DNA of 64,000 nucleotides. Origin: a virus. Lineage: Duplodnaviria > Caudoviricetes. Of the stretch, positions 1 through 64,000 are shown piece after piece. Position 1 is the first letter of the stretch; every line of letters begins with the position of its first letter. The stretch covers positions 4,688 through 68,687 of the IMG/VR virus record IMGVR_UViG_3300032227_001145, one strand, 5' to 3'. Below the pieces are notes generated by a model. The model did no database searches, was not told the origin of the DNA, and worked only from the letters and a program-made list of their open reading frames with translations. A program made the position numbers and the translations under genes.

Positions 1-32
1 GCTGCTACTTGTTGCTTTGTTAGTTTCTTCAT
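1..32 (-). CDS. 5' fragment of a gene running off the window (MKKLTKQQVA...)
   Basis: ATG at 32 on the minus strand, 32 nt after the ClpC-like stop, open to the window edge. Confidence 0.4.
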   Translation of the reverse strand, partial: MKKLTKQQVA

Positions 33-64
33 ATATTCTTAGTCTACTTGGATTAGAGTTTTTG

Positions 65-2359
65 TCAAACAGTTTCTTGCAAATTTTCGAGGTTAATTTC
101 AATTTCGTTTGCCAGTAATTTTTCAGTAATGAATTTATTGATTTTTAATTCGATCTGACTGTCAAGGTTTTCTAGTGTCGAGATGTTTGAGCAGAATCTC
201 TTAATAAAATTAAAATTAAACGAGAATTTTACTTCATTAATAATTAATGCGTTTTTAATTTCTTTTAGCTTATGCCAAAGCACACGACGAATATCGCGTT
301 GATTTAATTTGTGGAGAAAAATATCGCAATCAAAGTATTGTTTTAATTCTGAAAATACTGCTGAAACAGGGTTTTCGGAATCCGAATTGAATCCCATTGA
401 TTTTGTTTCGACTACAGAGCTTGTAATAAATATTTTACAATTAGAAAAGTCTGCAATGTCGCCATTATTCATTTGAAGCCTTCCCTCTTTGAAGATCTGA
501 GCAAAGAGTGTTTTTGCAGAAGGATGAACTTTATGGAAGTCGTCAATAATAATTACGCTATTTGTATGAATTATTATTTTTTCGCAGATAGAAGTGTTGT
601 TATTTCTTTCTGAAACAATCTTATAAGGTGCAAAATCGTCAGAGAAATGCACTCCGTTATAAGATAATACGTTTGCTCCATCTTTCTCCAAGACATCTTT
701 CATAAGAGAGCAGAAAAAGGTTTTACCTGTGGATTGTCCACCACTAAGGCAGTAAATATTTGGCGCAGAGATTTGCTTCTTTCTGAGCTTGAAGTTAGAA
801 ATAATAATTTCTTTTTGAAGGTTTTTTAAAACCTTTCTGTGTCCTACGAAAGTCTTAGACAGATTAGAAACCATTGAATCTAAAACCGCGCTCTTGCATA
901 GTGGATTTTCCTTTTTTGAGAAAAATTCTTTTAAATGTTTTACAGTGACACAAGGAGACTCCTTCATCATTTTTTCGCTCCACTCCTCAATCTTATCGTT
1001 CATGAGATCCATGAGCTTGCTATAAGGCTTGCCTTGTTTAATATTTTCTAAAATATTGTTTTGCAAATCTTTGATTTCAGAATCTATTTCCCAATAATTT
1101 ACTTTTGCTTGTGCGCCACAATGATCAATTACGTCAATGGCTTTGTCAGGATAAAATTTATTTGGAGCATATTTTTCGCAATAATCAATTACGTTATTGA
1201 TAAACTCACTTGTATATTCTACTCCATGGAACTCTTCATAGTATTCTGTAATAGAAGGAAGAATTTGTCTCATTTGAAATTTAGAAGGCTCCTTAATTGT
1301 GACTCTTTCAAAGCGACGATCTAAGGCGCTATCCTTTTTGATTGTATTAGTATACTCATTAATCGTTGTGGCACCAATACAGCTAATCGTGCCACGAGCA
1401 AGCTCTGGCTTTAGAATATTTGAAGCTTCAAGAGAGTTTTCTGTGGTTCCTCCTGCGCCAACAAGGGTATGAATCTCATCGATAAACAAGATGATGTTGT
1501 CATATTTTTTAACCTCATTAACGAATTTTTCCAAACGCTCTTCAAATTGTCCACGATATTGAGTTCCAGCAACCATGCTAGACAAACTTAAAGAATAGAT
1601 TACTTTGTTTGCAATCAGCTCTGGCGCTTCTCCATTTACAATTTTAGAAGCAAGACCTTCTACTAGAGAAGTTTTTCCAGTTCCCGCTGGGCCAACTAGA
1701 ATTGCGTTAGGCTTTTTCTTTCTGCACAAGATAGTTGCAATTTCTGCAATTTTGTCGTCAAAATCTACAATCTTATCAAATTTGTTGTTTGCAGCTTTAA
1801 TATTTAGATTTTCTGCAAACCTCGACAAAATTGGATTGCCTTCAAACATGTCAAGGAAATTGTATTCATTTTCTGAATCTTCTCCCTGATCGTCACTCTG
1901 AATTCTTGAATCATTGAAATCTTCATCGTTTACCAAAAGCGTTACATCACTTACAATCCTTTCAAACAAATCGTCTGTTAGAATATCTGCAATTGCTTTT
2001 GGCCTAGTAGAAGGAGCCAAAAAATTAATCAGAACGACTTCTGGTGGAATATAGTCTAAATTAAATAGTTCGCCAGCAGTTTTTTCGCAATTATAAATAA
2101 ACTCTGTAGCCTTCTTGTCAAAATTTACAGAAACCGTTTTATGCGGTCTTTTATTTTTAATGTTTTGATAAGATTTAAGATGTAATGTTTCAATTAATTT
2201 GTTCTTCGTAAGAACACTTTTGCACGACAAGCTAAGTTCGTTAATAAAGCATTCGAATAGAATGTCGATATCAACGCTACTTCTATTTAAAGTCTTTGTA
2301 AGAGATTTTGCGTTCTCTATTACTCCTTGGATTTCTGGCGTAAATGGCAGTTCAGTCAT
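65..2359 (-). CDS. clpC: ClpC/ClpA-like Hsp100 AAA+ ATPase
   Basis: Clp-N-like N-terminus; D1 Walker A GPAGTGKT and Walker B ILFIDEIH, with GATT, DSALDRRF and PDKAIDVID; short middle coiled coil; D2 GGQSTGKT and IIIDDFHK; MGF loop. Confidence 0.88.
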   Translation of the reverse strand: MTELPFTPEIQGVIENAKSLTKTLNRSSVDIDILFECFINELSLSCKSVLTKNKLIETLHLKSYQNIKNKRPHKTVSVNFDKKATEFIYNCEKTAGELFNLDYIPPEVVLINFLAPSTRPKAIADILTDDLFERIVSDVTLLVNDEDFNDSRIQSDDQGEDSENEYNFLDMFEGNPILSRFAENLNIKAANNKFDKIVDFDDKIAEIATILCRKKKPNAILVGPAGTGKTSLVEGLASKIVNGEAPELIANKVIYSLSLSSMVAGTQYRGQFEERLEKFVNEVKKYDNIILFIDEIHTLVGAGGTTENSLEASNILKPELARGTISCIGATTINEYTNTIKKDSALDRRFERVTIKEPSKFQMRQILPSITEYYEEFHGVEYTSEFINNVIDYCEKYAPNKFYPDKAIDVIDHCGAQAKVNYWEIDSEIKDLQNNILENIKQGKPYSKLMDLMNDKIEEWSEKMMKESPCVTVKHLKEFFSKKENPLCKSAVLDSMVSNLSKTFVGHRKVLKNLQKEIIISNFKLRKKQISAPNIYCLSGGQSTGKTFFCSLMKDVLEKDGANVLSYNGVHFSDDFAPYKIVSERNNNTSICEKIIIHTNSVIIIDDFHKVHPSAKTLFAQIFKEGRLQMNNGDIADFSNCKIFITSSVVETKSMGFNSDSENPVSAVFSELKQYFDCDIFLHKLNQRDIRRVLWHKLKEIKNALIINEVKFSFNFNFIKRFCSNISTLENLDSQIELKINKFITEKLLANEIEINLENLQETV

Positions 2360-4919
2360 TGTTTTTAAGATCTTTCAGCTTCATTAAAATCTTGGTCTCA
2401 ACAACTCGTGCTGAGTTGATGAAGTTTGTACCATCATTTTTGGTGGCATTCAAGATCAAAATATCCTCTTTCTTTAATTTATTTTTATTTAAGAAGTTTG
2501 TTAGCTTTTCTTCGCGTGCATTATCCATAAGAATAAATTTGCAAGATGCAGTATTATCAGAAGCTTCGATAATCATATATTTATTTCCATTCTGGGAGGT
2601 TCTAGTAAAGAAATCTTTTACTTGGCAGACTGTTTTAAAATTACTTTGCAAAGGAAGTTCTGATACTTCTTTGAGCGATTGAACTTGATCGCCAACATTT
2701 TCAACAAAGCAATCTTTTAAATTGAACGAGTAACTGTAACCAAGAAGGGTATTTTCATACCACCAATCAGAAAACTTCTGATGCTTTTTATTCTCGTTAT
2801 AGATTTCTTTGTATTTTGAGAATTTCGTTTTAAAGGTAGAAAACCTCTTATCAGACATCAGTGATTTATTGTCGTCACCAAGAACTTTCTTTTCTACTAC
2901 AGTGGCGATTGAATTTAGAATATCAAAGCCAAATCTTTCTCCGATCTTAACAAAGTTCCGCTTCTCGCGATCTGTGAGCAGATTAAATGCTTGGGCTTCT
3001 AAAACGAGCCTGCTACGATTATCAGTATCGTTGTCCATCGTTCCCGCTTGGATTAACGCAGCAAGCACTGAGATGTTGATGCCGCATTCCTTCGCGGCAG
3101 TAAAAACCTCATACTTGTTGTTAAACTCCATGCCTCTGAAATCTACCAAGCTCTCTAAAGACTTCATAGAAATACCCTTAATACTGTTTAAGCCATAACG
3201 AATATTTCCGTCCTCAATCTTGAAATTGATTGAGGATTTGAACAAACTAGGTGGCAAAAGTTTAATGCCAAAATCTCCAAGCTCTTCGTTTACACTTGCA
3301 ATAGTAGCCAGAGGTTCTGGTTCAAACTCAGAAGACTCAAGAACAGACAAGAAGAATTCTCTTGGATATTTGTATTTCAAATAAATTGTTTTTGCAGCCA
3401 AGTTCGCATAAGCGAAGCTGTGAGATTTATTGAACGAATAATCAGCAGATGCTTGCAGTGCGCCCCAATAGAAATCACTGATCCTTGAATCAAGGTCAAG
3501 CTTCTCTCCTGCTTCATAAATGCCTTGCTTCCATGCTGGCATTTCATCAACCTTCTTCTTGCCGACAATGCGCCTAAGAATCTCCGCTTCTTCAAGAGTT
3601 AGACCAAATACCTTGTTGGCAATCTGCATCAACTGCTCTTGATAAAGAATGACATTCTTTGACCAAGATAGAATCTTATCTAGCTCTGGGTGAAGATTAA
3701 GCTCTGAAGGAGAACTCTTTTGTGTAATGTAATCTCCAACAAACTGTAACGCACCGGGACGGGCAAGTGCAACAACGTCAGATAGTTCATCAAGGCTTTT
3801 GGGCTTAACTTCTTGGCAAACTCTAAAGTTGGTTTCAGCAGAAATTTGGAATAGACCCATTGGATGATTGAAGTCTTGCAGCGCTTCATAAATAAATGGA
3901 TCATTTGGATCAATGTCATCAATGCTAATGCCAATCTTCTCGCAAGTCTTATGAGCAATAGTTAATGTTCGAAGTCCAAGGATATCGAACTTAACCATCA
4001 AATCAGCTACATCGTTCATGTCATAGCCTGTAACAAGATCGCCATCTTTTGTTTTCTGAAGCGGAACTACATTGCTGATCTTCTGAGAGCAGATTGCAAT
4101 TCCAGATGGGTGAACGCCAGTGTTCTTTGTTAGATTTTCAATCTTGCAAGCGTTTTTAAAAGTAAACTCATGAGTCTTCGCCCATTGTTCAAACTTTTCG
4201 TTTTCTTCTCTAGCTCTTTTAAGAGAGAATACCTTGCCGTGAAGCTTAGGAATCATATCGCTAATTCTGCTTGCTTCATCTTCCTTAACCTCATCAAAAT
4301 ACTTGGTAGCTTCGCGAATACAAAGCTTTGAGCTAAAGGTGTTGAAGGTTAAAATTTTAGCCGTTTTACCAAGGTGCTTTTGTTCAATATACTCAATAAC
4401 CTTATGACGCTTTTCATAACTAATATCAGAGTCAACATCGGGAAGAAGACTTCCAACAAGAAACTCTTTGTTTCTCACATCATAAACCTTTTGGGCGCGA
4501 CTCTTTGAAACGAACCGTTCGAAGAACAAGTCGTGAGGAATTGGATCAATGTTTGTGACACCCAAAAGATAAAGAACCAGAGAACCAGCCGCAGAACCGC
4601 GACCCGCACCAGTTGGGATTCCGTTTTCGTGGCAGAAATTTAGAATGTCCCAATTTAAAAGAATATAATCTGTAAAGCCAAGCTCTTCAAATGTTTCAAG
4701 CTCTTGCTTTGTTCTCTCGAAATAAATATTTTTATTTGGATACTTTACGATACCCTTATCGCGAAGACCCTTGCGGGCAAGCTCAAACATAATTTCCTTG
4801 TTTGAAGCCTTAGAGCTGAGTCCAAGGCTCATGAGGATCTTTTCGCTAACTTCCGTTTTAGGAAGTTCAACACCCGCTGGCTCGCAATCGTTATAGCTTG
4901 TAAATTCTTTAAAAATCAT
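2352..4919 (-). CDS. dnaE: DNA polymerase III alpha (DnaE) catalytic core without PHP domain
   Basis: GRGSAAGSLV, FERF, PDVDSD catalytic Asp motif, KFDILGLRTL, FNKSHS, C-terminal OB-like region; start set at ATG 4919, an ATGA overlap with the upstream stop. Confidence 0.95.
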   Translation of the reverse strand: MIFKEFTSYNDCEPAGVELPKTEVSEKILMSLGLSSKASNKEIMFELARKGLRDKGIVKYPNKNIYFERTKQELETFEELGFTDYILLNWDILNFCHENGIPTGAGRGSAAGSLVLYLLGVTNIDPIPHDLFFERFVSKSRAQKVYDVRNKEFLVGSLLPDVDSDISYEKRHKVIEYIEQKHLGKTAKILTFNTFSSKLCIREATKYFDEVKEDEASRISDMIPKLHGKVFSLKRAREENEKFEQWAKTHEFTFKNACKIENLTKNTGVHPSGIAICSQKISNVVPLQKTKDGDLVTGYDMNDVADLMVKFDILGLRTLTIAHKTCEKIGISIDDIDPNDPFIYEALQDFNHPMGLFQISAETNFRVCQEVKPKSLDELSDVVALARPGALQFVGDYITQKSSPSELNLHPELDKILSWSKNVILYQEQLMQIANKVFGLTLEEAEILRRIVGKKKVDEMPAWKQGIYEAGEKLDLDSRISDFYWGALQASADYSFNKSHSFAYANLAAKTIYLKYKYPREFFLSVLESSEFEPEPLATIASVNEELGDFGIKLLPPSLFKSSINFKIEDGNIRYGLNSIKGISMKSLESLVDFRGMEFNNKYEVFTAAKECGINISVLAALIQAGTMDNDTDNRSRLVLEAQAFNLLTDREKRNFVKIGERFGFDILNSIATVVEKKVLGDDNKSLMSDKRFSTFKTKFSKYKEIYNENKKHQKFSDWWYENTLLGYSYSFNLKDCFVENVGDQVQSLKEVSELPLQSNFKTVCQVKDFFTRTSQNGNKYMIIEASDNTASCKFILMDNAREEKLTNFLNKNKLKKEDILILNATKNDGTNFINSARVVETKILMKLKDLKNND

Positions 4920-5530
4920 AGTCCCATATTCTTCTTTAGCTCCAAGAAAACCTTGAAGCACATTTCAATATCATACATCGCATTATGCAGCTTGCTTTCG
5001 TCGAAGTCAATGCCGAAATATTTAAGCAACTGATTCTGAGATGCTTTTGCTTTTAGGCTTCTGTCGTGAATAACCTTATATTGCCAGCTCAAGAAATCGC
5101 CTTTTGGCTTTTGAAGTTCCTCTCTATAAGCTCTGCCCAAGGCTACAGTATCGTAAACTCTGGTCAAGTAAGAATAGTCTGGTTTTTCCCCAAGAATGCG
5201 CTGGAGTTCAGCAATCATGTAAACATCAAAGCCAAGAAGATTTTGGCCAACAATCTTATATTGTGGATCAAATAAATATTTTTTAAAGTCACTCCAAACA
5301 TTTTTGGGATTTTCTTTTTTAGCCAGATATTCTGACCAATTAAATCCAGTTAGCTTTTGCACGACTTCTGGAACGTCTAGATTTTTAAAATCAATATATC
5401 TATCGTGCTTTTCGATGATTCTATTACCTTCGCAAACAATCCATGCAAGCTGCCATGGACGAGAGGAGTGCAAGTTAAGACCCTCTGTTTCACAATCCCA
5501 GCACAAATATTTTTGGTCATACTTTAACAT
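4916..5530 (-). CDS. dnaQ: DEDDh 3'-5' exonuclease, DnaQ/epsilon-like proofreading subunit
   Basis: ExoI WDCETEG, ExoII GQNLLGFD, ExoIII LHNAMYD; translationally coupled to dnaE. Confidence 0.88.
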   Translation of the reverse strand: MLKYDQKYLCWDCETEGLNLHSSRPWQLAWIVCEGNRIIEKHDRYIDFKNLDVPEVVQKLTGFNWSEYLAKKENPKNVWSDFKKYLFDPQYKIVGQNLLGFDVYMIAELQRILGEKPDYSYLTRVYDTVALGRAYREELQKPKGDFLSWQYKVIHDRSLKAKASQNQLLKYFGIDFDESKLHNAMYDIEMCFKVFLELKKNMGL

Positions 5531-6431
5531 ATAAATTTTGTTTTTTTCTTTTTAAGAAATCTTTTGATCCTGTTCTATAAAATAAATTTATAAATTTATC
5601 TACCTTATCTTGAGATAAATAGATAGAAATATAGTAAGTTTGTTTTGTTCGCTTATCTTTTTTTGGCTCCTTAATAAAAATACCATGTTCTGAAAATTTA
5701 TCAACAATGAACTTTAAAAAACTCTGATTGCCTACCAAATGAAAATTTGGAAATTTATTTTTTTTATTTTTACTAAATCCACCGTCTCCATCTATATAAC
5801 CATGTATTGCGGGCCATAAAAATTTTTTTGGAATTTTATCAAAAATATGTTGATCAATATTAAGAGTTTTATTTTCTGTTAATCCATATTTTTTTAAATC
5901 GTTAATTATTTTTTTACGAGAAATTATAACTCCAACTGTAGATTTTAATTTTTCTTGAAAAATTGGGCCATTATATTCTATTCTATCGCAAAATTTTTTA
6001 ATATGATCTTTATCTTTTTCATGTAGCCTAATTTGTAATTTCCCATTGCAAATATTTCCATCTGCTGCAATAAATCCAAACCAATAAGCCTTTTCTGGGG
6101 TATCTATAGATTCAAAAAAATTAATATCGCAATTATAAATTATTCCTGTTTCATGAGGCTTTCTGCCACCGCAGCCATGTTTTCTTAAAATCTCTAAGAC
6201 TGTGCTTTTGCCTATTTTAAACTTATAACAAATTTGTTTTATAGTTTGTTTGTTATTATAGTAATCAATTAAAATATCATTAATAATAATTTTAATTTTA
6301 TTTGAAAATTCTGCAACTCCAATTTTTCTAGCAATAGATTGTACTTTTTGACATGTTATATTTAATTTTTGAGCTATAAGCTTGCTTGATTCTTTTTTAT
6401 AATTTTTACGAATATATTCTTCTTGATTCAT
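5517..6431 (-). mobile_element. Free-standing two-motif LAGLIDADG homing endonuclease with N-terminal HTH repeats
   Basis: EKAYWFGFIAADG and HGYIDGDG motifs; two HTH-like segments at the N-terminus. Confidence 0.85.
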
Positions 6432-6439
6432 TCATTATA

Positions 6440-6445
6440 TTACAC
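6440..6445 (-). promoter_or_regulatory. GTGTAA putative late promoter element (HEG)
   Basis: GTGTAATATAAT; hexamer 8 nt before the ATG; recurring motif. Confidence 0.65.
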
Positions 6446-6476
6446 GCATTTTGAAACAAATGGTTTATATTTTTGA

Positions 6477-7178
6477 TTATACGGTAGCATCTTTGTATGA
6501 CTCCCAACAGAATTCATCTGAGCAGAAGTGTTTTAGGTTAGGGTTGGAGAATGTTGGTGACTTGCCCTGAGAGCGGTTGCAAACTGCTTTATACATTTGA
6601 AAAGCGTGAAAGTCTTCCTTGTTCTTGTAGAAGATGCTTTTAGCTTCAATGGTGGGTTGATTGAGTTGCTCAATTGCGGCTCTGATTTGAAAATCAAATG
6701 GATGATTATTGTCTTCTACAAAGTATACGTGATCTAGTTTGCTTAGATCGATATTAGACATTCCGAAATGAAATAGATTATTATAAATATAAGAATCGTA
6801 AAATGGAACTGCAATTTTAATATCCTTAAAATCTTTTTGAGAATAGTTGCTCATAATTACAGACTCTAATTTATTTGTATAGGCGTCTGTATAAATGTCC
6901 TTAATCTTTTGAAGTCCATCGTTATTCTTAGCAAATAAGATTAATTTGCTTGGCTTCTCTTGCTGATCTGAGTCATTGGATAAAACAGATATCCTAAGAC
7001 CGAATACAAATTTAATATTCTTTTGTTGGAAGGCTTGATTGAAAGCCCTGAATCCATAAAAAGAATCCTCTACAAGAACAATTTCTTGCAGAGAATTAAT
7101 TTCAGCAATATCAACAATATTCTCAAGCGTGAGAATTGATTTGCCAACGCTATATTGACTCTTGAAAAGTGGGATCAC
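6477..7178 (-). CDS. Stand-alone PHP domain of DNA polymerase III alpha, metal ligands degenerate
   Basis: PLFKSQYS aligns with DnaE HLHxHSEYS; LVEDSFYG, IKFVFG and LILFAKNNDG match the DnaE N-terminal PHP pattern. Confidence 0.85.
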   Translation of the reverse strand: MIPLFKSQYSVGKSILTLENIVDIAEINSLQEIVLVEDSFYGFRAFNQAFQQKNIKFVFGLRISVLSNDSDQQEKPSKLILFAKNNDGLQKIKDIYTDAYTNKLESVIMSNYSQKDFKDIKIAVPFYDSYIYNNLFHFGMSNIDLSKLDHVYFVEDNNHPFDFQIRAAIEQLNQPTIEAKSIFYKNKEDFHAFQMYKAVCNRSQGKSPTFSNPNLKHFCSDEFCWESYKDATV

Positions 7179-7187
7179 GAACAGATC

Positions 7188-8234
7188 TTACAATAGATCT
7201 GGGGTCTTGTCAAACGAAAACGCTGGACATCCAGAGTATTGTCTTTCTTCAACCACAAAACCCTTTCCATCTTTTCTAAGTTTGTCAAGCTCCTCCTTCT
7301 CGTAAGAGGACTTCAGAAACTCCATTTTTTCATTTAATAAGACGTAGTATTTAAAAGCAAGTTTAAATGGACAATGCCACATTAAGCTACCATCTTTTTT
7401 TAATTGCCCAACATATTCTGCTCGACCACAAACTACACGACCAGAAAATCCATCTTCTTTTTTTGGAAAGCCTTTATTCCAAGCAAGATCGCTGGTTGCA
7501 GAGCGCTCATTAAAGTTGTTGATGATGGTTTGAATCTCTGTCAAGAAATACTCAAAGCCCTCAAGGTCAATGTCTTCAAGTGGAGCCATTTCAAGAAGAC
7601 CTTCGTTTTTGCAGTCAAACTTTAAGAAAAGAAACTCCATTTTGCGCTGCAAATATTCTGGGTAAAGATACTTGACAGCAAGACAATACATAAAGTCTTG
7701 CATATTGTCTGTATACTCCTTACCTTCGAAAATGCTTTTTGATGTTTTGAAGTCACGGATGATGGCAATCTTCTTCTTCTTAAACAAGAAGAGCTTGTCA
7801 ATGAATCCTAAGATTCTATAATTTTTACTACCCTGCTTGACTTCGATATCAAAGTCTTTTTCGCTGATGGCTTCAGTTGGCTTGCCATTCTTGTTTCCAA
7901 AGAAATCGTAATTTAATCCTTCGATTGTCATACGATTAATTGTGTCAACATTTTCAAAATCTGAAATATTATATTTTTTTACATAAGCGTCAACCATACG
8001 CTTAATTGGCGCAGAGACGAAAATGTCTTGGGCCTTTATGATTTTATCATAATGGTGCTTATGCCTTGGGTTTCCAAGGTTTTCAAAAATAGCGTGGCAA
8101 ATGGTTCCCCTGAGAGATCCTTCGTTTGAGCGATCTGGAAGTTTCAAATGATACTTGCACCAATATTGCCAAGTGCAAGTTTGGAGTGTTTTTATCCTTG
8201 ACGCCGACAAAGGCTTGTTCTCAATCTCATGCAT
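7188..8234 (-). CDS. PD-(D/E)XK exonuclease, AddB/RecB-like
   Basis: LSASRIKTLQTC, GTICHAIFE, GFIDKL, IRDFKTS, C-terminal Cys; start set at ATG 8234. Confidence 0.8.
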   Translation of the reverse strand: MHEIENKPLSASRIKTLQTCTWQYWCKYHLKLPDRSNEGSLRGTICHAIFENLGNPRHKHHYDKIIKAQDIFVSAPIKRMVDAYVKKYNISDFENVDTINRMTIEGLNYDFFGNKNGKPTEAISEKDFDIEVKQGSKNYRILGFIDKLFLFKKKKIAIIRDFKTSKSIFEGKEYTDNMQDFMYCLAVKYLYPEYLQRKMEFLFLKFDCKNEGLLEMAPLEDIDLEGFEYFLTEIQTIINNFNERSATSDLAWNKGFPKKEDGFSGRVVCGRAEYVGQLKKDGSLMWHCPFKLAFKYYVLLNEKMEFLKSSYEKEELDKLRKDGKGFVVEERQYSGCPAFSFDKTPDLL

Positions 8235-9270
8235 AACAAAAATCAAATCTTTTTTCTAACCTCTTCAAAGAAGAGGTAAAAGCTTTGTTTACCCCTTTGT
8301 TTTCCATTTCACGCGCAATATCTAATACACGATTAATCGAATCTTTGTGAGACATATTGTAACACACATTAATATGATTATCAATATCTTCTTTGGACAT
8401 TTCTCCGAAATCATTTTTAACTGGAGGCGCAAAATAAATATTTTGAAAATCAATTACATCAGCTAATTTAAACACTGATTTAATAGCGCCTTGAAATCCT
8501 CTGTTTGAATCAGAGTTGGAGTCATTGTTAAAAGAAACAAAAATCTTTTCAATCGGCAGAGAATGAAGTCTTGAAATAAACTTTGGAGAAATATTTAAAC
8601 CAAAAGATACAAGAACATTTTTTACTCCTGCGTTATAAAGAGAAATGCAATCACCAACTGATTCTACAATATGAACAGAACGAGAAGAGATGATAGCGTC
8701 TTGAACATCTGAAACAGAATAGAACGGATAAAACCAATCAGAACATTTGCCCATATGCAACCACTTCGGTCTTTCATCATCTGTTACCTTGCGACCAGAA
8801 AAGCCATGAATCTTGCCGTCTTTGCGAAAAATTGGAAAGATAAGTCTTTGATACATTTTGCCAGACATGGCAAGACCGCAATTAAATTTCTTGAGTGTCT
8901 CTTCAGAGATTCCGCGATCAAAATAAAAATCATAATGCGGCAACAAGCGACTCAACGCAGAAGTCGGATATGTTTTTTCTTCGCTCAAAAGGTTTTTCTT
9001 GGGTGTTCTATGATTAATATTTACACCATCTACCTTGATATAAGAAGAGATAATTCCCTTGTCGTTTGTATTTAAAGTCTTTTGCAGAAGAGCTTCGAAA
9101 GGCAGAAACATAGAATCTTCTACGAAATCTTTCCAGACCCCAGTGTCTTTGTAGATCTGGAGCGCGGTAGAATTATCGCCTGCACGATATGCAGCATTGG
9201 TGCGCCAATAAGATCCATGATCTTTTAAGCGATACCCAAGATTTTCGAGAATCTCTTTGTAATTAATCAT
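8227..9270 (-). CDS. dnaG: DnaG-type primase with a Cys-less N-terminal domain
   Basis: RLIFPI...GFSGR, PKWL, Toprim IVESVGD and FNND; adjacent to dnaB. Confidence 0.85.
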   Translation of the reverse strand: MINYKEILENLGYRLKDHGSYWRTNAAYRAGDNSTALQIYKDTGVWKDFVEDSMFLPFEALLQKTLNTNDKGIISSYIKVDGVNINHRTPKKNLLSEEKTYPTSALSRLLPHYDFYFDRGISEETLKKFNCGLAMSGKMYQRLIFPIFRKDGKIHGFSGRKVTDDERPKWLHMGKCSDWFYPFYSVSDVQDAIISSRSVHIVESVGDCISLYNAGVKNVLVSFGLNISPKFISRLHSLPIEKIFVSFNNDSNSDSNRGFQGAIKSVFKLADVIDFQNIYFAPPVKNDFGEMSKEDIDNHINVCYNMSHKDSINRVLDIAREMENKGVNKAFTSSLKRLEKRFDFCYA

Positions 9271-10808
9271 TGTGTTAGAATCATTGGAATATCGTCTGCT
9301 TCGTCATCTGACTCGACATTAACATCAGAATTGTTCATCGAATCAACAATATCTTGCAAATCACCTTTCTCTGTAATCTTGAAGTTTTCAATGTGCAAAT
9401 TAATAAAATTTGACTTGTTTGTTCCATCAGGCATATTAACTGGATTGATATGACGCAGGGCATCTTTGCCAAGATGACGAGCTTTTAGATTTACTAGTTT
9501 ATGAGTTCCGAAGCGTTCTCCTTCTTCATGAATTTCTTCAGCAACCTTGCGGCGAAGTAGAAATAGATGAGAGCAGAATTGAGTAATACCATCAGAGAGG
9601 GAAACTACGCTTTCGTCATCTACAATTGCATTTGCTTGACGGTTATTTGTAATACCAAGACGATTAGATTGGACGGAAGTTAACATTGATACACATGGCT
9701 TACCATCAAAGCAAAGATCGCGATGAATTGTTTGCTTAAACTTGTGAACCATATATGCGACTTGTTGCCATCCATCTCCCTTACCCATATTGCCGAAGTC
9801 GCTCTTAATGTAGTCGAAGCTGAAAATCAATGGATTTCCACGACCAATTTTCGAGTAATAAAATCTCTTAAGCAGAGAACACATTTCATCGGCAGACATG
9901 CCTGCGACATTCTCATAATAAAACTTCATGTTTTTAATCTTCGCCCAAGCAGAGCGAACCTTTTGAACAACTTCTTCAGGAGACCAGTTTTTGTAGCTTG
10001 AAGTGCGCCATTTGCCTGTTTGTAGAAGCCATACTGGAATACCTGTCATAGCCGAGCATTGGCGAAAGATAAGCTCTTCTTCGCTCATTTCTCCATTATC
10101 AAAATGAAGAACTGGAACATTATATTTTGCAGAAGTGCGAATGGTATAGTCCATGCAGAACTGAGTCTTGCCAACGCCAGAACGGGCGACAATAACTGAA
10201 ATGTTGCCAGCAAGCAAAAGAGATCCATACATATCATTCAATCGCTTATGCGGACCAAGCATTCCAAATTCTGTAATTGGATTATTGCCGCGCTCTTCGA
10301 CAACATCTTCCATCATATCAAAAAGATTAACAGGACCAGATTCGGTCATCTCGAAATCTTTGATATTTTTATTATACATCTGATCCGCTTGCTCTACGAT
10401 ATCAGAATACTTTAAGCTTGGATCAGCCTTCTTGACAAAAGAAGCTACATCTTTGCAAGAATTATAAATCTCACGACGAGCAGTAAATTTCTTTAGCTCT
10501 TTTACGGAAGCAATAAAAACTTCTTCGGAAATCTTGTAGAAAGCAAGAGAATAAATGTATTCTGAAATATCAATGCTGTCTGGAAAACTAATCTTTAGTT
10601 GATTGATTCTCTGAATCAGAATTGTTTCATCGATAGTTTCTGCATTATCTAATGCATTGCGAATTAACTTAAAGATTGAAATGTTTACCTTAGAATCCTC
10701 ATTATAAAAGTCTTTTTCGTTTAGGAAGATTGAAATTTCTTCCCACTTGTAAGGATGTTGTAGAAGACCGCTCAGAACCTTCTTTTCTAAGTCATATGAA
10801 AAAATCAT
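9267..10808 (-). CDS. dnaB: DnaB-like replicative helicase
   Basis: DnaB N-domain (LEKKVLSGLL), Walker A ARSGVGKT, GEMS, FDYIK, KARH. Confidence 0.9.
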   Translation of the reverse strand: MIFSYDLEKKVLSGLLQHPYKWEEISIFLNEKDFYNEDSKVNISIFKLIRNALDNAETIDETILIQRINQLKISFPDSIDISEYIYSLAFYKISEEVFIASVKELKKFTARREIYNSCKDVASFVKKADPSLKYSDIVEQADQMYNKNIKDFEMTESGPVNLFDMMEDVVEERGNNPITEFGMLGPHKRLNDMYGSLLLAGNISVIVARSGVGKTQFCMDYTIRTSAKYNVPVLHFDNGEMSEEELIFRQCSAMTGIPVWLLQTGKWRTSSYKNWSPEEVVQKVRSAWAKIKNMKFYYENVAGMSADEMCSLLKRFYYSKIGRGNPLIFSFDYIKSDFGNMGKGDGWQQVAYMVHKFKQTIHRDLCFDGKPCVSMLTSVQSNRLGITNNRQANAIVDDESVVSLSDGITQFCSHLFLLRRKVAEEIHEEGERFGTHKLVNLKARHLGKDALRHINPVNMPDGTNKSNFINLHIENFKITEKGDLQDIVDSMNNSDVNVESDDEADDIPMILTQ

Positions 10809-11023
10809 TGTTCAATTTCTTTGCTAATAAAAATATCGATCAGTTTTGAAAGCGCCATATCTACACATGTGTTTTGTGTATTTGAAATTACGCTTGGATT
10901 GCCGTGTTCATTAATATAAAACATCAGAAAGCCTTTGTTACCGCCATTTGGCGAACCAGTGCAATCATAAATTTTAGTCAATAAAGATTGAGGTATTGAA
11001 ACTTCTTGATTTGTAAAGCTCAT
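10805..11023 (-). CDS. Hypothetical protein (72 aa)
   Basis: ATGA overlaps with both neighbours in the operon. Confidence 0.7.
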   Translation of the reverse strand: MSFTNQEVSIPQSLLTKIYDCTGSPNGGNKGFLMFYINEHGNPSVISNTQNTCVDMALSKLIDIFISKEIEQ

Positions 11024-11427
11024 ATTATTTCAAGTTGTCTTAGCAACTCTTCGTTAAGAGTATCAGATTCTAGGATTCTTACAAGCTTAATCTGATTAAT
11101 TTCGCAGAAATACTCTTTTTTATCATCGCGCTGTAATTGCGCTAAAAAGTTTTGCCTAGAATTAGAGTGAAAAAATTTATTAAATTTATAATGCTGATTG
11201 CCGTCTACCTCGACAGCTATTTTACGATTAGCATTATAAAAATCAAGAGTCATCCTTGTTCCAGCAACAGGAAGCTCTTCAAACACAACATCAGCTCCCC
11301 AATGGGGATAAAGAAGATCTTTGATTTTCTTTTGAATTTTACTTTTGCAAGTATTCTTCCACTTGATTAGGTATTTTGATGAATTCTTAATTTTATGCTG
11401 ACGACCAGTTGTGGTTAAGAATATCAT
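11020..11427 (-). CDS. Vsr/DUF559-like endonuclease
   Basis: EELP..LDFY..IAVEVDGNQH..RDDKK pattern. Confidence 0.75.
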   Translation of the reverse strand: MIFLTTTGRQHKIKNSSKYLIKWKNTCKSKIQKKIKDLLYPHWGADVVFEELPVAGTRMTLDFYNANRKIAVEVDGNQHYKFNKFFHSNSRQNFLAQLQRDDKKEYFCEINQIKLVRILESDTLNEELLRQLEII

Positions 11428-12533
11428 TGTAGAATTTTTTCTTTTACAAATTCCTTTAAAACCAGAGTGGTGGATTCATCTTGTTCAAGATGTTCATAAA
11501 TAGAAGACATGCCTTGAAACTTTGGCTTGATTTCAAGATTACGCTCCTTGAGATAGGATACCACTTCATCGTCCACAGTAAACCAAGCTCCTGATTTTTC
11601 TATGAATCCCCACATCATTAACATCTCAACAATCTCACGCTCAATCCAAATTGATTTGCCGCCAGTGCGACCATGCTTAATTGGATACTTTACGGTTTGA
11701 CCAGTTGTTTCATTTGTTGATTTGCAGATCAAAACCTTGGCTAAGTGGCCGTAGATTTTGTTATCTGGCGTGATTTGTTGATTTGGTTTTTCTAGAATTT
11801 TATCAGATTTATTTTGCTTCTGAAATTCAAGAATCCAATCAGGATAGTGAAGAGCTGCATTGCCACCGCTAGAATTAGTTTGGTTATTTGGATCACCCTT
11901 AGCGTAAGGGTTCACATCAATCCTTGACCGAACCTGTGAGATTAAGATGCACATATGTCCAAACTTTGCCATACCAATACTAACTCGCTTTAAGAAATCC
12001 GAAGTCATCAAAGCGCCAGCAGCGACTTTTGCCGCATCGCTAGTTGTCTTATCTAATTCGGCTTTAGGAAGCAAGCCATCCATACTGTCGATGACAATGC
12101 AAAATTTTTCCTTGTCTGGATTATTACGAAGCAAACCTCGCAATAAATCAAACACTATATCAAACACGTTGCACTCAAAAACAAGACAAGTGCCTGCAAC
12201 CCATTCTTCTGGGTTAAAAACAAATTTTAGTCCAGATCTTTCTTGGACATCTTTTGAAAGGCGACCTTCTGCTTTGACAAATAATCCTTTTGAATTATTT
12301 ACAGAATTGATCATGTTAAACATGACATGAAGAGCTTCGTTTGTCTTGCCTCCTTCGTTTGCTCCTACAAAGCGATGAACTCCAGCGGAGAATCCTCCAT
12401 TAAGAAAGGAATCAAGAATCATTGATCCGCTTGATACCACATATTCTTCGGCTGTGTCTTCAAGATTATAATGATAATCTTTGTTTGATTTAAAGAATTG
12501 TGTCGTGAATTCTGTTGTGCTAATCTTACTCAT
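11424..12533 (-). CDS. recA: RecA-family recombinase
   Basis: SSGSMILDSFLNGG, Walker A GANEGGKT, VIDSMDGL, ISQVR, SGGNAALH, GFIEKSGAWF. Confidence 0.88.
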   Translation of the reverse strand: MSKISTTEFTTQFFKSNKDYHYNLEDTAEEYVVSSGSMILDSFLNGGFSAGVHRFVGANEGGKTNEALHVMFNMINSVNNSKGLFVKAEGRLSKDVQERSGLKFVFNPEEWVAGTCLVFECNVFDIVFDLLRGLLRNNPDKEKFCIVIDSMDGLLPKAELDKTTSDAAKVAAGALMTSDFLKRVSIGMAKFGHMCILISQVRSRIDVNPYAKGDPNNQTNSSGGNAALHYPDWILEFQKQNKSDKILEKPNQQITPDNKIYGHLAKVLICKSTNETTGQTVKYPIKHGRTGGKSIWIEREIVEMLMMWGFIEKSGAWFTVDDEVVSYLKERNLEIKPKFQGMSSIYEHLEQDESTTLVLKEFVKEKILQ

Positions 12534-12978
12534 CGTTTAAAAAATCTCTTAAGGTTCGGTGTTTGTTGGTCATTATATCTTCACCAGTTTTCTGAAAATG
12601 ATCAACTATTTTTTCAGCGTTTTTGGGCTTGTAATCAAACTCTAGCTTCTTTTTGCGAAGAAATTCTTTACCATCCGCTGTTAGAAAATATCTTATACTT
12701 CCGTCTAGTTTAAATGGCGGTTTGACTTTTGCAAGGAAGTCGATGTTATTGTCGAATGCTTCGAATACTTTTGTTGCTGTGATCATATCCAAGGCTATGT
12801 CCTTAGATTTGCCACCATCTAACATCCTCTTGATAAAATCTTTTCTTTCGGAAAAGAATGGTTTTGGCGCTTTCTTTTTTGATTTACTTTTTTCAAAAGT
12901 GAAACCACAAGTGCAAAGCAACGCCCTCACTGATAGGAGGGCGTTGCAGGTAGGGCATTGCTTTTTACCTTTCGGCAT
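12526..12978 (-). CDS. Zinc-ribbon protein, first gene of the replication operon
   Basis: N-terminal CPTC...CTCG; directly follows a sigma70-like promoter. Confidence 0.7.
   Translation of the reverse strand: MPKGKKQCPTCNALLSVRALLCTCGFTFEKSKSKKKAPKPFFSERKDFIKRMLDGGKSKDIALDMITATKVFEAFDNNIDFLAKVKPPFKLDGSIRYFLTADGKEFLRKKKLEFDYKPKNAEKIVDHFQKTGEDIMTNKHRTLRDFLNDE
12918..12947. repeat. Perfect 11-bp GC-rich inverted repeat inside a CDS
   Basis: GCAACGCCCTC-N8-GAGGGCGTTGC. Confidence 0.85.
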
Positions 12979-12985
12979 AATCTAT

Positions 12986-13014
12986 ACCCTATTATGAATA
13001 ATAGCATTTGTCAA
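12986..13014 (-). promoter_or_regulatory. sigma70-type promoter for the replication operon
   Basis: TTGACA-N17-TAGGGT; ATG 7 nt downstream of the -10 element. Confidence 0.6.
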
Positions 13015-13017
13015 GCT

Positions 13018-14067
13018 TTAAAAAACTTTATTACAGTCGTTTTCAGATAAATCACTTGCAACCATTTTTTTGACCAAATCTTTGAACGAGGTTTTTGGAA
13101 TCCAGCCTAATTCGTTGCGAGCCTTGGTTGAATCGCCAAGCAGCAAATCTACTTCTGCTGGGCGGTAAAATTCTGAATTAATTTCCACAAAAACCATATC
13201 TTTATAAATATATTTTTCATTAATTCCTTCTCCAACCCAGTTGCACTTATCTTTTTCAAATCCAGCAAAATCAAAAGCTTCTTCAACAAACTCTCTGATT
13301 GAGTGCGTTTCATTTGAGGAAAGAACGTAATCTTGGGGATTTTCTTGATTAAGCATCATCCAAATTCCTTCGACAAAATCTTCTGCATCACTCCAGTCTC
13401 TTTTTGAATCTAAATTTCCAAGCCTAAGAGGCTCAAACGGTAATTTATTTACGATTGAGCTTTTAATCCTAGCTATATTTTTAGTGATTTTGCGAGTCAC
13501 AAATTCTTCGCCACGACGAGTTCCTTCGTGATTGAATAACCAACCTTGAACTGCATAAAGATCATAAGATTCCCGCCAAACTTTAACCATATGCCTTGCA
13601 GAAGCTTTAGAGACTCCATATGGACTTCTTGGGCGAAGTGGATGAGCTTCGTCTTGAGGAACTGTTACAACGTCTCCAAACTCCTCTGAGGAGCCTGCGT
13701 TGTAGTATCTGCATTTTGGGCAGTATTTACGAATCGCTTCAAGTTGATACATGACTGCCATTGCGTTAGTCATCATGTGATTAACGGGCTGCTTCCAGCT
13801 TACGCCAACAAAAGAATTCGCGGCTAGATTAATAAAGTAATCTGGTTTTTCTTCGGCTATTACTTGATCAACATTTGCTTGATCTGCAACATCTAAATCA
13901 ATCAGCTTAAAGCGAGGATTCCCAATGAGATGTTGTATATTCAAATGGTTTTTAACACTAAGTCTTCGAACACCAGCAATAATAGTATGTTCCGTATTTT
14001 TTAAAAGATAGTCGGCCATGAAGCTTCCATCTTGACCAGTAACGCCTGTTATGATTACTTTTTTCAT
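13018..14067 (-). CDS. gmd: GDP-mannose 4,6-dehydratase
   Basis: ITGVTGQDGSFMA, NLAANSFV, YNAGSSEEFG, RSPYGVSK, LFNHE, FVTRKIT, LGNLDSKRDW, YRPAEVDLLLGD. Confidence 0.95.
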   Translation of the reverse strand: MKKVIITGVTGQDGSFMADYLLKNTEHTIIAGVRRLSVKNHLNIQHLIGNPRFKLIDLDVADQANVDQVIAEEKPDYFINLAANSFVGVSWKQPVNHMMTNAMAVMYQLEAIRKYCPKCRYYNAGSSEEFGDVVTVPQDEAHPLRPRSPYGVSKASARHMVKVWRESYDLYAVQGWLFNHEGTRRGEEFVTRKITKNIARIKSSIVNKLPFEPLRLGNLDSKRDWSDAEDFVEGIWMMLNQENPQDYVLSSNETHSIREFVEEAFDFAGFEKDKCNWVGEGINEKYIYKDMVFVEINSEFYRPAEVDLLLGDSTKARNELGWIPKTSFKDLVKKMVASDLSENDCNKVF

Positions 14068-14405
14068 GTTTTGAATTCGATTGTGTCGCTCTCTGGAAAA
14101 AATTTATTTCTAAATTTTTGTTTAGCATTATATCTTTCCATATTACAATTATCAACTTCTTTGGCTGTTATTTCACCATAACGAGCCTGTTCAACAGCAT
14201 TGAAGACTTTTTGATTTATTTCAACCATATCAGAATATTCTTTAGAAGATATTAAAGAGTCCCAAAATTCTTTAGGGAATTGGCTCGACATGTAAGCTAC
14301 GCAGTTCATCCAGATATGAGATTGAGCTGGATTATTGTTTTTCTTAACTTCAAGGATTGCCAAGTAATCAAAGGCGAACCCTTCGTCTGTCATTATATAC
14401 ATCAT
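14064..14405 (-). CDS. Small protein of the type often found in glycosyltransferase clusters (DYLAILEVKK; DUF6165-like)
   Basis: ATGA-coupled at both ends; motif resemblance recalled, not searched. Confidence 0.5.
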   Translation of the reverse strand: MMYIMTDEGFAFDYLAILEVKKNNNPAQSHIWMNCVAYMSSQFPKEFWDSLISSKEYSDMVEINQKVFNAVEQARYGEITAKEVDNCNMERYNAKQKFRNKFFPESDTIEFKT

Positions 14406-14914
14406 TTTTTTACTAATATTTGTATGTTTAAATTGTGGCATTTTGGATTAAATAAAAGAGATTGGTCGATTACATCCTCATTCACGGAAATAATGGTAAA
14501 ACCAAGTTTTTGAAGATGAGAGCAAATTTGATCTTTTGAATAAACGCTTTTGTGAAAATCGCATTCTTGGCTACCAACGTCAGTATAGTTAATTCCAGCA
14601 AACAACATGTAATTTAATGTAGCTACATCCCAAACACCAATTCTATACGCTTCAATAATTTTATCAAAGTTTGTTGTTTGGATGAAAAGCTCTCCGTCTT
14701 TACACAACCAATTATACCATTTTGAGAGTTGCAATAATGCTGTTTGATATGGCAAATGCTCAATTATGTCTTGAGCATGAATTTTTTCTATAGAATCATG
14801 ATCATATTCTAGACCAAGAATGTCTGCTTTAATTACAAGAGGATGGTCATAATGCATGTCGATATTGACCCATCCTTCTTTAACGTCTTTGGCGCAACCT
14901 AAATTAAGTTTCAT
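14402..14914 (-). CDS. Class I SAM-dependent methyltransferase
   Basis: KLNLGCAKDVKEGWVNID, IHAQDIIEHL, LCKDGELFI. Confidence 0.85.
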   Translation of the reverse strand: MKLNLGCAKDVKEGWVNIDMHYDHPLVIKADILGLEYDHDSIEKIHAQDIIEHLPYQTALLQLSKWYNWLCKDGELFIQTTNFDKIIEAYRIGVWDVATLNYMLFAGINYTDVGSQECDFHKSVYSKDQICSHLQKLGFTIISVNEDVIDQSLLFNPKCHNLNIQILVKK

Positions 14915-15500
14915 TTTTATATTCTTTTAATTTGTTTAAAGCTTCTTCTGAAGAAATATTAGAGCCAAGTTTTGGAATATCAATGTATTTTGGATTGATA
15001 TACCAATCTTCTACGCTCCACCCTGAAAACATAACATTTTCAACTAAAAGTTTATAACCCTTTTCTTGAAATAATGCAATAGATCGATCCTTTAAGCCTT
15101 GATATCCTTGGTGATATTGATTGTGTTCAAAGGTTATGAATTTAAATTCAAACAAATCAAATGGGAAATTATCTAAAACAGAATCAGTAGCCTCATCTAC
15201 ATCAAAAGATAAATAATCAATCAATGGTTGATTGACCATTGCAATCATTTTTTTTCTTAAATCAATAGTCAAATCAGTTGCGCATGAAAATGTATTTCGC
15301 TCATATTGAAATTCTAAAATCATAGAATCGCTAATATCAAATGAAAAACCATTCCAGCCTTTTTGTTCTAACAAAAAAGTGTTATTCCCGCATGGTTTAT
15401 CACGACCGTTGCCACAACCAAAATCTAAAAACGTTCGATTTTCGCCTAATAATTCAAGAACAAATAAATCTTGACCAATTTGTGAATAATTTTTTACCAT
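14904..15500 (-). CDS. FkbM-like methyltransferase
   Basis: YSQIGQD, FLDFGCG, NNTFLLEQKGWNG, IDYLSFDVD, ITFEHN. Confidence 0.8.
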   Translation of the reverse strand: MVKNYSQIGQDLFVLELLGENRTFLDFGCGNGRDKPCGNNTFLLEQKGWNGFSFDISDSMILEFQYERNTFSCATDLTIDLRKKMIAMVNQPLIDYLSFDVDEATDSVLDNFPFDLFEFKFITFEHNQYHQGYQGLKDRSIALFQEKGYKLLVENVMFSGWSVEDWYINPKYIDIPKLGSNISSEEALNKLKEYKNET

Positions 15501-16189
15501 ATAAAATTTGTAATACTCGGATGATTATAAAGCCAATTTTTATGATCAAATTCAGGTTGAGATGGAGGATTAAAACAATAAACCTTGCAGCCAACTGCTG
15601 CTGCTAAATGCATATCTCCAGTATTCGATCCGACATATTGACCCGCGATTCTCAACAAATGAATGTAAACTGACAAATCAAGATCTATTAACTGATTATC
15701 AATCCCAGAAATTTTTTTATAATTATCTGAATGATAACAACCAATAGGAGTAACTCCTTGTGTTTGAAATTGTTTGATTGTGGTTTCAATATGTTCTTGA
15801 GGCATGTTGCGAATATGCGACCAACGCTTAGAACAAAAGGGATTAAAAACAATTGGATTTTTAATTCCTTCTAAAATAGATAACGCTTTTTTTTGTGAAT
15901 TTTCATTGAAATGCAAAACTAAAGGAAGGTGGTTGAATTTATCTGCATCTTTTCCAAAAAAGTTTCTTAATTTTTCTATTGAACAATGAGAACTTGGGTT
16001 ATTGATATCTGGCAATACATTCACAAAATCCGTGATTTCAACCTCTGCTATATGATCAAATAGAATTGCAAATCTAGAAATTTCTGGATAAAGTTGAACA
16101 GTAAATTTCATAGGAAAATATTTACAAATTGATGTAAATAATAAAACATCTCCCAAGCCAGCGGAGCCTCTTTTTGGTCCAAATTTCAT
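15494..16189 (-). CDS. GT9 (heptosyltransferase-like) glycosyltransferase
   Basis: GLGDVLLFTS at the N-terminus and YVGSNTGDMHLAAAVG at the C-terminus. Confidence 0.8.
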   Translation of the reverse strand: MKFGPKRGSAGLGDVLLFTSICKYFPMKFTVQLYPEISRFAILFDHIAEVEITDFVNVLPDINNPSSHCSIEKLRNFFGKDADKFNHLPLVLHFNENSQKKALSILEGIKNPIVFNPFCSKRWSHIRNMPQEHIETTIKQFQTQGVTPIGCYHSDNYKKISGIDNQLIDLDLSVYIHLLRIAGQYVGSNTGDMHLAAAVGCKVYCFNPPSQPEFDHKNWLYNHPSITNFIW

Positions 16190-16956
16190 AAGAAAGCTAT
16201 ATCGTGAATAAAATGAGGTTCATTAAAATCTTCTTGATTCATATGAATCTTATGAGGAGGGGTTTTTCCTCCCGATTCAAGGAACCATTGACGATGCCAA
16301 AATTCATGATTGCGCTTCAATCTAGATTCTAAGTTTAAATATCCAAAATGAACAACAAAGATACTTCCATATTTTAAATCTTGCAATTCATGTGGCAAAA
16401 TTACATACTTAACAAGACGGCCATAATCATCAATTAGTTCACAAGTATCGCTACGATTTGTATCGACCGTGCCATCAGGATTTCTTGCAAATTCAACTGG
16501 TCCACGATGAAAGCCCTTTTTATGCATATACCATTTTGGAGTAATGTCTTTATACATATGCCAATCTTTGTAAATATTTAAAGATGGGATCATATAACAA
16601 TCAAAATTTTGTTGCGAAAACAAAATCTCTGCATACTTACGCCAAATAGTGTGTTGGTTTTTGGGAATAAATTCATCAATATCAAGCTGAACCAAAATAT
16701 CACCGCTGCATTTTTTCAATGCGATATCTTTAATTTTTCCATCTAATAACGGATCATCATAAGAAATATCGCAACAAACAATCTTAAGATTTTTTAATCC
16801 TAATTCTAAGATCAGATTTTCTGTATCGTCTTGGCTTGTATTTACAGCAACAACAACTTCATCAGCAAATTCACTTGATAACTTTAAAGATTGTTCCCAA
16901 TGTAAAAATCCATTTTTTAATAAATTAAACGCTGATGTGTAAACTGAAATTTTCAT
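16186..16956 (-). CDS. GT2-like (GT-A) glycosyltransferase
   Basis: ISVYTSAFN, ADEVVVA..SQDDT, DILVQLDIDE (DxD). Confidence 0.8.
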   Translation of the reverse strand: MKISVYTSAFNLLKNGFLHWEQSLKLSSEFADEVVVAVNTSQDDTENLILELGLKNLKIVCCDISYDDPLLDGKIKDIALKKCSGDILVQLDIDEFIPKNQHTIWRKYAEILFSQQNFDCYMIPSLNIYKDWHMYKDITPKWYMHKKGFHRGPVEFARNPDGTVDTNRSDTCELIDDYGRLVKYVILPHELQDLKYGSIFVVHFGYLNLESRLKRNHEFWHRQWFLESGGKTPPHKIHMNQEDFNEPHFIHDIAFL

Positions 16957-17822
16957 GAAATAGTAATCAAATTTTTAAAATCAAAATCTTCAATAAAGTC
17001 TTTTTGTTTCAGAACGTGAAATCTAACAAAATCGTTGAGATATTTTTCTGCGTTGATACATTCTTTTACACATTCTGAATATTGTCCTTTAATAAGATAT
17101 TGGCGAACTTCTTCAATCTTTTCAATATCAATGCCATTTTTCAACATTTCATCTAGAAATGTTGCGCGATGCGTATATCGATCTTGAATGAATTGTTGAT
17201 CATTTTCGCATTTAAGAATTAAATGATTACTTCTAGGGAATAGGTAATATTTTAGATTTTGCTCTACGAAATGAAATGGATCTCTATATTCAGAGCGAAC
17301 ATTGCGCCAATATTCATCTTTCCAAAATGGCAAATTAGTAATTTCAATACCATGTGAAACTCCAGCAACACCACAATGAGGATTAGAAACAAAAGAAGTT
17401 GACTCGTTGTATTGAAAAAGAAAATGTTTATTGCGGATATAAGCTCCGTTTATTTTGCTTTGATTAAATGCATGAATCAATTCTTTAAGGCGGGCGGCAA
17501 AGGCAATATCCATGCGCTCCATAGTATCAATTACAACAAACCAATCGCCATACCTGATTGGTCCATGATACAAACCTATATTCCGACTAAAATCAAAACG
17601 ATTACACCAAGGAGAAAGAATAACTTTGCTTTTTGGCAAACTCGTTAAATAATTATAGCCTTGATCGTAAGTATCATCTGTTATTCTCGCATCCAAACAA
17701 TCATCATGAAATACCCAAACAAAACCATCAAAATATTGTTTAATTGGTTCAATTAAATCTTGAAGATGTTCTCTTTGGCCTTTTGTAGTAAGGCCCGTCA
17801 ACCAAAGTTTCATATGTTTCAT
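16953..17822 (-). CDS. GT-A-fold glycosyltransferase-like protein
   Basis: FDFSRNIGL and WFVVIDTMER resemble the GT2 pattern; cluster context. Confidence 0.55.
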   Translation of the reverse strand: MKHMKLWLTGLTTKGQREHLQDLIEPIKQYFDGFVWVFHDDCLDARITDDTYDQGYNYLTSLPKSKVILSPWCNRFDFSRNIGLYHGPIRYGDWFVVIDTMERMDIAFAARLKELIHAFNQSKINGAYIRNKHFLFQYNESTSFVSNPHCGVAGVSHGIEITNLPFWKDEYWRNVRSEYRDPFHFVEQNLKYYLFPRSNHLILKCENDQQFIQDRYTHRATFLDEMLKNGIDIEKIEEVRQYLIKGQYSECVKECINAEKYLNDFVRFHVLKQKDFIEDFDFKNLITIS

Positions 17823-17932
17823 GATATGGAAAAACCATAAAAACTCAATAAAAAAATAATAGCTTTTTTAAATTATTCTTATATTTTGTAATTAATTCAA
17901 ATTCAGATAAATTAAAGCCAAAATTTATTGTT

Positions 17933-18658
17933 TCATTTTTTTATGAAAACACCCCACGCTGAAGTTCTAAATAATTCGAAATCTAAATAATATAAATTAT
18001 TTCTTTTGCAACTTTCTTCTATATCTTTATATTTTATTTCATTGCAAAACCATATTCTTTCATTCATCATATTCTGAAAATCTTCTTCATCATGAGCGTA
18101 GTCATGCGCTAATATAATATCTCCTGATTTCATAAAATCAGAATACAAATTAAACTCTTGTATTTTTAGAGCATCACAAAATAAGATTGATCTTTCTGAG
18201 GATGCAATCTTTTCTTTCAATAAATCAATAACATTTTTTGAAAAAATATCTTCATAATGAATTTTACCATCAAAACCTTTTATTATATTTTCATATAATA
18301 ATGGAGTATTTTCTTTTGCATATTCAAATGTTAAAAACTCACAATTTTTTAATTTTGAATATAAACTTAAAAATACAGATAATCCTCCAGTTCTTGCTCC
18401 AAATTCAATTATGAGTTTTGGATTTAGATTTTTTAATAAATAATCTATTAATTGAAGAGCATAATTGTTTTGTTGAATTTTAACTCCAAATATTTCATAT
18501 TCTAATTTAATGTCTTCGAATGGTTTCAATATTTTAATATTTTTTTTATTTCCAATAAACAAAGCTATGATCTTTGTCTTTTTCTGGTATTTGAGAATCT
18601 GGCCAACCTGATGATATGGCGATTTCCCATTCTTCATTATTAAAATTTGGATAATCAA
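17933..18658 (-). CDS. CmcI/class I SAM O-methyltransferase-like protein (start uncertain)
   Basis: PKLIIEFGARTGGLS, ILFCDA, GDIILAHDY; the true start may be TTG at 18529, which avoids a 113-nt overlap. Confidence 0.7.
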   Translation of the reverse strand: MIIQILIMKNGKSPYHQVGQILKYQKKTKIIALFIGNKKNIKILKPFEDIKLEYEIFGVKIQQNNYALQLIDYLLKNLNPKLIIEFGARTGGLSVFLSLYSKLKNCEFLTFEYAKENTPLLYENIIKGFDGKIHYEDIFSKNVIDLLKEKIASSERSILFCDALKIQEFNLYSDFMKSGDIILAHDYAHDEEDFQNMMNERIWFCNEIKYKDIEESCKRNNLYYLDFELFRTSAWGVFIKK

Positions 18659-19313
18659 ACCTTTCGGTGGGTTTCTTTATCATCCACAGTTCTTTAGTAT
18701 CTGTCCTATGTTTCCACATGCTTCCATCTGGATTGCTTCTATGACTCCATTTTCCATTATCAAGAAATATAGGAATTGCTGAATTAAAATAAAAACTCAT
18801 ATACTTTAGATTATTATCAATAATAAAATTTTGAATACATTCCTCGGTCCATTTAATTTTGTGCCATGGTCCCGGACCCCCAATTGATTTAGGTATTTTG
18901 TTATAAAATTCAACAGAAATAAATTGCGCTCTTTCTGAATATCTTCCATGAGCTTGATCTCCTGCTAAATCAATATAGCAAAATCCTTTATTTTCTATAA
19001 AGTCGATAAATGTATTAATGTGCTCTTGATTTAATTGTGCCGCTAAAACTTGGTCTGATTGAATATAAAAAGCATATTTACTTTGACATTGAGCAAATAA
19101 TTGTATGGTTCCAGCGCCACATCCAACATTAACATCATTTAATATTAATTTATCGATCAGTCCCTGCTCTTTAAATTTAAGAGCATAGTCTTGGCGACCA
19201 CCATTAGAAAGAAATGTTACCTTATGGGGAAAATTACTATATTGCTTTATACTATTTAAAAGAAGAGAAGACTCTTCTTCTCTTTCGTAATCTAATATTA
19301 GATAATCTATCAT
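18546..19313 (-). CDS. GT-A-fold glycosyltransferase-like protein
   Basis: ILDYER..LLLNSI..VTFLSNG..NVGCGAG..KYAFYIQSD follows the GT2 layout. Confidence 0.6.
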   Translation of the reverse strand: MIDYLILDYEREEESSLLLNSIKQYSNFPHKVTFLSNGGRQDYALKFKEQGLIDKLILNDVNVGCGAGTIQLFAQCQSKYAFYIQSDQVLAAQLNQEHINTFIDFIENKGFCYIDLAGDQAHGRYSERAQFISVEFYNKIPKSIGGPGPWHKIKWTEECIQNFIIDNNLKYMSFYFNSAIPIFLDNGKWSHRSNPDGSMWKHRTDTKELWMIKKPTERFDYPNFNNEEWEIAISSGWPDSQIPEKDKDHSFVYWK

Positions 19314-19346
19314 AAAAAACCCTTCTAGGCAAGAAACCTAGAAGGG
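19314..19346 (-). terminator. Intrinsic terminator after hsp20
   Basis: CCCTTCTAGG-N7-CCTAGAAGGG then TTTTTT on the minus strand, directly before the ATG at 19313. Confidence 0.8.
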
Positions 19347-19367
19347 CGATATAAATCACTTCAAGGA

Positions 19368-19796
19368 TTACTTAACCTTGATCATTATATCTCTTTTAGC
19401 CTCCTTTTCAAGAGGAATTTTGATTTTTAAAAGACCATTTTTATACTCAGCTTCAATAGATTCCTTATCTAAACTTTGATGAAGCGTGAAGTGCTTTTTC
19501 AAGGATCTTCGTGCTATCTTCTTGTGATAGAACTCTGCATCTTTTTCTGAATCTTTTTTAGCAGAAGCTTCTACTTTAAGAGTTTGTCCAGAAACTGAAA
19601 CAGAAATATCTTCTTGATCGAGTCCAACAAGAGCGAACTCGACAATAACATTTCCATCCTTGTCCTTATAAATATCGTAAGGATCAGAACTCCAGACGGG
19701 ATTTGTATTAGCGCCTTCAAGAAAGCTGTTCATCTTCTTGAAGATATCTCCCTCAAAAATAAAGGGAGCCGATAGGTTGCTGTATCTTATTGTCAT
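19368..19796 (-). CDS. hsp20: Small heat-shock protein (Hsp20/alpha-crystallin)
   Basis: PYDIYK, VEFALVG, FYHKKIARR, IEAEYKNGLLKIKIP. Confidence 0.92.
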   Translation of the reverse strand: MTIRYSNLSAPFIFEGDIFKKMNSFLEGANTNPVWSSDPYDIYKDKDGNVIVEFALVGLDQEDISVSVSGQTLKVEASAKKDSEKDAEFYHKKIARRSLKKHFTLHQSLDKESIEAEYKNGLLKIKIPLEKEAKRDIMIKVK

Positions 19797-19861
19797 ACTT
19801 ATTAGTTATGTTTTTTTTGTTTTCATGCCCCAATTGGGTGCAGAAATTTTAGTGTTTAAAT

Positions 19862-19969
19862 TCAATCTTCTAGTTCAAGCATGGCTTGATCTAATCGATC
19901 TAAAATAAACGCAATTGTTTCGCCGATTTCTAAATCAGCTATTTGTTGTGTATCTTGAGGTTCGGTCAT
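19862..19969 (-). CDS. Small acidic ORF missing from the track (35 aa, MTEPQDTQQIADLEIGETIAFILDRLDQAMLELED)
   Basis: ATG to TGA open; GTGTAT motif 12 nt upstream; fills the nrdA-hsp20 gap. Confidence 0.55.
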   Translation of the reverse strand: MTEPQDTQQIADLEIGETIAFILDRLDQAMLELED

Positions 19970-19981
19970 AGTGGTATATTT

Positions 19982-19987
19982 ATACAC
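19982..19987 (-). promoter_or_regulatory. GTGTAT variant of the putative late promoter
   Basis: 12 nt upstream of the small ORF ATG. Confidence 0.45.
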
Positions 19988-20012
19988 ACTATTTCTGAAT
20001 TGGGAAAATGCT

Positions 20013-20038
20013 GGGGCGGCTCCCGAAGAAGCCGCCCC
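20013..20038 (-). terminator. Very GC-rich hairpin with C(UUCG)G loop after nrdA
   Basis: GGGGCGGCTTC-TTCG-GGAGCCGCCCC; U-tract weak (AGCATTTT). Confidence 0.6.
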
Positions 20039-20072
20039 GCGTCCTGTCGCCTAAACAAGCAGGAGGGGAAAT

Positions 20073-21719
20073 CTAAGCCTCGCAAGAGGCGCATGTCATG
20101 ATGGATCTGGCAAGTTGTTGTGCTGGGTTTGAAGAGCGCTGATAGTATAGGCTCTTAATTCCTTGCTCCCAAGCAAAGATAAGAAGCTCATTCACCTCTT
20201 TTGCCTTTGCTGTCGGAGCAATCATTACATTTAAAGACTGACCTTGATCAACATACTTTTGACGTTGAGCCGCTTGAATAATAATTTCTTTTTGCGAAAT
20301 TTCTCCGAATGTTTTAAATACGTCTTTCTCTTCTTGAGAAAGAAAATCTAGGTGTTGCACACTTCCTCCGCGAACAAGAATGCTTTTCCAAGTCTCATTA
20401 TTGTTTTGACCCTTCTCTTTAAGAAGATTAATTAAATAGGGATTTTTAAATGTAAACTTGCCTTTTGCAAGATCCTTTGTAAAGTAATTACTATTAAGAG
20501 GTTCTATAGATGGAGAAACCTGACCAAGAATAAAAGAGCTTGAAGTTGTTGGTGCAATTGCAAGAGTAGTTGTGTTCCTGCGTCCATAGCCCTTTAAAAG
20601 ATCTGGTTCACCAAAAATTTTGGCAAGTTCTTGAGAAGCTTTATCTGCGCGTTTACGAATCTCTTTCCAAATTTGAATGTTTAGAAGTTTTGCATCGACA
20701 CTCTCAAATGGAATCATTTCAGATTGAAGCAAAGAATGCCATCCAAGAACGCCAACTCCTAGAGCGCGTTGACGCCTTGCAAATTTATTTGGAGCTTCCA
20801 AATGTTTTTGACCATCTGTTTTTTCAATAAACTCAGTCATTACTGCATCTAAGAAATACACAAGATACTCTATGGCATCAGTGTCCTCAATTTCCTCCCA
20901 ACGCTCAAGATTAATTGAGGAAAGATTACAAACAAAAGATTCATCTTCTGAATTGCTCAAGAAAATTTCCGAGCAAAGATTTGAATTATGAATTTTTAAA
21001 TTCTTATCTTTATAGACTTGAGGAGCCATATTGTTTGCAGTATCAGAAAAGAAAATATATGGATAGCCGCTTTCAAATCGCTTTTTGATAACAAGCCCCC
21101 AGATTTTCCTCTTGTCCTTGTCTCCTTCAATCATGGACTTCATCCATTCATCAGAAATACAAACTCCAATAGAAAGATCTTGAATCTCGTTTCCTTCACC
21201 ACGAATCTTCAAGAATTCTTCGATGTCTGCATGATCAATTGGAAGATATGCTGCAAAAGATCCACGACGCACATTTCCTTGAGAAACAACGTTCATAAGC
21301 TTGTCATACATTTCCATGAAATGGACGGAGCCTGTTGATTTACCACCACAAGAAATATCTGAGCCGCGACCACGAACATCTCCAAAATATCCAGATGTTC
21401 CACCACCAGCCTTTGTCATCATTCCAACTTCAGAAAGCTTTTCGAGAATGCCTTCCATATTATCTGGAATGTAAGATCCGAAGCAAGAAATAGGCAATCC
21501 TCTTGCGCGTCCAAAATTACTCCAAATTGGAGAAGACAATGAATAAAAACCTCTGTGCAAATAATCTAAAAACTTATTTTTAAATCCATCAATACCAAGA
21601 ATTTCTTCTGCTTTTCCAGCAATGTCCTCAAGACGCTTTTCTGGAGTCTCTCCCTCTACAAGATATCCGCGCTCTAAAAATTTGCGCGAATCTGCATTCA
21701 ACCAGTAAATATCACTCAT
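20073..21719 (-). CDS. nrdA: Class I ribonucleotide reductase alpha subunit, short form with no ATP cone
   Basis: SSPIWSN, ISCF, NLCSE, LAIAPTTSSS, DQGQSLN, KSLYY, C-terminal CASCEA. Confidence 0.95.
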   Translation of the reverse strand: MSDIYWLNADSRKFLERGYLVEGETPEKRLEDIAGKAEEILGIDGFKNKFLDYLHRGFYSLSSPIWSNFGRARGLPISCFGSYIPDNMEGILEKLSEVGMMTKAGGGTSGYFGDVRGRGSDISCGGKSTGSVHFMEMYDKLMNVVSQGNVRRGSFAAYLPIDHADIEEFLKIRGEGNEIQDLSIGVCISDEWMKSMIEGDKDKRKIWGLVIKKRFESGYPYIFFSDTANNMAPQVYKDKNLKIHNSNLCSEIFLSNSEDESFVCNLSSINLERWEEIEDTDAIEYLVYFLDAVMTEFIEKTDGQKHLEAPNKFARRQRALGVGVLGWHSLLQSEMIPFESVDAKLLNIQIWKEIRKRADKASQELAKIFGEPDLLKGYGRRNTTTLAIAPTTSSSFILGQVSPSIEPLNSNYFTKDLAKGKFTFKNPYLINLLKEKGQNNNETWKSILVRGGSVQHLDFLSQEEKDVFKTFGEISQKEIIIQAAQRQKYVDQGQSLNVMIAPTAKAKEVNELLIFAWEQGIKSLYYQRSSNPAQQLARSIMTCASCEA

Positions 21720-21761
21720 TTTATTTTAATGTATTGTTAAATAGAATCTAAGAGTTTTCAA

Positions 21762-22733
21762 TTAAAAAAGATCGTCTTCTCCAAAAGATTGATTTTTCTT
21801 TGAATACTCTGTCGGTCTGCTGTGGAAGAAGTCTGTCATATTGTTTCCAAGAAGTTCTTCATCAAACCAAGTTGTAGAAGAAATAAGGTTTTCGTCAACA
21901 TCAAAAACCTTTGGGAATTTAATTTGAACAAGAGATTCGTTAATTCTATTTTTAACGAATTCTTTCAATATTTCAGAACTTAGGCCATCTTCCTGAGTTC
22001 CATTAACCATCCAATCAATAATTTTGCTTTCTGATTTAAAAGCTTCTTGAGCTTCGTTAAGAATTCTATCTTCGAGTTCTTTGTCAAAAAGCTCTGGGTA
22101 TTCATCACGAATAGTATTAATGATCTTAATACCTACAAGCGCATGAATGTTCTCTTCGTTTCGAGTATACTTTACTTGCTGATCAGTATCCTTCAGCACA
22201 TTTTTATAACGCGCAAACCAATTAATTACGTAGAATTGGGAAAACAAAGATACATTTTCTACAAAGAGAGTGAACAAAATTAAAGCATAAAGATATTGCT
22301 TCTTTGAATCTTTGTAAAATCGATGAGTGTATTTCTTTAAATACTTTACTCGTCCCTGAATCCATTCAAGCTTTAGATTTTCTTCGAATACGTCTTCTAA
22401 ATCAAGAACTGTAAGAAGGCGCTCATATGCATTATTGTGAATAACTTCAATATTCGCCATCACGTAACCAAGATCTTGTAAGCTTGGGTGTGGAAGGTTC
22501 TCGCCAAGCTTGGCCCAAAATGTCTTTACTGCTACCTCAATTTGCCCAATCGCAGAAAGAGTGCGAACAATCACTTCGCGTTCTTTATCAGAAAGTTCTG
22601 TCTTAAACTGTTGAAGATCGCTCTTAAAGCTGAACTCTTTATCAGTCCAAAAACCATTGTGCATAGCCTCAATAAATTGTTCTGCCCAAGGGTATCGGTT
22701 CGGTTTGCGGGAGATTTGTTCTTCAAAGATCAT
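21762..22733 (-). CDS. nrdB: Ribonucleotide reductase beta subunit with class Id signature
   Basis: E66/K70 (IEVAVK), E96-H99-Y103 (EVIHNNAY), E159, E194-H197 (EENIH), DFFHSRPTEY; start set at ATG 22733. Confidence 0.93.
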   Translation of the reverse strand: MIFEEQISRKPNRYPWAEQFIEAMHNGFWTDKEFSFKSDLQQFKTELSDKEREVIVRTLSAIGQIEVAVKTFWAKLGENLPHPSLQDLGYVMANIEVIHNNAYERLLTVLDLEDVFEENLKLEWIQGRVKYLKKYTHRFYKDSKKQYLYALILFTLFVENVSLFSQFYVINWFARYKNVLKDTDQQVKYTRNEENIHALVGIKIINTIRDEYPELFDKELEDRILNEAQEAFKSESKIIDWMVNGTQEDGLSSEILKEFVKNRINESLVQIKFPKVFDVDENLISSTTWFDEELLGNNMTDFFHSRPTEYSKKNQSFGEDDLF

Positions 22734-22744
22734 TGCTGAATTAG

Positions 22745-22750
22745 TTACAC
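22745..22750 (-). promoter_or_regulatory. GTGTAA putative late promoter element (nrdB)
   Basis: 11 nt upstream of the ATG at 22733. Confidence 0.55.
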
Positions 22751-22810
22751 CAAAGCTACTCAAAATTAGGAGTCTTTCAAGAAAATTATGTAGAAATTTT
22801 TGGCGAAGCC

Positions 22811-22849
22811 ATTATATTAAATACGAACGTAGTGAGGATTTAATATAAT
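22811..22849. repeat. Perfect 12-bp inverted repeat in the nrdB leader
   Basis: ATTATATTAAAT-N15-ATTTAATATAAT. Confidence 0.8.
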
Positions 22850-22851
22850 TC

Positions 22852-22885
22852 GAAACCTTCACGAAAAGCGGAACCTTCACAAGCG
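22852..22885. repeat. Imperfect tandem direct repeat
   Basis: GAAACCTTCACGAAAAGCG followed by GAACCTTCACAAGCG. Confidence 0.65.
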
Positions 22886-22905
22886 GAACGGTTACGAATG
22901 TATTC

Positions 22906-22933
22906 ATTATATGAAAAATATTTTGAGTGTCAA
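22906..22933 (-). promoter_or_regulatory. Consensus sigma70 promoter facing nrdB-nrdA
   Basis: TTGACA-N16-TATAAT on the minus strand. Confidence 0.75.
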
Positions 22934-22948
22934 GAAAAAAAATTTTTA

Positions 22949-22976
22949 TTGACAAATCCTATAAATCAGTTATTCC
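22949..22976 (+). promoter_or_regulatory. Divergent sigma70-like promoter for the sigma-factor operon
   Basis: TTGACA-N16-TATTCC; weak -10; preceded by an A/T tract. Confidence 0.45.
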
Positions 22977-23576
22977 ATGAAAATGATTCCAGAAAAAGAC
23001 CAAGAATTAACTAAATTAGTTAAGGAGGATCAGAATCAAGAAGCTTTAATAGAACTAATCGAAAGACATTCTGGCATATACGTGCATATGGTAAAATGTT
23101 TTGGGTCTAAAAATTTAACCCAAGATCAGATCAATGATTTAATCGGTGAAAAAGATTATAATATTTATAAGGCTGCTTTAGACTTTGATGAATCCAAATC
23201 AAAATTTTCCACATTCTTAGCAAACAAAACAAAATATATTTGTCTTACTCAAAAGACTTTAAACAAAAAGAGAAGAAATGTTGTTTCTTATGATGAAATG
23301 GACTTCTCGCAAGTATCGTCTGATTTAGAACCCGACGAAGAATGTTTGCTTAATGAGGGGTATAGTAGAATTATCAATATGATATTGAAACATACCGATG
23401 AAAGAGTTAAAACAATATTTTACGAAAGGTATTTCTGTGGCGAAAGAGGCAAACTCAAGCCATGGAAGGAAATTGCAGATAAGGTAGATTTATCAACACA
23501 AGGATGTATCAATGTTCATGATAGAACAATAAAAGAATTTAGAACAAGAATCAAAAATGAGAAAATTAAATTTTGA
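22977..23576 (+). CDS. RNA polymerase sigma factor (regions 2 and 4; FliA/SigF-like size)
   Basis: EALIELIERH, KAALDFDESKSKFSTF, region 4 HTH PWKEIADKVDLS. Confidence 0.8.
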   Translation: MKMIPEKDQELTKLVKEDQNQEALIELIERHSGIYVHMVKCFGSKNLTQDQINDLIGEKDYNIYKAALDFDESKSKFSTFLANKTKYICLTQKTLNKKRRNVVSYDEMDFSQVSSDLEPDEECLLNEGYSRIINMILKHTDERVKTIFYERYFCGERGKLKPWKEIADKVDLSTQGCINVHDRTIKEFRTRIKNEKIKF

Positions 23577-24648
23577 AGCCCCAATTAATTCCCTAAGCTT
23601 GGGAAACGTGTCAGTTAATTTTTTAAAGGAAATCTACAATCATGAAGATATCGATGCATCGATTTTCCCAATTGGTGACAATGCCGACTTTAATGCTTAC
23701 GACAATATCACTGATGAATTTAAAAACTGGATTATTTCAAGAGGAAGAGATCGATTAAAGACGTTTTGCAGCGATGCTCCAACTTTAAAAGTTTGGCATA
23801 TTAATGGATCAGAAAGACAGATTGGCAAGAAACAGTTTTTATACACCTTCTATGAAGTTGATTCTCCAACACAAGAAGAAATTAATATTGTAAAAGCTCA
23901 AGAGCACGTTTTCTTTTCATCTTCAGAATCTGCCGAGTTTTTTAAAAATGCTGGCTGTGATAATGTATCATATGTTCCTCTTGGATTTGATAAGGACTTT
24001 TTTGTTTCAAATAAAGATTACGGAATGAATAACACGATTCACTTCGGACTTATTGGAAAACTTGAACGTAGAAAAAATACTCAGGCGATTATCCAACTAT
24101 GGTTAAACAAATTTGGAAATAATCCAAAATACCATTTAACATGCTTAATCAACAATCCATTCTTGAAGCCTGAACATATGAATCAGGCTATAGGGCAGGC
24201 TTTAATGGGTCGAAATTGGAATAACATTAGCTTTCTTCCTCATTTAAAAACAAATGCTGAAGTAAATGATTTAATGAATTCTGTAGATATTGATCTTTCT
24301 GGATTATCAAATGGAGAAGGTTGGAACCTTCCTGCTTTTAATACCACTGCATTAGGAAAATGGTCAATTGTTAGTAATTGCACTTCTCATAAGGATTGGG
24401 CAAATGATAGCAATGCGATCCTAGTAAATCCAGTTGGAAAACAACCATGTTATGATAATGTATTCTTCCAAGAAGGAAGTATCTTCAATCAAGGAAATTA
24501 TTATAAGCTAGATGCAGAATCCATATCAGTAGCTATGGACAAAGCTATTGATTTAGCAAAGAAACAGAATACAGAAGGATTGAAACTTCAGGAACAATTT
24601 TCTTATAAGGAATCTGTTGAAAAAATACTCAAAGTAGTATTTAAGTAA
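23557..24648 (+). CDS. GT4 (GT-B) glycosyltransferase
   Basis: YVPLGFD, GLIGKLERRKN, GEGWNLPAFNTTALGK. Confidence 0.85.
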   Translation: MRKLNFEAPINSLSLGNVSVNFLKEIYNHEDIDASIFPIGDNADFNAYDNITDEFKNWIISRGRDRLKTFCSDAPTLKVWHINGSERQIGKKQFLYTFYEVDSPTQEEINIVKAQEHVFFSSSESAEFFKNAGCDNVSYVPLGFDKDFFVSNKDYGMNNTIHFGLIGKLERRKNTQAIIQLWLNKFGNNPKYHLTCLINNPFLKPEHMNQAIGQALMGRNWNNISFLPHLKTNAEVNDLMNSVDIDLSGLSNGEGWNLPAFNTTALGKWSIVSNCTSHKDWANDSNAILVNPVGKQPCYDNVFFQEGSIFNQGNYYKLDAESISVAMDKAIDLAKKQNTEGLKLQEQFSYKESVEKILKVVFK

Positions 24649-24651
24649 ATC

Positions 24652-24679
24652 TAAAGGGTGATAGAAATACCACCCTTTA
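24652..24679 (+). terminator. Possible terminator hairpin
   Basis: TAAAGGGTG-N10-CACCCTTTA followed by AT-rich sequence. Confidence 0.45.
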
Positions 24680-24695
24680 TTATTTATAATAAGTC

Positions 24696-25079
24696 ATGCC
24701 AATTTATATCTACAAGCATCCAGAAAAAGAAGAATACAAAGAAATCATTCAAACAATGCGAGAAAAGCACGTTTATTCTGAAGATGGTGTAGAATGGAAG
24801 CGTGTTTTTACTATCCCAAACGCATCAATCGATACAAAAGTAGATGCATATGATAAAAACGCATTTATTTCGAAAACTGGCAATATGAAAGGTACAGTTG
24901 GAGACATGCTTGATTATTCAGCAGACATGTCTCGCAAAAGAGCAGAAAAATCAGAAACTGGAGAAGATCCAGTAAAGCGTGCGTATTTTAATGAATATCA
25001 AAGCAAAATAGGCAAAAAACATCTAGATGATAAAAAGAAAGTAATTGAAACATCTAAGTTTAAAGTTGAATTAGATTAA
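24696..25079 (+). CDS. FmdB-like protein lacking the zinc-ribbon cysteines
   Basis: MPIYIYK..EIIQTM resembles the FmdB start MPIYEYxC..FExxQ. Confidence 0.5.
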   Translation: MPIYIYKHPEKEEYKEIIQTMREKHVYSEDGVEWKRVFTIPNASIDTKVDAYDKNAFISKTGNMKGTVGDMLDYSADMSRKRAEKSETGEDPVKRAYFNEYQSKIGKKHLDDKKKVIETSKFKVELD

Positions 25080-25080
25080 A

Positions 25081-26538
25081 TTATTCTGCTCCAATTACAA
25101 TGAGATTGTAAGCCATTTCTCCTCCTCGTTTTCCAGTATTTGGAAAATAATAACCAATATCTATATATCCATCCTCAATACATCTAGCATATCTTATATA
25201 TGGGAAATTGCCAGTTTCTTGATTAATTCCAGATGTTAGAATTCCAGTATTTGAACTTTTCGCTGCTGCTATTGCTATGCAAATATCACCCGATTTAACA
25301 CCTGCAAAATATCTACTTCTAGCCTCTAGATAAGATCCAGTATTTCCTACTTGTGCTACAAGAACATCATTAAATTGCGAATTATGACTAATATTATTAA
25401 TTTTATTTGAATTAGTTCCACTAATTGATGTAATGGTGGTGGTAAAATTATTATTACCAGAATCAAATACAAATTCTGAATTAGATTTCAGATAATCGAA
25501 ATTCATACTATTAAAACCTATTCCAGTTTGTCCAGTAATTATAATATTTTCTATATTTGCTGAAAAAAGTGATGTATCCGCAGTTAAATTATTATTTACT
25601 GTAATGTAATCATAGGAATTATTATTCTCAGATATAAATCCAGAATCTTTAACGCCAGACTCCGTTAAAATATTGCTACCAGTTAAAAAAGCAGATGAAC
25701 TCCCGCTTAAAATAGTTCCAGTTAAAGTATTGCAATCAAAATTACTTCCAGTTAAATAAGTTGAACTAATTAAACCGCTTACATTTCTAAGATTTCCGCT
25801 TATATATGGAGACTTATTAAATTCAATATTTGCATTTACATATAGATTTCCATTTTTAAAATAAGCTCCACTTAAAAACTGGCTTGTTCCTACTGTATTA
25901 AATGAATTTTCAACTTTAATATCATTTTTAATAGAAACTAAGTTATTAAATATTGAAGACCCAGTAATATTGAGGTTTCCACTAAATATTGCCTCTGCTG
26001 AAGATGTTGTTATTACATTTTTATTAAAAACGCAATTATCTCCATCAATAGTTGTTCCGCTCAAAAAGCCAATTAACAAAGAATGATTTGTAGATACTTC
26101 TGAAGAGAACTCTCTGCTTGAGATAATTGATGATCCTGTTATATTTTCTGAAAATATATTATTATAACCAGCAAGAGAAGTATTAAATGTACTTCCAGAT
26201 TCAAATGATAAATTTTCTCCATTAACAATAACATTATTTGAACCAGATGTATCATTAGATGATCCAGCGAAAATTGAATTATTTATTCCATTGGCATTAT
26301 TTTCATAACCTCCAAATACTATATTATTATTATTTGAATCTGAATTATTAGTTGGATTTGATGATAAAAGTAAACCAGAATCTAATGTTAAAGATCCATA
26401 TATATTAAAATTTCCACTTAAAGATCTGTTCAAATTAATATTAAAGCCAGTAGATAAATTTTGAAATACGAAATCTCCAATTTTACTAAAAAAATCTGGC
26501 AATTGAATCTGATCTGGATGTATTTTAATAAAAGACAT
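25081..26538 (-). CDS. Fibre/spike-like virion protein, paralog B
   Basis: S/T/N/G-rich beta-repeat sequence; N-terminal ~110 aa clearly similar to 26541-27875. Confidence 0.6.
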   Translation of the reverse strand: MSFIKIHPDQIQLPDFFSKIGDFVFQNLSTGFNINLNRSLSGNFNIYGSLTLDSGLLLSSNPTNNSDSNNNNIVFGGYENNANGINNSIFAGSSNDTSGSNNVIVNGENLSFESGSTFNTSLAGYNNIFSENITGSSIISSREFSSEVSTNHSLLIGFLSGTTIDGDNCVFNKNVITTSSAEAIFSGNLNITGSSIFNNLVSIKNDIKVENSFNTVGTSQFLSGAYFKNGNLYVNANIEFNKSPYISGNLRNVSGLISSTYLTGSNFDCNTLTGTILSGSSSAFLTGSNILTESGVKDSGFISENNNSYDYITVNNNLTADTSLFSANIENIIITGQTGIGFNSMNFDYLKSNSEFVFDSGNNNFTTTITSISGTNSNKINNISHNSQFNDVLVAQVGNTGSYLEARSRYFAGVKSGDICIAIAAAKSSNTGILTSGINQETGNFPYIRYARCIEDGYIDIGYYFPNTGKRGGEMAYNLIVIGAE

Positions 26539-26540
26539 TT

Positions 26541-27875
26541 TTATAATAAAAGATAATTACCAGTAATTGTAGATGGAAAATTTGATGAAACCATTGAAAC
26601 TGCAATTGAATTAAGAAGAGGTTTTGAAGATAAATATCTTGTGCCAGTTTGGTTTTCTCCACTTAAACAAAAAAACAGTATTTGAGAAGAAAGAGTTCCA
26701 TCAATAAATCCAGTATAAATATTTGAACTGCCAGATCTAGGGCATACAATCTTACCAGCTCTTAAGGAGCTCATGTAACTTCCATTTACTCCAATTTTTA
26801 AAGTATTAGTAAAAACAATATCCTCAGCCGCTATTGTAGTTGTAATAATATTATTAAAATATCCAGTATTTCCAGAAATACTATCAAATTCAATGGAACC
26901 GAAAATTCCAGTTCCATATACATTTAACTGGTCAAGAACAGTCAAGTCCTCAAAGCTTGAATCTATAGATGAAATATAGCCTTGTTGATTAATCCAAGAT
27001 TCTGTTGCTATATTACTTCCAGTTAAAGTTGCTGAATTTGTTATGTTTAAATCAGCAGTATTAATTGTATTTATATTTGCAATTTGTGACTCAAGATTAT
27101 ATCCAGAGATAAGTCCAGTTGCACTTATATTTCCGTTGACTTCTAAACTTCCACTCTGTTTTATATCGGAGTCTATATAAACAGATCCTCCAGTAATGGA
27201 TAGATCTCCAGTCAACCTAAGCTGACCATCTACAATTAAATTTCCAGATAAGTAAATATCATTATTTACTCTTACATTGTTAAAATAAGAAAAGCCATTT
27301 ACAGTCAAGTCAGAATTAAATAATCCAGAATTTGGAGAATTAACAATGAAATTTGTTTCAAACGTAGTTGGTCCTCCATCGAATGTTATTCCGCTTGCAA
27401 AATTAATTATTAAAGAATTGCTTTTATTATTTGTCGTAGCAGATTTTAAATCAGCTAATATTACTGAACCCGTAATATTATTTGCGAAAGAACATCCAGA
27501 TCCCGCTAAAATTGTATTAAATGAAGACGTATTATTAATTCTATTGTTAATTCCATTAACAATAACATTGCTTGTGCCGCTTATATTATTGCCAGATCCA
27601 GCTAATATAGTATTATTTCTGCCAGAAAGCGCAGTATTATTTAATCCACCAAAAATTAAATTTCCGCTATTTTGATTAAAAGTATTGGTTGAGCTTGTTT
27701 TAAACACAGGTCCATTATTTATGGACAATGAACCAGTAATATTGAAATTTCCGCTTAAATTCCTGCTTAGATCAACAACAACTCCTGTTGTCTGATCTGA
27801 AAATATTAAATCGCCGCTTCTACTGTAAAAAGTCGGCAATTGAATTTGTTTTGGTTGAATTTTTTGATAAGCCAT
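26541..27875 (-). CDS. Fibre/spike-like virion protein, paralog A
   Basis: GxLxVxG-type repeats (SGNLIVDGQLRLTGDLSITGG); own GTGTAA element. Confidence 0.6.
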   Translation of the reverse strand: MAYQKIQPKQIQLPTFYSRSGDLIFSDQTTGVVVDLSRNLSGNFNITGSLSINNGPVFKTSSTNTFNQNSGNLIFGGLNNTALSGRNNTILAGSGNNISGTSNVIVNGINNRINNTSSFNTILAGSGCSFANNITGSVILADLKSATTNNKSNSLIINFASGITFDGGPTTFETNFIVNSPNSGLFNSDLTVNGFSYFNNVRVNNDIYLSGNLIVDGQLRLTGDLSITGGSVYIDSDIKQSGSLEVNGNISATGLISGYNLESQIANINTINTADLNITNSATLTGSNIATESWINQQGYISSIDSSFEDLTVLDQLNVYGTGIFGSIEFDSISGNTGYFNNIITTTIAAEDIVFTNTLKIGVNGSYMSSLRAGKIVCPRSGSSNIYTGFIDGTLSSQILFFCLSGENQTGTRYLSSKPLLNSIAVSMVSSNFPSTITGNYLLL

Positions 27876-27900
27876 GCTACAATAAATTATCTTTTAAAGG

Positions 27901-27906
27901 TTACAC
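27901..27906 (-). promoter_or_regulatory. GTGTAA putative late promoter element (fibre pair)
   Basis: 25 nt upstream of the ATG at 27875, in a 38-bp divergent gap. Confidence 0.55.
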
Positions 27907-27913
27907 ATTTTCC

Positions 27914-28519
27914 ATGAAATATACACTCTACAAACCAAATTCAAAAAACACTGGCGCAGCATTTAGTTTCGATTTGGTAAATGATCGCAATAACAAGCCA
28001 GTTCTATTCGTTTCAATGATTCAGCAACATAGTTGGAACGATTCAGCAAAAACAGGATCTTTTAAAGAAAACGCCAAGAACCCAGAAAAGTCAGCTACAA
28101 TTAAGCTAACCGAGAACGAAGCTGGCGAGTTTCTATCATCATTCAAGACTCGCATTCCATATGTGGCTTTCCACAAGAAGGACGATTCAACTACAATTAT
28201 TAAACTCACTCCTTGGGATAAAGCTCGAAAAGTAAAAGAGCAAAATGGAGAACAATCTTTTAATACACCTGCATGGGGATTTAGCGTAAGCAAGAACTCT
28301 TCTCAGTTATTTAAGCTTCCAATCGAAGCAGGAGAAGCAGAGGTTCTTTCTGAATTGTTTAGAGTATATATTACAAAAGTTCTTGAATCTAGCGGCAACG
28401 AATACAAAAAGGAAGATCGCCCCCAACAATATCAAAAAAAGGCTCCTAGAAAAGAATATCAAGAAAAATCAACAGCAGCGGTAGTAGCAGAATCTGAAGA
28501 AGATGATGTCCCATTCTAA
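27914..28519 (+). CDS. Putative non-OB ssDNA-binding protein with SSB-like acidic tail
   Basis: Ends SEEDDVPF (compare bacterial SSB DDDIPF); start set at ATG 27914. Confidence 0.6.
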   Translation: MKYTLYKPNSKNTGAAFSFDLVNDRNNKPVLFVSMIQQHSWNDSAKTGSFKENAKNPEKSATIKLTENEAGEFLSSFKTRIPYVAFHKKDDSTTIIKLTPWDKARKVKEQNGEQSFNTPAWGFSVSKNSSQLFKLPIEAGEAEVLSELFRVYITKVLESSGNEYKKEDRPQQYQKKAPRKEYQEKSTAAVVAESEEDDVPF

Positions 28520-30212
28520 ATTAAAAGTTTTAGTTCATTCCAATTATTCTAGATTGGTTACTGGCTTCGGTAAGAATATGAAAAATATTCTTCTCGCACT
28601 TCATAACGATCCAGATATTGAAGTATTTGAAGCTGCAAATGGAGTTAAATATGGAGTCGATATGATGACTCCTTGGAAGAGCTTTGGAACAATGCCTTCT
28701 GATCATAATTTGCTTCAAATGATCAACAATGATCCAGTCAAGATAAGAGCTGCTCAGTATGGATTTTACACAATAGATAAAATTGTAGAAGAAGTTCAGC
28801 CAGACGTTTATCTAGGCATTGAAGACATCTGGGCATTTTCTGAATTTGATAAAAAGCCTTGGTGGAATAAAACAAAAAAGATTCTTTGGACTACCCTAGA
28901 TAGTTTGCCGATTTTAGATCAGGCTCTTCAAATGGAGCCAAAGTGCGACAAGATGCTGGTTTGGGCAACCTTTGCTGAAAAGGCTATGCACGAACTTGGT
29001 CATACAGAAGTTGAAACTGTTCATGGTGCAGTTGATTATAGTCACTTCAAGCCTCTTTACAATAGAGATGAACTCAGAAGAAAACATAATCTTCAAGACG
29101 ATTACGTTATTGGTTTCGTATTTAAAAATCAATTAAGAAAATCTGTTCCAAATATTTTAGAAGGATTTAAAATATTTAAGTCAGAAAATCCAAACATCAA
29201 GACAAAACTACTACTTCATACAGATTGGGCAGAGAAGGATATGGGTTGGGATATTCCAAGATATATTAAAGAAAAAAATTTAGATCCAAAAGAAATTCTA
29301 GCAACTTACGTTTGTCATAGGTGCGATAATTATTTTCTTAGCGGTTATGATGGTGAAGATAAAAATTGCCCATGCTGCAATTCTGAAAAATCTGTTAAAA
29401 CAAAAAATAGCGCAAGAGGTGTTCGAGAAAAAGAACTTAATGAAATTTATAATATCATGGACGTATATTGCCATCCGTTTACAAGCGGTGGTCAAGAACT
29501 TCCAATTCAAGAAGCGAAAGCAGCGGGTCTTATTACCCTTGTGACTGATTATTCCTGCGGCACCGATTCTGCTTATCCACATCAAGGCGGTCTTCCACTT
29601 AAATGGAACGAATACAGAGAACCAAGCACTCAGTTTATTAAGGCAACAACTTGTCCAAATAGCATTGCCGAAATGCTAAAACAAGTTTACGAAATGCCGT
29701 TAATACAAAAGCAAGTATTGATAGAAAATGCAAAAAGACATGTCGAAGAGAGATTCTCTGTGCAAACCACAGTCAAAAAGCTTAAAGAAATAATTTCTAA
29801 TGTAAAATTAAAAACAAAAGCGGATGAAATTTTTAATAATCAACAACCAACACAATCTCTAGAAGATATTTTAAGTGATGTTGAGTTAGAAAATAGAATA
29901 GCAGTTGTAATGGGGGAATCTGGTGGAGATGTTTTGATGATAAATTCTATGATAGAGAATCTAAATTCTCTCTATCCAGAAAAGAAAATTTTTGTTTTCA
30001 CAAGACATGATTTTTTTGACTTTATAAACGACAATCCATTTGTATACAAATTGCTTCCATATACTAATCAAATAGATAATCTCTTAGCGCTAGAAGGACA
30101 AGGAGCGCACAAGGGTCTTTTTAATATTGCATTTTTGCCTTATATTGGAACTCAAAGAATATTAAATTATATGCATAATGGTCAAGATAAAACACAATTT
30201 GAATTAAGATGA
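28503..30212 (+). CDS. GT4 glycosyltransferase fused to a GT9-like N-terminal half
   Basis: FKNQLRKSVP, PFTSGGQELPIQEAKAAG; C-terminal ESGGDVLMINSMIENLNSLYPEKKIFVFT. Confidence 0.8.
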   Translation: MMSHSKLKVLVHSNYSRLVTGFGKNMKNILLALHNDPDIEVFEAANGVKYGVDMMTPWKSFGTMPSDHNLLQMINNDPVKIRAAQYGFYTIDKIVEEVQPDVYLGIEDIWAFSEFDKKPWWNKTKKILWTTLDSLPILDQALQMEPKCDKMLVWATFAEKAMHELGHTEVETVHGAVDYSHFKPLYNRDELRRKHNLQDDYVIGFVFKNQLRKSVPNILEGFKIFKSENPNIKTKLLLHTDWAEKDMGWDIPRYIKEKNLDPKEILATYVCHRCDNYFLSGYDGEDKNCPCCNSEKSVKTKNSARGVREKELNEIYNIMDVYCHPFTSGGQELPIQEAKAAGLITLVTDYSCGTDSAYPHQGGLPLKWNEYREPSTQFIKATTCPNSIAEMLKQVYEMPLIQKQVLIENAKRHVEERFSVQTTVKKLKEIISNVKLKTKADEIFNNQQPTQSLEDILSDVELENRIAVVMGESGGDVLMINSMIENLNSLYPEKKIFVFTRHDFFDFINDNPFVYKLLPYTNQIDNLLALEGQGAHKGLFNIAFLPYIGTQRILNYMHNGQDKTQFELR

Positions 30213-31324
30213 GCCACCTAGCAGAAGTATATGCAAAAGACCTTGGAGTAAAAATTGGTAATCCAATTTTTAAGCCTCATTTCTTTCCTATCGTTGATGA
30301 TAACTATATCACGATTCACACAGATAATAATGTTCAATCAAAGCATTATGACTACTGGGATGAAGTTATAACAATTGTCAAAAAAAATACTGAAAATATA
30401 AAATTTATCCAAATTGGCTCTGGAAGAGAACCAATTATACAAAATGCGGATAAATTTATTCAAACAAATTCTATAAAACAATCCTCATACATTATCGAAC
30501 GCGGATTAATGCACGTTGGTATTGATAGCGCACCAGTTCATATTGCTTCTGTATTAAACAAGCCAATAGTAGCAATTTACGCTCATACATACGCAGCTAC
30601 TTGCTGTCCTCTTTGGGGCGACAAAAGCAAGCAGATAATTATAGAATCTCACAGGGATGGAGAAAAGCCTTCTTTTTCTAATCAAGAGGCTGACAAAAAA
30701 ATAAATAAAATTCACCCAGAAGAAATAGCCAATGCAATTCTTAAACTGCTTAATCGCGGCAAAGCAAACTTTAAAACTCTTTTTATTGGAAAAAAATATA
30801 AAGAACAATTGTTTGAAGTTATTCCTGACCATTCATACGATATTCAATCAAATAATATGGTCATCAGAATGGATCATTGTCATAATGAGAATAATATAAT
30901 TCAATTACTAGGTAAAAACGAATGCTTAATTGTTACTAAAAAACCAATATCAAAGTCGCTTTTATCACACCAAAACATCAAGAGAGTAAATTATGTTTCA
31001 GACTGTTTTGACAGGGGATTTATAGAAGATTTAAAATCATTAGGTAAAGATTTTGCATTATTGTGTTCGTCTGAAGAAAATTTAAATTCAGAACGAGCCA
31101 AGTTTTTTGACGATCACATTCTTCTTTATGATGAATCTAAGAAAATTTGCGAAAATAAAGAAAAAATAAAATTAGACAAATTTAATTTTTCTAGTTTTAA
31201 AAAGGTGTTAAAAAACAAAAAGATTCATAATAGCCACTACGAAGCTAATGATTCAAAAAATCTAGATGATTTTTATCTTGACCTAGAGAATATGTTTTTA
31301 TATACTCTTGATCATGAACAATAA
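30209..31324 (+). CDS. GT9-like C-terminal-half glycosyltransferase domain plus unknown domain
   Basis: YITIH..SKHYDYW, IQIG, HVGIDSAPVHIASVLNKPIVAIY. Confidence 0.75.
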   Translation: MSHLAEVYAKDLGVKIGNPIFKPHFFPIVDDNYITIHTDNNVQSKHYDYWDEVITIVKKNTENIKFIQIGSGREPIIQNADKFIQTNSIKQSSYIIERGLMHVGIDSAPVHIASVLNKPIVAIYAHTYAATCCPLWGDKSKQIIIESHRDGEKPSFSNQEADKKINKIHPEEIANAILKLLNRGKANFKTLFIGKKYKEQLFEVIPDHSYDIQSNNMVIRMDHCHNENNIIQLLGKNECLIVTKKPISKSLLSHQNIKRVNYVSDCFDRGFIEDLKSLGKDFALLCSSEENLNSERAKFFDDHILLYDESKKICENKEKIKLDKFNFSSFKKVLKNKKIHNSHYEANDSKNLDDFYLDLENMFLYTLDHEQ

Positions 31325-32084
31325 AAAAGTCTACGGTCCAGATCTCTATAAGCGCAACGAACACGGTCTTCTTGAAAATGTTGATTACATCTTTAATCAA
31401 GATGGTTCTGTTGATTGGCGAGCAATGATCAGACCAGAATTTCTTTATCCAAATAAAGATTGGTTCTCAGCTAGAGGCAAAGAGCTTCCTTCCTCGCCAG
31501 AAGGCTTAGATGACAAGCAACTATTGATCATGCTTGGAGGCATCAAAGAGCTTGCTCGACTTCGTGGATTTCGTTCTGTCTCATTTGAAACTAAAAATGA
31601 AGACAATGGCTATGTTACTGCAAAATGTAAAATTGAATGGATTGAAAATTACGAAACAGGCGGAATTGGTGTTTTGTATGAAGATGTGGCTAATGCTACC
31701 TTAGCTAATACAGATTCTTTCTGCGCAAAGTTTTTGGAAACGATTGCTTGCAATCGAGCATTTGTTCGTTGCGTTCGCAACTACCTTAATGTTCATATTG
31801 TTGGCGCTGATGAAATTGACAAATCCAAGGGTGCAAACAATTCAAGTTCTGTCGAATATGATTCAGCAGAATCTTCAAACATTAACCTAACTCCTTCTGC
31901 AATGCTTGAGAAGGCTGTAAAAGAGAAGACTGGATCGGATTCTTTCGATCAGTTTAAGAATGTTCTTCGAGAATTTTGGAAACAAGAAAAGTATCGAAAT
32001 GAAGCTGCAAAAGAGTGGACTTCGTTTAATGATATTCCAGCAAAAGAATCTCGCAAGCTTCTTTCGTTAATTAAAACATTATAA
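31308..32084 (+). CDS. Possible Rad52/Sak-like single-strand annealing protein
   Basis: LGGIKELARLRG..beta strands..ETIACNRAFVRCVRNYL resembles the AETRA..RA helix of annealing proteins; recalled, not searched. Confidence 0.4.
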   Translation: MIMNNKKVYGPDLYKRNEHGLLENVDYIFNQDGSVDWRAMIRPEFLYPNKDWFSARGKELPSSPEGLDDKQLLIMLGGIKELARLRGFRSVSFETKNEDNGYVTAKCKIEWIENYETGGIGVLYEDVANATLANTDSFCAKFLETIACNRAFVRCVRNYLNVHIVGADEIDKSKGANNSSSVEYDSAESSNINLTPSAMLEKAVKEKTGSDSFDQFKNVLREFWKQEKYRNEAAKEWTSFNDIPAKESRKLLSLIKTL

Positions 32085-34379
32085 ACCCATAGTATTTCTC
32101 TGACGCGCAGAGAACTTTAATGATTTCTCTTTTATCAAGTTTGCCACTCCATCAGATATAATGAGATTTTCGTCTATCTGAAGAATAGGTACCGTAGATC
32201 TTGACTCCGTTGTTGTGGCTCCTTGTCCACCAAGCCTAATTTGTAGGCCAGAAAGAGTAATATCAAATTTAGGTATATTTATGCCAGCCATCGTCTTAGA
32301 GGATGATTTTAAACCTTTTGTTGAAGCTGCGCTAGAATTTGATTTTTCCAAAATATTCATTTCTGATAATGTTCCGTTTTTAACATTAAATTGAACTGGA
32401 TTAAGAGGATCTCCACTAGCGCCACCTAAAATTGTTTTTGTTATCACAAGTTCGATTTTATCTAGAAGTTCTGTTGATTTTTCTCCCCAAGAATCAAGAT
32501 TTGCTTTTCTATCATCTTCTTTTTTCTGCTCTTCAGCGTCTCTTGGGTCTGTAGTTGGCCTTCTTGTTCTTGTATAATTTACTTTTATAGTTGAAGATTT
32601 TTTTGAATCTTTAATTCTTTTGGTAAATAAATTCTTTGAAGTGGTAGTCAATCTTCCAATTGATTCTTTTAATTTTGGAGAAAAGCCTGCATATCTTTTT
32701 TTCTGTGGAGTTTCATATATAATAAAATTCTCCTCATTAAATAAATCATATAGCTTCATTTCTTCTGAAGTCATTTCTTTACTTTCAGAGTTTCCGTAAG
32801 GCTTTAATGCAATGAAATGATGGTCCCCAGATCCAGTAGCTTTTGTAGTTTTAGCTAGATCTTCTAAAGAAATCTCTTCTTTGCCAAGAGCTTTCAATAA
32901 TGAAGCTATTGACTGTAATCCTTCAACATTTTCAAGCAGCTCCTTTTCAAAAAAAGGTCCACTAACATTACCATCGCTTGAGCTGCAACTCATTCTAACA
33001 GCCTTCCATTCGGAATAAGCGTTAGATATATAAATAGTATTATTTAATATATCAAATGCATTTTGTACCAATTCAAATACTGTAGATTCGCTTGGAAGTT
33101 GATTTTCGCCAATTGGTAAAAACTGACCCTTTTTTAAATCAAACTTTCCTTTAAAAGCTTCCTCGGCTCTTTTTGCTGCTGCTGACCATTTATATACTTC
33201 ACTCCAAGTTTTAAAAGAAGTATCAGAATCAAACTTTGCTGTATAATATTCTCCAAATAATTCTTCAGCTTTTATTTTTTTATAACCCAATGCATAAATA
33301 GAGATTGCATCAAATGCAATTGAAGAGAATTTAGAAGCAGCATAAGATCCGTAAAAGAATTCAAATCCTTTTGATGGAATGCCTAGTTCAACTTTTCCAA
33401 GAATATCTACCAACTTAAATCTAGCAATTCTTTGCTTATCTGGATATTCATATTCAAATTTCTTTGGAGAAATTTTTGACATATACGAATTTGCAATTAC
33501 TGGCTTAAGAGCATTTATCGTATAAGATGAGCTTAGAATATCTGGCGAGTTACTTTGTGTAGGATCTGGAATATTTAAATTAACTGCTGATTGAGAAGAT
33601 ATTAAATTTACTGTCCCAGCAAATGGATCAATGTACCAATATAATCCAAATGTTGAAGCTACAGAGGATATAACAGAATCTAAACTTCCCGACGTATCAA
33701 ATAAAAGATCTGATCTATTAGGGAGTCCTTTAACATTAATGCCAGCCAAAGCAAATGCTGCATTTAGTTCTGACAATGTATACCCATATTTTAAAACAGA
33801 AGAATTTAAATCTGGGTTATTTTTATACCAAGAGCTAACTAAACTTGAATTATAGGATAATTCTTCTTTTAAATTTCCATCTTGATAAATTAAAGATACT
33901 CTATAATTTTCTTCTCCCTCAATCGTTTCAGAAATTTCATTATAAATTTGTCCTATGATAAGTGCTCCACCCTGTCTTTGAGGAGGTTTTTCTGGAAATT
34001 TTTTAGTAGAATTTGAATTTTTACATTCTCCAAAAAATGGAACCAGTCCCTTATAAGATAAGTTTCCATCTGGAGAAATATCTTTCCCCCGAACAGCAAT
34101 AAAATATGATTTTAATAATAAAGAAATTCTGTCTTGATATTGCCTTGTAACAGTTGTTTTAATTGGATCTCTCGAATAAGTTTCTTCAGTCATTATAAAA
34201 TTTTTAAATGCTGAATTAATTGAGCTATTAGAAAATGTAACTCTTGAACCAGCGGAGCCAATTAAAGAGCCAAGAGAACCTCCTAACCCTATAGCACCAA
34301 TTACGCTACTTGTAGATGCTGAATGACCACCACCTCCATTAGTGAAATTCATATCTAAAGCAACCAAAGTTTCACTCAT
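32079..34379 (-). CDS. Tail-tip/hub-type virion protein
   Basis: Last gene of the operon after the tape measure; TFGLYWYIDP segment resembles tail hub proteins. Confidence 0.5.
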   Translation of the reverse strand: MSETLVALDMNFTNGGGGHSASTSSVIGAIGLGGSLGSLIGSAGSRVTFSNSSINSAFKNFIMTEETYSRDPIKTTVTRQYQDRISLLLKSYFIAVRGKDISPDGNLSYKGLVPFFGECKNSNSTKKFPEKPPQRQGGALIIGQIYNEISETIEGEENYRVSLIYQDGNLKEELSYNSSLVSSWYKNNPDLNSSVLKYGYTLSELNAAFALAGINVKGLPNRSDLLFDTSGSLDSVISSVASTFGLYWYIDPFAGTVNLISSQSAVNLNIPDPTQSNSPDILSSSYTINALKPVIANSYMSKISPKKFEYEYPDKQRIARFKLVDILGKVELGIPSKGFEFFYGSYAASKFSSIAFDAISIYALGYKKIKAEELFGEYYTAKFDSDTSFKTWSEVYKWSAAAKRAEEAFKGKFDLKKGQFLPIGENQLPSESTVFELVQNAFDILNNTIYISNAYSEWKAVRMSCSSSDGNVSGPFFEKELLENVEGLQSIASLLKALGKEEISLEDLAKTTKATGSGDHHFIALKPYGNSESKEMTSEEMKLYDLFNEENFIIYETPQKKRYAGFSPKLKESIGRLTTTSKNLFTKRIKDSKKSSTIKVNYTRTRRPTTDPRDAEEQKKEDDRKANLDSWGEKSTELLDKIELVITKTILGGASGDPLNPVQFNVKNGTLSEMNILEKSNSSAASTKGLKSSSKTMAGINIPKFDITLSGLQIRLGGQGATTTESRSTVPILQIDENLIISDGVANLIKEKSLKFSARQRNTMGL

Positions 34380-35137
34380 AAATTATAGTTATTTTCTTCG
34401 TAAGAAATAAATTCTATACGACAATTTACACCAGTTTTAACAAATGTAACTCCAGTATAAAGCTGAAGAAAATCAGATTCAAGCTGCTCCATGCCATTAA
34501 TGTAATAATCTACTTGGTCCTCTATAAATAAAACAGATCCATATAAATCTGGATAATCTGATTCTGCGTCTAAAGTTTTTTGTCTTTTCTTTATTGCAAA
34601 TAACTTGCCAGTAGTTGAATTTGATGGATACTCATTAAGAATTATTTTTTGTCCATTTAAAAAAACATAATAATTATTAAACATCAATGATACAGATGTT
34701 ATGGTTGGATCACTTGCTGCTACTTTAAGTCTTAATCCCGTAATTGAAGAGTCTACGCTCGAAATTCCTTGTTTTAAAACAGCAACTCCAGTGGAAAACT
34801 CTCTTCTATCATAAATTAACGAATCGCTATTTGATAGAGAAATTTCATCAGCCATTCTAAACGAGCTAAAATAGCTTGCTTCATCTGGAGTTAAAAAATA
34901 ATCTCCAGTAAAAATATAATCATAATTTATGTTTTTTCCGCTTACACGAACAGAAGTTTCTTCTAATAATATTTGAGAATTTAGTGAAACAAATGAAGCA
35001 TGTTTTCCTGTAATAACACTATTGTCATAAAACATTTCTGATAGACCATACGAGGCAGGAGTATTTCTATAAATAGTGTCATTTAAACTACCAGAAATTG
35101 ACCGATCTCCAGTTGATATAACAAAAGAATAATTCAT
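34376..35137 (-). CDS. Virion (tail-tip) protein
   Basis: Position in the tail operon; VFLNGQ and YYINGMEQ repeats. Confidence 0.5.
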   Translation of the reverse strand: MNYSFVISTGDRSISGSLNDTIYRNTPASYGLSEMFYDNSVITGKHASFVSLNSQILLEETSVRVSGKNINYDYIFTGDYFLTPDEASYFSSFRMADEISLSNSDSLIYDRREFSTGVAVLKQGISSVDSSITGLRLKVAASDPTITSVSLMFNNYYVFLNGQKIILNEYPSNSTTGKLFAIKKRQKTLDAESDYPDLYGSVLFIEDQVDYYINGMEQLESDFLQLYTGVTFVKTGVNCRIEFISYEENNYNL

Positions 35138-36513
35138 GAATCTCTACCTCCTAAATAATAAATATAATTTTTCTTCAAGTTTTGCGAATTGCCGCTAAAT
35201 AATATTCCAGAAGCGGGATCTGTGAATTCGGAATAACTTTCTGTTAGAGGCGTTTGAACGACTCCACTAATTTCATTTAATAATCCCGTTTTCGCAATCT
35301 TGCCATATAAATTAATAGTTGTAGATTCTTGTCCAGTAACTTCTGTTATAATATAATTAGTAATAGACTGTGAAACATTTTGTAGACCAAGTGTAGCAAA
35401 AGCTCCATCGCCAGTTGGATAGTATATATATCCAGAGTTTGGATGAAGGAATCCTAATTCTTCTTTATATGAAATATTTTGCCCACCAGCATAGAGGTTA
35501 TAATATTTAAAATATCTTTCTCCTTCTTTTACTGATTGAGAGCTTCCTGCTTGATAACTACCAGTTATATACTCTCGCCCTGTATGAAGAGTTAGCGTGC
35601 CAGTAACTTGGTATTCATATCCAGTAATTCCAGTTTTATAAATTACAGAATCAGAATATCCAGTAATTCTTGTTTTAATTGTTTCTACAGGAGCAGAATA
35701 AAAATAATCTCCAATTATTCCAGATCCAATATATTTTAAATAATAATCTGAAACAACACCACTAAAAATAGCTAATTGATTAATTGATCCAGAAAATGTT
35801 AAATTGGCAGGACTTGTTGATCTATAATATTGGTTAGATCCACCAAAATATAAATAGTCAGAATTTGCAATATAGTTGCTTGTTGTTTGTATTTCTTCTT
35901 GCTCGATGCTATTATTAAGATAATCTAACCTACTAACTGAAATAGAATCTCCGTAAGAGCTTATTCCAATAATATTTCTTTTCGATAGCTCTATATTTAA
36001 TAAGCTAGAAATTTGATCTCCATCAGAACCATAAGCTTGTAAAAATAAATGCCCTCTACAATCAACGCCAACATTAAAGCCCTTTGATCCTGTATAATTA
36101 ATACCATTAACTGTTTCTGTGAATTTTTCAAATGTTCCAAAAAGAATTCCATCTGTAATTGGTCCACTAAATTCAAAATCAATTATCATTCCAAAATCAT
36201 CAAGATTTAAATCGTGTATTGGTATTCTTAAATTTGTTCTGCTTAAATTTAAACCAGATCGAATTCCAGAAAAAGAAAGTCCAGTAGCTATAGCTAGCGT
36301 GCTTCCTGTTGCACTAAGCATATGTGCTTGGTATTTTCCAGTATTATATGCTGGATAAAAATTTTTCAATATGCCAGTATATGGAGAAGAGCCTGAGATA
36401 TAAAAACTGTTATTTACAGAAGATCCAGTTATTGTAAAATCATAATAAGCGGCCAGTCTTTCATTAGATGAAAAAGATTCTGTCAGTAAGTAGTTTATTG
36501 CATCAGCACTCAT
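35134..36513 (-). CDS. Virion protein with a LamG/concanavalin-like region
   Basis: LAAYYDF..LYFGG..FSGSINQLAIFSG resembles LamG-like tail domains. Confidence 0.55.
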   Translation of the reverse strand: MSADAINYLLTESFSSNERLAAYYDFTITGSSVNNSFYISGSSPYTGILKNFYPAYNTGKYQAHMLSATGSTLAIATGLSFSGIRSGLNLSRTNLRIPIHDLNLDDFGMIIDFEFSGPITDGILFGTFEKFTETVNGINYTGSKGFNVGVDCRGHLFLQAYGSDGDQISSLLNIELSKRNIIGISSYGDSISVSRLDYLNNSIEQEEIQTTSNYIANSDYLYFGGSNQYYRSTSPANLTFSGSINQLAIFSGVVSDYYLKYIGSGIIGDYFYSAPVETIKTRITGYSDSVIYKTGITGYEYQVTGTLTLHTGREYITGSYQAGSSQSVKEGERYFKYYNLYAGGQNISYKEELGFLHPNSGYIYYPTGDGAFATLGLQNVSQSITNYIITEVTGQESTTINLYGKIAKTGLLNEISGVVQTPLTESYSEFTDPASGILFSGNSQNLKKNYIYYLGGRDS

Positions 36514-38111
36514 TAATAATATTTTGATAAATTAAATGTGATATTATTAGTTTCAATTGTTTGCGAATTTGAAATCTCGAATAATCCGCTACAATAACCA
36601 GATACTAAATTTTTTAAAATAGATAAATCGCTTTCCTTATTGTTGGCAGATGCGTTTACAGAATATTGACCAAGCGATCTGGTTGAAACAACTTGCGCTG
36701 CAAATCCACCAACACTTTCTTGAACATTTGTTAAAACAAGTGGTTTAACATCTGCAATACTCATATTGAAATCTTTCAATTGACCACTAGAATAATCTAT
36801 ACTATTATTATATGTATAATCATAAGAAATTTCATTTGCAAAAGGGTTTTTTTGTATTGAAAAACTTATAGGCTCTGGATTCAATGATGAGGAATTAAAT
36901 TTATATCCAGTGGCAACTGATATAAAATCATCAAAAGCATTTCTTGCCAATAAAAATTGATTTACGCCAGTCAAGGCATTTTCAATTGCTAAAAATCTTG
37001 CATTATCAGGTCCAGCCTCTCCAGTATTTGAAATTGCCAAATCACTTCCATTATATGTTAAAGAACCTTTAATTGTCACGTTTGATATTGCCTGATCTTT
37101 TGAACAAGCAATACTTACATCGTATTTGTGTAATACATTGCCAATCAAATCTAAATTTTCTGGATCTTCAAACTTAAAGGAAAAATCCAACTTGTTAGAA
37201 CCAGTATTAATTGTATAATCAAAAAAGGTTGGTCCATTTGAAACAAATGAATAGACTCCTTGTTCAAAATTTGAAGAAGAATTAATAATTGTATTTAAAG
37301 CAATCTCTGTGGCTTGACTTGGAGTAAAGTCGCCAGTGGTTAAAAGCCCACCATTAATACATGCATCAATAGATCCCTGTAAGCTACCATTTATTGATAT
37401 AGATAATTGTTGGTTTTTGCTATAAGCAATAGATGAAGTATAAGTAAGAAGTCCATTTTGTGGAATAGAATAGTCTGAAGCTGAGTAATTATATACTTCT
37501 GTCACTCCATATTTATTATTTTTTCTATCTATATCTTCTGTGCGAGAAACTAAAAAACCACTTGACTTCGGTTGATTAAAAAAAGAAATATGCTCAAATC
37601 CATTTTGCAATTTGCCAGTAACAAAAGATCTTGCATTATCAAATGGATCGTTTCCATTTATTTTAACACCCTTGGCAGAAACAGTGTGGGTAGCTTGTAT
37701 AATTTTATTATCTTGCTCAGAATATGACCAGCTATTTTGTGGATCTTCAATTCCAAAATATTCTGAAAAGCTATGGTTTTCATATGTTGTTAAATTAACT
37801 GTATATGGTAATATTGTTGTCAAATCACCTTCTGCGAACTCAATTGAATTAACAACACATTCTCCGAAAATCCTTTGTTCACTTCCTATAGAAATAGTGA
37901 GATCTTGATATTCGTCCAAAAATCCACTAATCATTCGCATTTTTTGCAAATGCAATCCACTTAAATTAGATCCAGTCAAAAACCCTATGACATCAACAGA
38001 AATTGATTTATGGTCATATTTTCCAGCAACTTTAATTAAATTATCGCTTTCAGCGATTGCTGGAAGCGGACTTGGAAAATAATAACTACCATATGTTATT
38101 TGATCTGGCAT
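36513..38111 (-). CDS. Tail-tip virion protein
   Basis: Beta-rich; tail operon position. Confidence 0.5.
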   Translation of the reverse strand: MPDQITYGSYYFPSPLPAIAESDNLIKVAGKYDHKSISVDVIGFLTGSNLSGLHLQKMRMISGFLDEYQDLTISIGSEQRIFGECVVNSIEFAEGDLTTILPYTVNLTTYENHSFSEYFGIEDPQNSWSYSEQDNKIIQATHTVSAKGVKINGNDPFDNARSFVTGKLQNGFEHISFFNQPKSSGFLVSRTEDIDRKNNKYGVTEVYNYSASDYSIPQNGLLTYTSSIAYSKNQQLSISINGSLQGSIDACINGGLLTTGDFTPSQATEIALNTIINSSSNFEQGVYSFVSNGPTFFDYTINTGSNKLDFSFKFEDPENLDLIGNVLHKYDVSIACSKDQAISNVTIKGSLTYNGSDLAISNTGEAGPDNARFLAIENALTGVNQFLLARNAFDDFISVATGYKFNSSSLNPEPISFSIQKNPFANEISYDYTYNNSIDYSSGQLKDFNMSIADVKPLVLTNVQESVGGFAAQVVSTRSLGQYSVNASANNKESDLSILKNLVSGYCSGLFEISNSQTIETNNITFNLSKYY

Positions 38112-38115
38112 TAAA

Positions 38116-39660
38116 TTAGGTTATTGTGTAATTTATTACACGGGTTGTTACACCATTGGACAAATCAATTGTTGATTGATCCTGCGTGCCATAATATACA
38201 CCTTCATCTAGTGCGTCATTCATTTCTGAGGTTTTGCTTGCTAAAAAGTTTTTTGCATGAAACATTCCATAAGAGGGGTCAGCTATGGCTGTTGCAGTAA
38301 CAGAAGCACTTTCTACTGTTCCTAGATTAGATACAACCAACTTCTCACTTGAGCCTAAACTTATAATTCTTTCATTTCTTCTTACTGGATTATTTTTATT
38401 GACATTTATTTCAAATTTAATAATTCCATCTGGCAAGCCAGAATTATTGTAAATTTCATTGGTTGAAAACATAATTTGCTCTGCAATCTCCGCTTTGTCT
38501 TTTGACATTGTAGTACTTCTGGATTGCTCATATATTAATCCACTTGCTTCAGAAAACAAAGAAATTACTTTCGATTCGTTTTGACTCTTTTGAGATGTCC
38601 ATAATGCAAGCGCATTATAATATCTTTTAGATAAATTTTGACCAGTGGAAGAGTAAGTTGTTGATAAACTATATTCATAATTTGCTCCATTTTTCTGTTT
38701 AGAGCAGGAGTAAATAACCGTGTTTTGTTGAGACAAACTTGGATCAGTAGAGAAGGATAATTCTATAGAAGCTCTGTTTGAATCGCTTGAGATTCCCTTG
38801 GAAATGCTATGAGGCTTACCAAATTGACTTTGCTGTCCAGAGATTACTTCATCTATTATATTGGATATCGCCGCCTCTATTGTTCTTTGGGTGTCAAAAG
38901 ATAAAGAAGTAATTTCTATGCTTATCATCTTTTCTAAATATCCATTTATATTTTGTGATATTTTTTCAGATGTTTTTTTAGAAACATTATTAGCATTATC
39001 TATGAAAGAGGACTCAAAACTTTCTTGCAATGAAACGCTTAACTGAATTAAATCTATATCTTCGGTAAGTTTTGAATAAAACTTATTATCAAATTTAGCA
39101 TTTTCCGAAATACCATCTTCGTAGTATCCGAGAGAAGGTCTATTATTATGATAATAATTTGTTAAAAAAAGTTTAGCATTATTTAAAAATTGATCGCCAG
39201 CATCTTGCGTATATTTTATAGATACATTTCTAGTATAAGAAAAGGTTTCATCTTTTCGCGCAAAATTATAATTTTCCTCAAAACTTTCTAGTAAATGAGG
39301 ATTGGGAATATATTTAGAAAATGTGCTTGAGCTGTAGTCATTCAACCTCCTTCTTTCAACAATTGTAATTGAGGCGGTTTCCGAACCAACTAACGAGCTT
39401 TTTTCAAAAGACAAGTTTGTTATTAATGCATTAACAAATTCGTCTCCACCTATTCTAGCTGTAACATTTTGTCTTTCGTATGCGGATCTGATCGCAGATC
39501 TTCCAGAAAGAAGAACTCCATTGCCAATTTCGAATTGTATGTCTGATATATTAATTTTATAATTGGCAGTTAAAACATATCCAAAAATCTCATCACTATC
39601 AAGATAAGAATATTGAATTTGCAAATCTGAAGACTCTACATTATTAATTAATAAAGACAT
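38116..39660 (-). CDS. Tail-tip virion protein (distal-tail position)
   Basis: Immediately after the tape measure gene; beta-rich. Confidence 0.5.
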   Translation of the reverse strand: MSLLINNVESSDLQIQYSYLDSDEIFGYVLTANYKINISDIQFEIGNGVLLSGRSAIRSAYERQNVTARIGGDEFVNALITNLSFEKSSLVGSETASITIVERRRLNDYSSSTFSKYIPNPHLLESFEENYNFARKDETFSYTRNVSIKYTQDAGDQFLNNAKLFLTNYYHNNRPSLGYYEDGISENAKFDNKFYSKLTEDIDLIQLSVSLQESFESSFIDNANNVSKKTSEKISQNINGYLEKMISIEITSLSFDTQRTIEAAISNIIDEVISGQQSQFGKPHSISKGISSDSNRASIELSFSTDPSLSQQNTVIYSCSKQKNGANYEYSLSTTYSSTGQNLSKRYYNALALWTSQKSQNESKVISLFSEASGLIYEQSRSTTMSKDKAEIAEQIMFSTNEIYNNSGLPDGIIKFEINVNKNNPVRRNERIISLGSSEKLVVSNLGTVESASVTATAIADPSYGMFHAKNFLASKTSEMNDALDEGVYYGTQDQSTIDLSNGVTTRVINYTIT

Positions 39661-39670
39661 GTTTTATAAT

Positions 39671-42600
39671 TTACTGAGTTAAGTCGCGAAGCTTTGCTTT
39701 TACTTCTTCAAGTTCTGCTTTTGTTTTTTCTTGCTTTACATCTAGCGATTTGATATAATCAGTCTGTTCTTTAATTTTGTCGGCAGTTGCCTTAGCTGTG
39801 ACCATTACCGCTGTTGCCACACCACCCAAACTGGCAGATGCATTTTCAAACGCTTTCATATTAGTTGCAGCATCATTCATGGTCTTGGCCATATTCAAAA
39901 TCGGATCAACAATAAGCCCGCCCTTGTCAAAAGTAGCTCCAAAGTCTTTTATTTTTTTCTTTAAATCTTCGAGTTCTTTTACATAAGCGGCTTGCTCAGT
40001 TTTGAGATCCGCAATTTCTTTCTCTCCCTGCTTTGTTTCGCCCTGTGAAAATAATTCTTCTCTTTCCGCTTTTGTTCCACCAACAAAAGCGGTCTCTTTC
40101 TCAAGACGTTTTCTTTCTTCTGCGGATATACCAGCGTATTGACTAAATACAGTTTCTTTCTGTTTTTCGGTTAGACCTCTTCTATCCATTTCCTCAGTCA
40201 TCTGAGCAATTATTTCGCCCTTTTGCTGATCTGTTTCAGCTTCTCTATAAGCCCTGCCGCCCTCTTTCATTTCGTCAAGATTCAATGGACCTTCTTTGAT
40301 ATTAGTTGCAATACGAGAATTCACCCCACTCATTAATGAGATTTGTTTTTGAGTTATTTGTAATTGAAGTTGGCTAATTCTATTCTGCACCTCAATTTGT
40401 CTTTTTGCCATGTTGGCAGCGGTATCAGCAATAGACTTTTTAAAATTCTCACCAGCCTCTGCAACAGCCTTCTTTAGTTCATCTGCTTTTTCTGGATCTT
40501 TATTTTCTAAAAGTCTTTGTTCAGCATCAAATTTTTGGCTTTGAGCTAGATTGGTCGCAAAAATAGATTGATTTGTGGCAGCTTGACCTTGTAAAGACGC
40601 TGCCATTGGTCCTTGAACAGACGAAAGTATATTGCTAGTAAGCTCGCCACCAAAGGCATAATTTTCTGATTTCGTGGCGTAATTCTTAACAGTAGTCCCA
40701 AGGCTATTGGTTACTTCGGCAACTTTCGCCTGATATTTTTCCAATCTAGCTGTTAATTTTCTTTGCTCAAGATTTAATTTATTTATTGTATCAATATTTG
40801 CATATCCAACTGAAACGCGATTTATAATTCCAGCTAAAGCCTCATTGGCAGCATTAATTTCTTCTTGACTTGATGATGAGTCTATAATTGTTCTATAATA
40901 TTTATTTATCTCATCTTTTAATCCTGTCGGATTTAAGCCAGCGGCAGAAGAAAACTCTGCTGATTTTTTTCTCAAATCTCCAATACTATCAAATCCACCC
41001 CCTTTTAAATTTTTAGTAATGCCTTGAACGGTCTTATTTCTTCGCTCATTGGCTTTTTCTTGTTCTTTAATGTTTTGGTCTGCTTTGGTCATAGAGTCGT
41101 ATAATGACCATCCTGCACCAATAACTGCTCCAATTCCTGTCCCCAAAGGTCCAAACATTGATCCTATCGAAGCAAACTGTACTGCGGTAGCCGCCATATC
41201 TGTGTAGGTTGACATTACAGTGTCTCCTGCTTCTTCTGCGTCGTTTCCCAACTTTTCAAGTCCTGCTGAAGCAACAGTAAGACCTGTTGATATGGCTATA
41301 CTTCTTCCTAAACTTTTTTGACTTTTTGCAATTTCTTTTACTGCGTCATCCGCCGTCTGAGCAGCACCTGTTGCAGCCTGAGTTGCAGCCTGAGTTGCAC
41401 GACCCCTTCCTAATAATCCTCTTGCTCCTGATGCGGCACGTCCTAAAAGTCCTCCAATAGCGCCTGCCGCATATCCTCTTGCAAATCTTTGAACTGGGCT
41501 TTTTGATGGTTTTGAAATATGTCCTTTTGCGAATCTTGGAATACGTCCTTTTGCGAATCTTGGTATATATCCAGAAGCCCTGCCCCTTTTAGGAGATGGC
41601 AGCGATTTTAATTTCGGAGAAGATATTACTGTCTCGCCTTTTTTTTCTTGATTGTATATTTTTTTAGCAAAGCTGTCTTTATTTGAACTGCTATCCGAAG
41701 CTTTAAAATCCATTATACTAATATTTTCATTTAATCCAAATAATTTTTGAATATCTGAAGTTATCTTTGCACTTTGTCCTTTTATATCAAAATCTCCACC
41801 TTCAATATTTGATAGAGGCAGAACTCCCAAGGAAGTTGCTACAGCACCTTCGAAAGCAGAACCAATCGCTGCTTGAATTGCTCCTTTAGCGCCACCAAGA
41901 TTTTCCATTTTTTCTTTCACCATAGATGGAGAAACATCTCCGACTATCGGATTAAGTCTATTTGCAAATTTTGCTGAATTTTCATATATTGATTCTCTAA
42001 TATTTTCGCCAATTTTTTCATCTTCTGGAGAACCTTTTACTAATTCTTGTGATCCTTGTGGAATTTTTGGACCATCAATTTTTAAATTGCTCATGTTGTA
42101 ACGTATGGTTTTGTCACCCTTTTTAAAGGAGCCATTAAATGGATTTAGTGTCCCTGACTCTCCAATCTTAGGAATCAAATACGAATACCGAGCTGCATTT
42201 AATTGAATTTGCTGTTCTTCTTTTTGCATTTCTAATGCTTCTTTTTCGGCAAGAAGCTTTTTAGCCAATCGTCTTTTCTCATCGGATGTGTTTGGATTGT
42301 TTATAAAACTTTCATAGTCTTTTACTGATCTAAGGGTGCCACCGGGACTCAATAGACCCATCTCTTTATAATCTGGGTTCAAATCTTTTGGTAACTGAGG
42401 TACTCTACCACCAGTAGACCTTGGAAGATTTCCTCTAGCATACATTGGAATAACCGCAGAATCTCCATTTCTTCCGAAGTTAGGAATTTCAATTTCTTCG
42501 CTATTCATTATGAAGCGACTTCCTCCAATTTTTCCTTGACCATAATGAGCCTTAACGCCAGAAGACGCTCCAAGCATCATTGCAGTAGCTTCTTCTTGCA

Positions 42601-44197
42601 TGAAGCCTGTTGCGAATTTTTTTCCACCTTTTCCAGAAAATCCTCCAGATGGTCCGCTATAGCCTCTAACACCACCCTGAGCAGCGACTCTTGCAATGTT
42701 TGTTACAAGTTGTTGTTGCTGCACTAGCAAGGCATTTTGCTGCTTGATAGCCGCAATAACCGCAGCTTCTTTTTGCGCTTGAGTTGCGGTTGTGCTAGCA
42801 AGAACCTTTCTTAAATTTGCGTCTTTAGCAAGTAAATCTACTATTCCAGATTCTATACTTTTAACTCTTTCTGATGCAGAACCAATCTGCATAACACTTT
42901 TAAAACCATCTGCTGCAAATTTTACAACAAGTCTAAAAATATTTAAAAATGCACCTGTAATAAGAACGAGTCCCGGTCCCGAAACAAATTTTCCAATTAC
43001 ATCAAAAAGGCCCTGAATAAACTTATTTCCCTTTTCAGGATCAAGAGCCTTATCTAACCACTCAGATAAAGATGTTGCAACTCCAACTAGATTTTCAAGC
43101 AATGGAGCAAATGTTATAGAGCCAATTTTTTCTGCAAGACTTGTTAGAGATACAACTAATCCATTAAGCTGCGCTTGCATGGATTTATTTAATTCTGCAT
43201 TTCTTGAATAAGCATCATTGCCAGCCTGCCCCGCTGCTTTAGTAGCTGCGGTAAAGATAGATGTTTCAGAAGATAGATCTTTAAGCGCAGCGCTAACTAC
43301 GTTAATTTGGTAAACGCCACCAGCAAGTTCTTTGATTTCGCTGACTGTTGTAGGATCGCCAATATTTTCTATTGCGGTTGCAAGCGCCTGTAATTTTTGA
43401 ACACCACTTTGACTTGAATCAATTTGAACACCAAGTGCCTTTAAATCATCAATTGTGCTTGCATCACTTAGTCTTGTAAAAATTGTTTTAAATGCGTTAC
43501 CAATAACAGCTCCACCACGAGCCGTCTTCTGTTCAACTGCGGTAATTAATCCCAAAAGCTCTTCAAAGGTAACTCCAGCATCTTCTGCTGTAGATCCCGC
43601 TCGACTAAATCCTTGAGCTAAATCTTCTGCGGAAACAGCGAAGCGAGTATCAACTGCAACAATTTTATTAACAACATCTTCTGCGGTTAAACCAGCAGAG
43701 GTAAATCCATTCATTGCCGAGGTAAGAGCTTTAACAGAAGCTTCTGCGCCTAGCCCAGAAATTCTTGTTAGAATCATTGCAGCTTCAAGTCTCTTAGCAG
43801 TTTCTGCTGCACTGAGACCTTGACGAGCTAATTCTGCGGCACCACTAGCAACAGTATTAAAAGACTGACCAGTGCTTTTCGCGGCTTGAAATATAGAATC
43901 TCTAAATTTCCCAAACTCTGCTGAAGAAGCTCCAAGAATTGAGTTTATTTCGACTAGTTTGGCCTGAACTTCAATTGTTGTGCTTACAAGCTGTTTAAAC
44001 GACTGACTTATACCTTGAATAACGGCTGTTGTGGCTCCGAAGGCGAAAACACGAGCAGTAGAAGCGTCAAGGGACTTTTGGAATTCTGAAGCTTGTCCAG
44101 TAATCCTTCCTAAAGCTTGTTGAACCTGCCTTGCAGATGCATTTACGCTCGAAGGATTTAAGTTGATATTGGCATTTAATGTAATTGGTGCAGCCAT
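39671..44197 (-). CDS. Tail tape measure protein (1508 aa)
   Basis: TP901-like core (AELARQG, EELLGLITAVEQKTARGGAVIGNAFKTIFTRL), A/G-rich helices, C-terminal coiled coil; follows two chaperone-like genes. Confidence 0.9.
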   Translation of the reverse strand: MAAPITLNANINLNPSSVNASARQVQQALGRITGQASEFQKSLDASTARVFAFGATTAVIQGISQSFKQLVSTTIEVQAKLVEINSILGASSAEFGKFRDSIFQAAKSTGQSFNTVASGAAELARQGLSAAETAKRLEAAMILTRISGLGAEASVKALTSAMNGFTSAGLTAEDVVNKIVAVDTRFAVSAEDLAQGFSRAGSTAEDAGVTFEELLGLITAVEQKTARGGAVIGNAFKTIFTRLSDASTIDDLKALGVQIDSSQSGVQKLQALATAIENIGDPTTVSEIKELAGGVYQINVVSAALKDLSSETSIFTAATKAAGQAGNDAYSRNAELNKSMQAQLNGLVVSLTSLAEKIGSITFAPLLENLVGVATSLSEWLDKALDPEKGNKFIQGLFDVIGKFVSGPGLVLITGAFLNIFRLVVKFAADGFKSVMQIGSASERVKSIESGIVDLLAKDANLRKVLASTTATQAQKEAAVIAAIKQQNALLVQQQQLVTNIARVAAQGGVRGYSGPSGGFSGKGGKKFATGFMQEEATAMMLGASSGVKAHYGQGKIGGSRFIMNSEEIEIPNFGRNGDSAVIPMYARGNLPRSTGGRVPQLPKDLNPDYKEMGLLSPGGTLRSVKDYESFINNPNTSDEKRRLAKKLLAEKEALEMQKEEQQIQLNAARYSYLIPKIGESGTLNPFNGSFKKGDKTIRYNMSNLKIDGPKIPQGSQELVKGSPEDEKIGENIRESIYENSAKFANRLNPIVGDVSPSMVKEKMENLGGAKGAIQAAIGSAFEGAVATSLGVLPLSNIEGGDFDIKGQSAKITSDIQKLFGLNENISIMDFKASDSSSNKDSFAKKIYNQEKKGETVISSPKLKSLPSPKRGRASGYIPRFAKGRIPRFAKGHISKPSKSPVQRFARGYAAGAIGGLLGRAASGARGLLGRGRATQAATQAATGAAQTADDAVKEIAKSQKSLGRSIAISTGLTVASAGLEKLGNDAEEAGDTVMSTYTDMAATAVQFASIGSMFGPLGTGIGAVIGAGWSLYDSMTKADQNIKEQEKANERRNKTVQGITKNLKGGGFDSIGDLRKKSAEFSSAAGLNPTGLKDEINKYYRTIIDSSSSQEEINAANEALAGIINRVSVGYANIDTINKLNLEQRKLTARLEKYQAKVAEVTNSLGTTVKNYATKSENYAFGGELTSNILSSVQGPMAASLQGQAATNQSIFATNLAQSQKFDAEQRLLENKDPEKADELKKAVAEAGENFKKSIADTAANMAKRQIEVQNRISQLQLQITQKQISLMSGVNSRIATNIKEGPLNLDEMKEGGRAYREAETDQQKGEIIAQMTEEMDRRGLTEKQKETVFSQYAGISAEERKRLEKETAFVGGTKAEREELFSQGETKQGEKEIADLKTEQAAYVKELEDLKKKIKDFGATFDKGGLIVDPILNMAKTMNDAATNMKAFENASASLGGVATAVMVTAKATADKIKEQTDYIKSLDVKQEKTKAELEEVKAKLRDLTQ
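41371..41394. repeat. 12-bp tandem repeat in the tape measure gene (ATQA x2)
   Basis: TTGCAGCCTGAG twice plus a partial copy. Confidence 0.85.
41521..41563. repeat. 19-bp direct repeat with 24-bp period in the tape measure gene (PRFAKG x2)
   Basis: GTCCTTTTGCGAATCTTGG at 41521 and 41545. Confidence 0.85.
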
Positions 44198-44206
44198 TTC
44201 AACTAA

Positions 44207-44212
44207 TTACAC
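44207..44212 (-). promoter_or_regulatory. GTGTAA putative late promoter element (tape measure)
   Basis: 9 nt upstream of the ATG. Confidence 0.65.
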
Positions 44213-44216
44213 AAAA

Positions 44217-45086
44217 TTAACTCAAAAGGTCTTCGGCATTTAACTTGCCATTATTTCTTAACATTTTTTCTCTCAAATCATCTACACCCTCTGATCTCTT
44301 AACCTCTCTGCCTTCTGATTTTTGGTATTTAATTATTTTTATTGGATCTTTTTTAATATCATCAGGCATGTCTACATTCTTTAATTTGTATAAAATTAAA
44401 GAAGCATACATTAAAAGATTTTTTTGCAAAACAGTTATATTAAAAATATCTCTTTTAATCATTGATAGAGGATCTCTATGACTTAAAGTATATAACTCAA
44501 AAAAAGAATTTAAGTAAGCCACTCTAATAAGCACATCCTCTCTTGATATAAAATTTAATCTTTTATTAAGTTGATTCATTATAAAATTACTGTCAGTAGC
44601 TTCTGCTGGGCAGGTAAGCTTTTCGTCAGTAAATATCGATGTTTCAATTAATCTTAAATTTCTTTTATGAGAAGCGCAGCTTTCTGCACTATATTGAATA
44701 ATATTATTTCTTTTTTCTTGAATTTGACTCAACTCATCTCTTTGCTTTTGAATAGATGCATTAAAAGATATTTTTTGAATATTGTCTGTAATTTTAGAAG
44801 CAGCCGTTTCTGATTTGTGAATTGTCCAATTAAGAGTTTTAATTTTCTCTTCTATATCTTTACTCCAATATTTTTTTTTGATGGCAGATTCAATCAACTC
44901 TTCTTCAGACTTAATTCCATCTTTTTTTGCTTGTTTATACGCATCAAGTTCAAATTCGTCAAGAGCAAGGGTTTCTGAAACAAGAAAATGCTTAAAATAA
45001 AGCTTCTTATCGTTTTTGTAGAAAACGCTATACCCTCTCAAGATATCCAAGAGGACCAAAGACAAATCTGAATCCTCGTTGATCAT
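44217..45086 (-). CDS. Probable tail assembly chaperone (downstream)
   Basis: Helical, charged; lies between tail tube and tape measure. Confidence 0.5.
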   Translation of the reverse strand: MINEDSDLSLVLLDILRGYSVFYKNDKKLYFKHFLVSETLALDEFELDAYKQAKKDGIKSEEELIESAIKKKYWSKDIEEKIKTLNWTIHKSETAASKITDNIQKISFNASIQKQRDELSQIQEKRNNIIQYSAESCASHKRNLRLIETSIFTDEKLTCPAEATDSNFIMNQLNKRLNFISREDVLIRVAYLNSFFELYTLSHRDPLSMIKRDIFNITVLQKNLLMYASLILYKLKNVDMPDDIKKDPIKIIKYQKSEGREVKRSEGVDDLREKMLRNNGKLNAEDLLS

Positions 45087-45868
45087 TCATCAGGAAAAAG
45101 TTCTTTTATCTTTTTGTCAATTTCTTCTTGGTCTTTGCCGACTTTGTTATACCAAATATTAACAACCTTAACCAAGTGCATAAAAGATTTGTCAAAAATG
45201 GCCTTATTTTTAAGAAGAGCTTTGTCTGAAATATCTTCAGCATCTTCGCATAGTCTCAAATAATGCTCTCTTTTTTCTTCGTAATCATCGCCAAGAAATA
45301 ATGGGAAAATTTCTTTAGAACCATTACTTAATTCTTCTTCGTAATAAGAAAAGTTAAAAAGAAACCATTCAATAATCTTTTGCTCCGCCTTGGTTTCCGC
45401 CGTTTGTTGGTATTGCGTCCTGAAAGAATTTTCAAAATTTTCAATATTTTTTAAGCTTGATACGAAAAGCTCCCTAGCTTCTTTAAGTTTGATTGTTTGC
45501 TCTTCGTCAAGATCATCTCTTCCTTCATAAAATTGAATAATTTTTGCAGATTCTAAATTATCAACAAAAGCCTTATTAACACTTTCTTCCATTAGCTTAG
45601 ATGAAGTGCCACCAATATCTCCAAGCTTCTTATTAAGCATGGCTTTAGTTAAAAAGCCAGCATTGATAAGTTCATTGTATTTTTGACCATAAAAGAATTC
45701 TGCATTCTCGATATCTGAGAAATTAGGCTTTTGAAAAACAACTCTATTGGTGATCTGTGATTTTACAACCTTTGTAGACTCTACCATTTCTCCCTTTTTA
45801 TTTTTACTAACGTATGGGATTGTTTTTTCTATTTCTCTGGTTATTGGAAACGAATATAATTCTTTCAT
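45083..45868 (-). CDS. Probable tail assembly chaperone (upstream)
   Basis: Helical, acidic; syntenic position. Confidence 0.5.
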   Translation of the reverse strand: MKELYSFPITREIEKTIPYVSKNKKGEMVESTKVVKSQITNRVVFQKPNFSDIENAEFFYGQKYNELINAGFLTKAMLNKKLGDIGGTSSKLMEESVNKAFVDNLESAKIIQFYEGRDDLDEEQTIKLKEARELFVSSLKNIENFENSFRTQYQQTAETKAEQKIIEWFLFNFSYYEEELSNGSKEIFPLFLGDDYEEKREHYLRLCEDAEDISDKALLKNKAIFDKSFMHLVKVVNIWYNKVGKDQEEIDKKIKELFPDE

Positions 45869-45869
45869 G

Positions 45870-46319
45870 TTAATGCGTCAATACAATATTATCAGAAGAA
45901 ATTAAAATAATTCCAGCAGAATCCGCCAATATATTCAAATAATCTTGACTTATTCCTTTGTGAGTAATTGCTATTGAAGAATTACCATGTTTATCGAATT
46001 CAATTCTATTTGGTTGATTTAATACATTGATGTTGTTTTTAATTAAAACCCCATCTATATAATAAGAAGCATAATTGCTATCATGAAAGTGAGTTGTTAT
46101 TTTAAAAGTCTTATTTGACCTATAGCCACCAATAAAATCTCCAGATCTGTCAAAAATATAACCATTATATCCTGAAAACATTACGCCAGAATTAATTAAA
46201 CCAGACTCTTCAGTTCCGTAATCAGCAACGATTTTAAATCCAGATTGAGCTGAATCAATTAATATGTCAAAATCGATTATTGATTTATTATAGCCAGTAA
46301 TGTCTTGATAAACGAGCAT
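45870..46319 (-). CDS. Small virion-associated protein
   Basis: Own GTGTAA element; beta-rich; 6 S/T-G dipeptides. Confidence 0.5.
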   Translation of the reverse strand: MLVYQDITGYNKSIIDFDILIDSAQSGFKIVADYGTEESGLINSGVMFSGYNGYIFDRSGDFIGGYRSNKTFKITTHFHDSNYASYYIDGVLIKNNINVLNQPNRIEFDKHGNSSIAITHKGISQDYLNILADSAGIILISSDNIVLTH

Positions 46320-46328
46320 TTTATTATA

Positions 46329-46334
46329 TTACAC
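46329..46334 (-). promoter_or_regulatory. GTGTAA putative late promoter element
   Basis: GTGTAATATAAT, 9 nt before the ATG, abutting the terminator U-tract. Confidence 0.65.
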
Positions 46335-46369
46335 AAAAAATAAGCCTCATCTTTCGATGAGGCTTATTT
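46335..46369 (-). terminator. Intrinsic terminator after the tail tube gene
   Basis: AAATAAGCCTCATC-GAAA-GATGAGGCTTATTT then a T run. Confidence 0.88.
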
Positions 46370-46392
46370 AAGTTTAATTCAAAGAAACATTA

Positions 46393-47598
46393 TTAGATAG
46401 GTTGAGCTGCTGCTGCAACTCCGCTATATAAACCAGTATTTCTACTTGTTCCAGCAAGCCAATTTGTATTTGCGGCACCTGTCCAGAATAAACCATCAGT
46501 TGTTGTTGAGACTCCACCTATTTGTGCAGAGAATGTTAAATCAACAGTTTCGTTATCGTCAAGACCAATAGAGAAATTTTGAGAATCGAGAACGGCATTT
46601 TTAAGCTCGAAGTAATGCTGAGTAGTTCCTGCATCATTTTTTACTTCAACTTTAATATTTGTTTTGTTATCTCCAGCAGTTCCAGTAAGAACATGTTCAA
46701 GAGCGCCTGCTGCGAAGTTTCTAACAAGCGTATTCATAGTCATTGTAACATTGATTGGGAATTCAAGCAGCTTTGCATAAGCTCTTTCTTGTCCTAAGCA
46801 TTCAATATTTTGACGGGAAAGTGGAACTTCAATAGAGCAGCTTTGTAAGCAAACAGCATTTAAATCACATCCTCCAACTTTGCCAACTCCATTTGCAGTT
46901 GTAGTTGAAATGTTATTGGTGTTAAAAGTTACGATAACGTCATCTGGTCTAAGAACAAGCATACTCATAGTACCAGTGCTTGGAACGCCAAGAGAAAATA
47001 ATCCAGCGTCTGCTCTGCCGCCATCTGAATTTAGAGCTGGGTTCTTAAAACCAGAGTGTCCACCAGTATAGAATACAATATTTGATGCTTCGAATTCAAC
47101 ATCTGCTCTTGGAATTTCTCCAACGGAGAAATTAGCAGTATAAGAGGTCATGGTGCAATTACCAAAGCCAATCACATCATGATCCGCTCTTTGACTTTCA
47201 TAAACACTTGTATTAAAAGCATCTTCACCTTCCTTAGAAGTTAGAACATAAATATTTCTTTCTTTAACAAGAGCATCATTTGTTAAGAATCCAGAGATCA
47301 TTTGCGCACCAGTATCATTTGTAAAACCAAGCGCAAGCTCGTTTTCGCCATCTCCTAGATAATAACCAAGAGAAATGGAAGGATTAATTTCGGACATTGT
47401 TAATGTGCCGATACGAGCTAATTGACCGAATTCTCTAATGTCTTGTCTAGAACCCGCTAAATCAATATCAAATGATAATGTGTCAACGCGATGTAACTGA
47501 TGACCAGAAATCGCATTTTTAGATGCGCTTTCATACCACCCAGTATTAGTTACATAAACAGCCTTATTTTGTGAAATTACTCTTGTTCTTGTTGCCAT
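46393..47598 (-). CDS. Major tail (tube) protein
   Basis: Own promoter and terminator; RQDIREFGQL and RQNIECLGQ internal duplication typical of tube proteins; upstream of chaperones and tape measure. Confidence 0.7.
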   Translation of the reverse strand: MATRTRVISQNKAVYVTNTGWYESASKNAISGHQLHRVDTLSFDIDLAGSRQDIREFGQLARIGTLTMSEINPSISLGYYLGDGENELALGFTNDTGAQMISGFLTNDALVKERNIYVLTSKEGEDAFNTSVYESQRADHDVIGFGNCTMTSYTANFSVGEIPRADVEFEASNIVFYTGGHSGFKNPALNSDGGRADAGLFSLGVPSTGTMSMLVLRPDDVIVTFNTNNISTTTANGVGKVGGCDLNAVCLQSCSIEVPLSRQNIECLGQERAYAKLLEFPINVTMTMNTLVRNFAAGALEHVLTGTAGDNKTNIKVEVKNDAGTTQHYFELKNAVLDSQNFSIGLDDNETVDLTFSAQIGGVSTTTDGLFWTGAANTNWLAGTSRNTGLYSGVAAAAQPI

Positions 47599-47622
47599 AT
47601 TCTATAGAAATGTTTATTTTTA

Positions 47623-47628
47623 TTACAC
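47623..47628 (-). promoter_or_regulatory. GTGTAA putative late promoter element (tail tube)
   Basis: 24 nt upstream of the ATG. Confidence 0.6.
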
Positions 47629-47632
47629 TTGT

Positions 47633-48511
47633 TTATAATCTAGGGAATCTGTAAGTGGACAAATCAAAATCAACAAGAGCAATAGAGAAGTTTTTGTTTA
47701 AATTTTCCCTAAGTTCTTCTGATATAACTTTTGAAACAGATACCTTTTCTATGTGCGATATTGCAGCACTAGCACCTTGGGATATTTTTAATGATGAGTA
47801 AAAATAGGGAAAATTTTTAATCGAATAAGAATAACCGTATGGAAAATCCTCATAAGGAATATGAGTTATTCTTTCTCTCGCGGTATCTCTTAGCCTAGAT
47901 ATAACACTATCCATTATATAAGAATCTTTAGTTAAAACCATTACTCTGATTCTTGTCTTTGTATCTTCTTCTCCACCAAAGCAAAACTCCTCGTTTTCAG
48001 AAGAAGCAATAGAAACAAAGCAGGCTGGCAAAAAGTAAGATCCTTCGTCTAATTTATTTCCCTTGCCGTATAAATAAGGAGAATCTTGGCCGTTTTCTAT
48101 GAAATCAGAATGTAAGATAAAATCTAAATCATTATCATGAGAAATATAAGTATTAACTTCTTTGACAGAAAAGTTTCCACTAATTTGTAAAGAAGTTCCA
48201 GATCCAGAGGGAAGTAGTATTCTGCCATTTTGATAATCAAGAAGAATCCCACCGTTTTGTTGGGGATTTCCAGTAATGAAATTTCCATTAATAAAAAACC
48301 CAGAATTAGAAACGTCTATATTGCTTTCAGCTACAAGCTGCCTATACTCTCCCTGATATCCAACCATGTCTTGCGGAATATCATTAAAATCAATATATTT
48401 AAATGAATTTTGCACATTTGTTAAATACGCTTTTGTATCATCTTTTAAAAGACGATTTTCCAGCCAGAGATAAAAACTGGATAAAAGGTTCTGATCAAAT
48501 TGCGCTTTCAT
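47633..48511 (-). CDS. Tail terminator/completion-like protein
   Basis: Last neck gene before the tail tube; LPACFVS..RIRVMVL pattern. Confidence 0.5.
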   Translation of the reverse strand: MKAQFDQNLLSSFYLWLENRLLKDDTKAYLTNVQNSFKYIDFNDIPQDMVGYQGEYRQLVAESNIDVSNSGFFINGNFITGNPQQNGGILLDYQNGRILLPSGSGTSLQISGNFSVKEVNTYISHDNDLDFILHSDFIENGQDSPYLYGKGNKLDEGSYFLPACFVSIASSENEEFCFGGEEDTKTRIRVMVLTKDSYIMDSVISRLRDTARERITHIPYEDFPYGYSYSIKNFPYFYSSLKISQGASAAISHIEKVSVSKVISEELRENLNKNFSIALVDFDLSTYRFPRL

Positions 48512-49134
48512 TTATCTAAGTTTTGCAAATTATTTCTAAATTTATTGAATATTTTAGAAATATATGGAGTTCCTTTAAAGGTTACACTCCTTTTGCCATT
48601 TTTAGTTTGAATACCAGTTCCAGATGAAGAATTCTTAAAGCCAGTCTTGCTGTATAAGTAACTGCCTAAATTACTAATACCCTTTTCTACTCCTTCTGCC
48701 CAGCTAGATCCAGAAGCCCAAGGAATAGGCGTGGCAGAAGATATTTCTTCTTGAGATGGAGCATAAACTGTAATTGCAAATCTTCCAGAAGCAACAGTTC
48801 GAACCTTAAATGTCATTTTTCTAGACAGAATTTCATGTATAACTGAAGTTGGATCGTCGCCAGAACTAAAGCCAATAAAAGAAAACAAGTTGCCATATCC
48901 CCCCAAAGTATTACTAACATTTCCAGCATTCGGACCACCTTTGATTTCTCTCGTCACAGCATGAGAATTGAAATCTTTGATTAATTCTCTTTGAGCTTCT
49001 TCTATTTTTGGAGCAATAAATTTTCTTATTTCTAAGGCAGTTGCGGCTTGATTTTTAAACGAAATATCCTTTAAAAGTTGAGCTTGATTTATCTCAACTT
49101 TAAACTGTGTCGCAGATAAGAAAGCTCTTGCCAT
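48508..49134 (-). CDS. Neck/tail-completion protein
   Basis: Synteny; W..GVE.G and KGTPYISKI resemble neck proteins. Confidence 0.45.
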   Translation of the reverse strand: MARAFLSATQFKVEINQAQLLKDISFKNQAATALEIRKFIAPKIEEAQRELIKDFNSHAVTREIKGGPNAGNVSNTLGGYGNLFSFIGFSSGDDPTSVIHEILSRKMTFKVRTVASGRFAITVYAPSQEEISSATPIPWASGSSWAEGVEKGISNLGSYLYSKTGFKNSSSGTGIQTKNGKRSVTFKGTPYISKIFNKFRNNLQNLDK

Positions 49135-49583
49135 TAGTTTTCACGTTTTAAATAGATCATGTAATATTGTGTAGAAAATGGCCCAATATTCTTAGCATCT
49201 GAATCAACAATATATAAGACATCATCTATTTCGATTCTTGAGCAAATCTTAATTTTCTCATAAGCATCTTGCGCAACTTTAATTCGAGCCTTGCCTTCAG
49301 AAGATTTTAAATTTAATTGAGCATCGCCATCAACAACATTTTCTTCTTGATTATTTTCAAAATAAACTCTGGCCTTAAATGTGTGCTTTGTAAGAACTGT
49401 CTGAGCAGCAACTCTTTGAACATCCTTTGTTTTTCCATATAAAGGATTGTAGTTGGAGTTAGATGGCTTGCTGGCAATCTTCGTTTCAACATAAACATAA
49501 ATATCTCTAGAAAACGTGTCATGCACGTCTGCAAGGGCTGCTTGAATTGAAGCCTTTTGAGCTGATGTAAGTAGCGATGCCAT
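49134..49583 (-). CDS. Head-closure (stopper)-like protein
   Basis: 149 aa, C-terminal beta-barrel pattern (RIEIDDVLYIV..YYMIYLKR). Confidence 0.5.
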   Translation of the reverse strand: MASLLTSAQKASIQAALADVHDTFSRDIYVYVETKIASKPSNSNYNPLYGKTKDVQRVAAQTVLTKHTFKARVYFENNQEENVVDGDAQLNLKSSEGKARIKVAQDAYEKIKICSRIEIDDVLYIVDSDAKNIGPFSTQYYMIYLKREN

Positions 49584-50104
49584 TAGAATCCTCTGTAGTA
49601 ACTTCTTGAGCCGTAATTATCAAGTGCGTCAATTGGTTCGATGCCATCCTCTCCAGCAACTTGCAGCGGAGTTGATTTATACGCATTGTATTTACCAACT
49701 AAATCATTTAGTCTTTGTGTCGCGCCATTTCTTAATTCAATGAACGTTTTGGAAACAGAGTTTTTGTTTTGTCTTTGAATTGTTGTATCGCCCTCTTTAA
49801 GAGTTATCCAATCAGCATCATTACCATAAATAAAGCCACGCAGAGAATCTCTGGAGGCTTTTTCATAATAGTGAATTTCATACAAGGTAGAGTAAATATT
49901 TTCTTCTACTGGCAACAAACCAGAGCCTGTTGTAATCTCAATTGCACCAGTAGAATTAATATAAAACTCCTCGTTTAAAAGACCATTCAATTCTCCAATA
50001 TTAGCATCAAGCCAACCAGAAACATAAGAAACTGGAAATCTTTGCCTATCTTCAGAGAATTCGTAATTTACAATTTTTGTAGCTAGTCTTCCAAGATCAT
50101 TCAT
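49583..50104 (-). CDS. Head-tail adaptor-like protein
   Basis: Synteny after the capsid gene; WITLKEGDTTI. Confidence 0.45.
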   Translation of the reverse strand: MNDLGRLATKIVNYEFSEDRQRFPVSYVSGWLDANIGELNGLLNEEFYINSTGAIEITTGSGLLPVEENIYSTLYEIHYYEKASRDSLRGFIYGNDADWITLKEGDTTIQRQNKNSVSKTFIELRNGATQRLNDLVGKYNAYKSTPLQVAGEDGIEPIDALDNYGSRSYYRGF

Positions 50105-50109
50105 TTAGA

Positions 50110-50661
50110 TTAGTCCTTGAACAATCTTACAACTGAATCATAATCTGGGGAACTTTTATCAATGATTGGTTTTGCTTGACCTTGCACTGTTACATTATGT
50201 TTTTGCGCGTAATGATCAAAAGACTTTGACAAGCTCTTTTTTAATAGAGAGCGATTATTATTAAAGCTGGAAGCTGGCAAACCAACTCTAGATGCTAAAT
50301 TATACATTTCACTAAATGACATAACATCAAGCCTTTCTTGAAAGATTTGCTTGTTTGCTGTTCCGTATGGATTCATTTCTTTAAACCCAAGAAGCTCTTC
50401 AAGCTCTTTTGCTTTTTGAACTTCTATTTCTTTTTCACTTCTATCTTTGCCATCTGTTATCTTAAATTCTTCAAGGCTTTTTGATTCTTTTTTAGATTCG
50501 ACTCGAATAGAATTTAATTCTTCTTTAGAACAATTTAATAAATCCTTGCCTGCTGGAAGTCCTGAAATTTCAGAAGTGGAATTTTCTAGTTTTGTTTTGT
50601 TAGAAACTTCTTGCTTTCCATAAACGAAGTCTAAATCCTTGGTTGCTTTGTTTTTTGCCAT
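50110..50661 (-). CDS. Hypothetical protein with a possible HeH/Rho-N-like C-terminal motif
   Basis: LDVMSFSEMYNLASRVGL resembles Rho-N/HeH. Confidence 0.4.
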   Translation of the reverse strand: MAKNKATKDLDFVYGKQEVSNKTKLENSTSEISGLPAGKDLLNCSKEELNSIRVESKKESKSLEEFKITDGKDRSEKEIEVQKAKELEELLGFKEMNPYGTANKQIFQERLDVMSFSEMYNLASRVGLPASSFNNNRSLLKKSLSKSFDHYAQKHNVTVQGQAKPIIDKSSPDYDSVVRLFKD

Positions 50662-50693
50662 ATTATATATTATAAAGTTTTTGATAAAAATTC

Positions 50694-50728
50694 AAAAAAA
50701 AGAGCCGCTCCCTTTCGGAAGCGGCTCT
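50694..50728 (-). terminator. Intrinsic terminator after the major capsid gene
   Basis: AGAGCCGCTTCC-GAAA-GGGAGCGGCTCT then 7 or more T. Confidence 0.9.
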
Positions 50729-50749
50729 ATTTAATTATATCTTGCGATA

Positions 50750-51874
50750 TTAGACAACGATACCGACGAGAGCGCGATCATCAATACAGACGCGACCTTC
50801 TTCGATCTTGCCATAATAGCCAATCTTATTCTGACGAACAGAGAATTGATCGTCAACAAGAACACTGAGTTCTCCAGTGGAACCTTCGTCAAGAACAACT
50901 GGACGAAGAAGAGCATCGCGAGAACGATCAATGCCAATAAGGATTTGATCAGTGCTGGCGTTCCAATTGGCACCACCATCGATTGCTGTTACGCTTTCAG
51001 CGCTAAGTACAGCGCTAAAGATGCTGTTAAAGCGTTGGGCGAGGCCCATTTCAAGAACTTCGATGATATTAATACCATAGAAGCTTGGAAGACCAGCAGC
51101 GCTGTAAAGTTGCTCGCGAAGAGTTTCTGGAGCAGCAAGACCATCGGCAGCAGTGCCTGTTGATCTGGTGTTGATTGGGTTATAAGCCATTGCACGAATC
51201 TTTTCAACCATTTCTGGAGAAACGAGAAGATCAGTTACGCCAGCTTTTGAACCACCAACTGGAGTTCCGCCAACAAATGAGCTATTGATTCTCTTAGACT
51301 TAGTGATAAGCCTGTTAAGATCATCAAGAAGAAACTGGTCTGCGACTGAGGAACGAATGAGATGGTTGCCAGCACTGCCATTGACAGAATTACCCTTAAC
51401 TAGAGCAGTTGCAAGCACGTTGAATGCAGTGCGCTCTTGCTTAAGCATGATTTCTTGGGCCATGCGAGTGAAAGTCTTAGAAACAACGTCAAGACGAGCC
51501 TTGCGTGCATACTTACGGTCGAAAGCGAGTGCGCTATCGAGAGTGTAAGTGCTGAACTTAAGTTCGTTATGAGCAGGGAAGACTTGGCTGTAAGGAAGGC
51601 CACCAGCGACTTGTTGTGAATAGACTTGGATGTAATCTTCGTCTGTAATGTCGTGGAAGAGATCAAGAGGAAGAGATGGATTGTCGTCAGCTTGATAGGT
51701 AAGAGTAGTGAAGAGATTACCAACAGTGACAGCATTGTTGATAACTTCGTTTACTACTGGACCTAGAAGTTCTGCAACAGCAGCTTGAGCCTCATAAGCC
51801 TCCTCACGATTATTGGAACCCATAGCGCGAACTAGGGCTAACTGATCTTCAGTTCTTTTGATTGTAATTTTCAT
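50750..51874 (-). CDS. Major capsid protein (HK97-like fold inferred)
   Basis: 374 aa, strongly biased codons, follows protease/scaffold and decoration genes, followed by a strong terminator. Confidence 0.85.
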   Translation of the reverse strand: MKITIKRTEDQLALVRAMGSNNREEAYEAQAAVAELLGPVVNEVINNAVTVGNLFTTLTYQADDNPSLPLDLFHDITDEDYIQVYSQQVAGGLPYSQVFPAHNELKFSTYTLDSALAFDRKYARKARLDVVSKTFTRMAQEIMLKQERTAFNVLATALVKGNSVNGSAGNHLIRSSVADQFLLDDLNRLITKSKRINSSFVGGTPVGGSKAGVTDLLVSPEMVEKIRAMAYNPINTRSTGTAADGLAAPETLREQLYSAAGLPSFYGINIIEVLEMGLAQRFNSIFSAVLSAESVTAIDGGANWNASTDQILIGIDRSRDALLRPVVLDEGSTGELSVLVDDQFSVRQNKIGYYGKIEEGRVCIDDRALVGIVV

Positions 51875-51894
51875 AAATAATTGTGAGTTTAAAA

Positions 51895-52470
51895 TTAGAA
51901 GTCGATTTTTACGATAGCGTAGTTGCCACCTTGGGTATCTGTGTTAAGGCGTGAGCCAGTAGCAAGAACGGTGCCGACAACAGCATCACCAAGAGCGGCA
52001 GTAGCAAAAAGACCACCATTACGAATGCCAAGTCTTGTCGCTGGAGCTGGGATAACGCTACCTGTGAATGCGGAAGCAAGGAAGGTGAATACGCCCTTGC
52101 TAGCAACAGGAACACTTTCTCCAGAAAGAACGCACTGAAGCTCTTCTTTCTTTTGTGGATAGAAGCGAAGCTTTTCGCCGTTTTCATCGGTGTCGCGAAC
52201 ATCGCGAAGAGTGATGCCAATAGCAGCTTCGCCAGAGTTTGCAGCAGTAACTCTAAGAGGATTAACTGCTAGTGGAGAATAAGCATTGCCTAAAACATTA
52301 AGGAATGAGCTGTCTGTAACTAGATCGACAAGATCTTCGTTTAGATCAGCGGAAGATACCTTAACAATAGCGCCTGCGCCTACTGAAGTGCCATTAAGAG
52401 CGAACATGTTGATAACGTCGTTATCGTCATATTGGCGAAATGGCAATAGTTTTGTAATTTCGTTAGCCAT
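51895..52470 (-). CDS. Capsid decoration/cement-like protein
   Basis: 191 aa, A/G/V-rich; GESVPVASKG and VGTV pattern; directly upstream of the capsid gene. Confidence 0.6.
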   Translation of the reverse strand: MANEITKLLPFRQYDDNDVINMFALNGTSVGAGAIVKVSSADLNEDLVDLVTDSSFLNVLGNAYSPLAVNPLRVTAANSGEAAIGITLRDVRDTDENGEKLRFYPQKKEELQCVLSGESVPVASKGVFTFLASAFTGSVIPAPATRLGIRNGGLFATAALGDAVVGTVLATGSRLNTDTQGGNYAIVKIDF

Positions 52471-52502
52471 AATAATTATTAGTTAATAGATTTTTTATTT
52501 TT

Positions 52503-54026
52503 TTACTTTGTAACTTCAACAATGAAGTTTTCCTTTAGTTTTGAGATTAAAGAAATTTTTTCTGAAGCATCTCCATTGTTATTAGGAATGGAGGCTTCGC
52601 TTGTTTTTTCGACCTCAAGCTCTTCTTCTGCGACTTGCTCTGAAGTTTTTTCAGTGGAAGCTACGGATTCTTGGAGTTTAGAAGCGACAGCTTCTTCAAT
52701 ACGAGACTTGATAGCCTCTTCTTGAGCAGCGATAGCTTCTTTTGACTTGTGAGCGAAAAGAACGGAAAGTTTACCTTTAAAGGTTTCGAAAGCTTCGTCA
52801 GAAGCTTCAACAGATTTAAGTTCAGCAACAACATACTCAAGTTCTGCTTGAGAGAATGTGTAAGTTGAGTCGAGGAAATTCATTCTGGCATTAAACAATT
52901 CAACAGCAGCTTGTGCTTGAACTTCAGCCTTAATAGTGCTGAGTTCAGATTGAATAACTTCAAAAGAAGCTTTTAATTCAGCAAGATCGGCTTCTGCTCT
53001 TTGACGAGCCTCTGCTTCAAGTTGAACTTTTGATTTCCATGTTTCGCTGTGCTCAGAAAGAGCATCGCGCATAATCTCGCCAATTGAACTGGCTTGATCG
53101 TCCTTCTTTACAACAGAGGCAACGCTTTCAGCTACCTTGGTCATTAATTGTTCGAATTGTTCAGTATCCATATCAAATATATCGAATTTATCGGTTTTTA
53201 CATCTTTTTCCGAGTTTAGGGAAATTTTTTGTGATTTTTTAATATCTTGGTTATCATTAATTTCTTCAGAGTTATCAATATTATTTTTCATTAAATAAAC
53301 ACCCTTAACTCTTGCGGCTGGATTATATGTTAGAGCAGCGCCTAGTGGATAGGTTTCTCCATAGATTAATCTATGAACAGGAACACCTTCTTTATCCGTT
53401 CCCTTTCCGCCAAAGCCTTTAACATATTGCTTCATGGCTTCCGCTTGTGCGCCTTCCATAACTTCGCATTCATCTAATCTATTAGAACCATAAACAACTT
53501 TATAGTTTTTGAATGCTAATTCCCAACTTGTTGAAATGCTTTGATATTCTTCAGAATCTTCTTCTGCGGCTTGCTCAACTGCATTGGCGAGTTCTGGAAA
53601 TATATTTCTATAAATTAGTCCTGCGGCATTAATAAAAAACGGTTCTGTTTTTCCAGCATATGAAGCAACATCATAATCTTTAAAGTCGAACTCCGCCTCA
53701 GAAAAGGAGGCGTTAATTATGTGTCCAACAATTTTATGTTTCTTGTGCTCAATGTTAATAGGCTTATTAATAAAACGCTTAACTGCGGCAATGGCTGTTT
53801 CAGTATCAATGCCGTCGCCATTTTTATTAAATTCATTAACAACTGCTAGATTGAATACAACAGGAAGAACATCGATATTTTCCGATGGATCAAATCCTTC
53901 TGGCATTAGCGACTTAGCTGCTTCTGCAATAGAACCTTCCGACACTCCGAATTTATCGAAGTCTTCTTGTTTTAGGGCTTTTATTTTACAATTGAAGCTA
54001 CTAACTTCGAAATCTTTAATGTCCAT
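52503..54026 (-). CDS. Prohead protease fused to a scaffold domain
   Basis: N-terminal FNKNGDG..PINIEH..STSWE..GAALTYNPA; C-terminal A/E-rich coiled coil; start set at ATG 54026. Confidence 0.75.
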   Translation of the reverse strand: MDIKDFEVSSFNCKIKALKQEDFDKFGVSEGSIAEAAKSLMPEGFDPSENIDVLPVVFNLAVVNEFNKNGDGIDTETAIAAVKRFINKPINIEHKKHKIVGHIINASFSEAEFDFKDYDVASYAGKTEPFFINAAGLIYRNIFPELANAVEQAAEEDSEEYQSISTSWELAFKNYKVVYGSNRLDECEVMEGAQAEAMKQYVKGFGGKGTDKEGVPVHRLIYGETYPLGAALTYNPAARVKGVYLMKNNIDNSEEINDNQDIKKSQKISLNSEKDVKTDKFDIFDMDTEQFEQLMTKVAESVASVVKKDDQASSIGEIMRDALSEHSETWKSKVQLEAEARQRAEADLAELKASFEVIQSELSTIKAEVQAQAAVELFNARMNFLDSTYTFSQAELEYVVAELKSVEASDEAFETFKGKLSVLFAHKSKEAIAAQEEAIKSRIEEAVASKLQESVASTEKTSEQVAEEELEVEKTSEASIPNNNGDASEKISLISKLKENFIVEVTK

Positions 54027-54035
54027 ATTTTTTTG

Positions 54036-54041
54036 TTACAC
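54036..54041 (-). promoter_or_regulatory. GTGTAA putative late promoter element (protease-capsid operon)
   Basis: 9 nt upstream of the ATG, adjacent to the portal stop codon. Confidence 0.65.
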
Positions 54042-56015
54042 TTAAATTTTGGTTGAGTGATATAAAATTGCGGCAGAAAGATCATCTAATTGATGTTTAG
54101 CTCCAAACTCTAGAATATTTGAGTTTACATCTAATTCAGAGATGGCCTCTAAATCGTTTATAATAGACGCTAAAGAACTATCCCACTCATCTACATCTTT
54201 TGATACTACAATCGACTCACAAGCCCTAGAAACAAGCTCTTTGCGATTGTCGTCAAGCTCCTCTAATCCGTATTTTAAAGCAAATTCGCGAAATGCACGA
54301 AGCTCAAATTCATTAATCATTTTTGTAGTCTCAACTATATGCTTTTTGGAAAAGGTTGAGTTTGAAACGCCAATTGGTCTGCCGCCAGAAGGAGAAATTG
54401 CCACAGGCTTTTTCGGAGCTTGTTGAACAGGATCTTCCGCTTCGTCTGTTTCATAAAGATTAATGCTATTTACAAGAGGCATATAGTATCCATCTTCACG
54501 TTTATCTTTGAATGCCTTTTGAGCCTCATCAAGATCTTCTGATTTTGGAAATACTCCAGTATGGATAACGTCCATTCCTTGCTCTGGTGTTATGACTCCA
54601 AGTTCCATCATGCGAGTGGCAAGCTTTGTCATGTCTGAATTATCAAGAGTATCAGTTTTGACTAATTTAGCTTCTGGCCATGAACGCATACCAGCGGACT
54701 TGCAAATTCTGCGGATTTCTGGCTGCAAGAATTCTCTAATAAATAATTGACGAGACTCCTCTAGGCGTTGAATAAAGATTTTCATTTTGAGCTGGCCATC
54801 AGCATACTTATTGTCGCCAATAAGAACATTCTGAAGTCCTTCTTGAATATCTCTGTTTAGAACTTCATACTTTTCTGGACCAATAACCTTGCGAAGATCT
54901 GGAATAATGAAGTCAGCTTTAGTTGTATAATCAGAAACAAGAACTCGACCAACGCTTTGATTCTTAAAGATGCTTTGCATTGCTTGCAAGGCTTTGCTAT
55001 TAATGCCGCCCTTATCTGGTTCAGCACCCATGGTTATAAGAAGAACTACGTTTTCGATAGAGCGAGAAATTGCTTGGTCTATTTTTTTAAGTTCAAGCTT
55101 TTTATTAATATCGTCAAGAACTGTAAATCCATATGGAATAGCAAGCGGCTCATAATCTTGTTTTTTAGCAAATACTACATGTAGTAGATCTGAAGCAAGC
55201 TGAATATATAAACGCTCAGATGTTGAGGCGGTATTGTTCTTGATTCTTAATTGAACATCATCTGGTAGAGAGTTAAACATCTCCTTCTCGTGTTCTGTTT
55301 TGGGATTTTTGAGACGAGAAATCTCATATGGAGTAAGAACTTTGAAGTATTGGTAATCAGTAAATGAAATTGATCCTTTTGTAGCAATATCAGTTGGATT
55401 GATGACCATATACTTAATTGGAATGGCAGCATTTTTATTTGTAGCACCATATGTTTCAAGAATCTTTTCTGTATCTTGCATTTTTAAGCGACCATCAATG
55501 CGATATAAGAATACGTTACCAGAGCGATAATATTCTCTGAAGAACTGGGCTTTTAAATCATGAATCCTGATACGCTTAAACCATGCATTAATAAAACTGC
55601 GAGACTTATCTGATCCACCATCTAAATAAATATCAGAGTCAGCAAAATCTGAAAGCATATCAATTGTGCTACGAAAAGCAGGAACATTAAAATAAGCTTT
55701 TTGGCAAAGTTGAATAGCATCTCTGGCGTCTACAGAATCTCTGGAGTAATCAAACGGCAAAAGTCCGTCATCAATATTCTTGAATCGATCCTTAACATAA
55801 TTCTTAGATATGTTATTTGTTCTTGAGGAGGTTCTTGTTGACGAAGAATCAAGTCTTGATGCAACGCTTTCATAAAGTGACTCTCCTACTAATTCTGGTT
55901 CAAATATACCTGCTTTTGATTGCTGCTGTAAAAAAAGTTCATTCAAATTATTGTTGGAACCTTCTTTGTTAAATTTTGCCCAATATTCTGATCTCTTAGT
56001 ATACTTCCTTGCCAT
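54042..56015 (-). CDS. Portal protein
   Basis: Between terminase and protease; FFREYYRSGNVFLY, EPLAIPYG, LVSDYTTKADF. Confidence 0.8.
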   Translation of the reverse strand: MARKYTKRSEYWAKFNKEGSNNNLNELFLQQQSKAGIFEPELVGESLYESVASRLDSSSTRTSSRTNNISKNYVKDRFKNIDDGLLPFDYSRDSVDARDAIQLCQKAYFNVPAFRSTIDMLSDFADSDIYLDGGSDKSRSFINAWFKRIRIHDLKAQFFREYYRSGNVFLYRIDGRLKMQDTEKILETYGATNKNAAIPIKYMVINPTDIATKGSISFTDYQYFKVLTPYEISRLKNPKTEHEKEMFNSLPDDVQLRIKNNTASTSERLYIQLASDLLHVVFAKKQDYEPLAIPYGFTVLDDINKKLELKKIDQAISRSIENVVLLITMGAEPDKGGINSKALQAMQSIFKNQSVGRVLVSDYTTKADFIIPDLRKVIGPEKYEVLNRDIQEGLQNVLIGDNKYADGQLKMKIFIQRLEESRQLFIREFLQPEIRRICKSAGMRSWPEAKLVKTDTLDNSDMTKLATRMMELGVITPEQGMDVIHTGVFPKSEDLDEAQKAFKDKREDGYYMPLVNSINLYETDEAEDPVQQAPKKPVAISPSGGRPIGVSNSTFSKKHIVETTKMINEFELRAFREFALKYGLEELDDNRKELVSRACESIVVSKDVDEWDSSLASIINDLEAISELDVNSNILEFGAKHQLDDLSAAILYHSTKI

Positions 56016-56026
56016 GGTATTATTTG

Positions 56027-56032
56027 TTACAC
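56027..56032 (-). promoter_or_regulatory. GTGTAA putative late promoter element (portal)
   Basis: 11 nt upstream of the ATG. Confidence 0.65.
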
Positions 56033-56061
56033 CAAAGTTATAAAAGTTACTTTTAAACTTT

Positions 56062-57954
56062 TCAAATAGTAAAAGGAATAAATGTATTTGTCACTTTCTT
56101 CTCTGCTTTGGCGTTTTGAGCATCAAAGAAAACTTTGGCAAACCAATTACCTAGAACTAAAGCAGAATAAGAGTCTTTTCTTGCTCTGTTTGGACCTTTC
56201 TGACGCTTGAAGTTTTGGGGCAGGTTAAATGACTGAGATCCTTGTGGATTTGAAATTACTTCAATATTCGCGCATTCTGATTTTGTAAGTTCAATTATTG
56301 TTTTTTGGTGATCAATAAAGTCAATCATTTTTGCAGCAACAGATGTAGCAGATATCTTACTATCCCATCTTAAATCATCAATAGGAATATTCTTCTTTCT
56401 TTGCTCATCGAAATGATCTTCGATAGCTCTAGCTGCAAACAAGACTCTTTTATGATCAATAGATGCTTGTAGTAATTCATTTGCCATACGAATCCAATTG
56501 GACGTAGGCTTTCTCAGAATACAATACTTGCGCTCCTTTTGATTGTATTGGTTCTTGAAAGCAAGGATGTCTTCATGCCATTGTTCTGGTTTTTCTAACT
56601 CAACATCAATAACTCCAATATTAATGTTTGCTTTTTTAAATATTTCACTTTCGTTACAGGAGTTTATAAATTGGACACCGCCATTATAGTCTCCACAGAT
56701 TCCTGCTATATTAAAGTTTTGAATCAGGTATAAGAAGTATCTCATATGCTCCTTTAAGGAAACACCAGCTATGGCATAGCTATGAACAAGACAAACCTTT
56801 TGCTCTTCTCTTAATATCTTGAAAACATGCATGGCAAAATGGTCAGCACTGGTATTTCCAGCCCAGTTTGGGTCAAATGCCAAAAGGTATTCGTCACTTG
56901 GATTTCCAGCGACTTCCACAGCAGGGAAATCGCCATCTGGAATAGTGCAAGCCGCCATTTTAGATAGTCTAAAGTATCCATCGCTTTCATCTACAAATTG
57001 TGCGCCAAACTCTCTCTTAAACTGCATTTCGCTCATTGTCGCCTTTGCCTGTTTAAGCAGGTTCTGATCATAAAGTCTTGTTGGAGCGCAGTCATAACTC
57101 AACTGCATAATTAATCTATAAGCTTCGTCTGCTGCTTGAGCATCCTCCTCCTCTTCTCCTGTTTTTATTTCTCCGAATATAAGAGCTTCATACTTCTTGT
57201 AGAGCTTATACATGTATTCGAATTTGAACGAGGGAGATGAAAGGATTATGAGCTTATTGTTTGGCCAGACATATCTCTCATCTTCCCGCATCTCGCCCTT
57301 ATCGATTAAGCGGGACTCTAATTTGTGTAATTCTTCTCTTTGTATTGGATTTTCTGTCACACCAAGAAACGGTATGATAACTTCATTGAAAATTTTCTCA
57401 GGAATCGTTAAGAATTCATCCAACACTATCCTATTAAATCGAAAACCACGAAGACGTTCGCCATTGGCAAGAGGTAGGGCTATCGCCCTACTGTTGCCGA
57501 TTTTCATAGTCCATTGATCAGTTCCTTTGGTTATCTTTACGCCGCATTCTTTTGCTAGTTTTGCTTCTGGTTTTGCCAAAATGTCTTCCATTTTTTGGAA
57601 GATTTGTTTTGATTGTCTAAAGCTACCTGCAATAACACCAATGTTGGCATTTGGATTAAGCAGACATTCTAAAAGAACATAGATTGCAGTAGAGAATGTT
57701 TTAGACATGCCCCGAGAGAATACAAACATGGAATAATCAGAAACCATCATTCCTTTGATAGCCATTGCTTGGAATGGGAAAAGCTTTACTCCCAAAAAGA
57801 GTTCGGAAGTAAATGCGATATTGGCGCGAAGAAATTTATATAATAAATATTTTGCTTCCTCATCAGGAAGATCTTCCTCAAAGGTTTTCAAATAAGCATT
57901 AAATTCTTTCGCCGAATAATCAGTGCGATATCGTTGTTTTCCTTTATTCCACAT
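56062..57954 (-). CDS. terL: Terminase large subunit
   Basis: LFPFQ, Walker A variant SRGMSKT, RGFRFNRIVLDEF, FKREFGAQF, nuclease motifs LAFDP..SAD and RKDSYSAL. Confidence 0.92.
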   Translation of the reverse strand: MWNKGKQRYRTDYSAKEFNAYLKTFEEDLPDEEAKYLLYKFLRANIAFTSELFLGVKLFPFQAMAIKGMMVSDYSMFVFSRGMSKTFSTAIYVLLECLLNPNANIGVIAGSFRQSKQIFQKMEDILAKPEAKLAKECGVKITKGTDQWTMKIGNSRAIALPLANGERLRGFRFNRIVLDEFLTIPEKIFNEVIIPFLGVTENPIQREELHKLESRLIDKGEMREDERYVWPNNKLIILSSPSFKFEYMYKLYKKYEALIFGEIKTGEEEEDAQAADEAYRLIMQLSYDCAPTRLYDQNLLKQAKATMSEMQFKREFGAQFVDESDGYFRLSKMAACTIPDGDFPAVEVAGNPSDEYLLAFDPNWAGNTSADHFAMHVFKILREEQKVCLVHSYAIAGVSLKEHMRYFLYLIQNFNIAGICGDYNGGVQFINSCNESEIFKKANINIGVIDVELEKPEQWHEDILAFKNQYNQKERKYCILRKPTSNWIRMANELLQASIDHKRVLFAARAIEDHFDEQRKKNIPIDDLRWDSKISATSVAAKMIDFIDHQKTIIELTKSECANIEVISNPQGSQSFNLPQNFKRQKGPNRARKDSYSALVLGNWFAKVFFDAQNAKAEKKVTNTFIPFTI

Positions 57955-58585
57955 GTAAAAATTTTTTCTTTCTATCTAGAAATATTTTAGCATCATTATA
58001 AAAATGATGAATTAATTTTTTGCAATATTTGTTGCTTGAAACGCTCCATCTATAAACATTATGCCTTTTTTCAAGATTATTTGATTTTGTTTGAATAAAT
58101 TTTTTAGAATATTCTGCGAAAGCTGAAACAATACTTTTTGTTCCATATAATCCAATAACCCAAAGCTCTTTTCTGTCTTTTGGCTTCAATTTAAAAATAG
58201 TCCCGTCCCCATCTAAAACACCTCTCCAAAAAGACTTTTGAAGAAAATCATCTTCAAAATAAATTGGATTAGCGGTTAAACTTTTATTATTTTTAATTCC
58301 ATGTAGTACTAAATAAGAAACAAATTCTTGACTATTTATTACTAACCTACAACCTTTCATATTTTTTCTAAAATGAATCGGCCCATTATAATCGACACAT
58401 TTTTTAAATTTTTCTAAATGATTTACATCTTTAATATGCAATCCTATCTCAATAAAAGATTCTTTTTTGTTTTTGATGCCGATATATCCATCTGCTAAAA
58501 TAAATCCTAACCAATAAGCCTTTTCTTCAGAATCAACTTTTTGAAAATAACTTTTATTTAAACTATATTTACTTTTACCTGCCAT
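57944..58585 (-). mobile_element. Free-standing two-motif LAGLIDADG homing endonuclease
   Basis: EKAYWLGFILADG and RGVLDGDG; overlaps the terL start. Confidence 0.85.
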
Positions 58586-58627
58586 ATAAATATATATCGA
58601 TTGTTTCCTTAATTGCCAACTAATTAA

Positions 58628-59581
58628 TTATTTTGATAAACTAATAATTCTATCAGAATTCTTATAAACTTTTGTCTCTATATGGTATTGCAAATCGACA
58701 TTCCATAATTCTTTTCCATAATAGAGAATCTTCGGAATTAACTTCTTAGCTCCGCTTCTGGAATGAGCAAATATGAATTGTATATTTTCTGGATAATCTA
58801 CCATTAGCCCCCTTAGATTATGCCAAACATATCCTAAATTCGATTTGAACTTTGATACTTTGTTGTCTTCTTCGATTTGATCAATGCAAGACTCGATAAC
58901 AACGAACATGTAAGAATTAAACCTGACACAACGATCCATCTCACGTTTGAATCTTTCAATATCTTTTCCGAAAGTTTGTCTAAAGTCATCTTGTGATTTT
59001 CTATCTACGAATGTTTTTGAATAATGTTCTCCACCAGCAGTATAGTCGCCAAAGTCTAATTTATTAGTGAAACTATTATAAAAAGAGAAGGGGAGCTTTT
59101 CTCTAGTGTCTACAAATATCTTAATGTCTTGACAATCTTTTGTCCAAAAATCTTCTGGTAAATTCTTATTAAATTGATTTTTTATTCCTAGTTCATTTGA
59201 GAACGAAGAATAAGAACCCCATAAGCGCCGATATGTTCTAATATCTGGCATCTCAGATAATTGATAAAATAAGTTTGGCGGTGCTATTTTTATTTTCTTA
59301 TGATCGAACTTATCTTTAGTTTTGGCTAAAAGATATTCTTTGCACTTTTTTTCTGGAGCAATAGATAGCCAGTCTAGATAATTCTCGAAACAAGAAAAGT
59401 CTTCATTAAAATATTGGTCATATGTTTTGAATGGAAGCAAAGAACCAGAGTAAAGATCTTTCTTTTTAAAATGCTTTACATAGTAATCACCAATGGTAAC
59501 AGCATGAGCCTTCAAGTGCAAATGAAAGCTTTTGCGGTTTTCAAATTCTTTACCACATTCTTTGCAAACAAAATCGTTCAT
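58628..59581 (-). CDS. C2H2 zinc finger fused to an ERCC4 (XPF/Mus81-type) nuclease
   Basis: CKECGKEFENRKSFHLHLKAH; VDTRE, GDY, DRKSQDD. Confidence 0.8.
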   Translation of the reverse strand: MNDFVCKECGKEFENRKSFHLHLKAHAVTIGDYYVKHFKKKDLYSGSLLPFKTYDQYFNEDFSCFENYLDWLSIAPEKKCKEYLLAKTKDKFDHKKIKIAPPNLFYQLSEMPDIRTYRRLWGSYSSFSNELGIKNQFNKNLPEDFWTKDCQDIKIFVDTREKLPFSFYNSFTNKLDFGDYTAGGEHYSKTFVDRKSQDDFRQTFGKDIERFKREMDRCVRFNSYMFVVIESCIDQIEEDNKVSKFKSNLGYVWHNLRGLMVDYPENIQFIFAHSRSGAKKLIPKILYYGKELWNVDLQYHIETKVYKNSDRIISLSK

Positions 59582-60639
59582 AACAACTCCTTCTTGGAAA
59601 TGCCAAGGATTCTAGCCTTGTAATCGTCCATGCTTTCAAGTCTGTCTGCTTCTTCTTCAATAAGCTTGTTTTGAAGCTCTGCCATTCTGATCATTCGGTC
59701 GCGCTCTTCTCTGTCTTGGAAGGCTTCAACCAAAGCAAAGATAGAGCCGTTCTCTTCGCCTTTAGCCTTAATGCGAGCAGTTCTGCTTCCGTTAAGATCC
59801 TTGGTTAATGACTCAATACGCTTTTCACATTGATTAAGTTCTTCGCTTGTAGCTTTGATAATTTCTGTTAGACGCATTGTAATGTCTCTTTCATTATCTT
59901 GGTCATCAAGCAGTGCATTTAGCTTGTCGATACGTTGCTGAATATGTTTCTGGCGCACGTAGTTTGTGCATACAGTAACGTATAGATTTAGTTCGTCATT
60001 AGTTAAATCTGGCTTATCCCAAATAGCACGAACAAACTCGCTTTCAAACAAGTCTCTATCAGCAAGCGTGGCATACTGATTAATGAAGTGATTAAATCTA
60101 GGACTACGAAGATAGATTATTAATTGCTCCATGAGCTTTTTCTGCTTCGTTTGAATTGTTAGTTCATCAAATGTTGTTCCACAGAAAGAATTAACTTTTG
60201 ATATAACGCGAGACAATGCTTTTGGAGCTACCCATTTTTCTTTTGTGACAATTTCGTTATCATCAACGATTTCTGGGCGATAGGTTCTTAAGAAGTCTAC
60301 TACTGTTCTATGTTTATTGCTCAGGCTCGCGACTGAGCGGTCTTTAAACACGAGTCTGGCTACTTCTAGTGCATTCATGCCGACTTCAATATTGTCGCTC
60401 ATGAGAAACTCTTTTTGCTCTTTTGTTAAATCAACGCCTTCGACTTTTGGAACAAAGCTTGTATTGTATTCTTTGTTTTGATTAGCTAAAAATGTTCTGA
60501 CAGCACGACCTTCTTTTGAGCGCCCATCAATTTCCTCGTTTTGAAAAACAATACGAGTAATCTGCATCAAATCAGGATTCTTTTTGAACTCTTTTAAAAT
60601 TTGTTCTTTTTGCTCGTCTGTCAGTTCGTAATGATTCAT
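59578..60639 (-). CDS. Helical protein, candidate terminase small subunit
   Basis: Duplicated N-terminal LTDEQKE/LTKEQKE HTH-like units and a C-terminal coiled coil; upstream of terL. Confidence 0.35.
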   Translation of the reverse strand: MNHYELTDEQKEQILKEFKKNPDLMQITRIVFQNEEIDGRSKEGRAVRTFLANQNKEYNTSFVPKVEGVDLTKEQKEFLMSDNIEVGMNALEVARLVFKDRSVASLSNKHRTVVDFLRTYRPEIVDDNEIVTKEKWVAPKALSRVISKVNSFCGTTFDELTIQTKQKKLMEQLIIYLRSPRFNHFINQYATLADRDLFESEFVRAIWDKPDLTNDELNLYVTVCTNYVRQKHIQQRIDKLNALLDDQDNERDITMRLTEIIKATSEELNQCEKRIESLTKDLNGSRTARIKAKGEENGSIFALVEAFQDREERDRMIRMAELQNKLIEEEADRLESMDDYKARILGISKKELL

Positions 60640-61313
60640 AATAGATCCTCCTCTTTGATTACTCTTTCGGCTATAAGGTAGAATTTCTTTTTGAGATTAT
60701 TTATTTGCTTATAGCGCGGAGTTTTTCTTTTGCTTGTATCTCTTTTAAATCCAAATCTTTTTGCAACTTCTTCTTCGGGGCTGTGATCAATAAACAGCAT
60801 TATGTATATTTGCTGATGCTTATCGCTTAGTTCATTAATAATGAGTTCGTGAATCTTATCTACTTTTTCACCATATTCAAAATGATCATCATAAACATTA
60901 TCATTAACAAAAATCGTGGTATCTAATAATAAAGGTATTTTTAAGTTGTATGCAGATTCCTTTTTCTTTTGCCACTTTGCATAAATCTTGCAGCTATTGT
61001 CATGCTCGCCACTCTTGGTAAAAGAACATTCTGTTCCTCCTAAAAAGTGTTCGCATTTTAAGCACGGTTTAGCAAAATTGGTATAATTGTTTCTAACTAG
61101 ATTTTTAATCTGATTAGAAACCAGTATGCTAACCCATGGCCCAAAAGCTCTGGTTTGATCCCACAAATGCCACTTCTTATAAATGTGCAATCTTATGATT
61201 TGGCATACGTCATCATAGTCTAACCATGAGAGAGCGTTTAATTGCCATTTTGCACGATATTTATTTAAGATTTCTTCAATTTGAGGAATGAGATCTTCAT
61301 ATTTTTTATCCAT
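60636..61313 (-). CDS. ECF-like RNA polymerase sigma factor with a Cys-rich insert
   Basis: DYDDVCQIIRLHIYKKWHLWDQTRAFGPWVSILVSNQIKNLVR (region 2); LSDKHQQIY..EEVAKRFG (region 4); CLKC..C..C between them. Confidence 0.78.
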   Translation of the reverse strand: MDKKYEDLIPQIEEILNKYRAKWQLNALSWLDYDDVCQIIRLHIYKKWHLWDQTRAFGPWVSILVSNQIKNLVRNNYTNFAKPCLKCEHFLGGTECSFTKSGEHDNSCKIYAKWQKKKESAYNLKIPLLLDTTIFVNDNVYDDHFEYGEKVDKIHELIINELSDKHQQIYIMLFIDHSPEEEVAKRFGFKRDTSKRKTPRYKQINNLKKKFYLIAERVIKEEDLL

Positions 61314-61698
61314 CGACTTCTATGACTCTTGAAGAAGCGCAGTCCGCTCTGTTTCTTTTTAGAATTTCCTCTCCTTGTGGAAGATTTGCCGCTGGTCTAG
61401 AAAAATTACCAATACTTCGTGCATCTTCTGGACTAGCTGATTTCCATAAATCTGTTAGAGTTATTTTGCTTGAGTTTGATTCTGCCACAATATCTCTTCT
61501 TAAACGACGAATATCAATATTGCCCATAATAGACTCTTCATATTCTTCACTCTCTTCTTCAACCACGACTGGTGCCTTAGCCTGTGAAACTTTTGCGGGA
61601 ACTCCAGCAACTGGAGTTCCGCAACTCGCACAAAACTTAGGCTTCGTGATCTCATATGGATTTTTAAATCCGCAGGATACACAGAAAACTTTGTTCAT
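61306..61698 (-). CDS. Double zinc-ribbon protein
   Basis: FCVSCG..KFCASCGTP. Confidence 0.7.
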   Translation of the reverse strand: MNKVFCVSCGFKNPYEITKPKFCASCGTPVAGVPAKVSQAKAPVVVEEESEEYEESIMGNIDIRRLRRDIVAESNSSKITLTDLWKSASPEDARSIGNFSRPAANLPQGEEILKRNRADCASSRVIEVDG

Positions 61699-61706
61699 GG
61701 TAAATT

Positions 61707-62387
61707 CTAAGTTATATTTTCAATTTTTTCTACTAAATAAGTGATTATTTTGTCTCTCACTATATCTTCTTTATCGAATCTTACGCTATGAATACCATGC
61801 TTGGCGCTTCTCTCATCAGAGAATAAATCAGCCATTCTATCAAAGCCACTATTGCGAATATCACTTTGCAATCCATCGCCGCAAATAAACAACTTAGTGT
61901 TGCGACCAATTCGGGTTAAAACAGTAGTGAGTTCTTTGATGCTCATGTTTTGAGCTTCATCTACAATCACAATACGATCTCTCCATGTGCAACCACGTAG
62001 GAAGTTAATTGGCTCTGCTTGTAAAACCCCCTTTGTTTTAAGCTGATCTTTTTCAGGCTTATTGAGAAGCTCATCAACTTTATCTAAAAGAGGAGCCATA
62101 TAAGGCCCAAACTTATCATCAATATCTCCTTTAAGAAAACCCAGTCCTCTATCTGCACTTTCTACGACACTTCTCAAATAAAGAATGCCCAAGTCTCTAT
62201 TCTGATTATATAAATCAAGAGCTGTATATACTGATAAGAATGTCTTTGCTGTTCCTGCTGGACCACCGATAAAGACTATCCGAGTATTCGGGGCTGATAA
62301 GATATCATAGAATTTTTTTTGTTTGGGAGTTAATTCTATATGACCTAGTAATAGGCTGTTGTCTTTTGGTTTAGTTGGTTTTGCCAT
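61707..62387 (-). CDS. phoH: PhoH-family ATPase
   Basis: GPAGTAKT, LGFLKG, LRGCT, IVDEAQN, GDGLQSD, DIVR. Confidence 0.92.
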   Translation of the reverse strand: MAKPTKPKDNSLLLGHIELTPKQKKFYDILSAPNTRIVFIGGPAGTAKTFLSVYTALDLYNQNRDLGILYLRSVVESADRGLGFLKGDIDDKFGPYMAPLLDKVDELLNKPEKDQLKTKGVLQAEPINFLRGCTWRDRIVIVDEAQNMSIKELTTVLTRIGRNTKLFICGDGLQSDIRNSGFDRMADLFSDERSAKHGIHSVRFDKEDIVRDKIITYLVEKIENIT

Positions 62388-62413
62388 TTATAATTGAGGC
62401 TTGTTTATATATT

Positions 62414-62419
62414 ATACAC
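62414..62419 (-). promoter_or_regulatory. GTGTAT variant at the head of the phoH-sigma-terminase operon
   Basis: GTGTATAAT, 26 nt upstream of the phoH ATG. Confidence 0.5.
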
Positions 62420-62604
62420 GATTTTTTTTTGTTTGTTAGAGTTGATTTTGGTTTTGTTTGAAAAAAGGGGTGGGTATGCAAAAAGGGAAATATATGGAGT
62501 TCACCACCCCCCCGCTGTTTCGCTGTCAAGAAAAATCTTCAATCGTTTGAAAAAACCCATCCCCTTGAGCAAGAAATGCGCAGTCTTTTTGAGCTAAAAG
62601 AATC

Positions 62605-62646
62605 AAAAAGATCTTGTGCCAAGTCGGTCCCCGTGCTACTCTTTGC
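62605..62646 (+). promoter_or_regulatory. Early promoter cassette, copy 1
   Basis: TTGTGC-N17-TACTCT with extended -10 TG; 38/42 nt identical to 63551-63592. Confidence 0.75.
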
Positions 62647-62669
62647 CCGTAAGGAAACCACTAAAGACC

Positions 62670-63020
62670 ATGACAACCACCACCACCCCGAAGTTCACCA
62701 CCGAAGTCGTCACCAAAGCAATCGACACGGAAACGAAAACCACACAAGGCAAGACTTTCTTTAACTACTTCGCCGCTCAAGACTTCACTGTCTACATGCA
62801 TTACAATCAAGTACGCGAATACAAAGCAGGCGATAAAGTTAACCTTGAGCCTTGCAAAGAAGGTTTTGCCGCTGTCGATGGATACGGTTGCCATATCATT
62901 GACGCAATCGAAACGAATGGAGTTAAAACAAATACGCATATCGTACCCGCTGAATGGATTATCCGTCGCGAGTTCTGCATTGTGCGCGAGTACAAAACAA
63001 CGGTTTTCGAAATCCTCTGA
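62670..63020 (+). CDS. Early hypothetical protein (116 aa)
   Basis: Start moved to ATG 62670, downstream of the promoter. Confidence 0.7.
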   Translation: MTTTTTPKFTTEVVTKAIDTETKTTQGKTFFNYFAAQDFTVYMHYNQVREYKAGDKVNLEPCKEGFAAVDGYGCHIIDAIETNGVKTNTHIVPAEWIIRREFCIVREYKTTVFEIL

Positions 63021-63050
63021 ATCACCAACTTAACTTAACTACATACTACA

Positions 63051-63308
63051 ATGAACATCGATCATACTAACTCCCCTGCTCAGATCGCCGCTTATCTTAT
63101 GGGTAAGACAATCCGATACTATGTAGGCAAGGGCCGAAGCTCTGTTGTCTCTGGTCCTATCCGTATCTTTAAGGTCGAGGGTGTGGATAAGGTTGCTTTG
63201 AATAAGAACAACGAAACTTATGTCACTGTCTTTACTAAAGACATCGATGACGGAGGCGAGCCTAAGTATCGTAACCTTATCCTTGGCTGCATCGAACTGG
63301 CAGTCTAA
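63051..63308 (+). CDS. Early hypothetical protein (85 aa), possibly SH3/WYL-like fold
   Basis: Clean ORF after an AC-rich spacer; beta-rich ending KYRNLILGCI. Confidence 0.6.
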   Translation: MNIDHTNSPAQIAAYLMGKTIRYYVGKGRSSVVSGPIRIFKVEGVDKVALNKNNETYVTVFTKDIDDGGEPKYRNLILGCIELAV

Positions 63309-63335
63309 TAAGATAAGCATAAGATAGCAGCATGT

Positions 63336-63467
63336 GCAACCCGCTGGTTCTCAGTGGGTTGCGTCGTTGCGTTGCGAGGTTCTCGTCGTCGTAAGTCGCT
63401 GAGTATCAACGAGTTACAGAGACGCGGGGGCGCGTTTTTCGTAACTCGTTGAAAATGAACGAGTTGC
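63336..63467. repeat. Three 27-bp 11-5-11 imperfect palindromes
   Basis: 63336-63362, 63391-63417 and 63441-63467; pattern GYAA-N5-TG-N5-(C/G)A-N5-TTRC. Confidence 0.8.
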
Positions 63468-63550
63468 GCAAGTTCCACCTTTACGTCGAAAGCGTTTTGC
63501 GTCAAGGAAAAAAGTGAGAATGGCGAAAAACTTTTTTCGCGAAAAGAGCG

Positions 63551-63592
63551 AAAAAGATCTTGCGGCACGTCGGTCCGCGTGCTACTCTTTGC
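63551..63592 (+). promoter_or_regulatory. Early promoter cassette, copy 2 (leaderless)
   Basis: TTGCGG-N17-TACTCT; ATG 6 nt after the -10 element. Confidence 0.75.
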
Positions 63593-63594
63593 GC

Positions 63595-63732
63595 ATGGAA
63601 ATCACCACCGACGCCACCCCCGCATGGATCACCGAACTACTCGCCGCCACTGGTCGCTTTGAAGCTCTTGTGGATCATGTCAACGCATGGACGGAAGAAT
63701 TCTGCAAAAAAGACGAAAAAGAAGTTGCTTAA
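63595..63732 (+). CDS. Early small protein (45 aa)
   Basis: Start moved to ATG 63595. Confidence 0.6.
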   Translation: MEITTDATPAWITELLAATGRFEALVDHVNAWTEEFCKKDEKEVA

Positions 63733-63781
63733 TCCGCTTTCCTGTTTTACTCTCTCCCTGTCAACGAACCACTCGAAACAA

Positions 63782-63961
63782 ATGAACTCCACCACCAACA
63801 CCGCCGACGCCGCCGCGCTCGAACTCGAAATCGAAAAAGAAATGCAACGCATTTCTGCGATGACTCACAAAGAATTCGCTGATGAGTTTTTGAATGGCAA
63901 CGACTACCCATATGGAGAATATGACCCATATGAAGACTACAACTGGCGAGATGACCGCTAG
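63782..63961 (+). CDS. Early small acidic protein (59 aa)
   Basis: MNSTTNTADAAALELE...DPYEDYNWRDDR; followed by a terminator. Confidence 0.6.
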   Translation: MNSTTNTADAAALELEIEKEMQRISAMTHKEFADEFLNGNDYPYGEYDPYEDYNWRDDR

Positions 63962-63968
63962 TCAAGCG

Positions 63969-63997
63969 AAATCGCTCCGAAAGGAGCGATTTTTTTT
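63969..63997 (+). terminator. Intrinsic terminator
   Basis: AAATCGCTCC-GAAA-GGAGCGATTT then a T run. Confidence 0.9.
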
Positions 63998-64000
63998 GCC

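Follow-up and report, generated by a model that had tools for sequence, protein, structure and literature searches.

Our analysis has shown that the dipeptides Ser-Gly and Thr-Gly ([S/T]G) occur at two to three times the level expected by chance in the fibre and tail-tip proteins of an uncultured marine phage and its clade. The excess is real, survives correction for amino-acid composition and operates at the protein level, with more than 100 homologues showing the same. We consider it probable that [S/T]G is chiefly a structural corner motif of beta-sheet coils; whether some of the exposed corner hydroxyls may also be glycosylated is a question separate from the structural role. The features discussed here lie in the window, that is, the whole 64,000-nucleotide stretch of DNA that was analysed, and are collected in Table 1.

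Table 1. Features of the window. Each z compares the observed [S/T]G count of a protein with 2000 composition-preserving shuffles.
Feature	Coordinates	Strand	Score or basis
Fibre paralogue 1, 485 aa, 28 [S/T]G sites	25081..26538	-	z 6.2
Fibre paralogue 2, 444 aa, 27 sites	26541..27875	-	z 5.8
Tail-tip protein, 253 aa, 10 sites (10 of 15 Gly follow S/T)	34376..35137	-	z 4.5
459-aa protein, 26 sites	35134..36513	-	z 5.65
532-aa protein, Dit-like N-terminus (lead only), 13 sites	36513..38111	-	z 2.4
149-aa protein immediately downstream of the tube gene, 6 sites	45870..46319	-	z 2.9
Putative tube (401 aa) and four neck-region proteins	46393..50104	-	mild pooled excess
Tail-tip protein, 514 aa, no excess	38116..39660	-	z -0.2
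S/T- and G-rich tail protein, 766 aa, no excess	32079..34379	-	6 sites vs 10.8 expected, z -1.7
GT-B (GT4-like) glycosyltransferase	23557..24648	+	phrog_2170, E 1.3e-17
Conserved protein, SSB-like acidic tip (…EEDDVPF), first cassette gene	27788..28519	+	sequence
GT4-like transferase with inserted four-Cys finger	28503..30212	+	PF00534, phrog_2170
GT9 C-lobe, then a domain of about 200 aa without assignment	30209..31324	+	PF01075 positions 103-245, E 1.4e-7
Conserved 258-aa protein, last cassette gene	31308..32084	+	conservation
Glycan cluster: Gmd, methyltransferases, GT-A-like gene	13018..19313	-	HMM searches

Size and distribution of the excess

The four core proteins (ORFs 25081, 26541, 34376 and 35134) contain 91 [S/T]G sites where 35 were expected (z about 11), and z was still about 11 when shuffling was confined to windows of 15 or 30 residues. 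TG (z 10.3) and SG (z 5.6) were the top two of the 400 dipeptides in these proteins, and 57% of their Gly residues are preceded by Ser or Thr, against 13% elsewhere. In the opposite order, as G[ST], the pair shows no enrichment, with just 42 occurrences (p 2.6e-5). A sequence-only reading had reported the excess from hand counts; these were reproduced for the enriched proteins (Table 1) and for the putative tube (11 sites), and the shuffles uphold the excess. Its control counts were also recovered (DnaE 4, NrdA 3, portal 3, TerL 1 and capsid 2). The tape measure, which had been given about 19 sites, has 22 on recount and no [S/T]G excess, and in pooled-group shuffles the head, replication and glycosyltransferase genes did not depart from expectation.

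Strong enrichment is limited to the fibres and tail-tip proteins. ORFs 36513 (a Dit / DNA_circ_N lead from Atlas) and 45870, when pooled, have 19 sites against 9.7 expected (z 3.4). The same reading had extended the enrichment to the tube and neck, where it proved modest: the tube reaches z 1.7 and the neck proteins 1.3-1.7 each, none is significant singly, and the signal appears only on pooling (26 sites against about 17 expected, z 2.6-2.8, about 1.5-fold). Homologues of ORF 48508, which lies in this region, recurrently show z 1.2-3.3 in distant relatives. ORFs 32079 and 38116 had been called weakly enriched, but neither shows enrichment.

The excess follows the orthologue group: six groups are enriched 2.1-2.65-fold, and the others lie at about 1 or lower. 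Orthologues of ORF 25081 are enriched 2.1-fold, those of ORF 34376 2.33-fold, those of ORF 36513 2.16-fold (median z 4.55) and those of ORF 45870 (n=9) 2.65-fold. Among homologues of ORF 26541, z exceeds 2 in 84% of 111 representatives, and the 120 homologues in the ORF 35134 family have a median z of 4.6. Orthologues of ORF 32079 stand at 0.91-fold, and the ORF 38116 (n=29) and ORF 45083 groups are at 0.49- and 0.43-fold. The two fibres share 39% identity over 340 aa, and several of the enriched proteins share no detectable mutual similarity.

Register, predicted folds and residue choice

The motif has a definite sequence register. Hydrophobic-[S/T]-G has 57 occurrences where 15 were expected (z 11.8), with Ile enriched at position -1 (p 3e-4), Leu enriched two residues past the Gly (p 4e-4) and a second Gly avoided directly after the first. 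The I/V-[ST]-G grammar extends to distant relatives, where it applies to 807 sites from 22 enriched proteins that have no BLAST similarity to proteins of the present phage.

The AF2 model of ORF 26541 (pLDDT about 87-98 across residues 60-300 and about 87-92 over 200-250) predicts a YadA-head-like beta-roll (about residues 58-165) and then a beta-solenoid (about 162-295). VIA-align related this model to tapirin (Z 14.0, rmsd 2.6), the UspA1 head (Z 13.7 and 11.2) and bactofilin (Z 11.4 and 10.8). Like tapirin, bactofilin and the YadA-like heads (UspA1, EibD), it is made of short strands with Gly in the corners and a hydrophobic register that faces inward, but the phage fibre has no sequence relationship to those adhesin folds. 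The solenoid strands of the model (207-209, 213-215, 218-221, 225-227, 232-234, 237-240 and 244-246) are linked, in order, by the turns SGN, DG, TGD, TGGS, DS, SGS and NG. Since SGN, TGD, TGGS and SGS occur alongside DG and NG, [ST]G and [ND]G hold equivalent corners of one solenoid in the model. The model of ORF 35134 combines a ConA/LamG-like jelly roll (about residues 95-255) with long beta ribbons (277-430), and Foldseek matched it to lectin-like jelly rolls only. Both models are of monomers, while the proteins are probably oligomers.

Ser and Thr are mixed less at conserved [ST]G columns than at other columns with an S/T majority: 0.037 vs 0.17 in the ORF 35134 family, 0.09 vs 0.19 in that of ORF 36513, 0.13 vs 0.17 in that of ORF 34376 and 0.16 vs 0.21 in the fibres. 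Many sites of the ORF 35134 family are fixed (e.g. 114 T and 0 S, or 113 S and 0 T) among sequences that are 37-66% identical, and its sites within residues 241-435 are near-invariant; in ORF 34376, the conserved sites are 9, 43, 77, 228 and 235. Where S/T columns of the fibre family carry something else, Asn is the commonest single replacement (N 26%, G 21%, D 9%). Several sites of the ORF 34376 and 36513 families likewise have Asn, with some Asp, as their principal alternative; Asn is not the commonest replacement at S/T sites in the ORF 35134 family.

A structural motif is favoured because of this register, the position at solenoid corners together with N-G and D-G turns, and the sites fixed as either Ser or Thr. 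The reading is based on model position, sequence register, conservation and replacement pattern; its hydrogen-bonding part we infer from what is generally known about ST- and Asx-turns. The clade's distal tail proteins would be built of short beta strands linked by tight corners of two or three residues, with hydrophobic-[S/T]-G-x-hydrophobic as the preferred corner. The first hydrophobic residue would close a strand and face the core, the Ser/Thr hydroxyl would cap the turn, Gly would adopt the backbone angles required by the corner, and the next hydrophobic residue would open the following strand. The excess would then reflect the number of corners in solenoid and ribbon proteins and a clade habit of using S/T over N, D or G.

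Beta turns in fibres are insufficient as a general explanation, since T4 gp34, gp37 and gp12, lambda J and Stf, P2 gpH, the P22 tailspike and the Ag43 beta-helix show no excess (z -1.7 to +1.5); it is the clade-specific choice of S/T over N/D/G that needs explaining. In Ag43, the only solenoid tested (z -0.5), Gly is preceded by G, N and A, which suggests that the strong S/T corner choice is particular to this phage clade.

Some observations sit less easily with structure alone. ORF 38116 may be a distant paralogue of ORF 36513 (BLAST E 1.3e-4, hhalign probability 46%), and the two groups are fourfold apart in enrichment. The excess recurs in mutually dissimilar proteins, and of seven unrelated clusters of fibre C-terminal domains five show it; many TG pairs of the ORF 35134 model lie inside long strands, not at turns.

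Glycosyltransferases and the candidate sequon

The sequence-only reading had taken the enrichment for a glycosylation sequon. In such a scheme, [S/T]G, or its solenoid corner, would be the acceptor for the phage's glycosyltransferases, which would act in the cytoplasm, ahead of assembly, to hyperglycosylate fibres and tail tip; the sugar might be a methylated 6-deoxyhexose produced via Gmd and methyltransferases. We regard this as unlikely, although it is compatible with a structural role: by analogy with BAHT enzymes on autotransporter beta-helices, an enzyme could recognise the structural corner itself.

The genome does hold glycosyltransferases, Gmd and methyltransferases, conserved across the clade. 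Four GT-like ORFs, against the seven originally proposed, are supported by HMM searches (23557, 28503, 30209 and, through a weak GT2/phrog_13126 match, 16186). Gmd was confirmed (PF16363, E 3.5e-105), and the three proposed methyltransferases became a CmcI/rhamnosyl-O-methyltransferase-like gene (PF04989, 26.2 bits; cut-off 23.2) and one or two SAM methyltransferases, among them ORF 14402 (phrog_5399). The finger of ORF 28503 is formed by C271, C274, C289 and C292, all invariant in 16 sequences. Its C-terminal piece resembles the start of a GT9 N-lobe (residues 9-67 of the GT9 structure 3TOV, E 0.077), and ORF 30209, ATGA-coupled to it, matches residues 245-298 of WaaF 1PSW (E 0.014). This two-gene GT4/GT9 layout is retained in the relatives in which the gene is visible (33 of 35). 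ORF 23557 is about 65% identical in 23 relatives; ORFs 27788 (57-79%, 31 relatives) and 31308 (58-81%, 33 relatives) gave no match in HMM searches.

Consistent with a sequon, the excess is both strong and directional, is lacking in classical unglycosylated fibres and is restricted to particular tail proteins, with others such as ORFs 38116 and 45083 at or below expectation. The S/T side chains should point outward, judging from strand alternation. ORFs 23557, 28503, 30209 and 31308 (48-68% identity) are better conserved than the fibres (30-45%) and present in nearly all relatives. None of the relatives recovered is GT-less: all have the same GT-B genes, together with a glycan cluster of one kind or another. 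Retention of three GT-B genes beside [S/T]G-rich proteins speaks against structure alone. Gmd was found in six of nine records searched, and the remaining three have a different glycan cluster; enrichment nevertheless tracks Gmd imperfectly, as record G005 lacks it, yet has four enriched ORFs.

There is also a bacterial precedent. TibC/AAH enzymes of the BAHT family, whose substrates are TibA and AIDA-I, are cytoplasmic, GT9-related GT-B enzymes that hyperglycosylate Ser in beta-helix loops; TibC carries a four-Cys metal finger and heptosylates Ser-313 of TibA in an NSGG of the beta-helix (PMC4358343). Likewise, the phage has a GT9-like enzyme, a GT-B four-Cys finger and solenoid fibres with S/T-G corners. 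However, its finger is in the GT4-like and not the GT9 part, its GT9 is split across two genes, and TibC was not among the matches when PDB was searched with profiles of the GT4 and GT9 families. TibC acts on Ser only, whereas Thr-Gly is the more enriched pair here, and no heptose pathway is visible in the phage. In mycobacteriophages, phage glycosyltransferases modify the phage's own virion proteins (Freeman et al. 2023, via citing papers such as PMC12619734), and the glycans reportedly sit on the C-terminal ends of the capsid and tail-tube subunits. In contrast, the signal here comes from fibres and tail tip, with 2 sites in the capsid protein (z -0.9) and a tube that does not reach significance by itself.

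Each test able to separate structure from sequon leaned to structure. The hydrophobic register, the solenoid corners shared with N-G and D-G, the replacement by Asn or Asp, which are incapable of O-glycosylation, and the low interchange of S and T at conserved sites all told against the sequon step. Further, the cassette begins with an SSB-like gene, and in distant relatives it shares one strand block with replication genes; because it is co-directional there with DnaE, helicase and primase, early or middle expression is suggested. Of 24 distant loci with the cassette, 9 have a neighbouring giant tail protein that lacks enrichment. This, like the grouping with replication genes, speaks for structure.

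Asn-Gly lability and DNA-level effects

A refinement of the structural motif holds that corners need a side-chain oxygen plus Gly, and that S/T replaces chemically labile N/D in virions persisting in seawater. The lability of Asn-Gly (deamidation, isoaspartate formation) is established chemistry, and in the enriched proteins [ND]G does not exceed expectation (0.85-fold; in the core four, N precedes G at 0.62-fold), though N/D do occupy equivalent corners. However, the same pressure would be expected on the fibres of T4, lambda, P2 and P22, yet these do not favour S/T-G, and lability leaves the depletion in ORF 38116 unexplained; we hold this refinement to be very improbable.

There is practically no chance that the excess is an artefact, be it of amino-acid composition, of low complexity in local stretches, of codon usage or of a motif in the DNA: although 85% of the S/T codons preceding Gly end in T and ACTGGA, at first sight a DNA word, makes up 25 of the 91 sites, such an artefact was ruled out by the genome-wide habit of T-ending codons ahead of GGN (73% at [ST]G of other genes, 67% at other four-fold codons), by CTGGA being found in the sense reading frame only and by the local-window shuffles, and the lack of G[ST] enrichment and the persistence of the excess in homologues that differ at the DNA level agree with this.

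Extent of the Ser/Thr-Gly excess

Our studies have shown that Ser-Gly and Thr-Gly pairs ([S/T]G) greatly exceed expectation in several tail proteins of this phage. For each protein, the observed number of pairs was compared with 2000 shuffles of its own residues. The hand counts of the sequence-only reading were reproduced on recount, and the excess outlived the correction for composition. It is strong in four core proteins, which like the others are named by their start position: the fibre paralogues 25081 and 26541, the tail-tip protein 34376 and the 459-aa protein 35134. Pooled, these four hold 91 sites against 35 expected (z about 11), with the same result when shuffling was confined to 15- or 30-residue windows. 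In the opposite order, as G[ST], the pair is seen only 42 times in these proteins (binomial p 2.6e-5). Ranked by enrichment among all 400 dipeptides, TG (z 10.3) and SG (z 5.6) take the top two places, and 57% of Gly residues in the four proteins are preceded by Ser or Thr, compared with 13% in the remaining window. The windowed shuffles and the G[ST] control rule out composition or local low complexity as the cause.

The broader claim of an excess in fibre, tail and neck proteins at large holds in part. Enrichment is moderate in proteins 45870 and 36513; the putative tube and neck proteins are not significant singly and only mildly enriched when pooled (26 vs about 17, z 2.6-2.8). The tail-tip proteins 32079 and 38116, which had been thought weakly enriched, show no enrichment. 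In the same shuffles, replication, head and glycosyltransferase proteins contain [S/T]G at expectation.

[S/T]G enrichment in proteins of the window and in orthologue groups from 35 related viral contigs
Protein	Sites	Expected	z	Orthologues, observed/expected
25081, fibre	28	10.7	6.2	2.1 (both fibres)
26541, fibre	27	11.0	5.8	2.1 (both fibres)
35134	26	10.6	5.65	2.22
34376, tail tip	10	3.0	4.5	2.33
45870			2.9	2.65
36513			2.4	2.16
Putative tube and neck proteins			1.3-1.7, each n.s.	
32079			-1.7	0.91
38116			-0.2	0.49, depleted (29 relatives)
45083				0.43, depleted (22 relatives)
Tape measure				0.95
Glycosyltransferases				about 1.0

A DNA-word or codon artefact was also ruled out. The marked use of T-ending Ser and Thr codons before GGN belongs to a codon-pair habit seen across the genome, and the word CTGGA is restricted to the sense reading frame; together, these observations show that selection is at the protein level. 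Across all genes, four-fold-degenerate codons that precede a Gly codon end in T in ~70% of cases vs ~42% elsewhere, with avoidance of codons that end in A. A need to keep Shine-Dalgarno-like AGG(A) words out of genes may lie behind this habit.

Each orthologue group keeps its own level of excess across the 35 contigs. Median z is 4.6 among 120 homologues of 35134 (37-66% identity) and 4.4 among 111 representatives of the fibre family. No mutual similarity is detectable among the enriched proteins, except between the two fibre paralogues. The C-terminal domains of the fibres form seven clusters unrelated to one another, of which five are enriched. We considered whether 36513 and 38116 could be paralogues that share a fold but are opposite in motif content, but the homology is suggestive only (hhalign probability 46%, E 2e-4); on this sequence comparison, 38116 and the enriched 36513 may be distant paralogues. 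In 24 distant contigs, TG and SG are the top dipeptides of giant tail proteins in about 14 loci and not in 9, and these giant proteins have no BLAST similarity to proteins of this phage. Classical controls lack the excess: z is 0.1, 0.7 and -1.7 for gp34, gp37 and gp12 of T4, -0.4 for lambda J, -0.6 for P2 gpH, 0.3 for the P22 tailspike and -0.5 for the Ag43 beta-helix. The sole exception among the controls is the P22 ejection protein gp20 (z 3.5). The null T4, lambda, P2 and P22 fibres and Ag43 rule out a generic property of phage fibres or beta-helices. Taken together, the clade-wide excess and the null classical controls indicate a real feature that is specific to this clade and not general to fibres.

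Motif context, structural position and conservation

The pairs occur in the context hydrophobic-[S/T]-G-x-hydrophobic, with Ile enriched at -1, Leu enriched two residues past Gly, and Gly avoided right after Gly. The triplet hydrophobic-[ST]-G has 57 occurrences where 15 are expected (z 11.8). Among the distant proteins that have no sequence relationship to these, an I/V-[ST]-G grammar recurs at 807 sites without the +2 Leu signal. Extended forms are enriched in the window ([ST]GS 3.7-fold, [ST]G.T 2.3-fold) with little gained over [ST]G alone, and GA[ST]G has no occurrences. The Bacteroidota sequon D-[ST]-[AILVMT] was rejected as a candidate, being not enriched (0.85-fold).

The model of fibre 26541 (pLDDT about 87-98, residues 60-300) consists of a YadA-head-like beta-roll followed by a beta-solenoid. 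Foldseek found no significant match for it; VIA-align gave tapirin (Z 14.0), the UspA1 head (Z 13.7) and bactofilin (Z 11.4). Sites 84, 99, 210, 222, 228, 241 and 285 come right after strand ends in this model. Between residues 207 and 249, strands of 3-4 residues are joined by the turns SGN, DG, TGD, TGGS, DS, SGS and NG. Since SG/TG turns alternate with NG/DG turns within one solenoid, S/T-G and N/D-G occupy equivalent corners of the model. The model of 35134 (pLDDT 75) has a ConA/LamG-like jelly roll at residues about 95-255, whose fold matches are lectin-like domains only; judging by the model, this is plausibly a carbohydrate- or receptor-binding module. It also has long beta ribbons with TG pairs every 6-7 residues, and many TG pairs of this monomer model lie inside long strands, not at strand-turn junctions. 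A LamG-like sequence pattern was also seen in 45870, judged by eye only.

In the 35134 family, the [S/T]G sites of residues 241-435 are near-invariant, each fixed either as T (e.g. 114 T and 0 S) or as S (113 S and 0 T). We compared S/T mixing between conserved [ST]G columns and other S/T-majority columns in four families, and it was 0.037 vs 0.17 for 35134, 0.09 vs 0.19 for 36513, 0.13 vs 0.17 for 34376 and 0.16 vs 0.21 for the fibres. The most frequent single replacement at the S/T column of the fibre family is N (26%), with G at 21% and D at 9%, and N also leads at several sites of the 34376 and 36513 families. Among 35134 homologues E is the leading replacement (31%), with N at 13%. A generic sequon is expected to have Ser and Thr interchangeable and non-hydroxyl residues excluded, though not strictly so, since there are transferases that take only one of the two; the columns show mixing of 0.04-0.16 and replacement by N, D and G. 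This is what a turn-capping residue before Gly predicts, unlike a generic hydroxyl acceptor. The step taken in the sequence-only reading, from the excess to an [S/T]G sequon, is not supported: register, corner position, most replacements and conservation lean towards structure.

Glycosylation genes and the meaning of the motif

HMM searches identified Gmd (PF16363, E 3.5e-105), a CmcI/rhamnosyl-O-methyltransferase-like protein (PF04989), one or two SAM methyltransferases, three GT-B genes (23557, 28503 and 30209; PF00534, PF01075 and phrog_2170 twice) and a weak GT-A match on 16186. The earlier inventory thus stands for Gmd, whereas its seven GT-like ORFs come down to the three GT-B genes and the weak GT-A match, and its three methyltransferases to the CmcI-like one and the one or two SAM methyltransferases. 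The GT4-like 28503 carries an invariant CxxC…CxxC finger (C271, C274, C289, C292) within its GT4-like domain. Its C-terminal piece has weak likeness to the start of a GT9 N-lobe, and 30209 opens with a GT9 C-lobe, after which about 200 residues are unexplained. From these similarities, a GT9-like transferase appears to be split over two ATGA-coupled genes, a layout retained in relatives where the genes are visible. The four-gene cassette that holds them, together with 23557, shows 48-68% identity across relatives, above that of the fibres it flanks.

GT-B genes were found in every relative whose locus reached the cassette: 31 of 35 loci have a 28503 homologue (the other 4 are truncated), and all 24 distant loci also carry GT-B genes. 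Three scans of viral contigs yielded no relatives without glycosyltransferases, giving same-clade contigs only, all with the cassette. Since all relatives carry GT-B genes, there is no contrast by which to track the motif against the transferases. A search of nine records found Gmd in six; the three without it, each estimated at 35-52% complete, have a different glycan cluster that includes GT2, a WavE-like gene and a HAD-nucleotidyltransferase fusion. In a sister lineage (G004 and G005; L122-L123), the alternative cluster lies directly upstream of the GT4/GT9 cassette. A different cluster beside the same cassette suggests that the sugar pathway is exchangeable and the GT-B cassette fixed. The excess at first seemed to track Gmd, with 0 of 3 (unenriched giant protein) against 6 of 6 (enriched tail proteins), but this was broken by G005, which has no detectable Gmd, yet four enriched ORFs. 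The giant tail protein neighbouring the cassette is unenriched in 9 of the 24 distant loci. In another record (G008, L136), Gmd lies in a single 694-aa open frame whose Pfam match falls into two parts (1-185 and 184-332) separated by about 1 kb, an arrangement that suggests an intein or an inserted domain.

Coordinates of features in the window and in two related records
Feature	Position	Strand
Glycan cluster (Gmd, methyltransferases, 16186)	13018-19313	-
Glycosyltransferase cassette, four genes	27788-32084	+
First cassette gene	27788-28519	+
Apparent two-gene GT9-like transferase	28503-31324	+
35134	35134-36513	-
38116	38116-39660	-
45083	45083-45868	-
45870	45870-46319	-
LAGLIDADG gene, DnaE region	5517-6431	-
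LAGLIDADG gene, terminase region	57944-58585	-
Alternative glycan cluster, G004	about 15.8-23.6 kb of G004	
Gmd frame, G008	about 25136-27220, record coordinates	

The [S/T]G excess probably has as its main cause a structural solenoid-corner motif, of the kind in which an ST-turn or Asx-turn precedes Gly. This is suggested by the register of the motif, the position of sites at solenoid corners and the equivalence of N/D, as well as by residue-specific conservation and an excess inherited per orthologue group. That [S/T]G is instead an O-glycosylation sequon served by the phage's glycosyltransferases seems unlikely to us, given the low S/T mixing at sites and the frequent replacement by N, D and G. 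It would, however, account for classical fibres and the Ag43 solenoid without the excess, for enrichment in several unrelated tail proteins and depletion in others, and for the conserved glycosyltransferase genes within or next to the tail module, to which no substrate is assigned. By analogy, it could also draw on the BAHT enzymes, of which TibC heptosylates Ser-313 in the NSGG of the TibA beta-helix and leaves Thr untouched (PMC4358343).

As in BAHT systems (TibC/AAH), a beta-helical substrate candidate is encoded beside the enzyme, the solenoid fibres 25081 and 26541 adjoining the cassette. Unlike the BAHT layout, the cassette lies in a replication-gene block in distant relatives: it shares its strand with DnaE, ClpC-like, helicase and primase genes (loci L099, L102 and L108), and RecA-like genes are among its same-strand neighbours in distant relatives. 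The protein encoded by the first gene of the cassette has an acidic end like that of SSB (EEDDVPF). Based upon these observations, the glycosyltransferases may belong to an early or replication-phase unit, not the tail module, which weakens the link between cassette and fibres. A thymidylate-synthase-like hydroxymethylase, which would bear on a DNA-glycosylation role of the GT-B genes, was not found in four records each ~50% complete. BAHT enzymes have a four-Cys iron finger inserted in the catalytic GT-B domain. The candidate counterpart in the phage, the four-Cys finger of 28503, is in the GT4-like domain, not the GT9-like part. PDB profile searches with the 28503 and 30209 families gave weak GT9 matches only (3TOV, E 0.077; 1PSW, E 0.014), with TibC absent from the matches, and no similarity to TibC was found in the searches made. 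The virion glycosylation known in mycobacteriophages is reported for capsid and tube subunits, at their C-termini (PMC12619734), and is unlike this phage's [S/T]G pattern.

The solenoid-corner and sequon readings are mutually compatible, as an enzyme could recognise the corner itself. In its fullest form, which we regard as doubtful, the proposal is that, in a very abundant clade of uncultured marine siphophages, fibre and tail-tip proteins are hyperglycosylated in the cytoplasm at their solenoid corners (I/V/L-[S/T]-G), as a phage counterpart of BAHT-type autotransporter glycosylation. The enzymes would be the clade's own conserved GT-B set, made up of the GT4 that bears the four-Cys finger, another GT4 and the two-chain GT9. 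Lineage-variable glycan clusters would supply the sugar, through Gmd and methyltransferases here and through GT2, nucleotidyltransferase and WavE-like genes in other lineages. If true, this would be the first fibre or tail-tip hyperglycosylation by a phage's own enzymes and would matter for host recognition, for the stability of virions in seawater and for particle contact with marine polysaccharides. The glycosylation idea remains attractive as a candidate reading only. Overall, we have a clade-wide, unusual sequence habit of distal tail proteins that is best read as a solenoid-corner motif. If structural, the motif would offer a simple sequence signature, hydrophobic-[S/T]-G together with S/T ahead of 45-60% of Gly residues. 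With it, fibre and tail-tip proteins could be recognised in this large and abundant marine clade, where structural genes lack a Pfam or PHROG match.

Genome setting and relatives

The window represents 64 kb of a 68.7-kb single-contig virus record with a CheckV completeness of about 47%, from a siphophage-type genome of low GC (about 34%). For most structural proteins, Pfam and PHROG searches gave no family match. DNA and protein searches of 50,697 phage records revealed no cultured relatives. Metagenomes hold thousands of relatives, with >3,000 homologues of one glycosyltransferase, many from Tara Oceans samples. CheckV places the 68.7-kb record and its 53-92-kb relatives at 35-67% completeness, and homologues are found on contigs as long as 184 kb. 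The complete genome may be considerably larger than 100 kb; with such incomplete records, statements of gene absence are provisional.

Pfam matches in the window include DnaE, DnaB, primase, a RecA-like protein, ribonucleotide reductase, PhoH and a T4-type large terminase, and there is a 1508-aa tape measure. The large terminase is 630 aa in the window and 1046 aa in G008. There are also two LAGLIDADG homing-endonuclease genes, of which one adjoins the large terminase gene and the other lies between the PHP and polymerase-core genes of a split DnaE.
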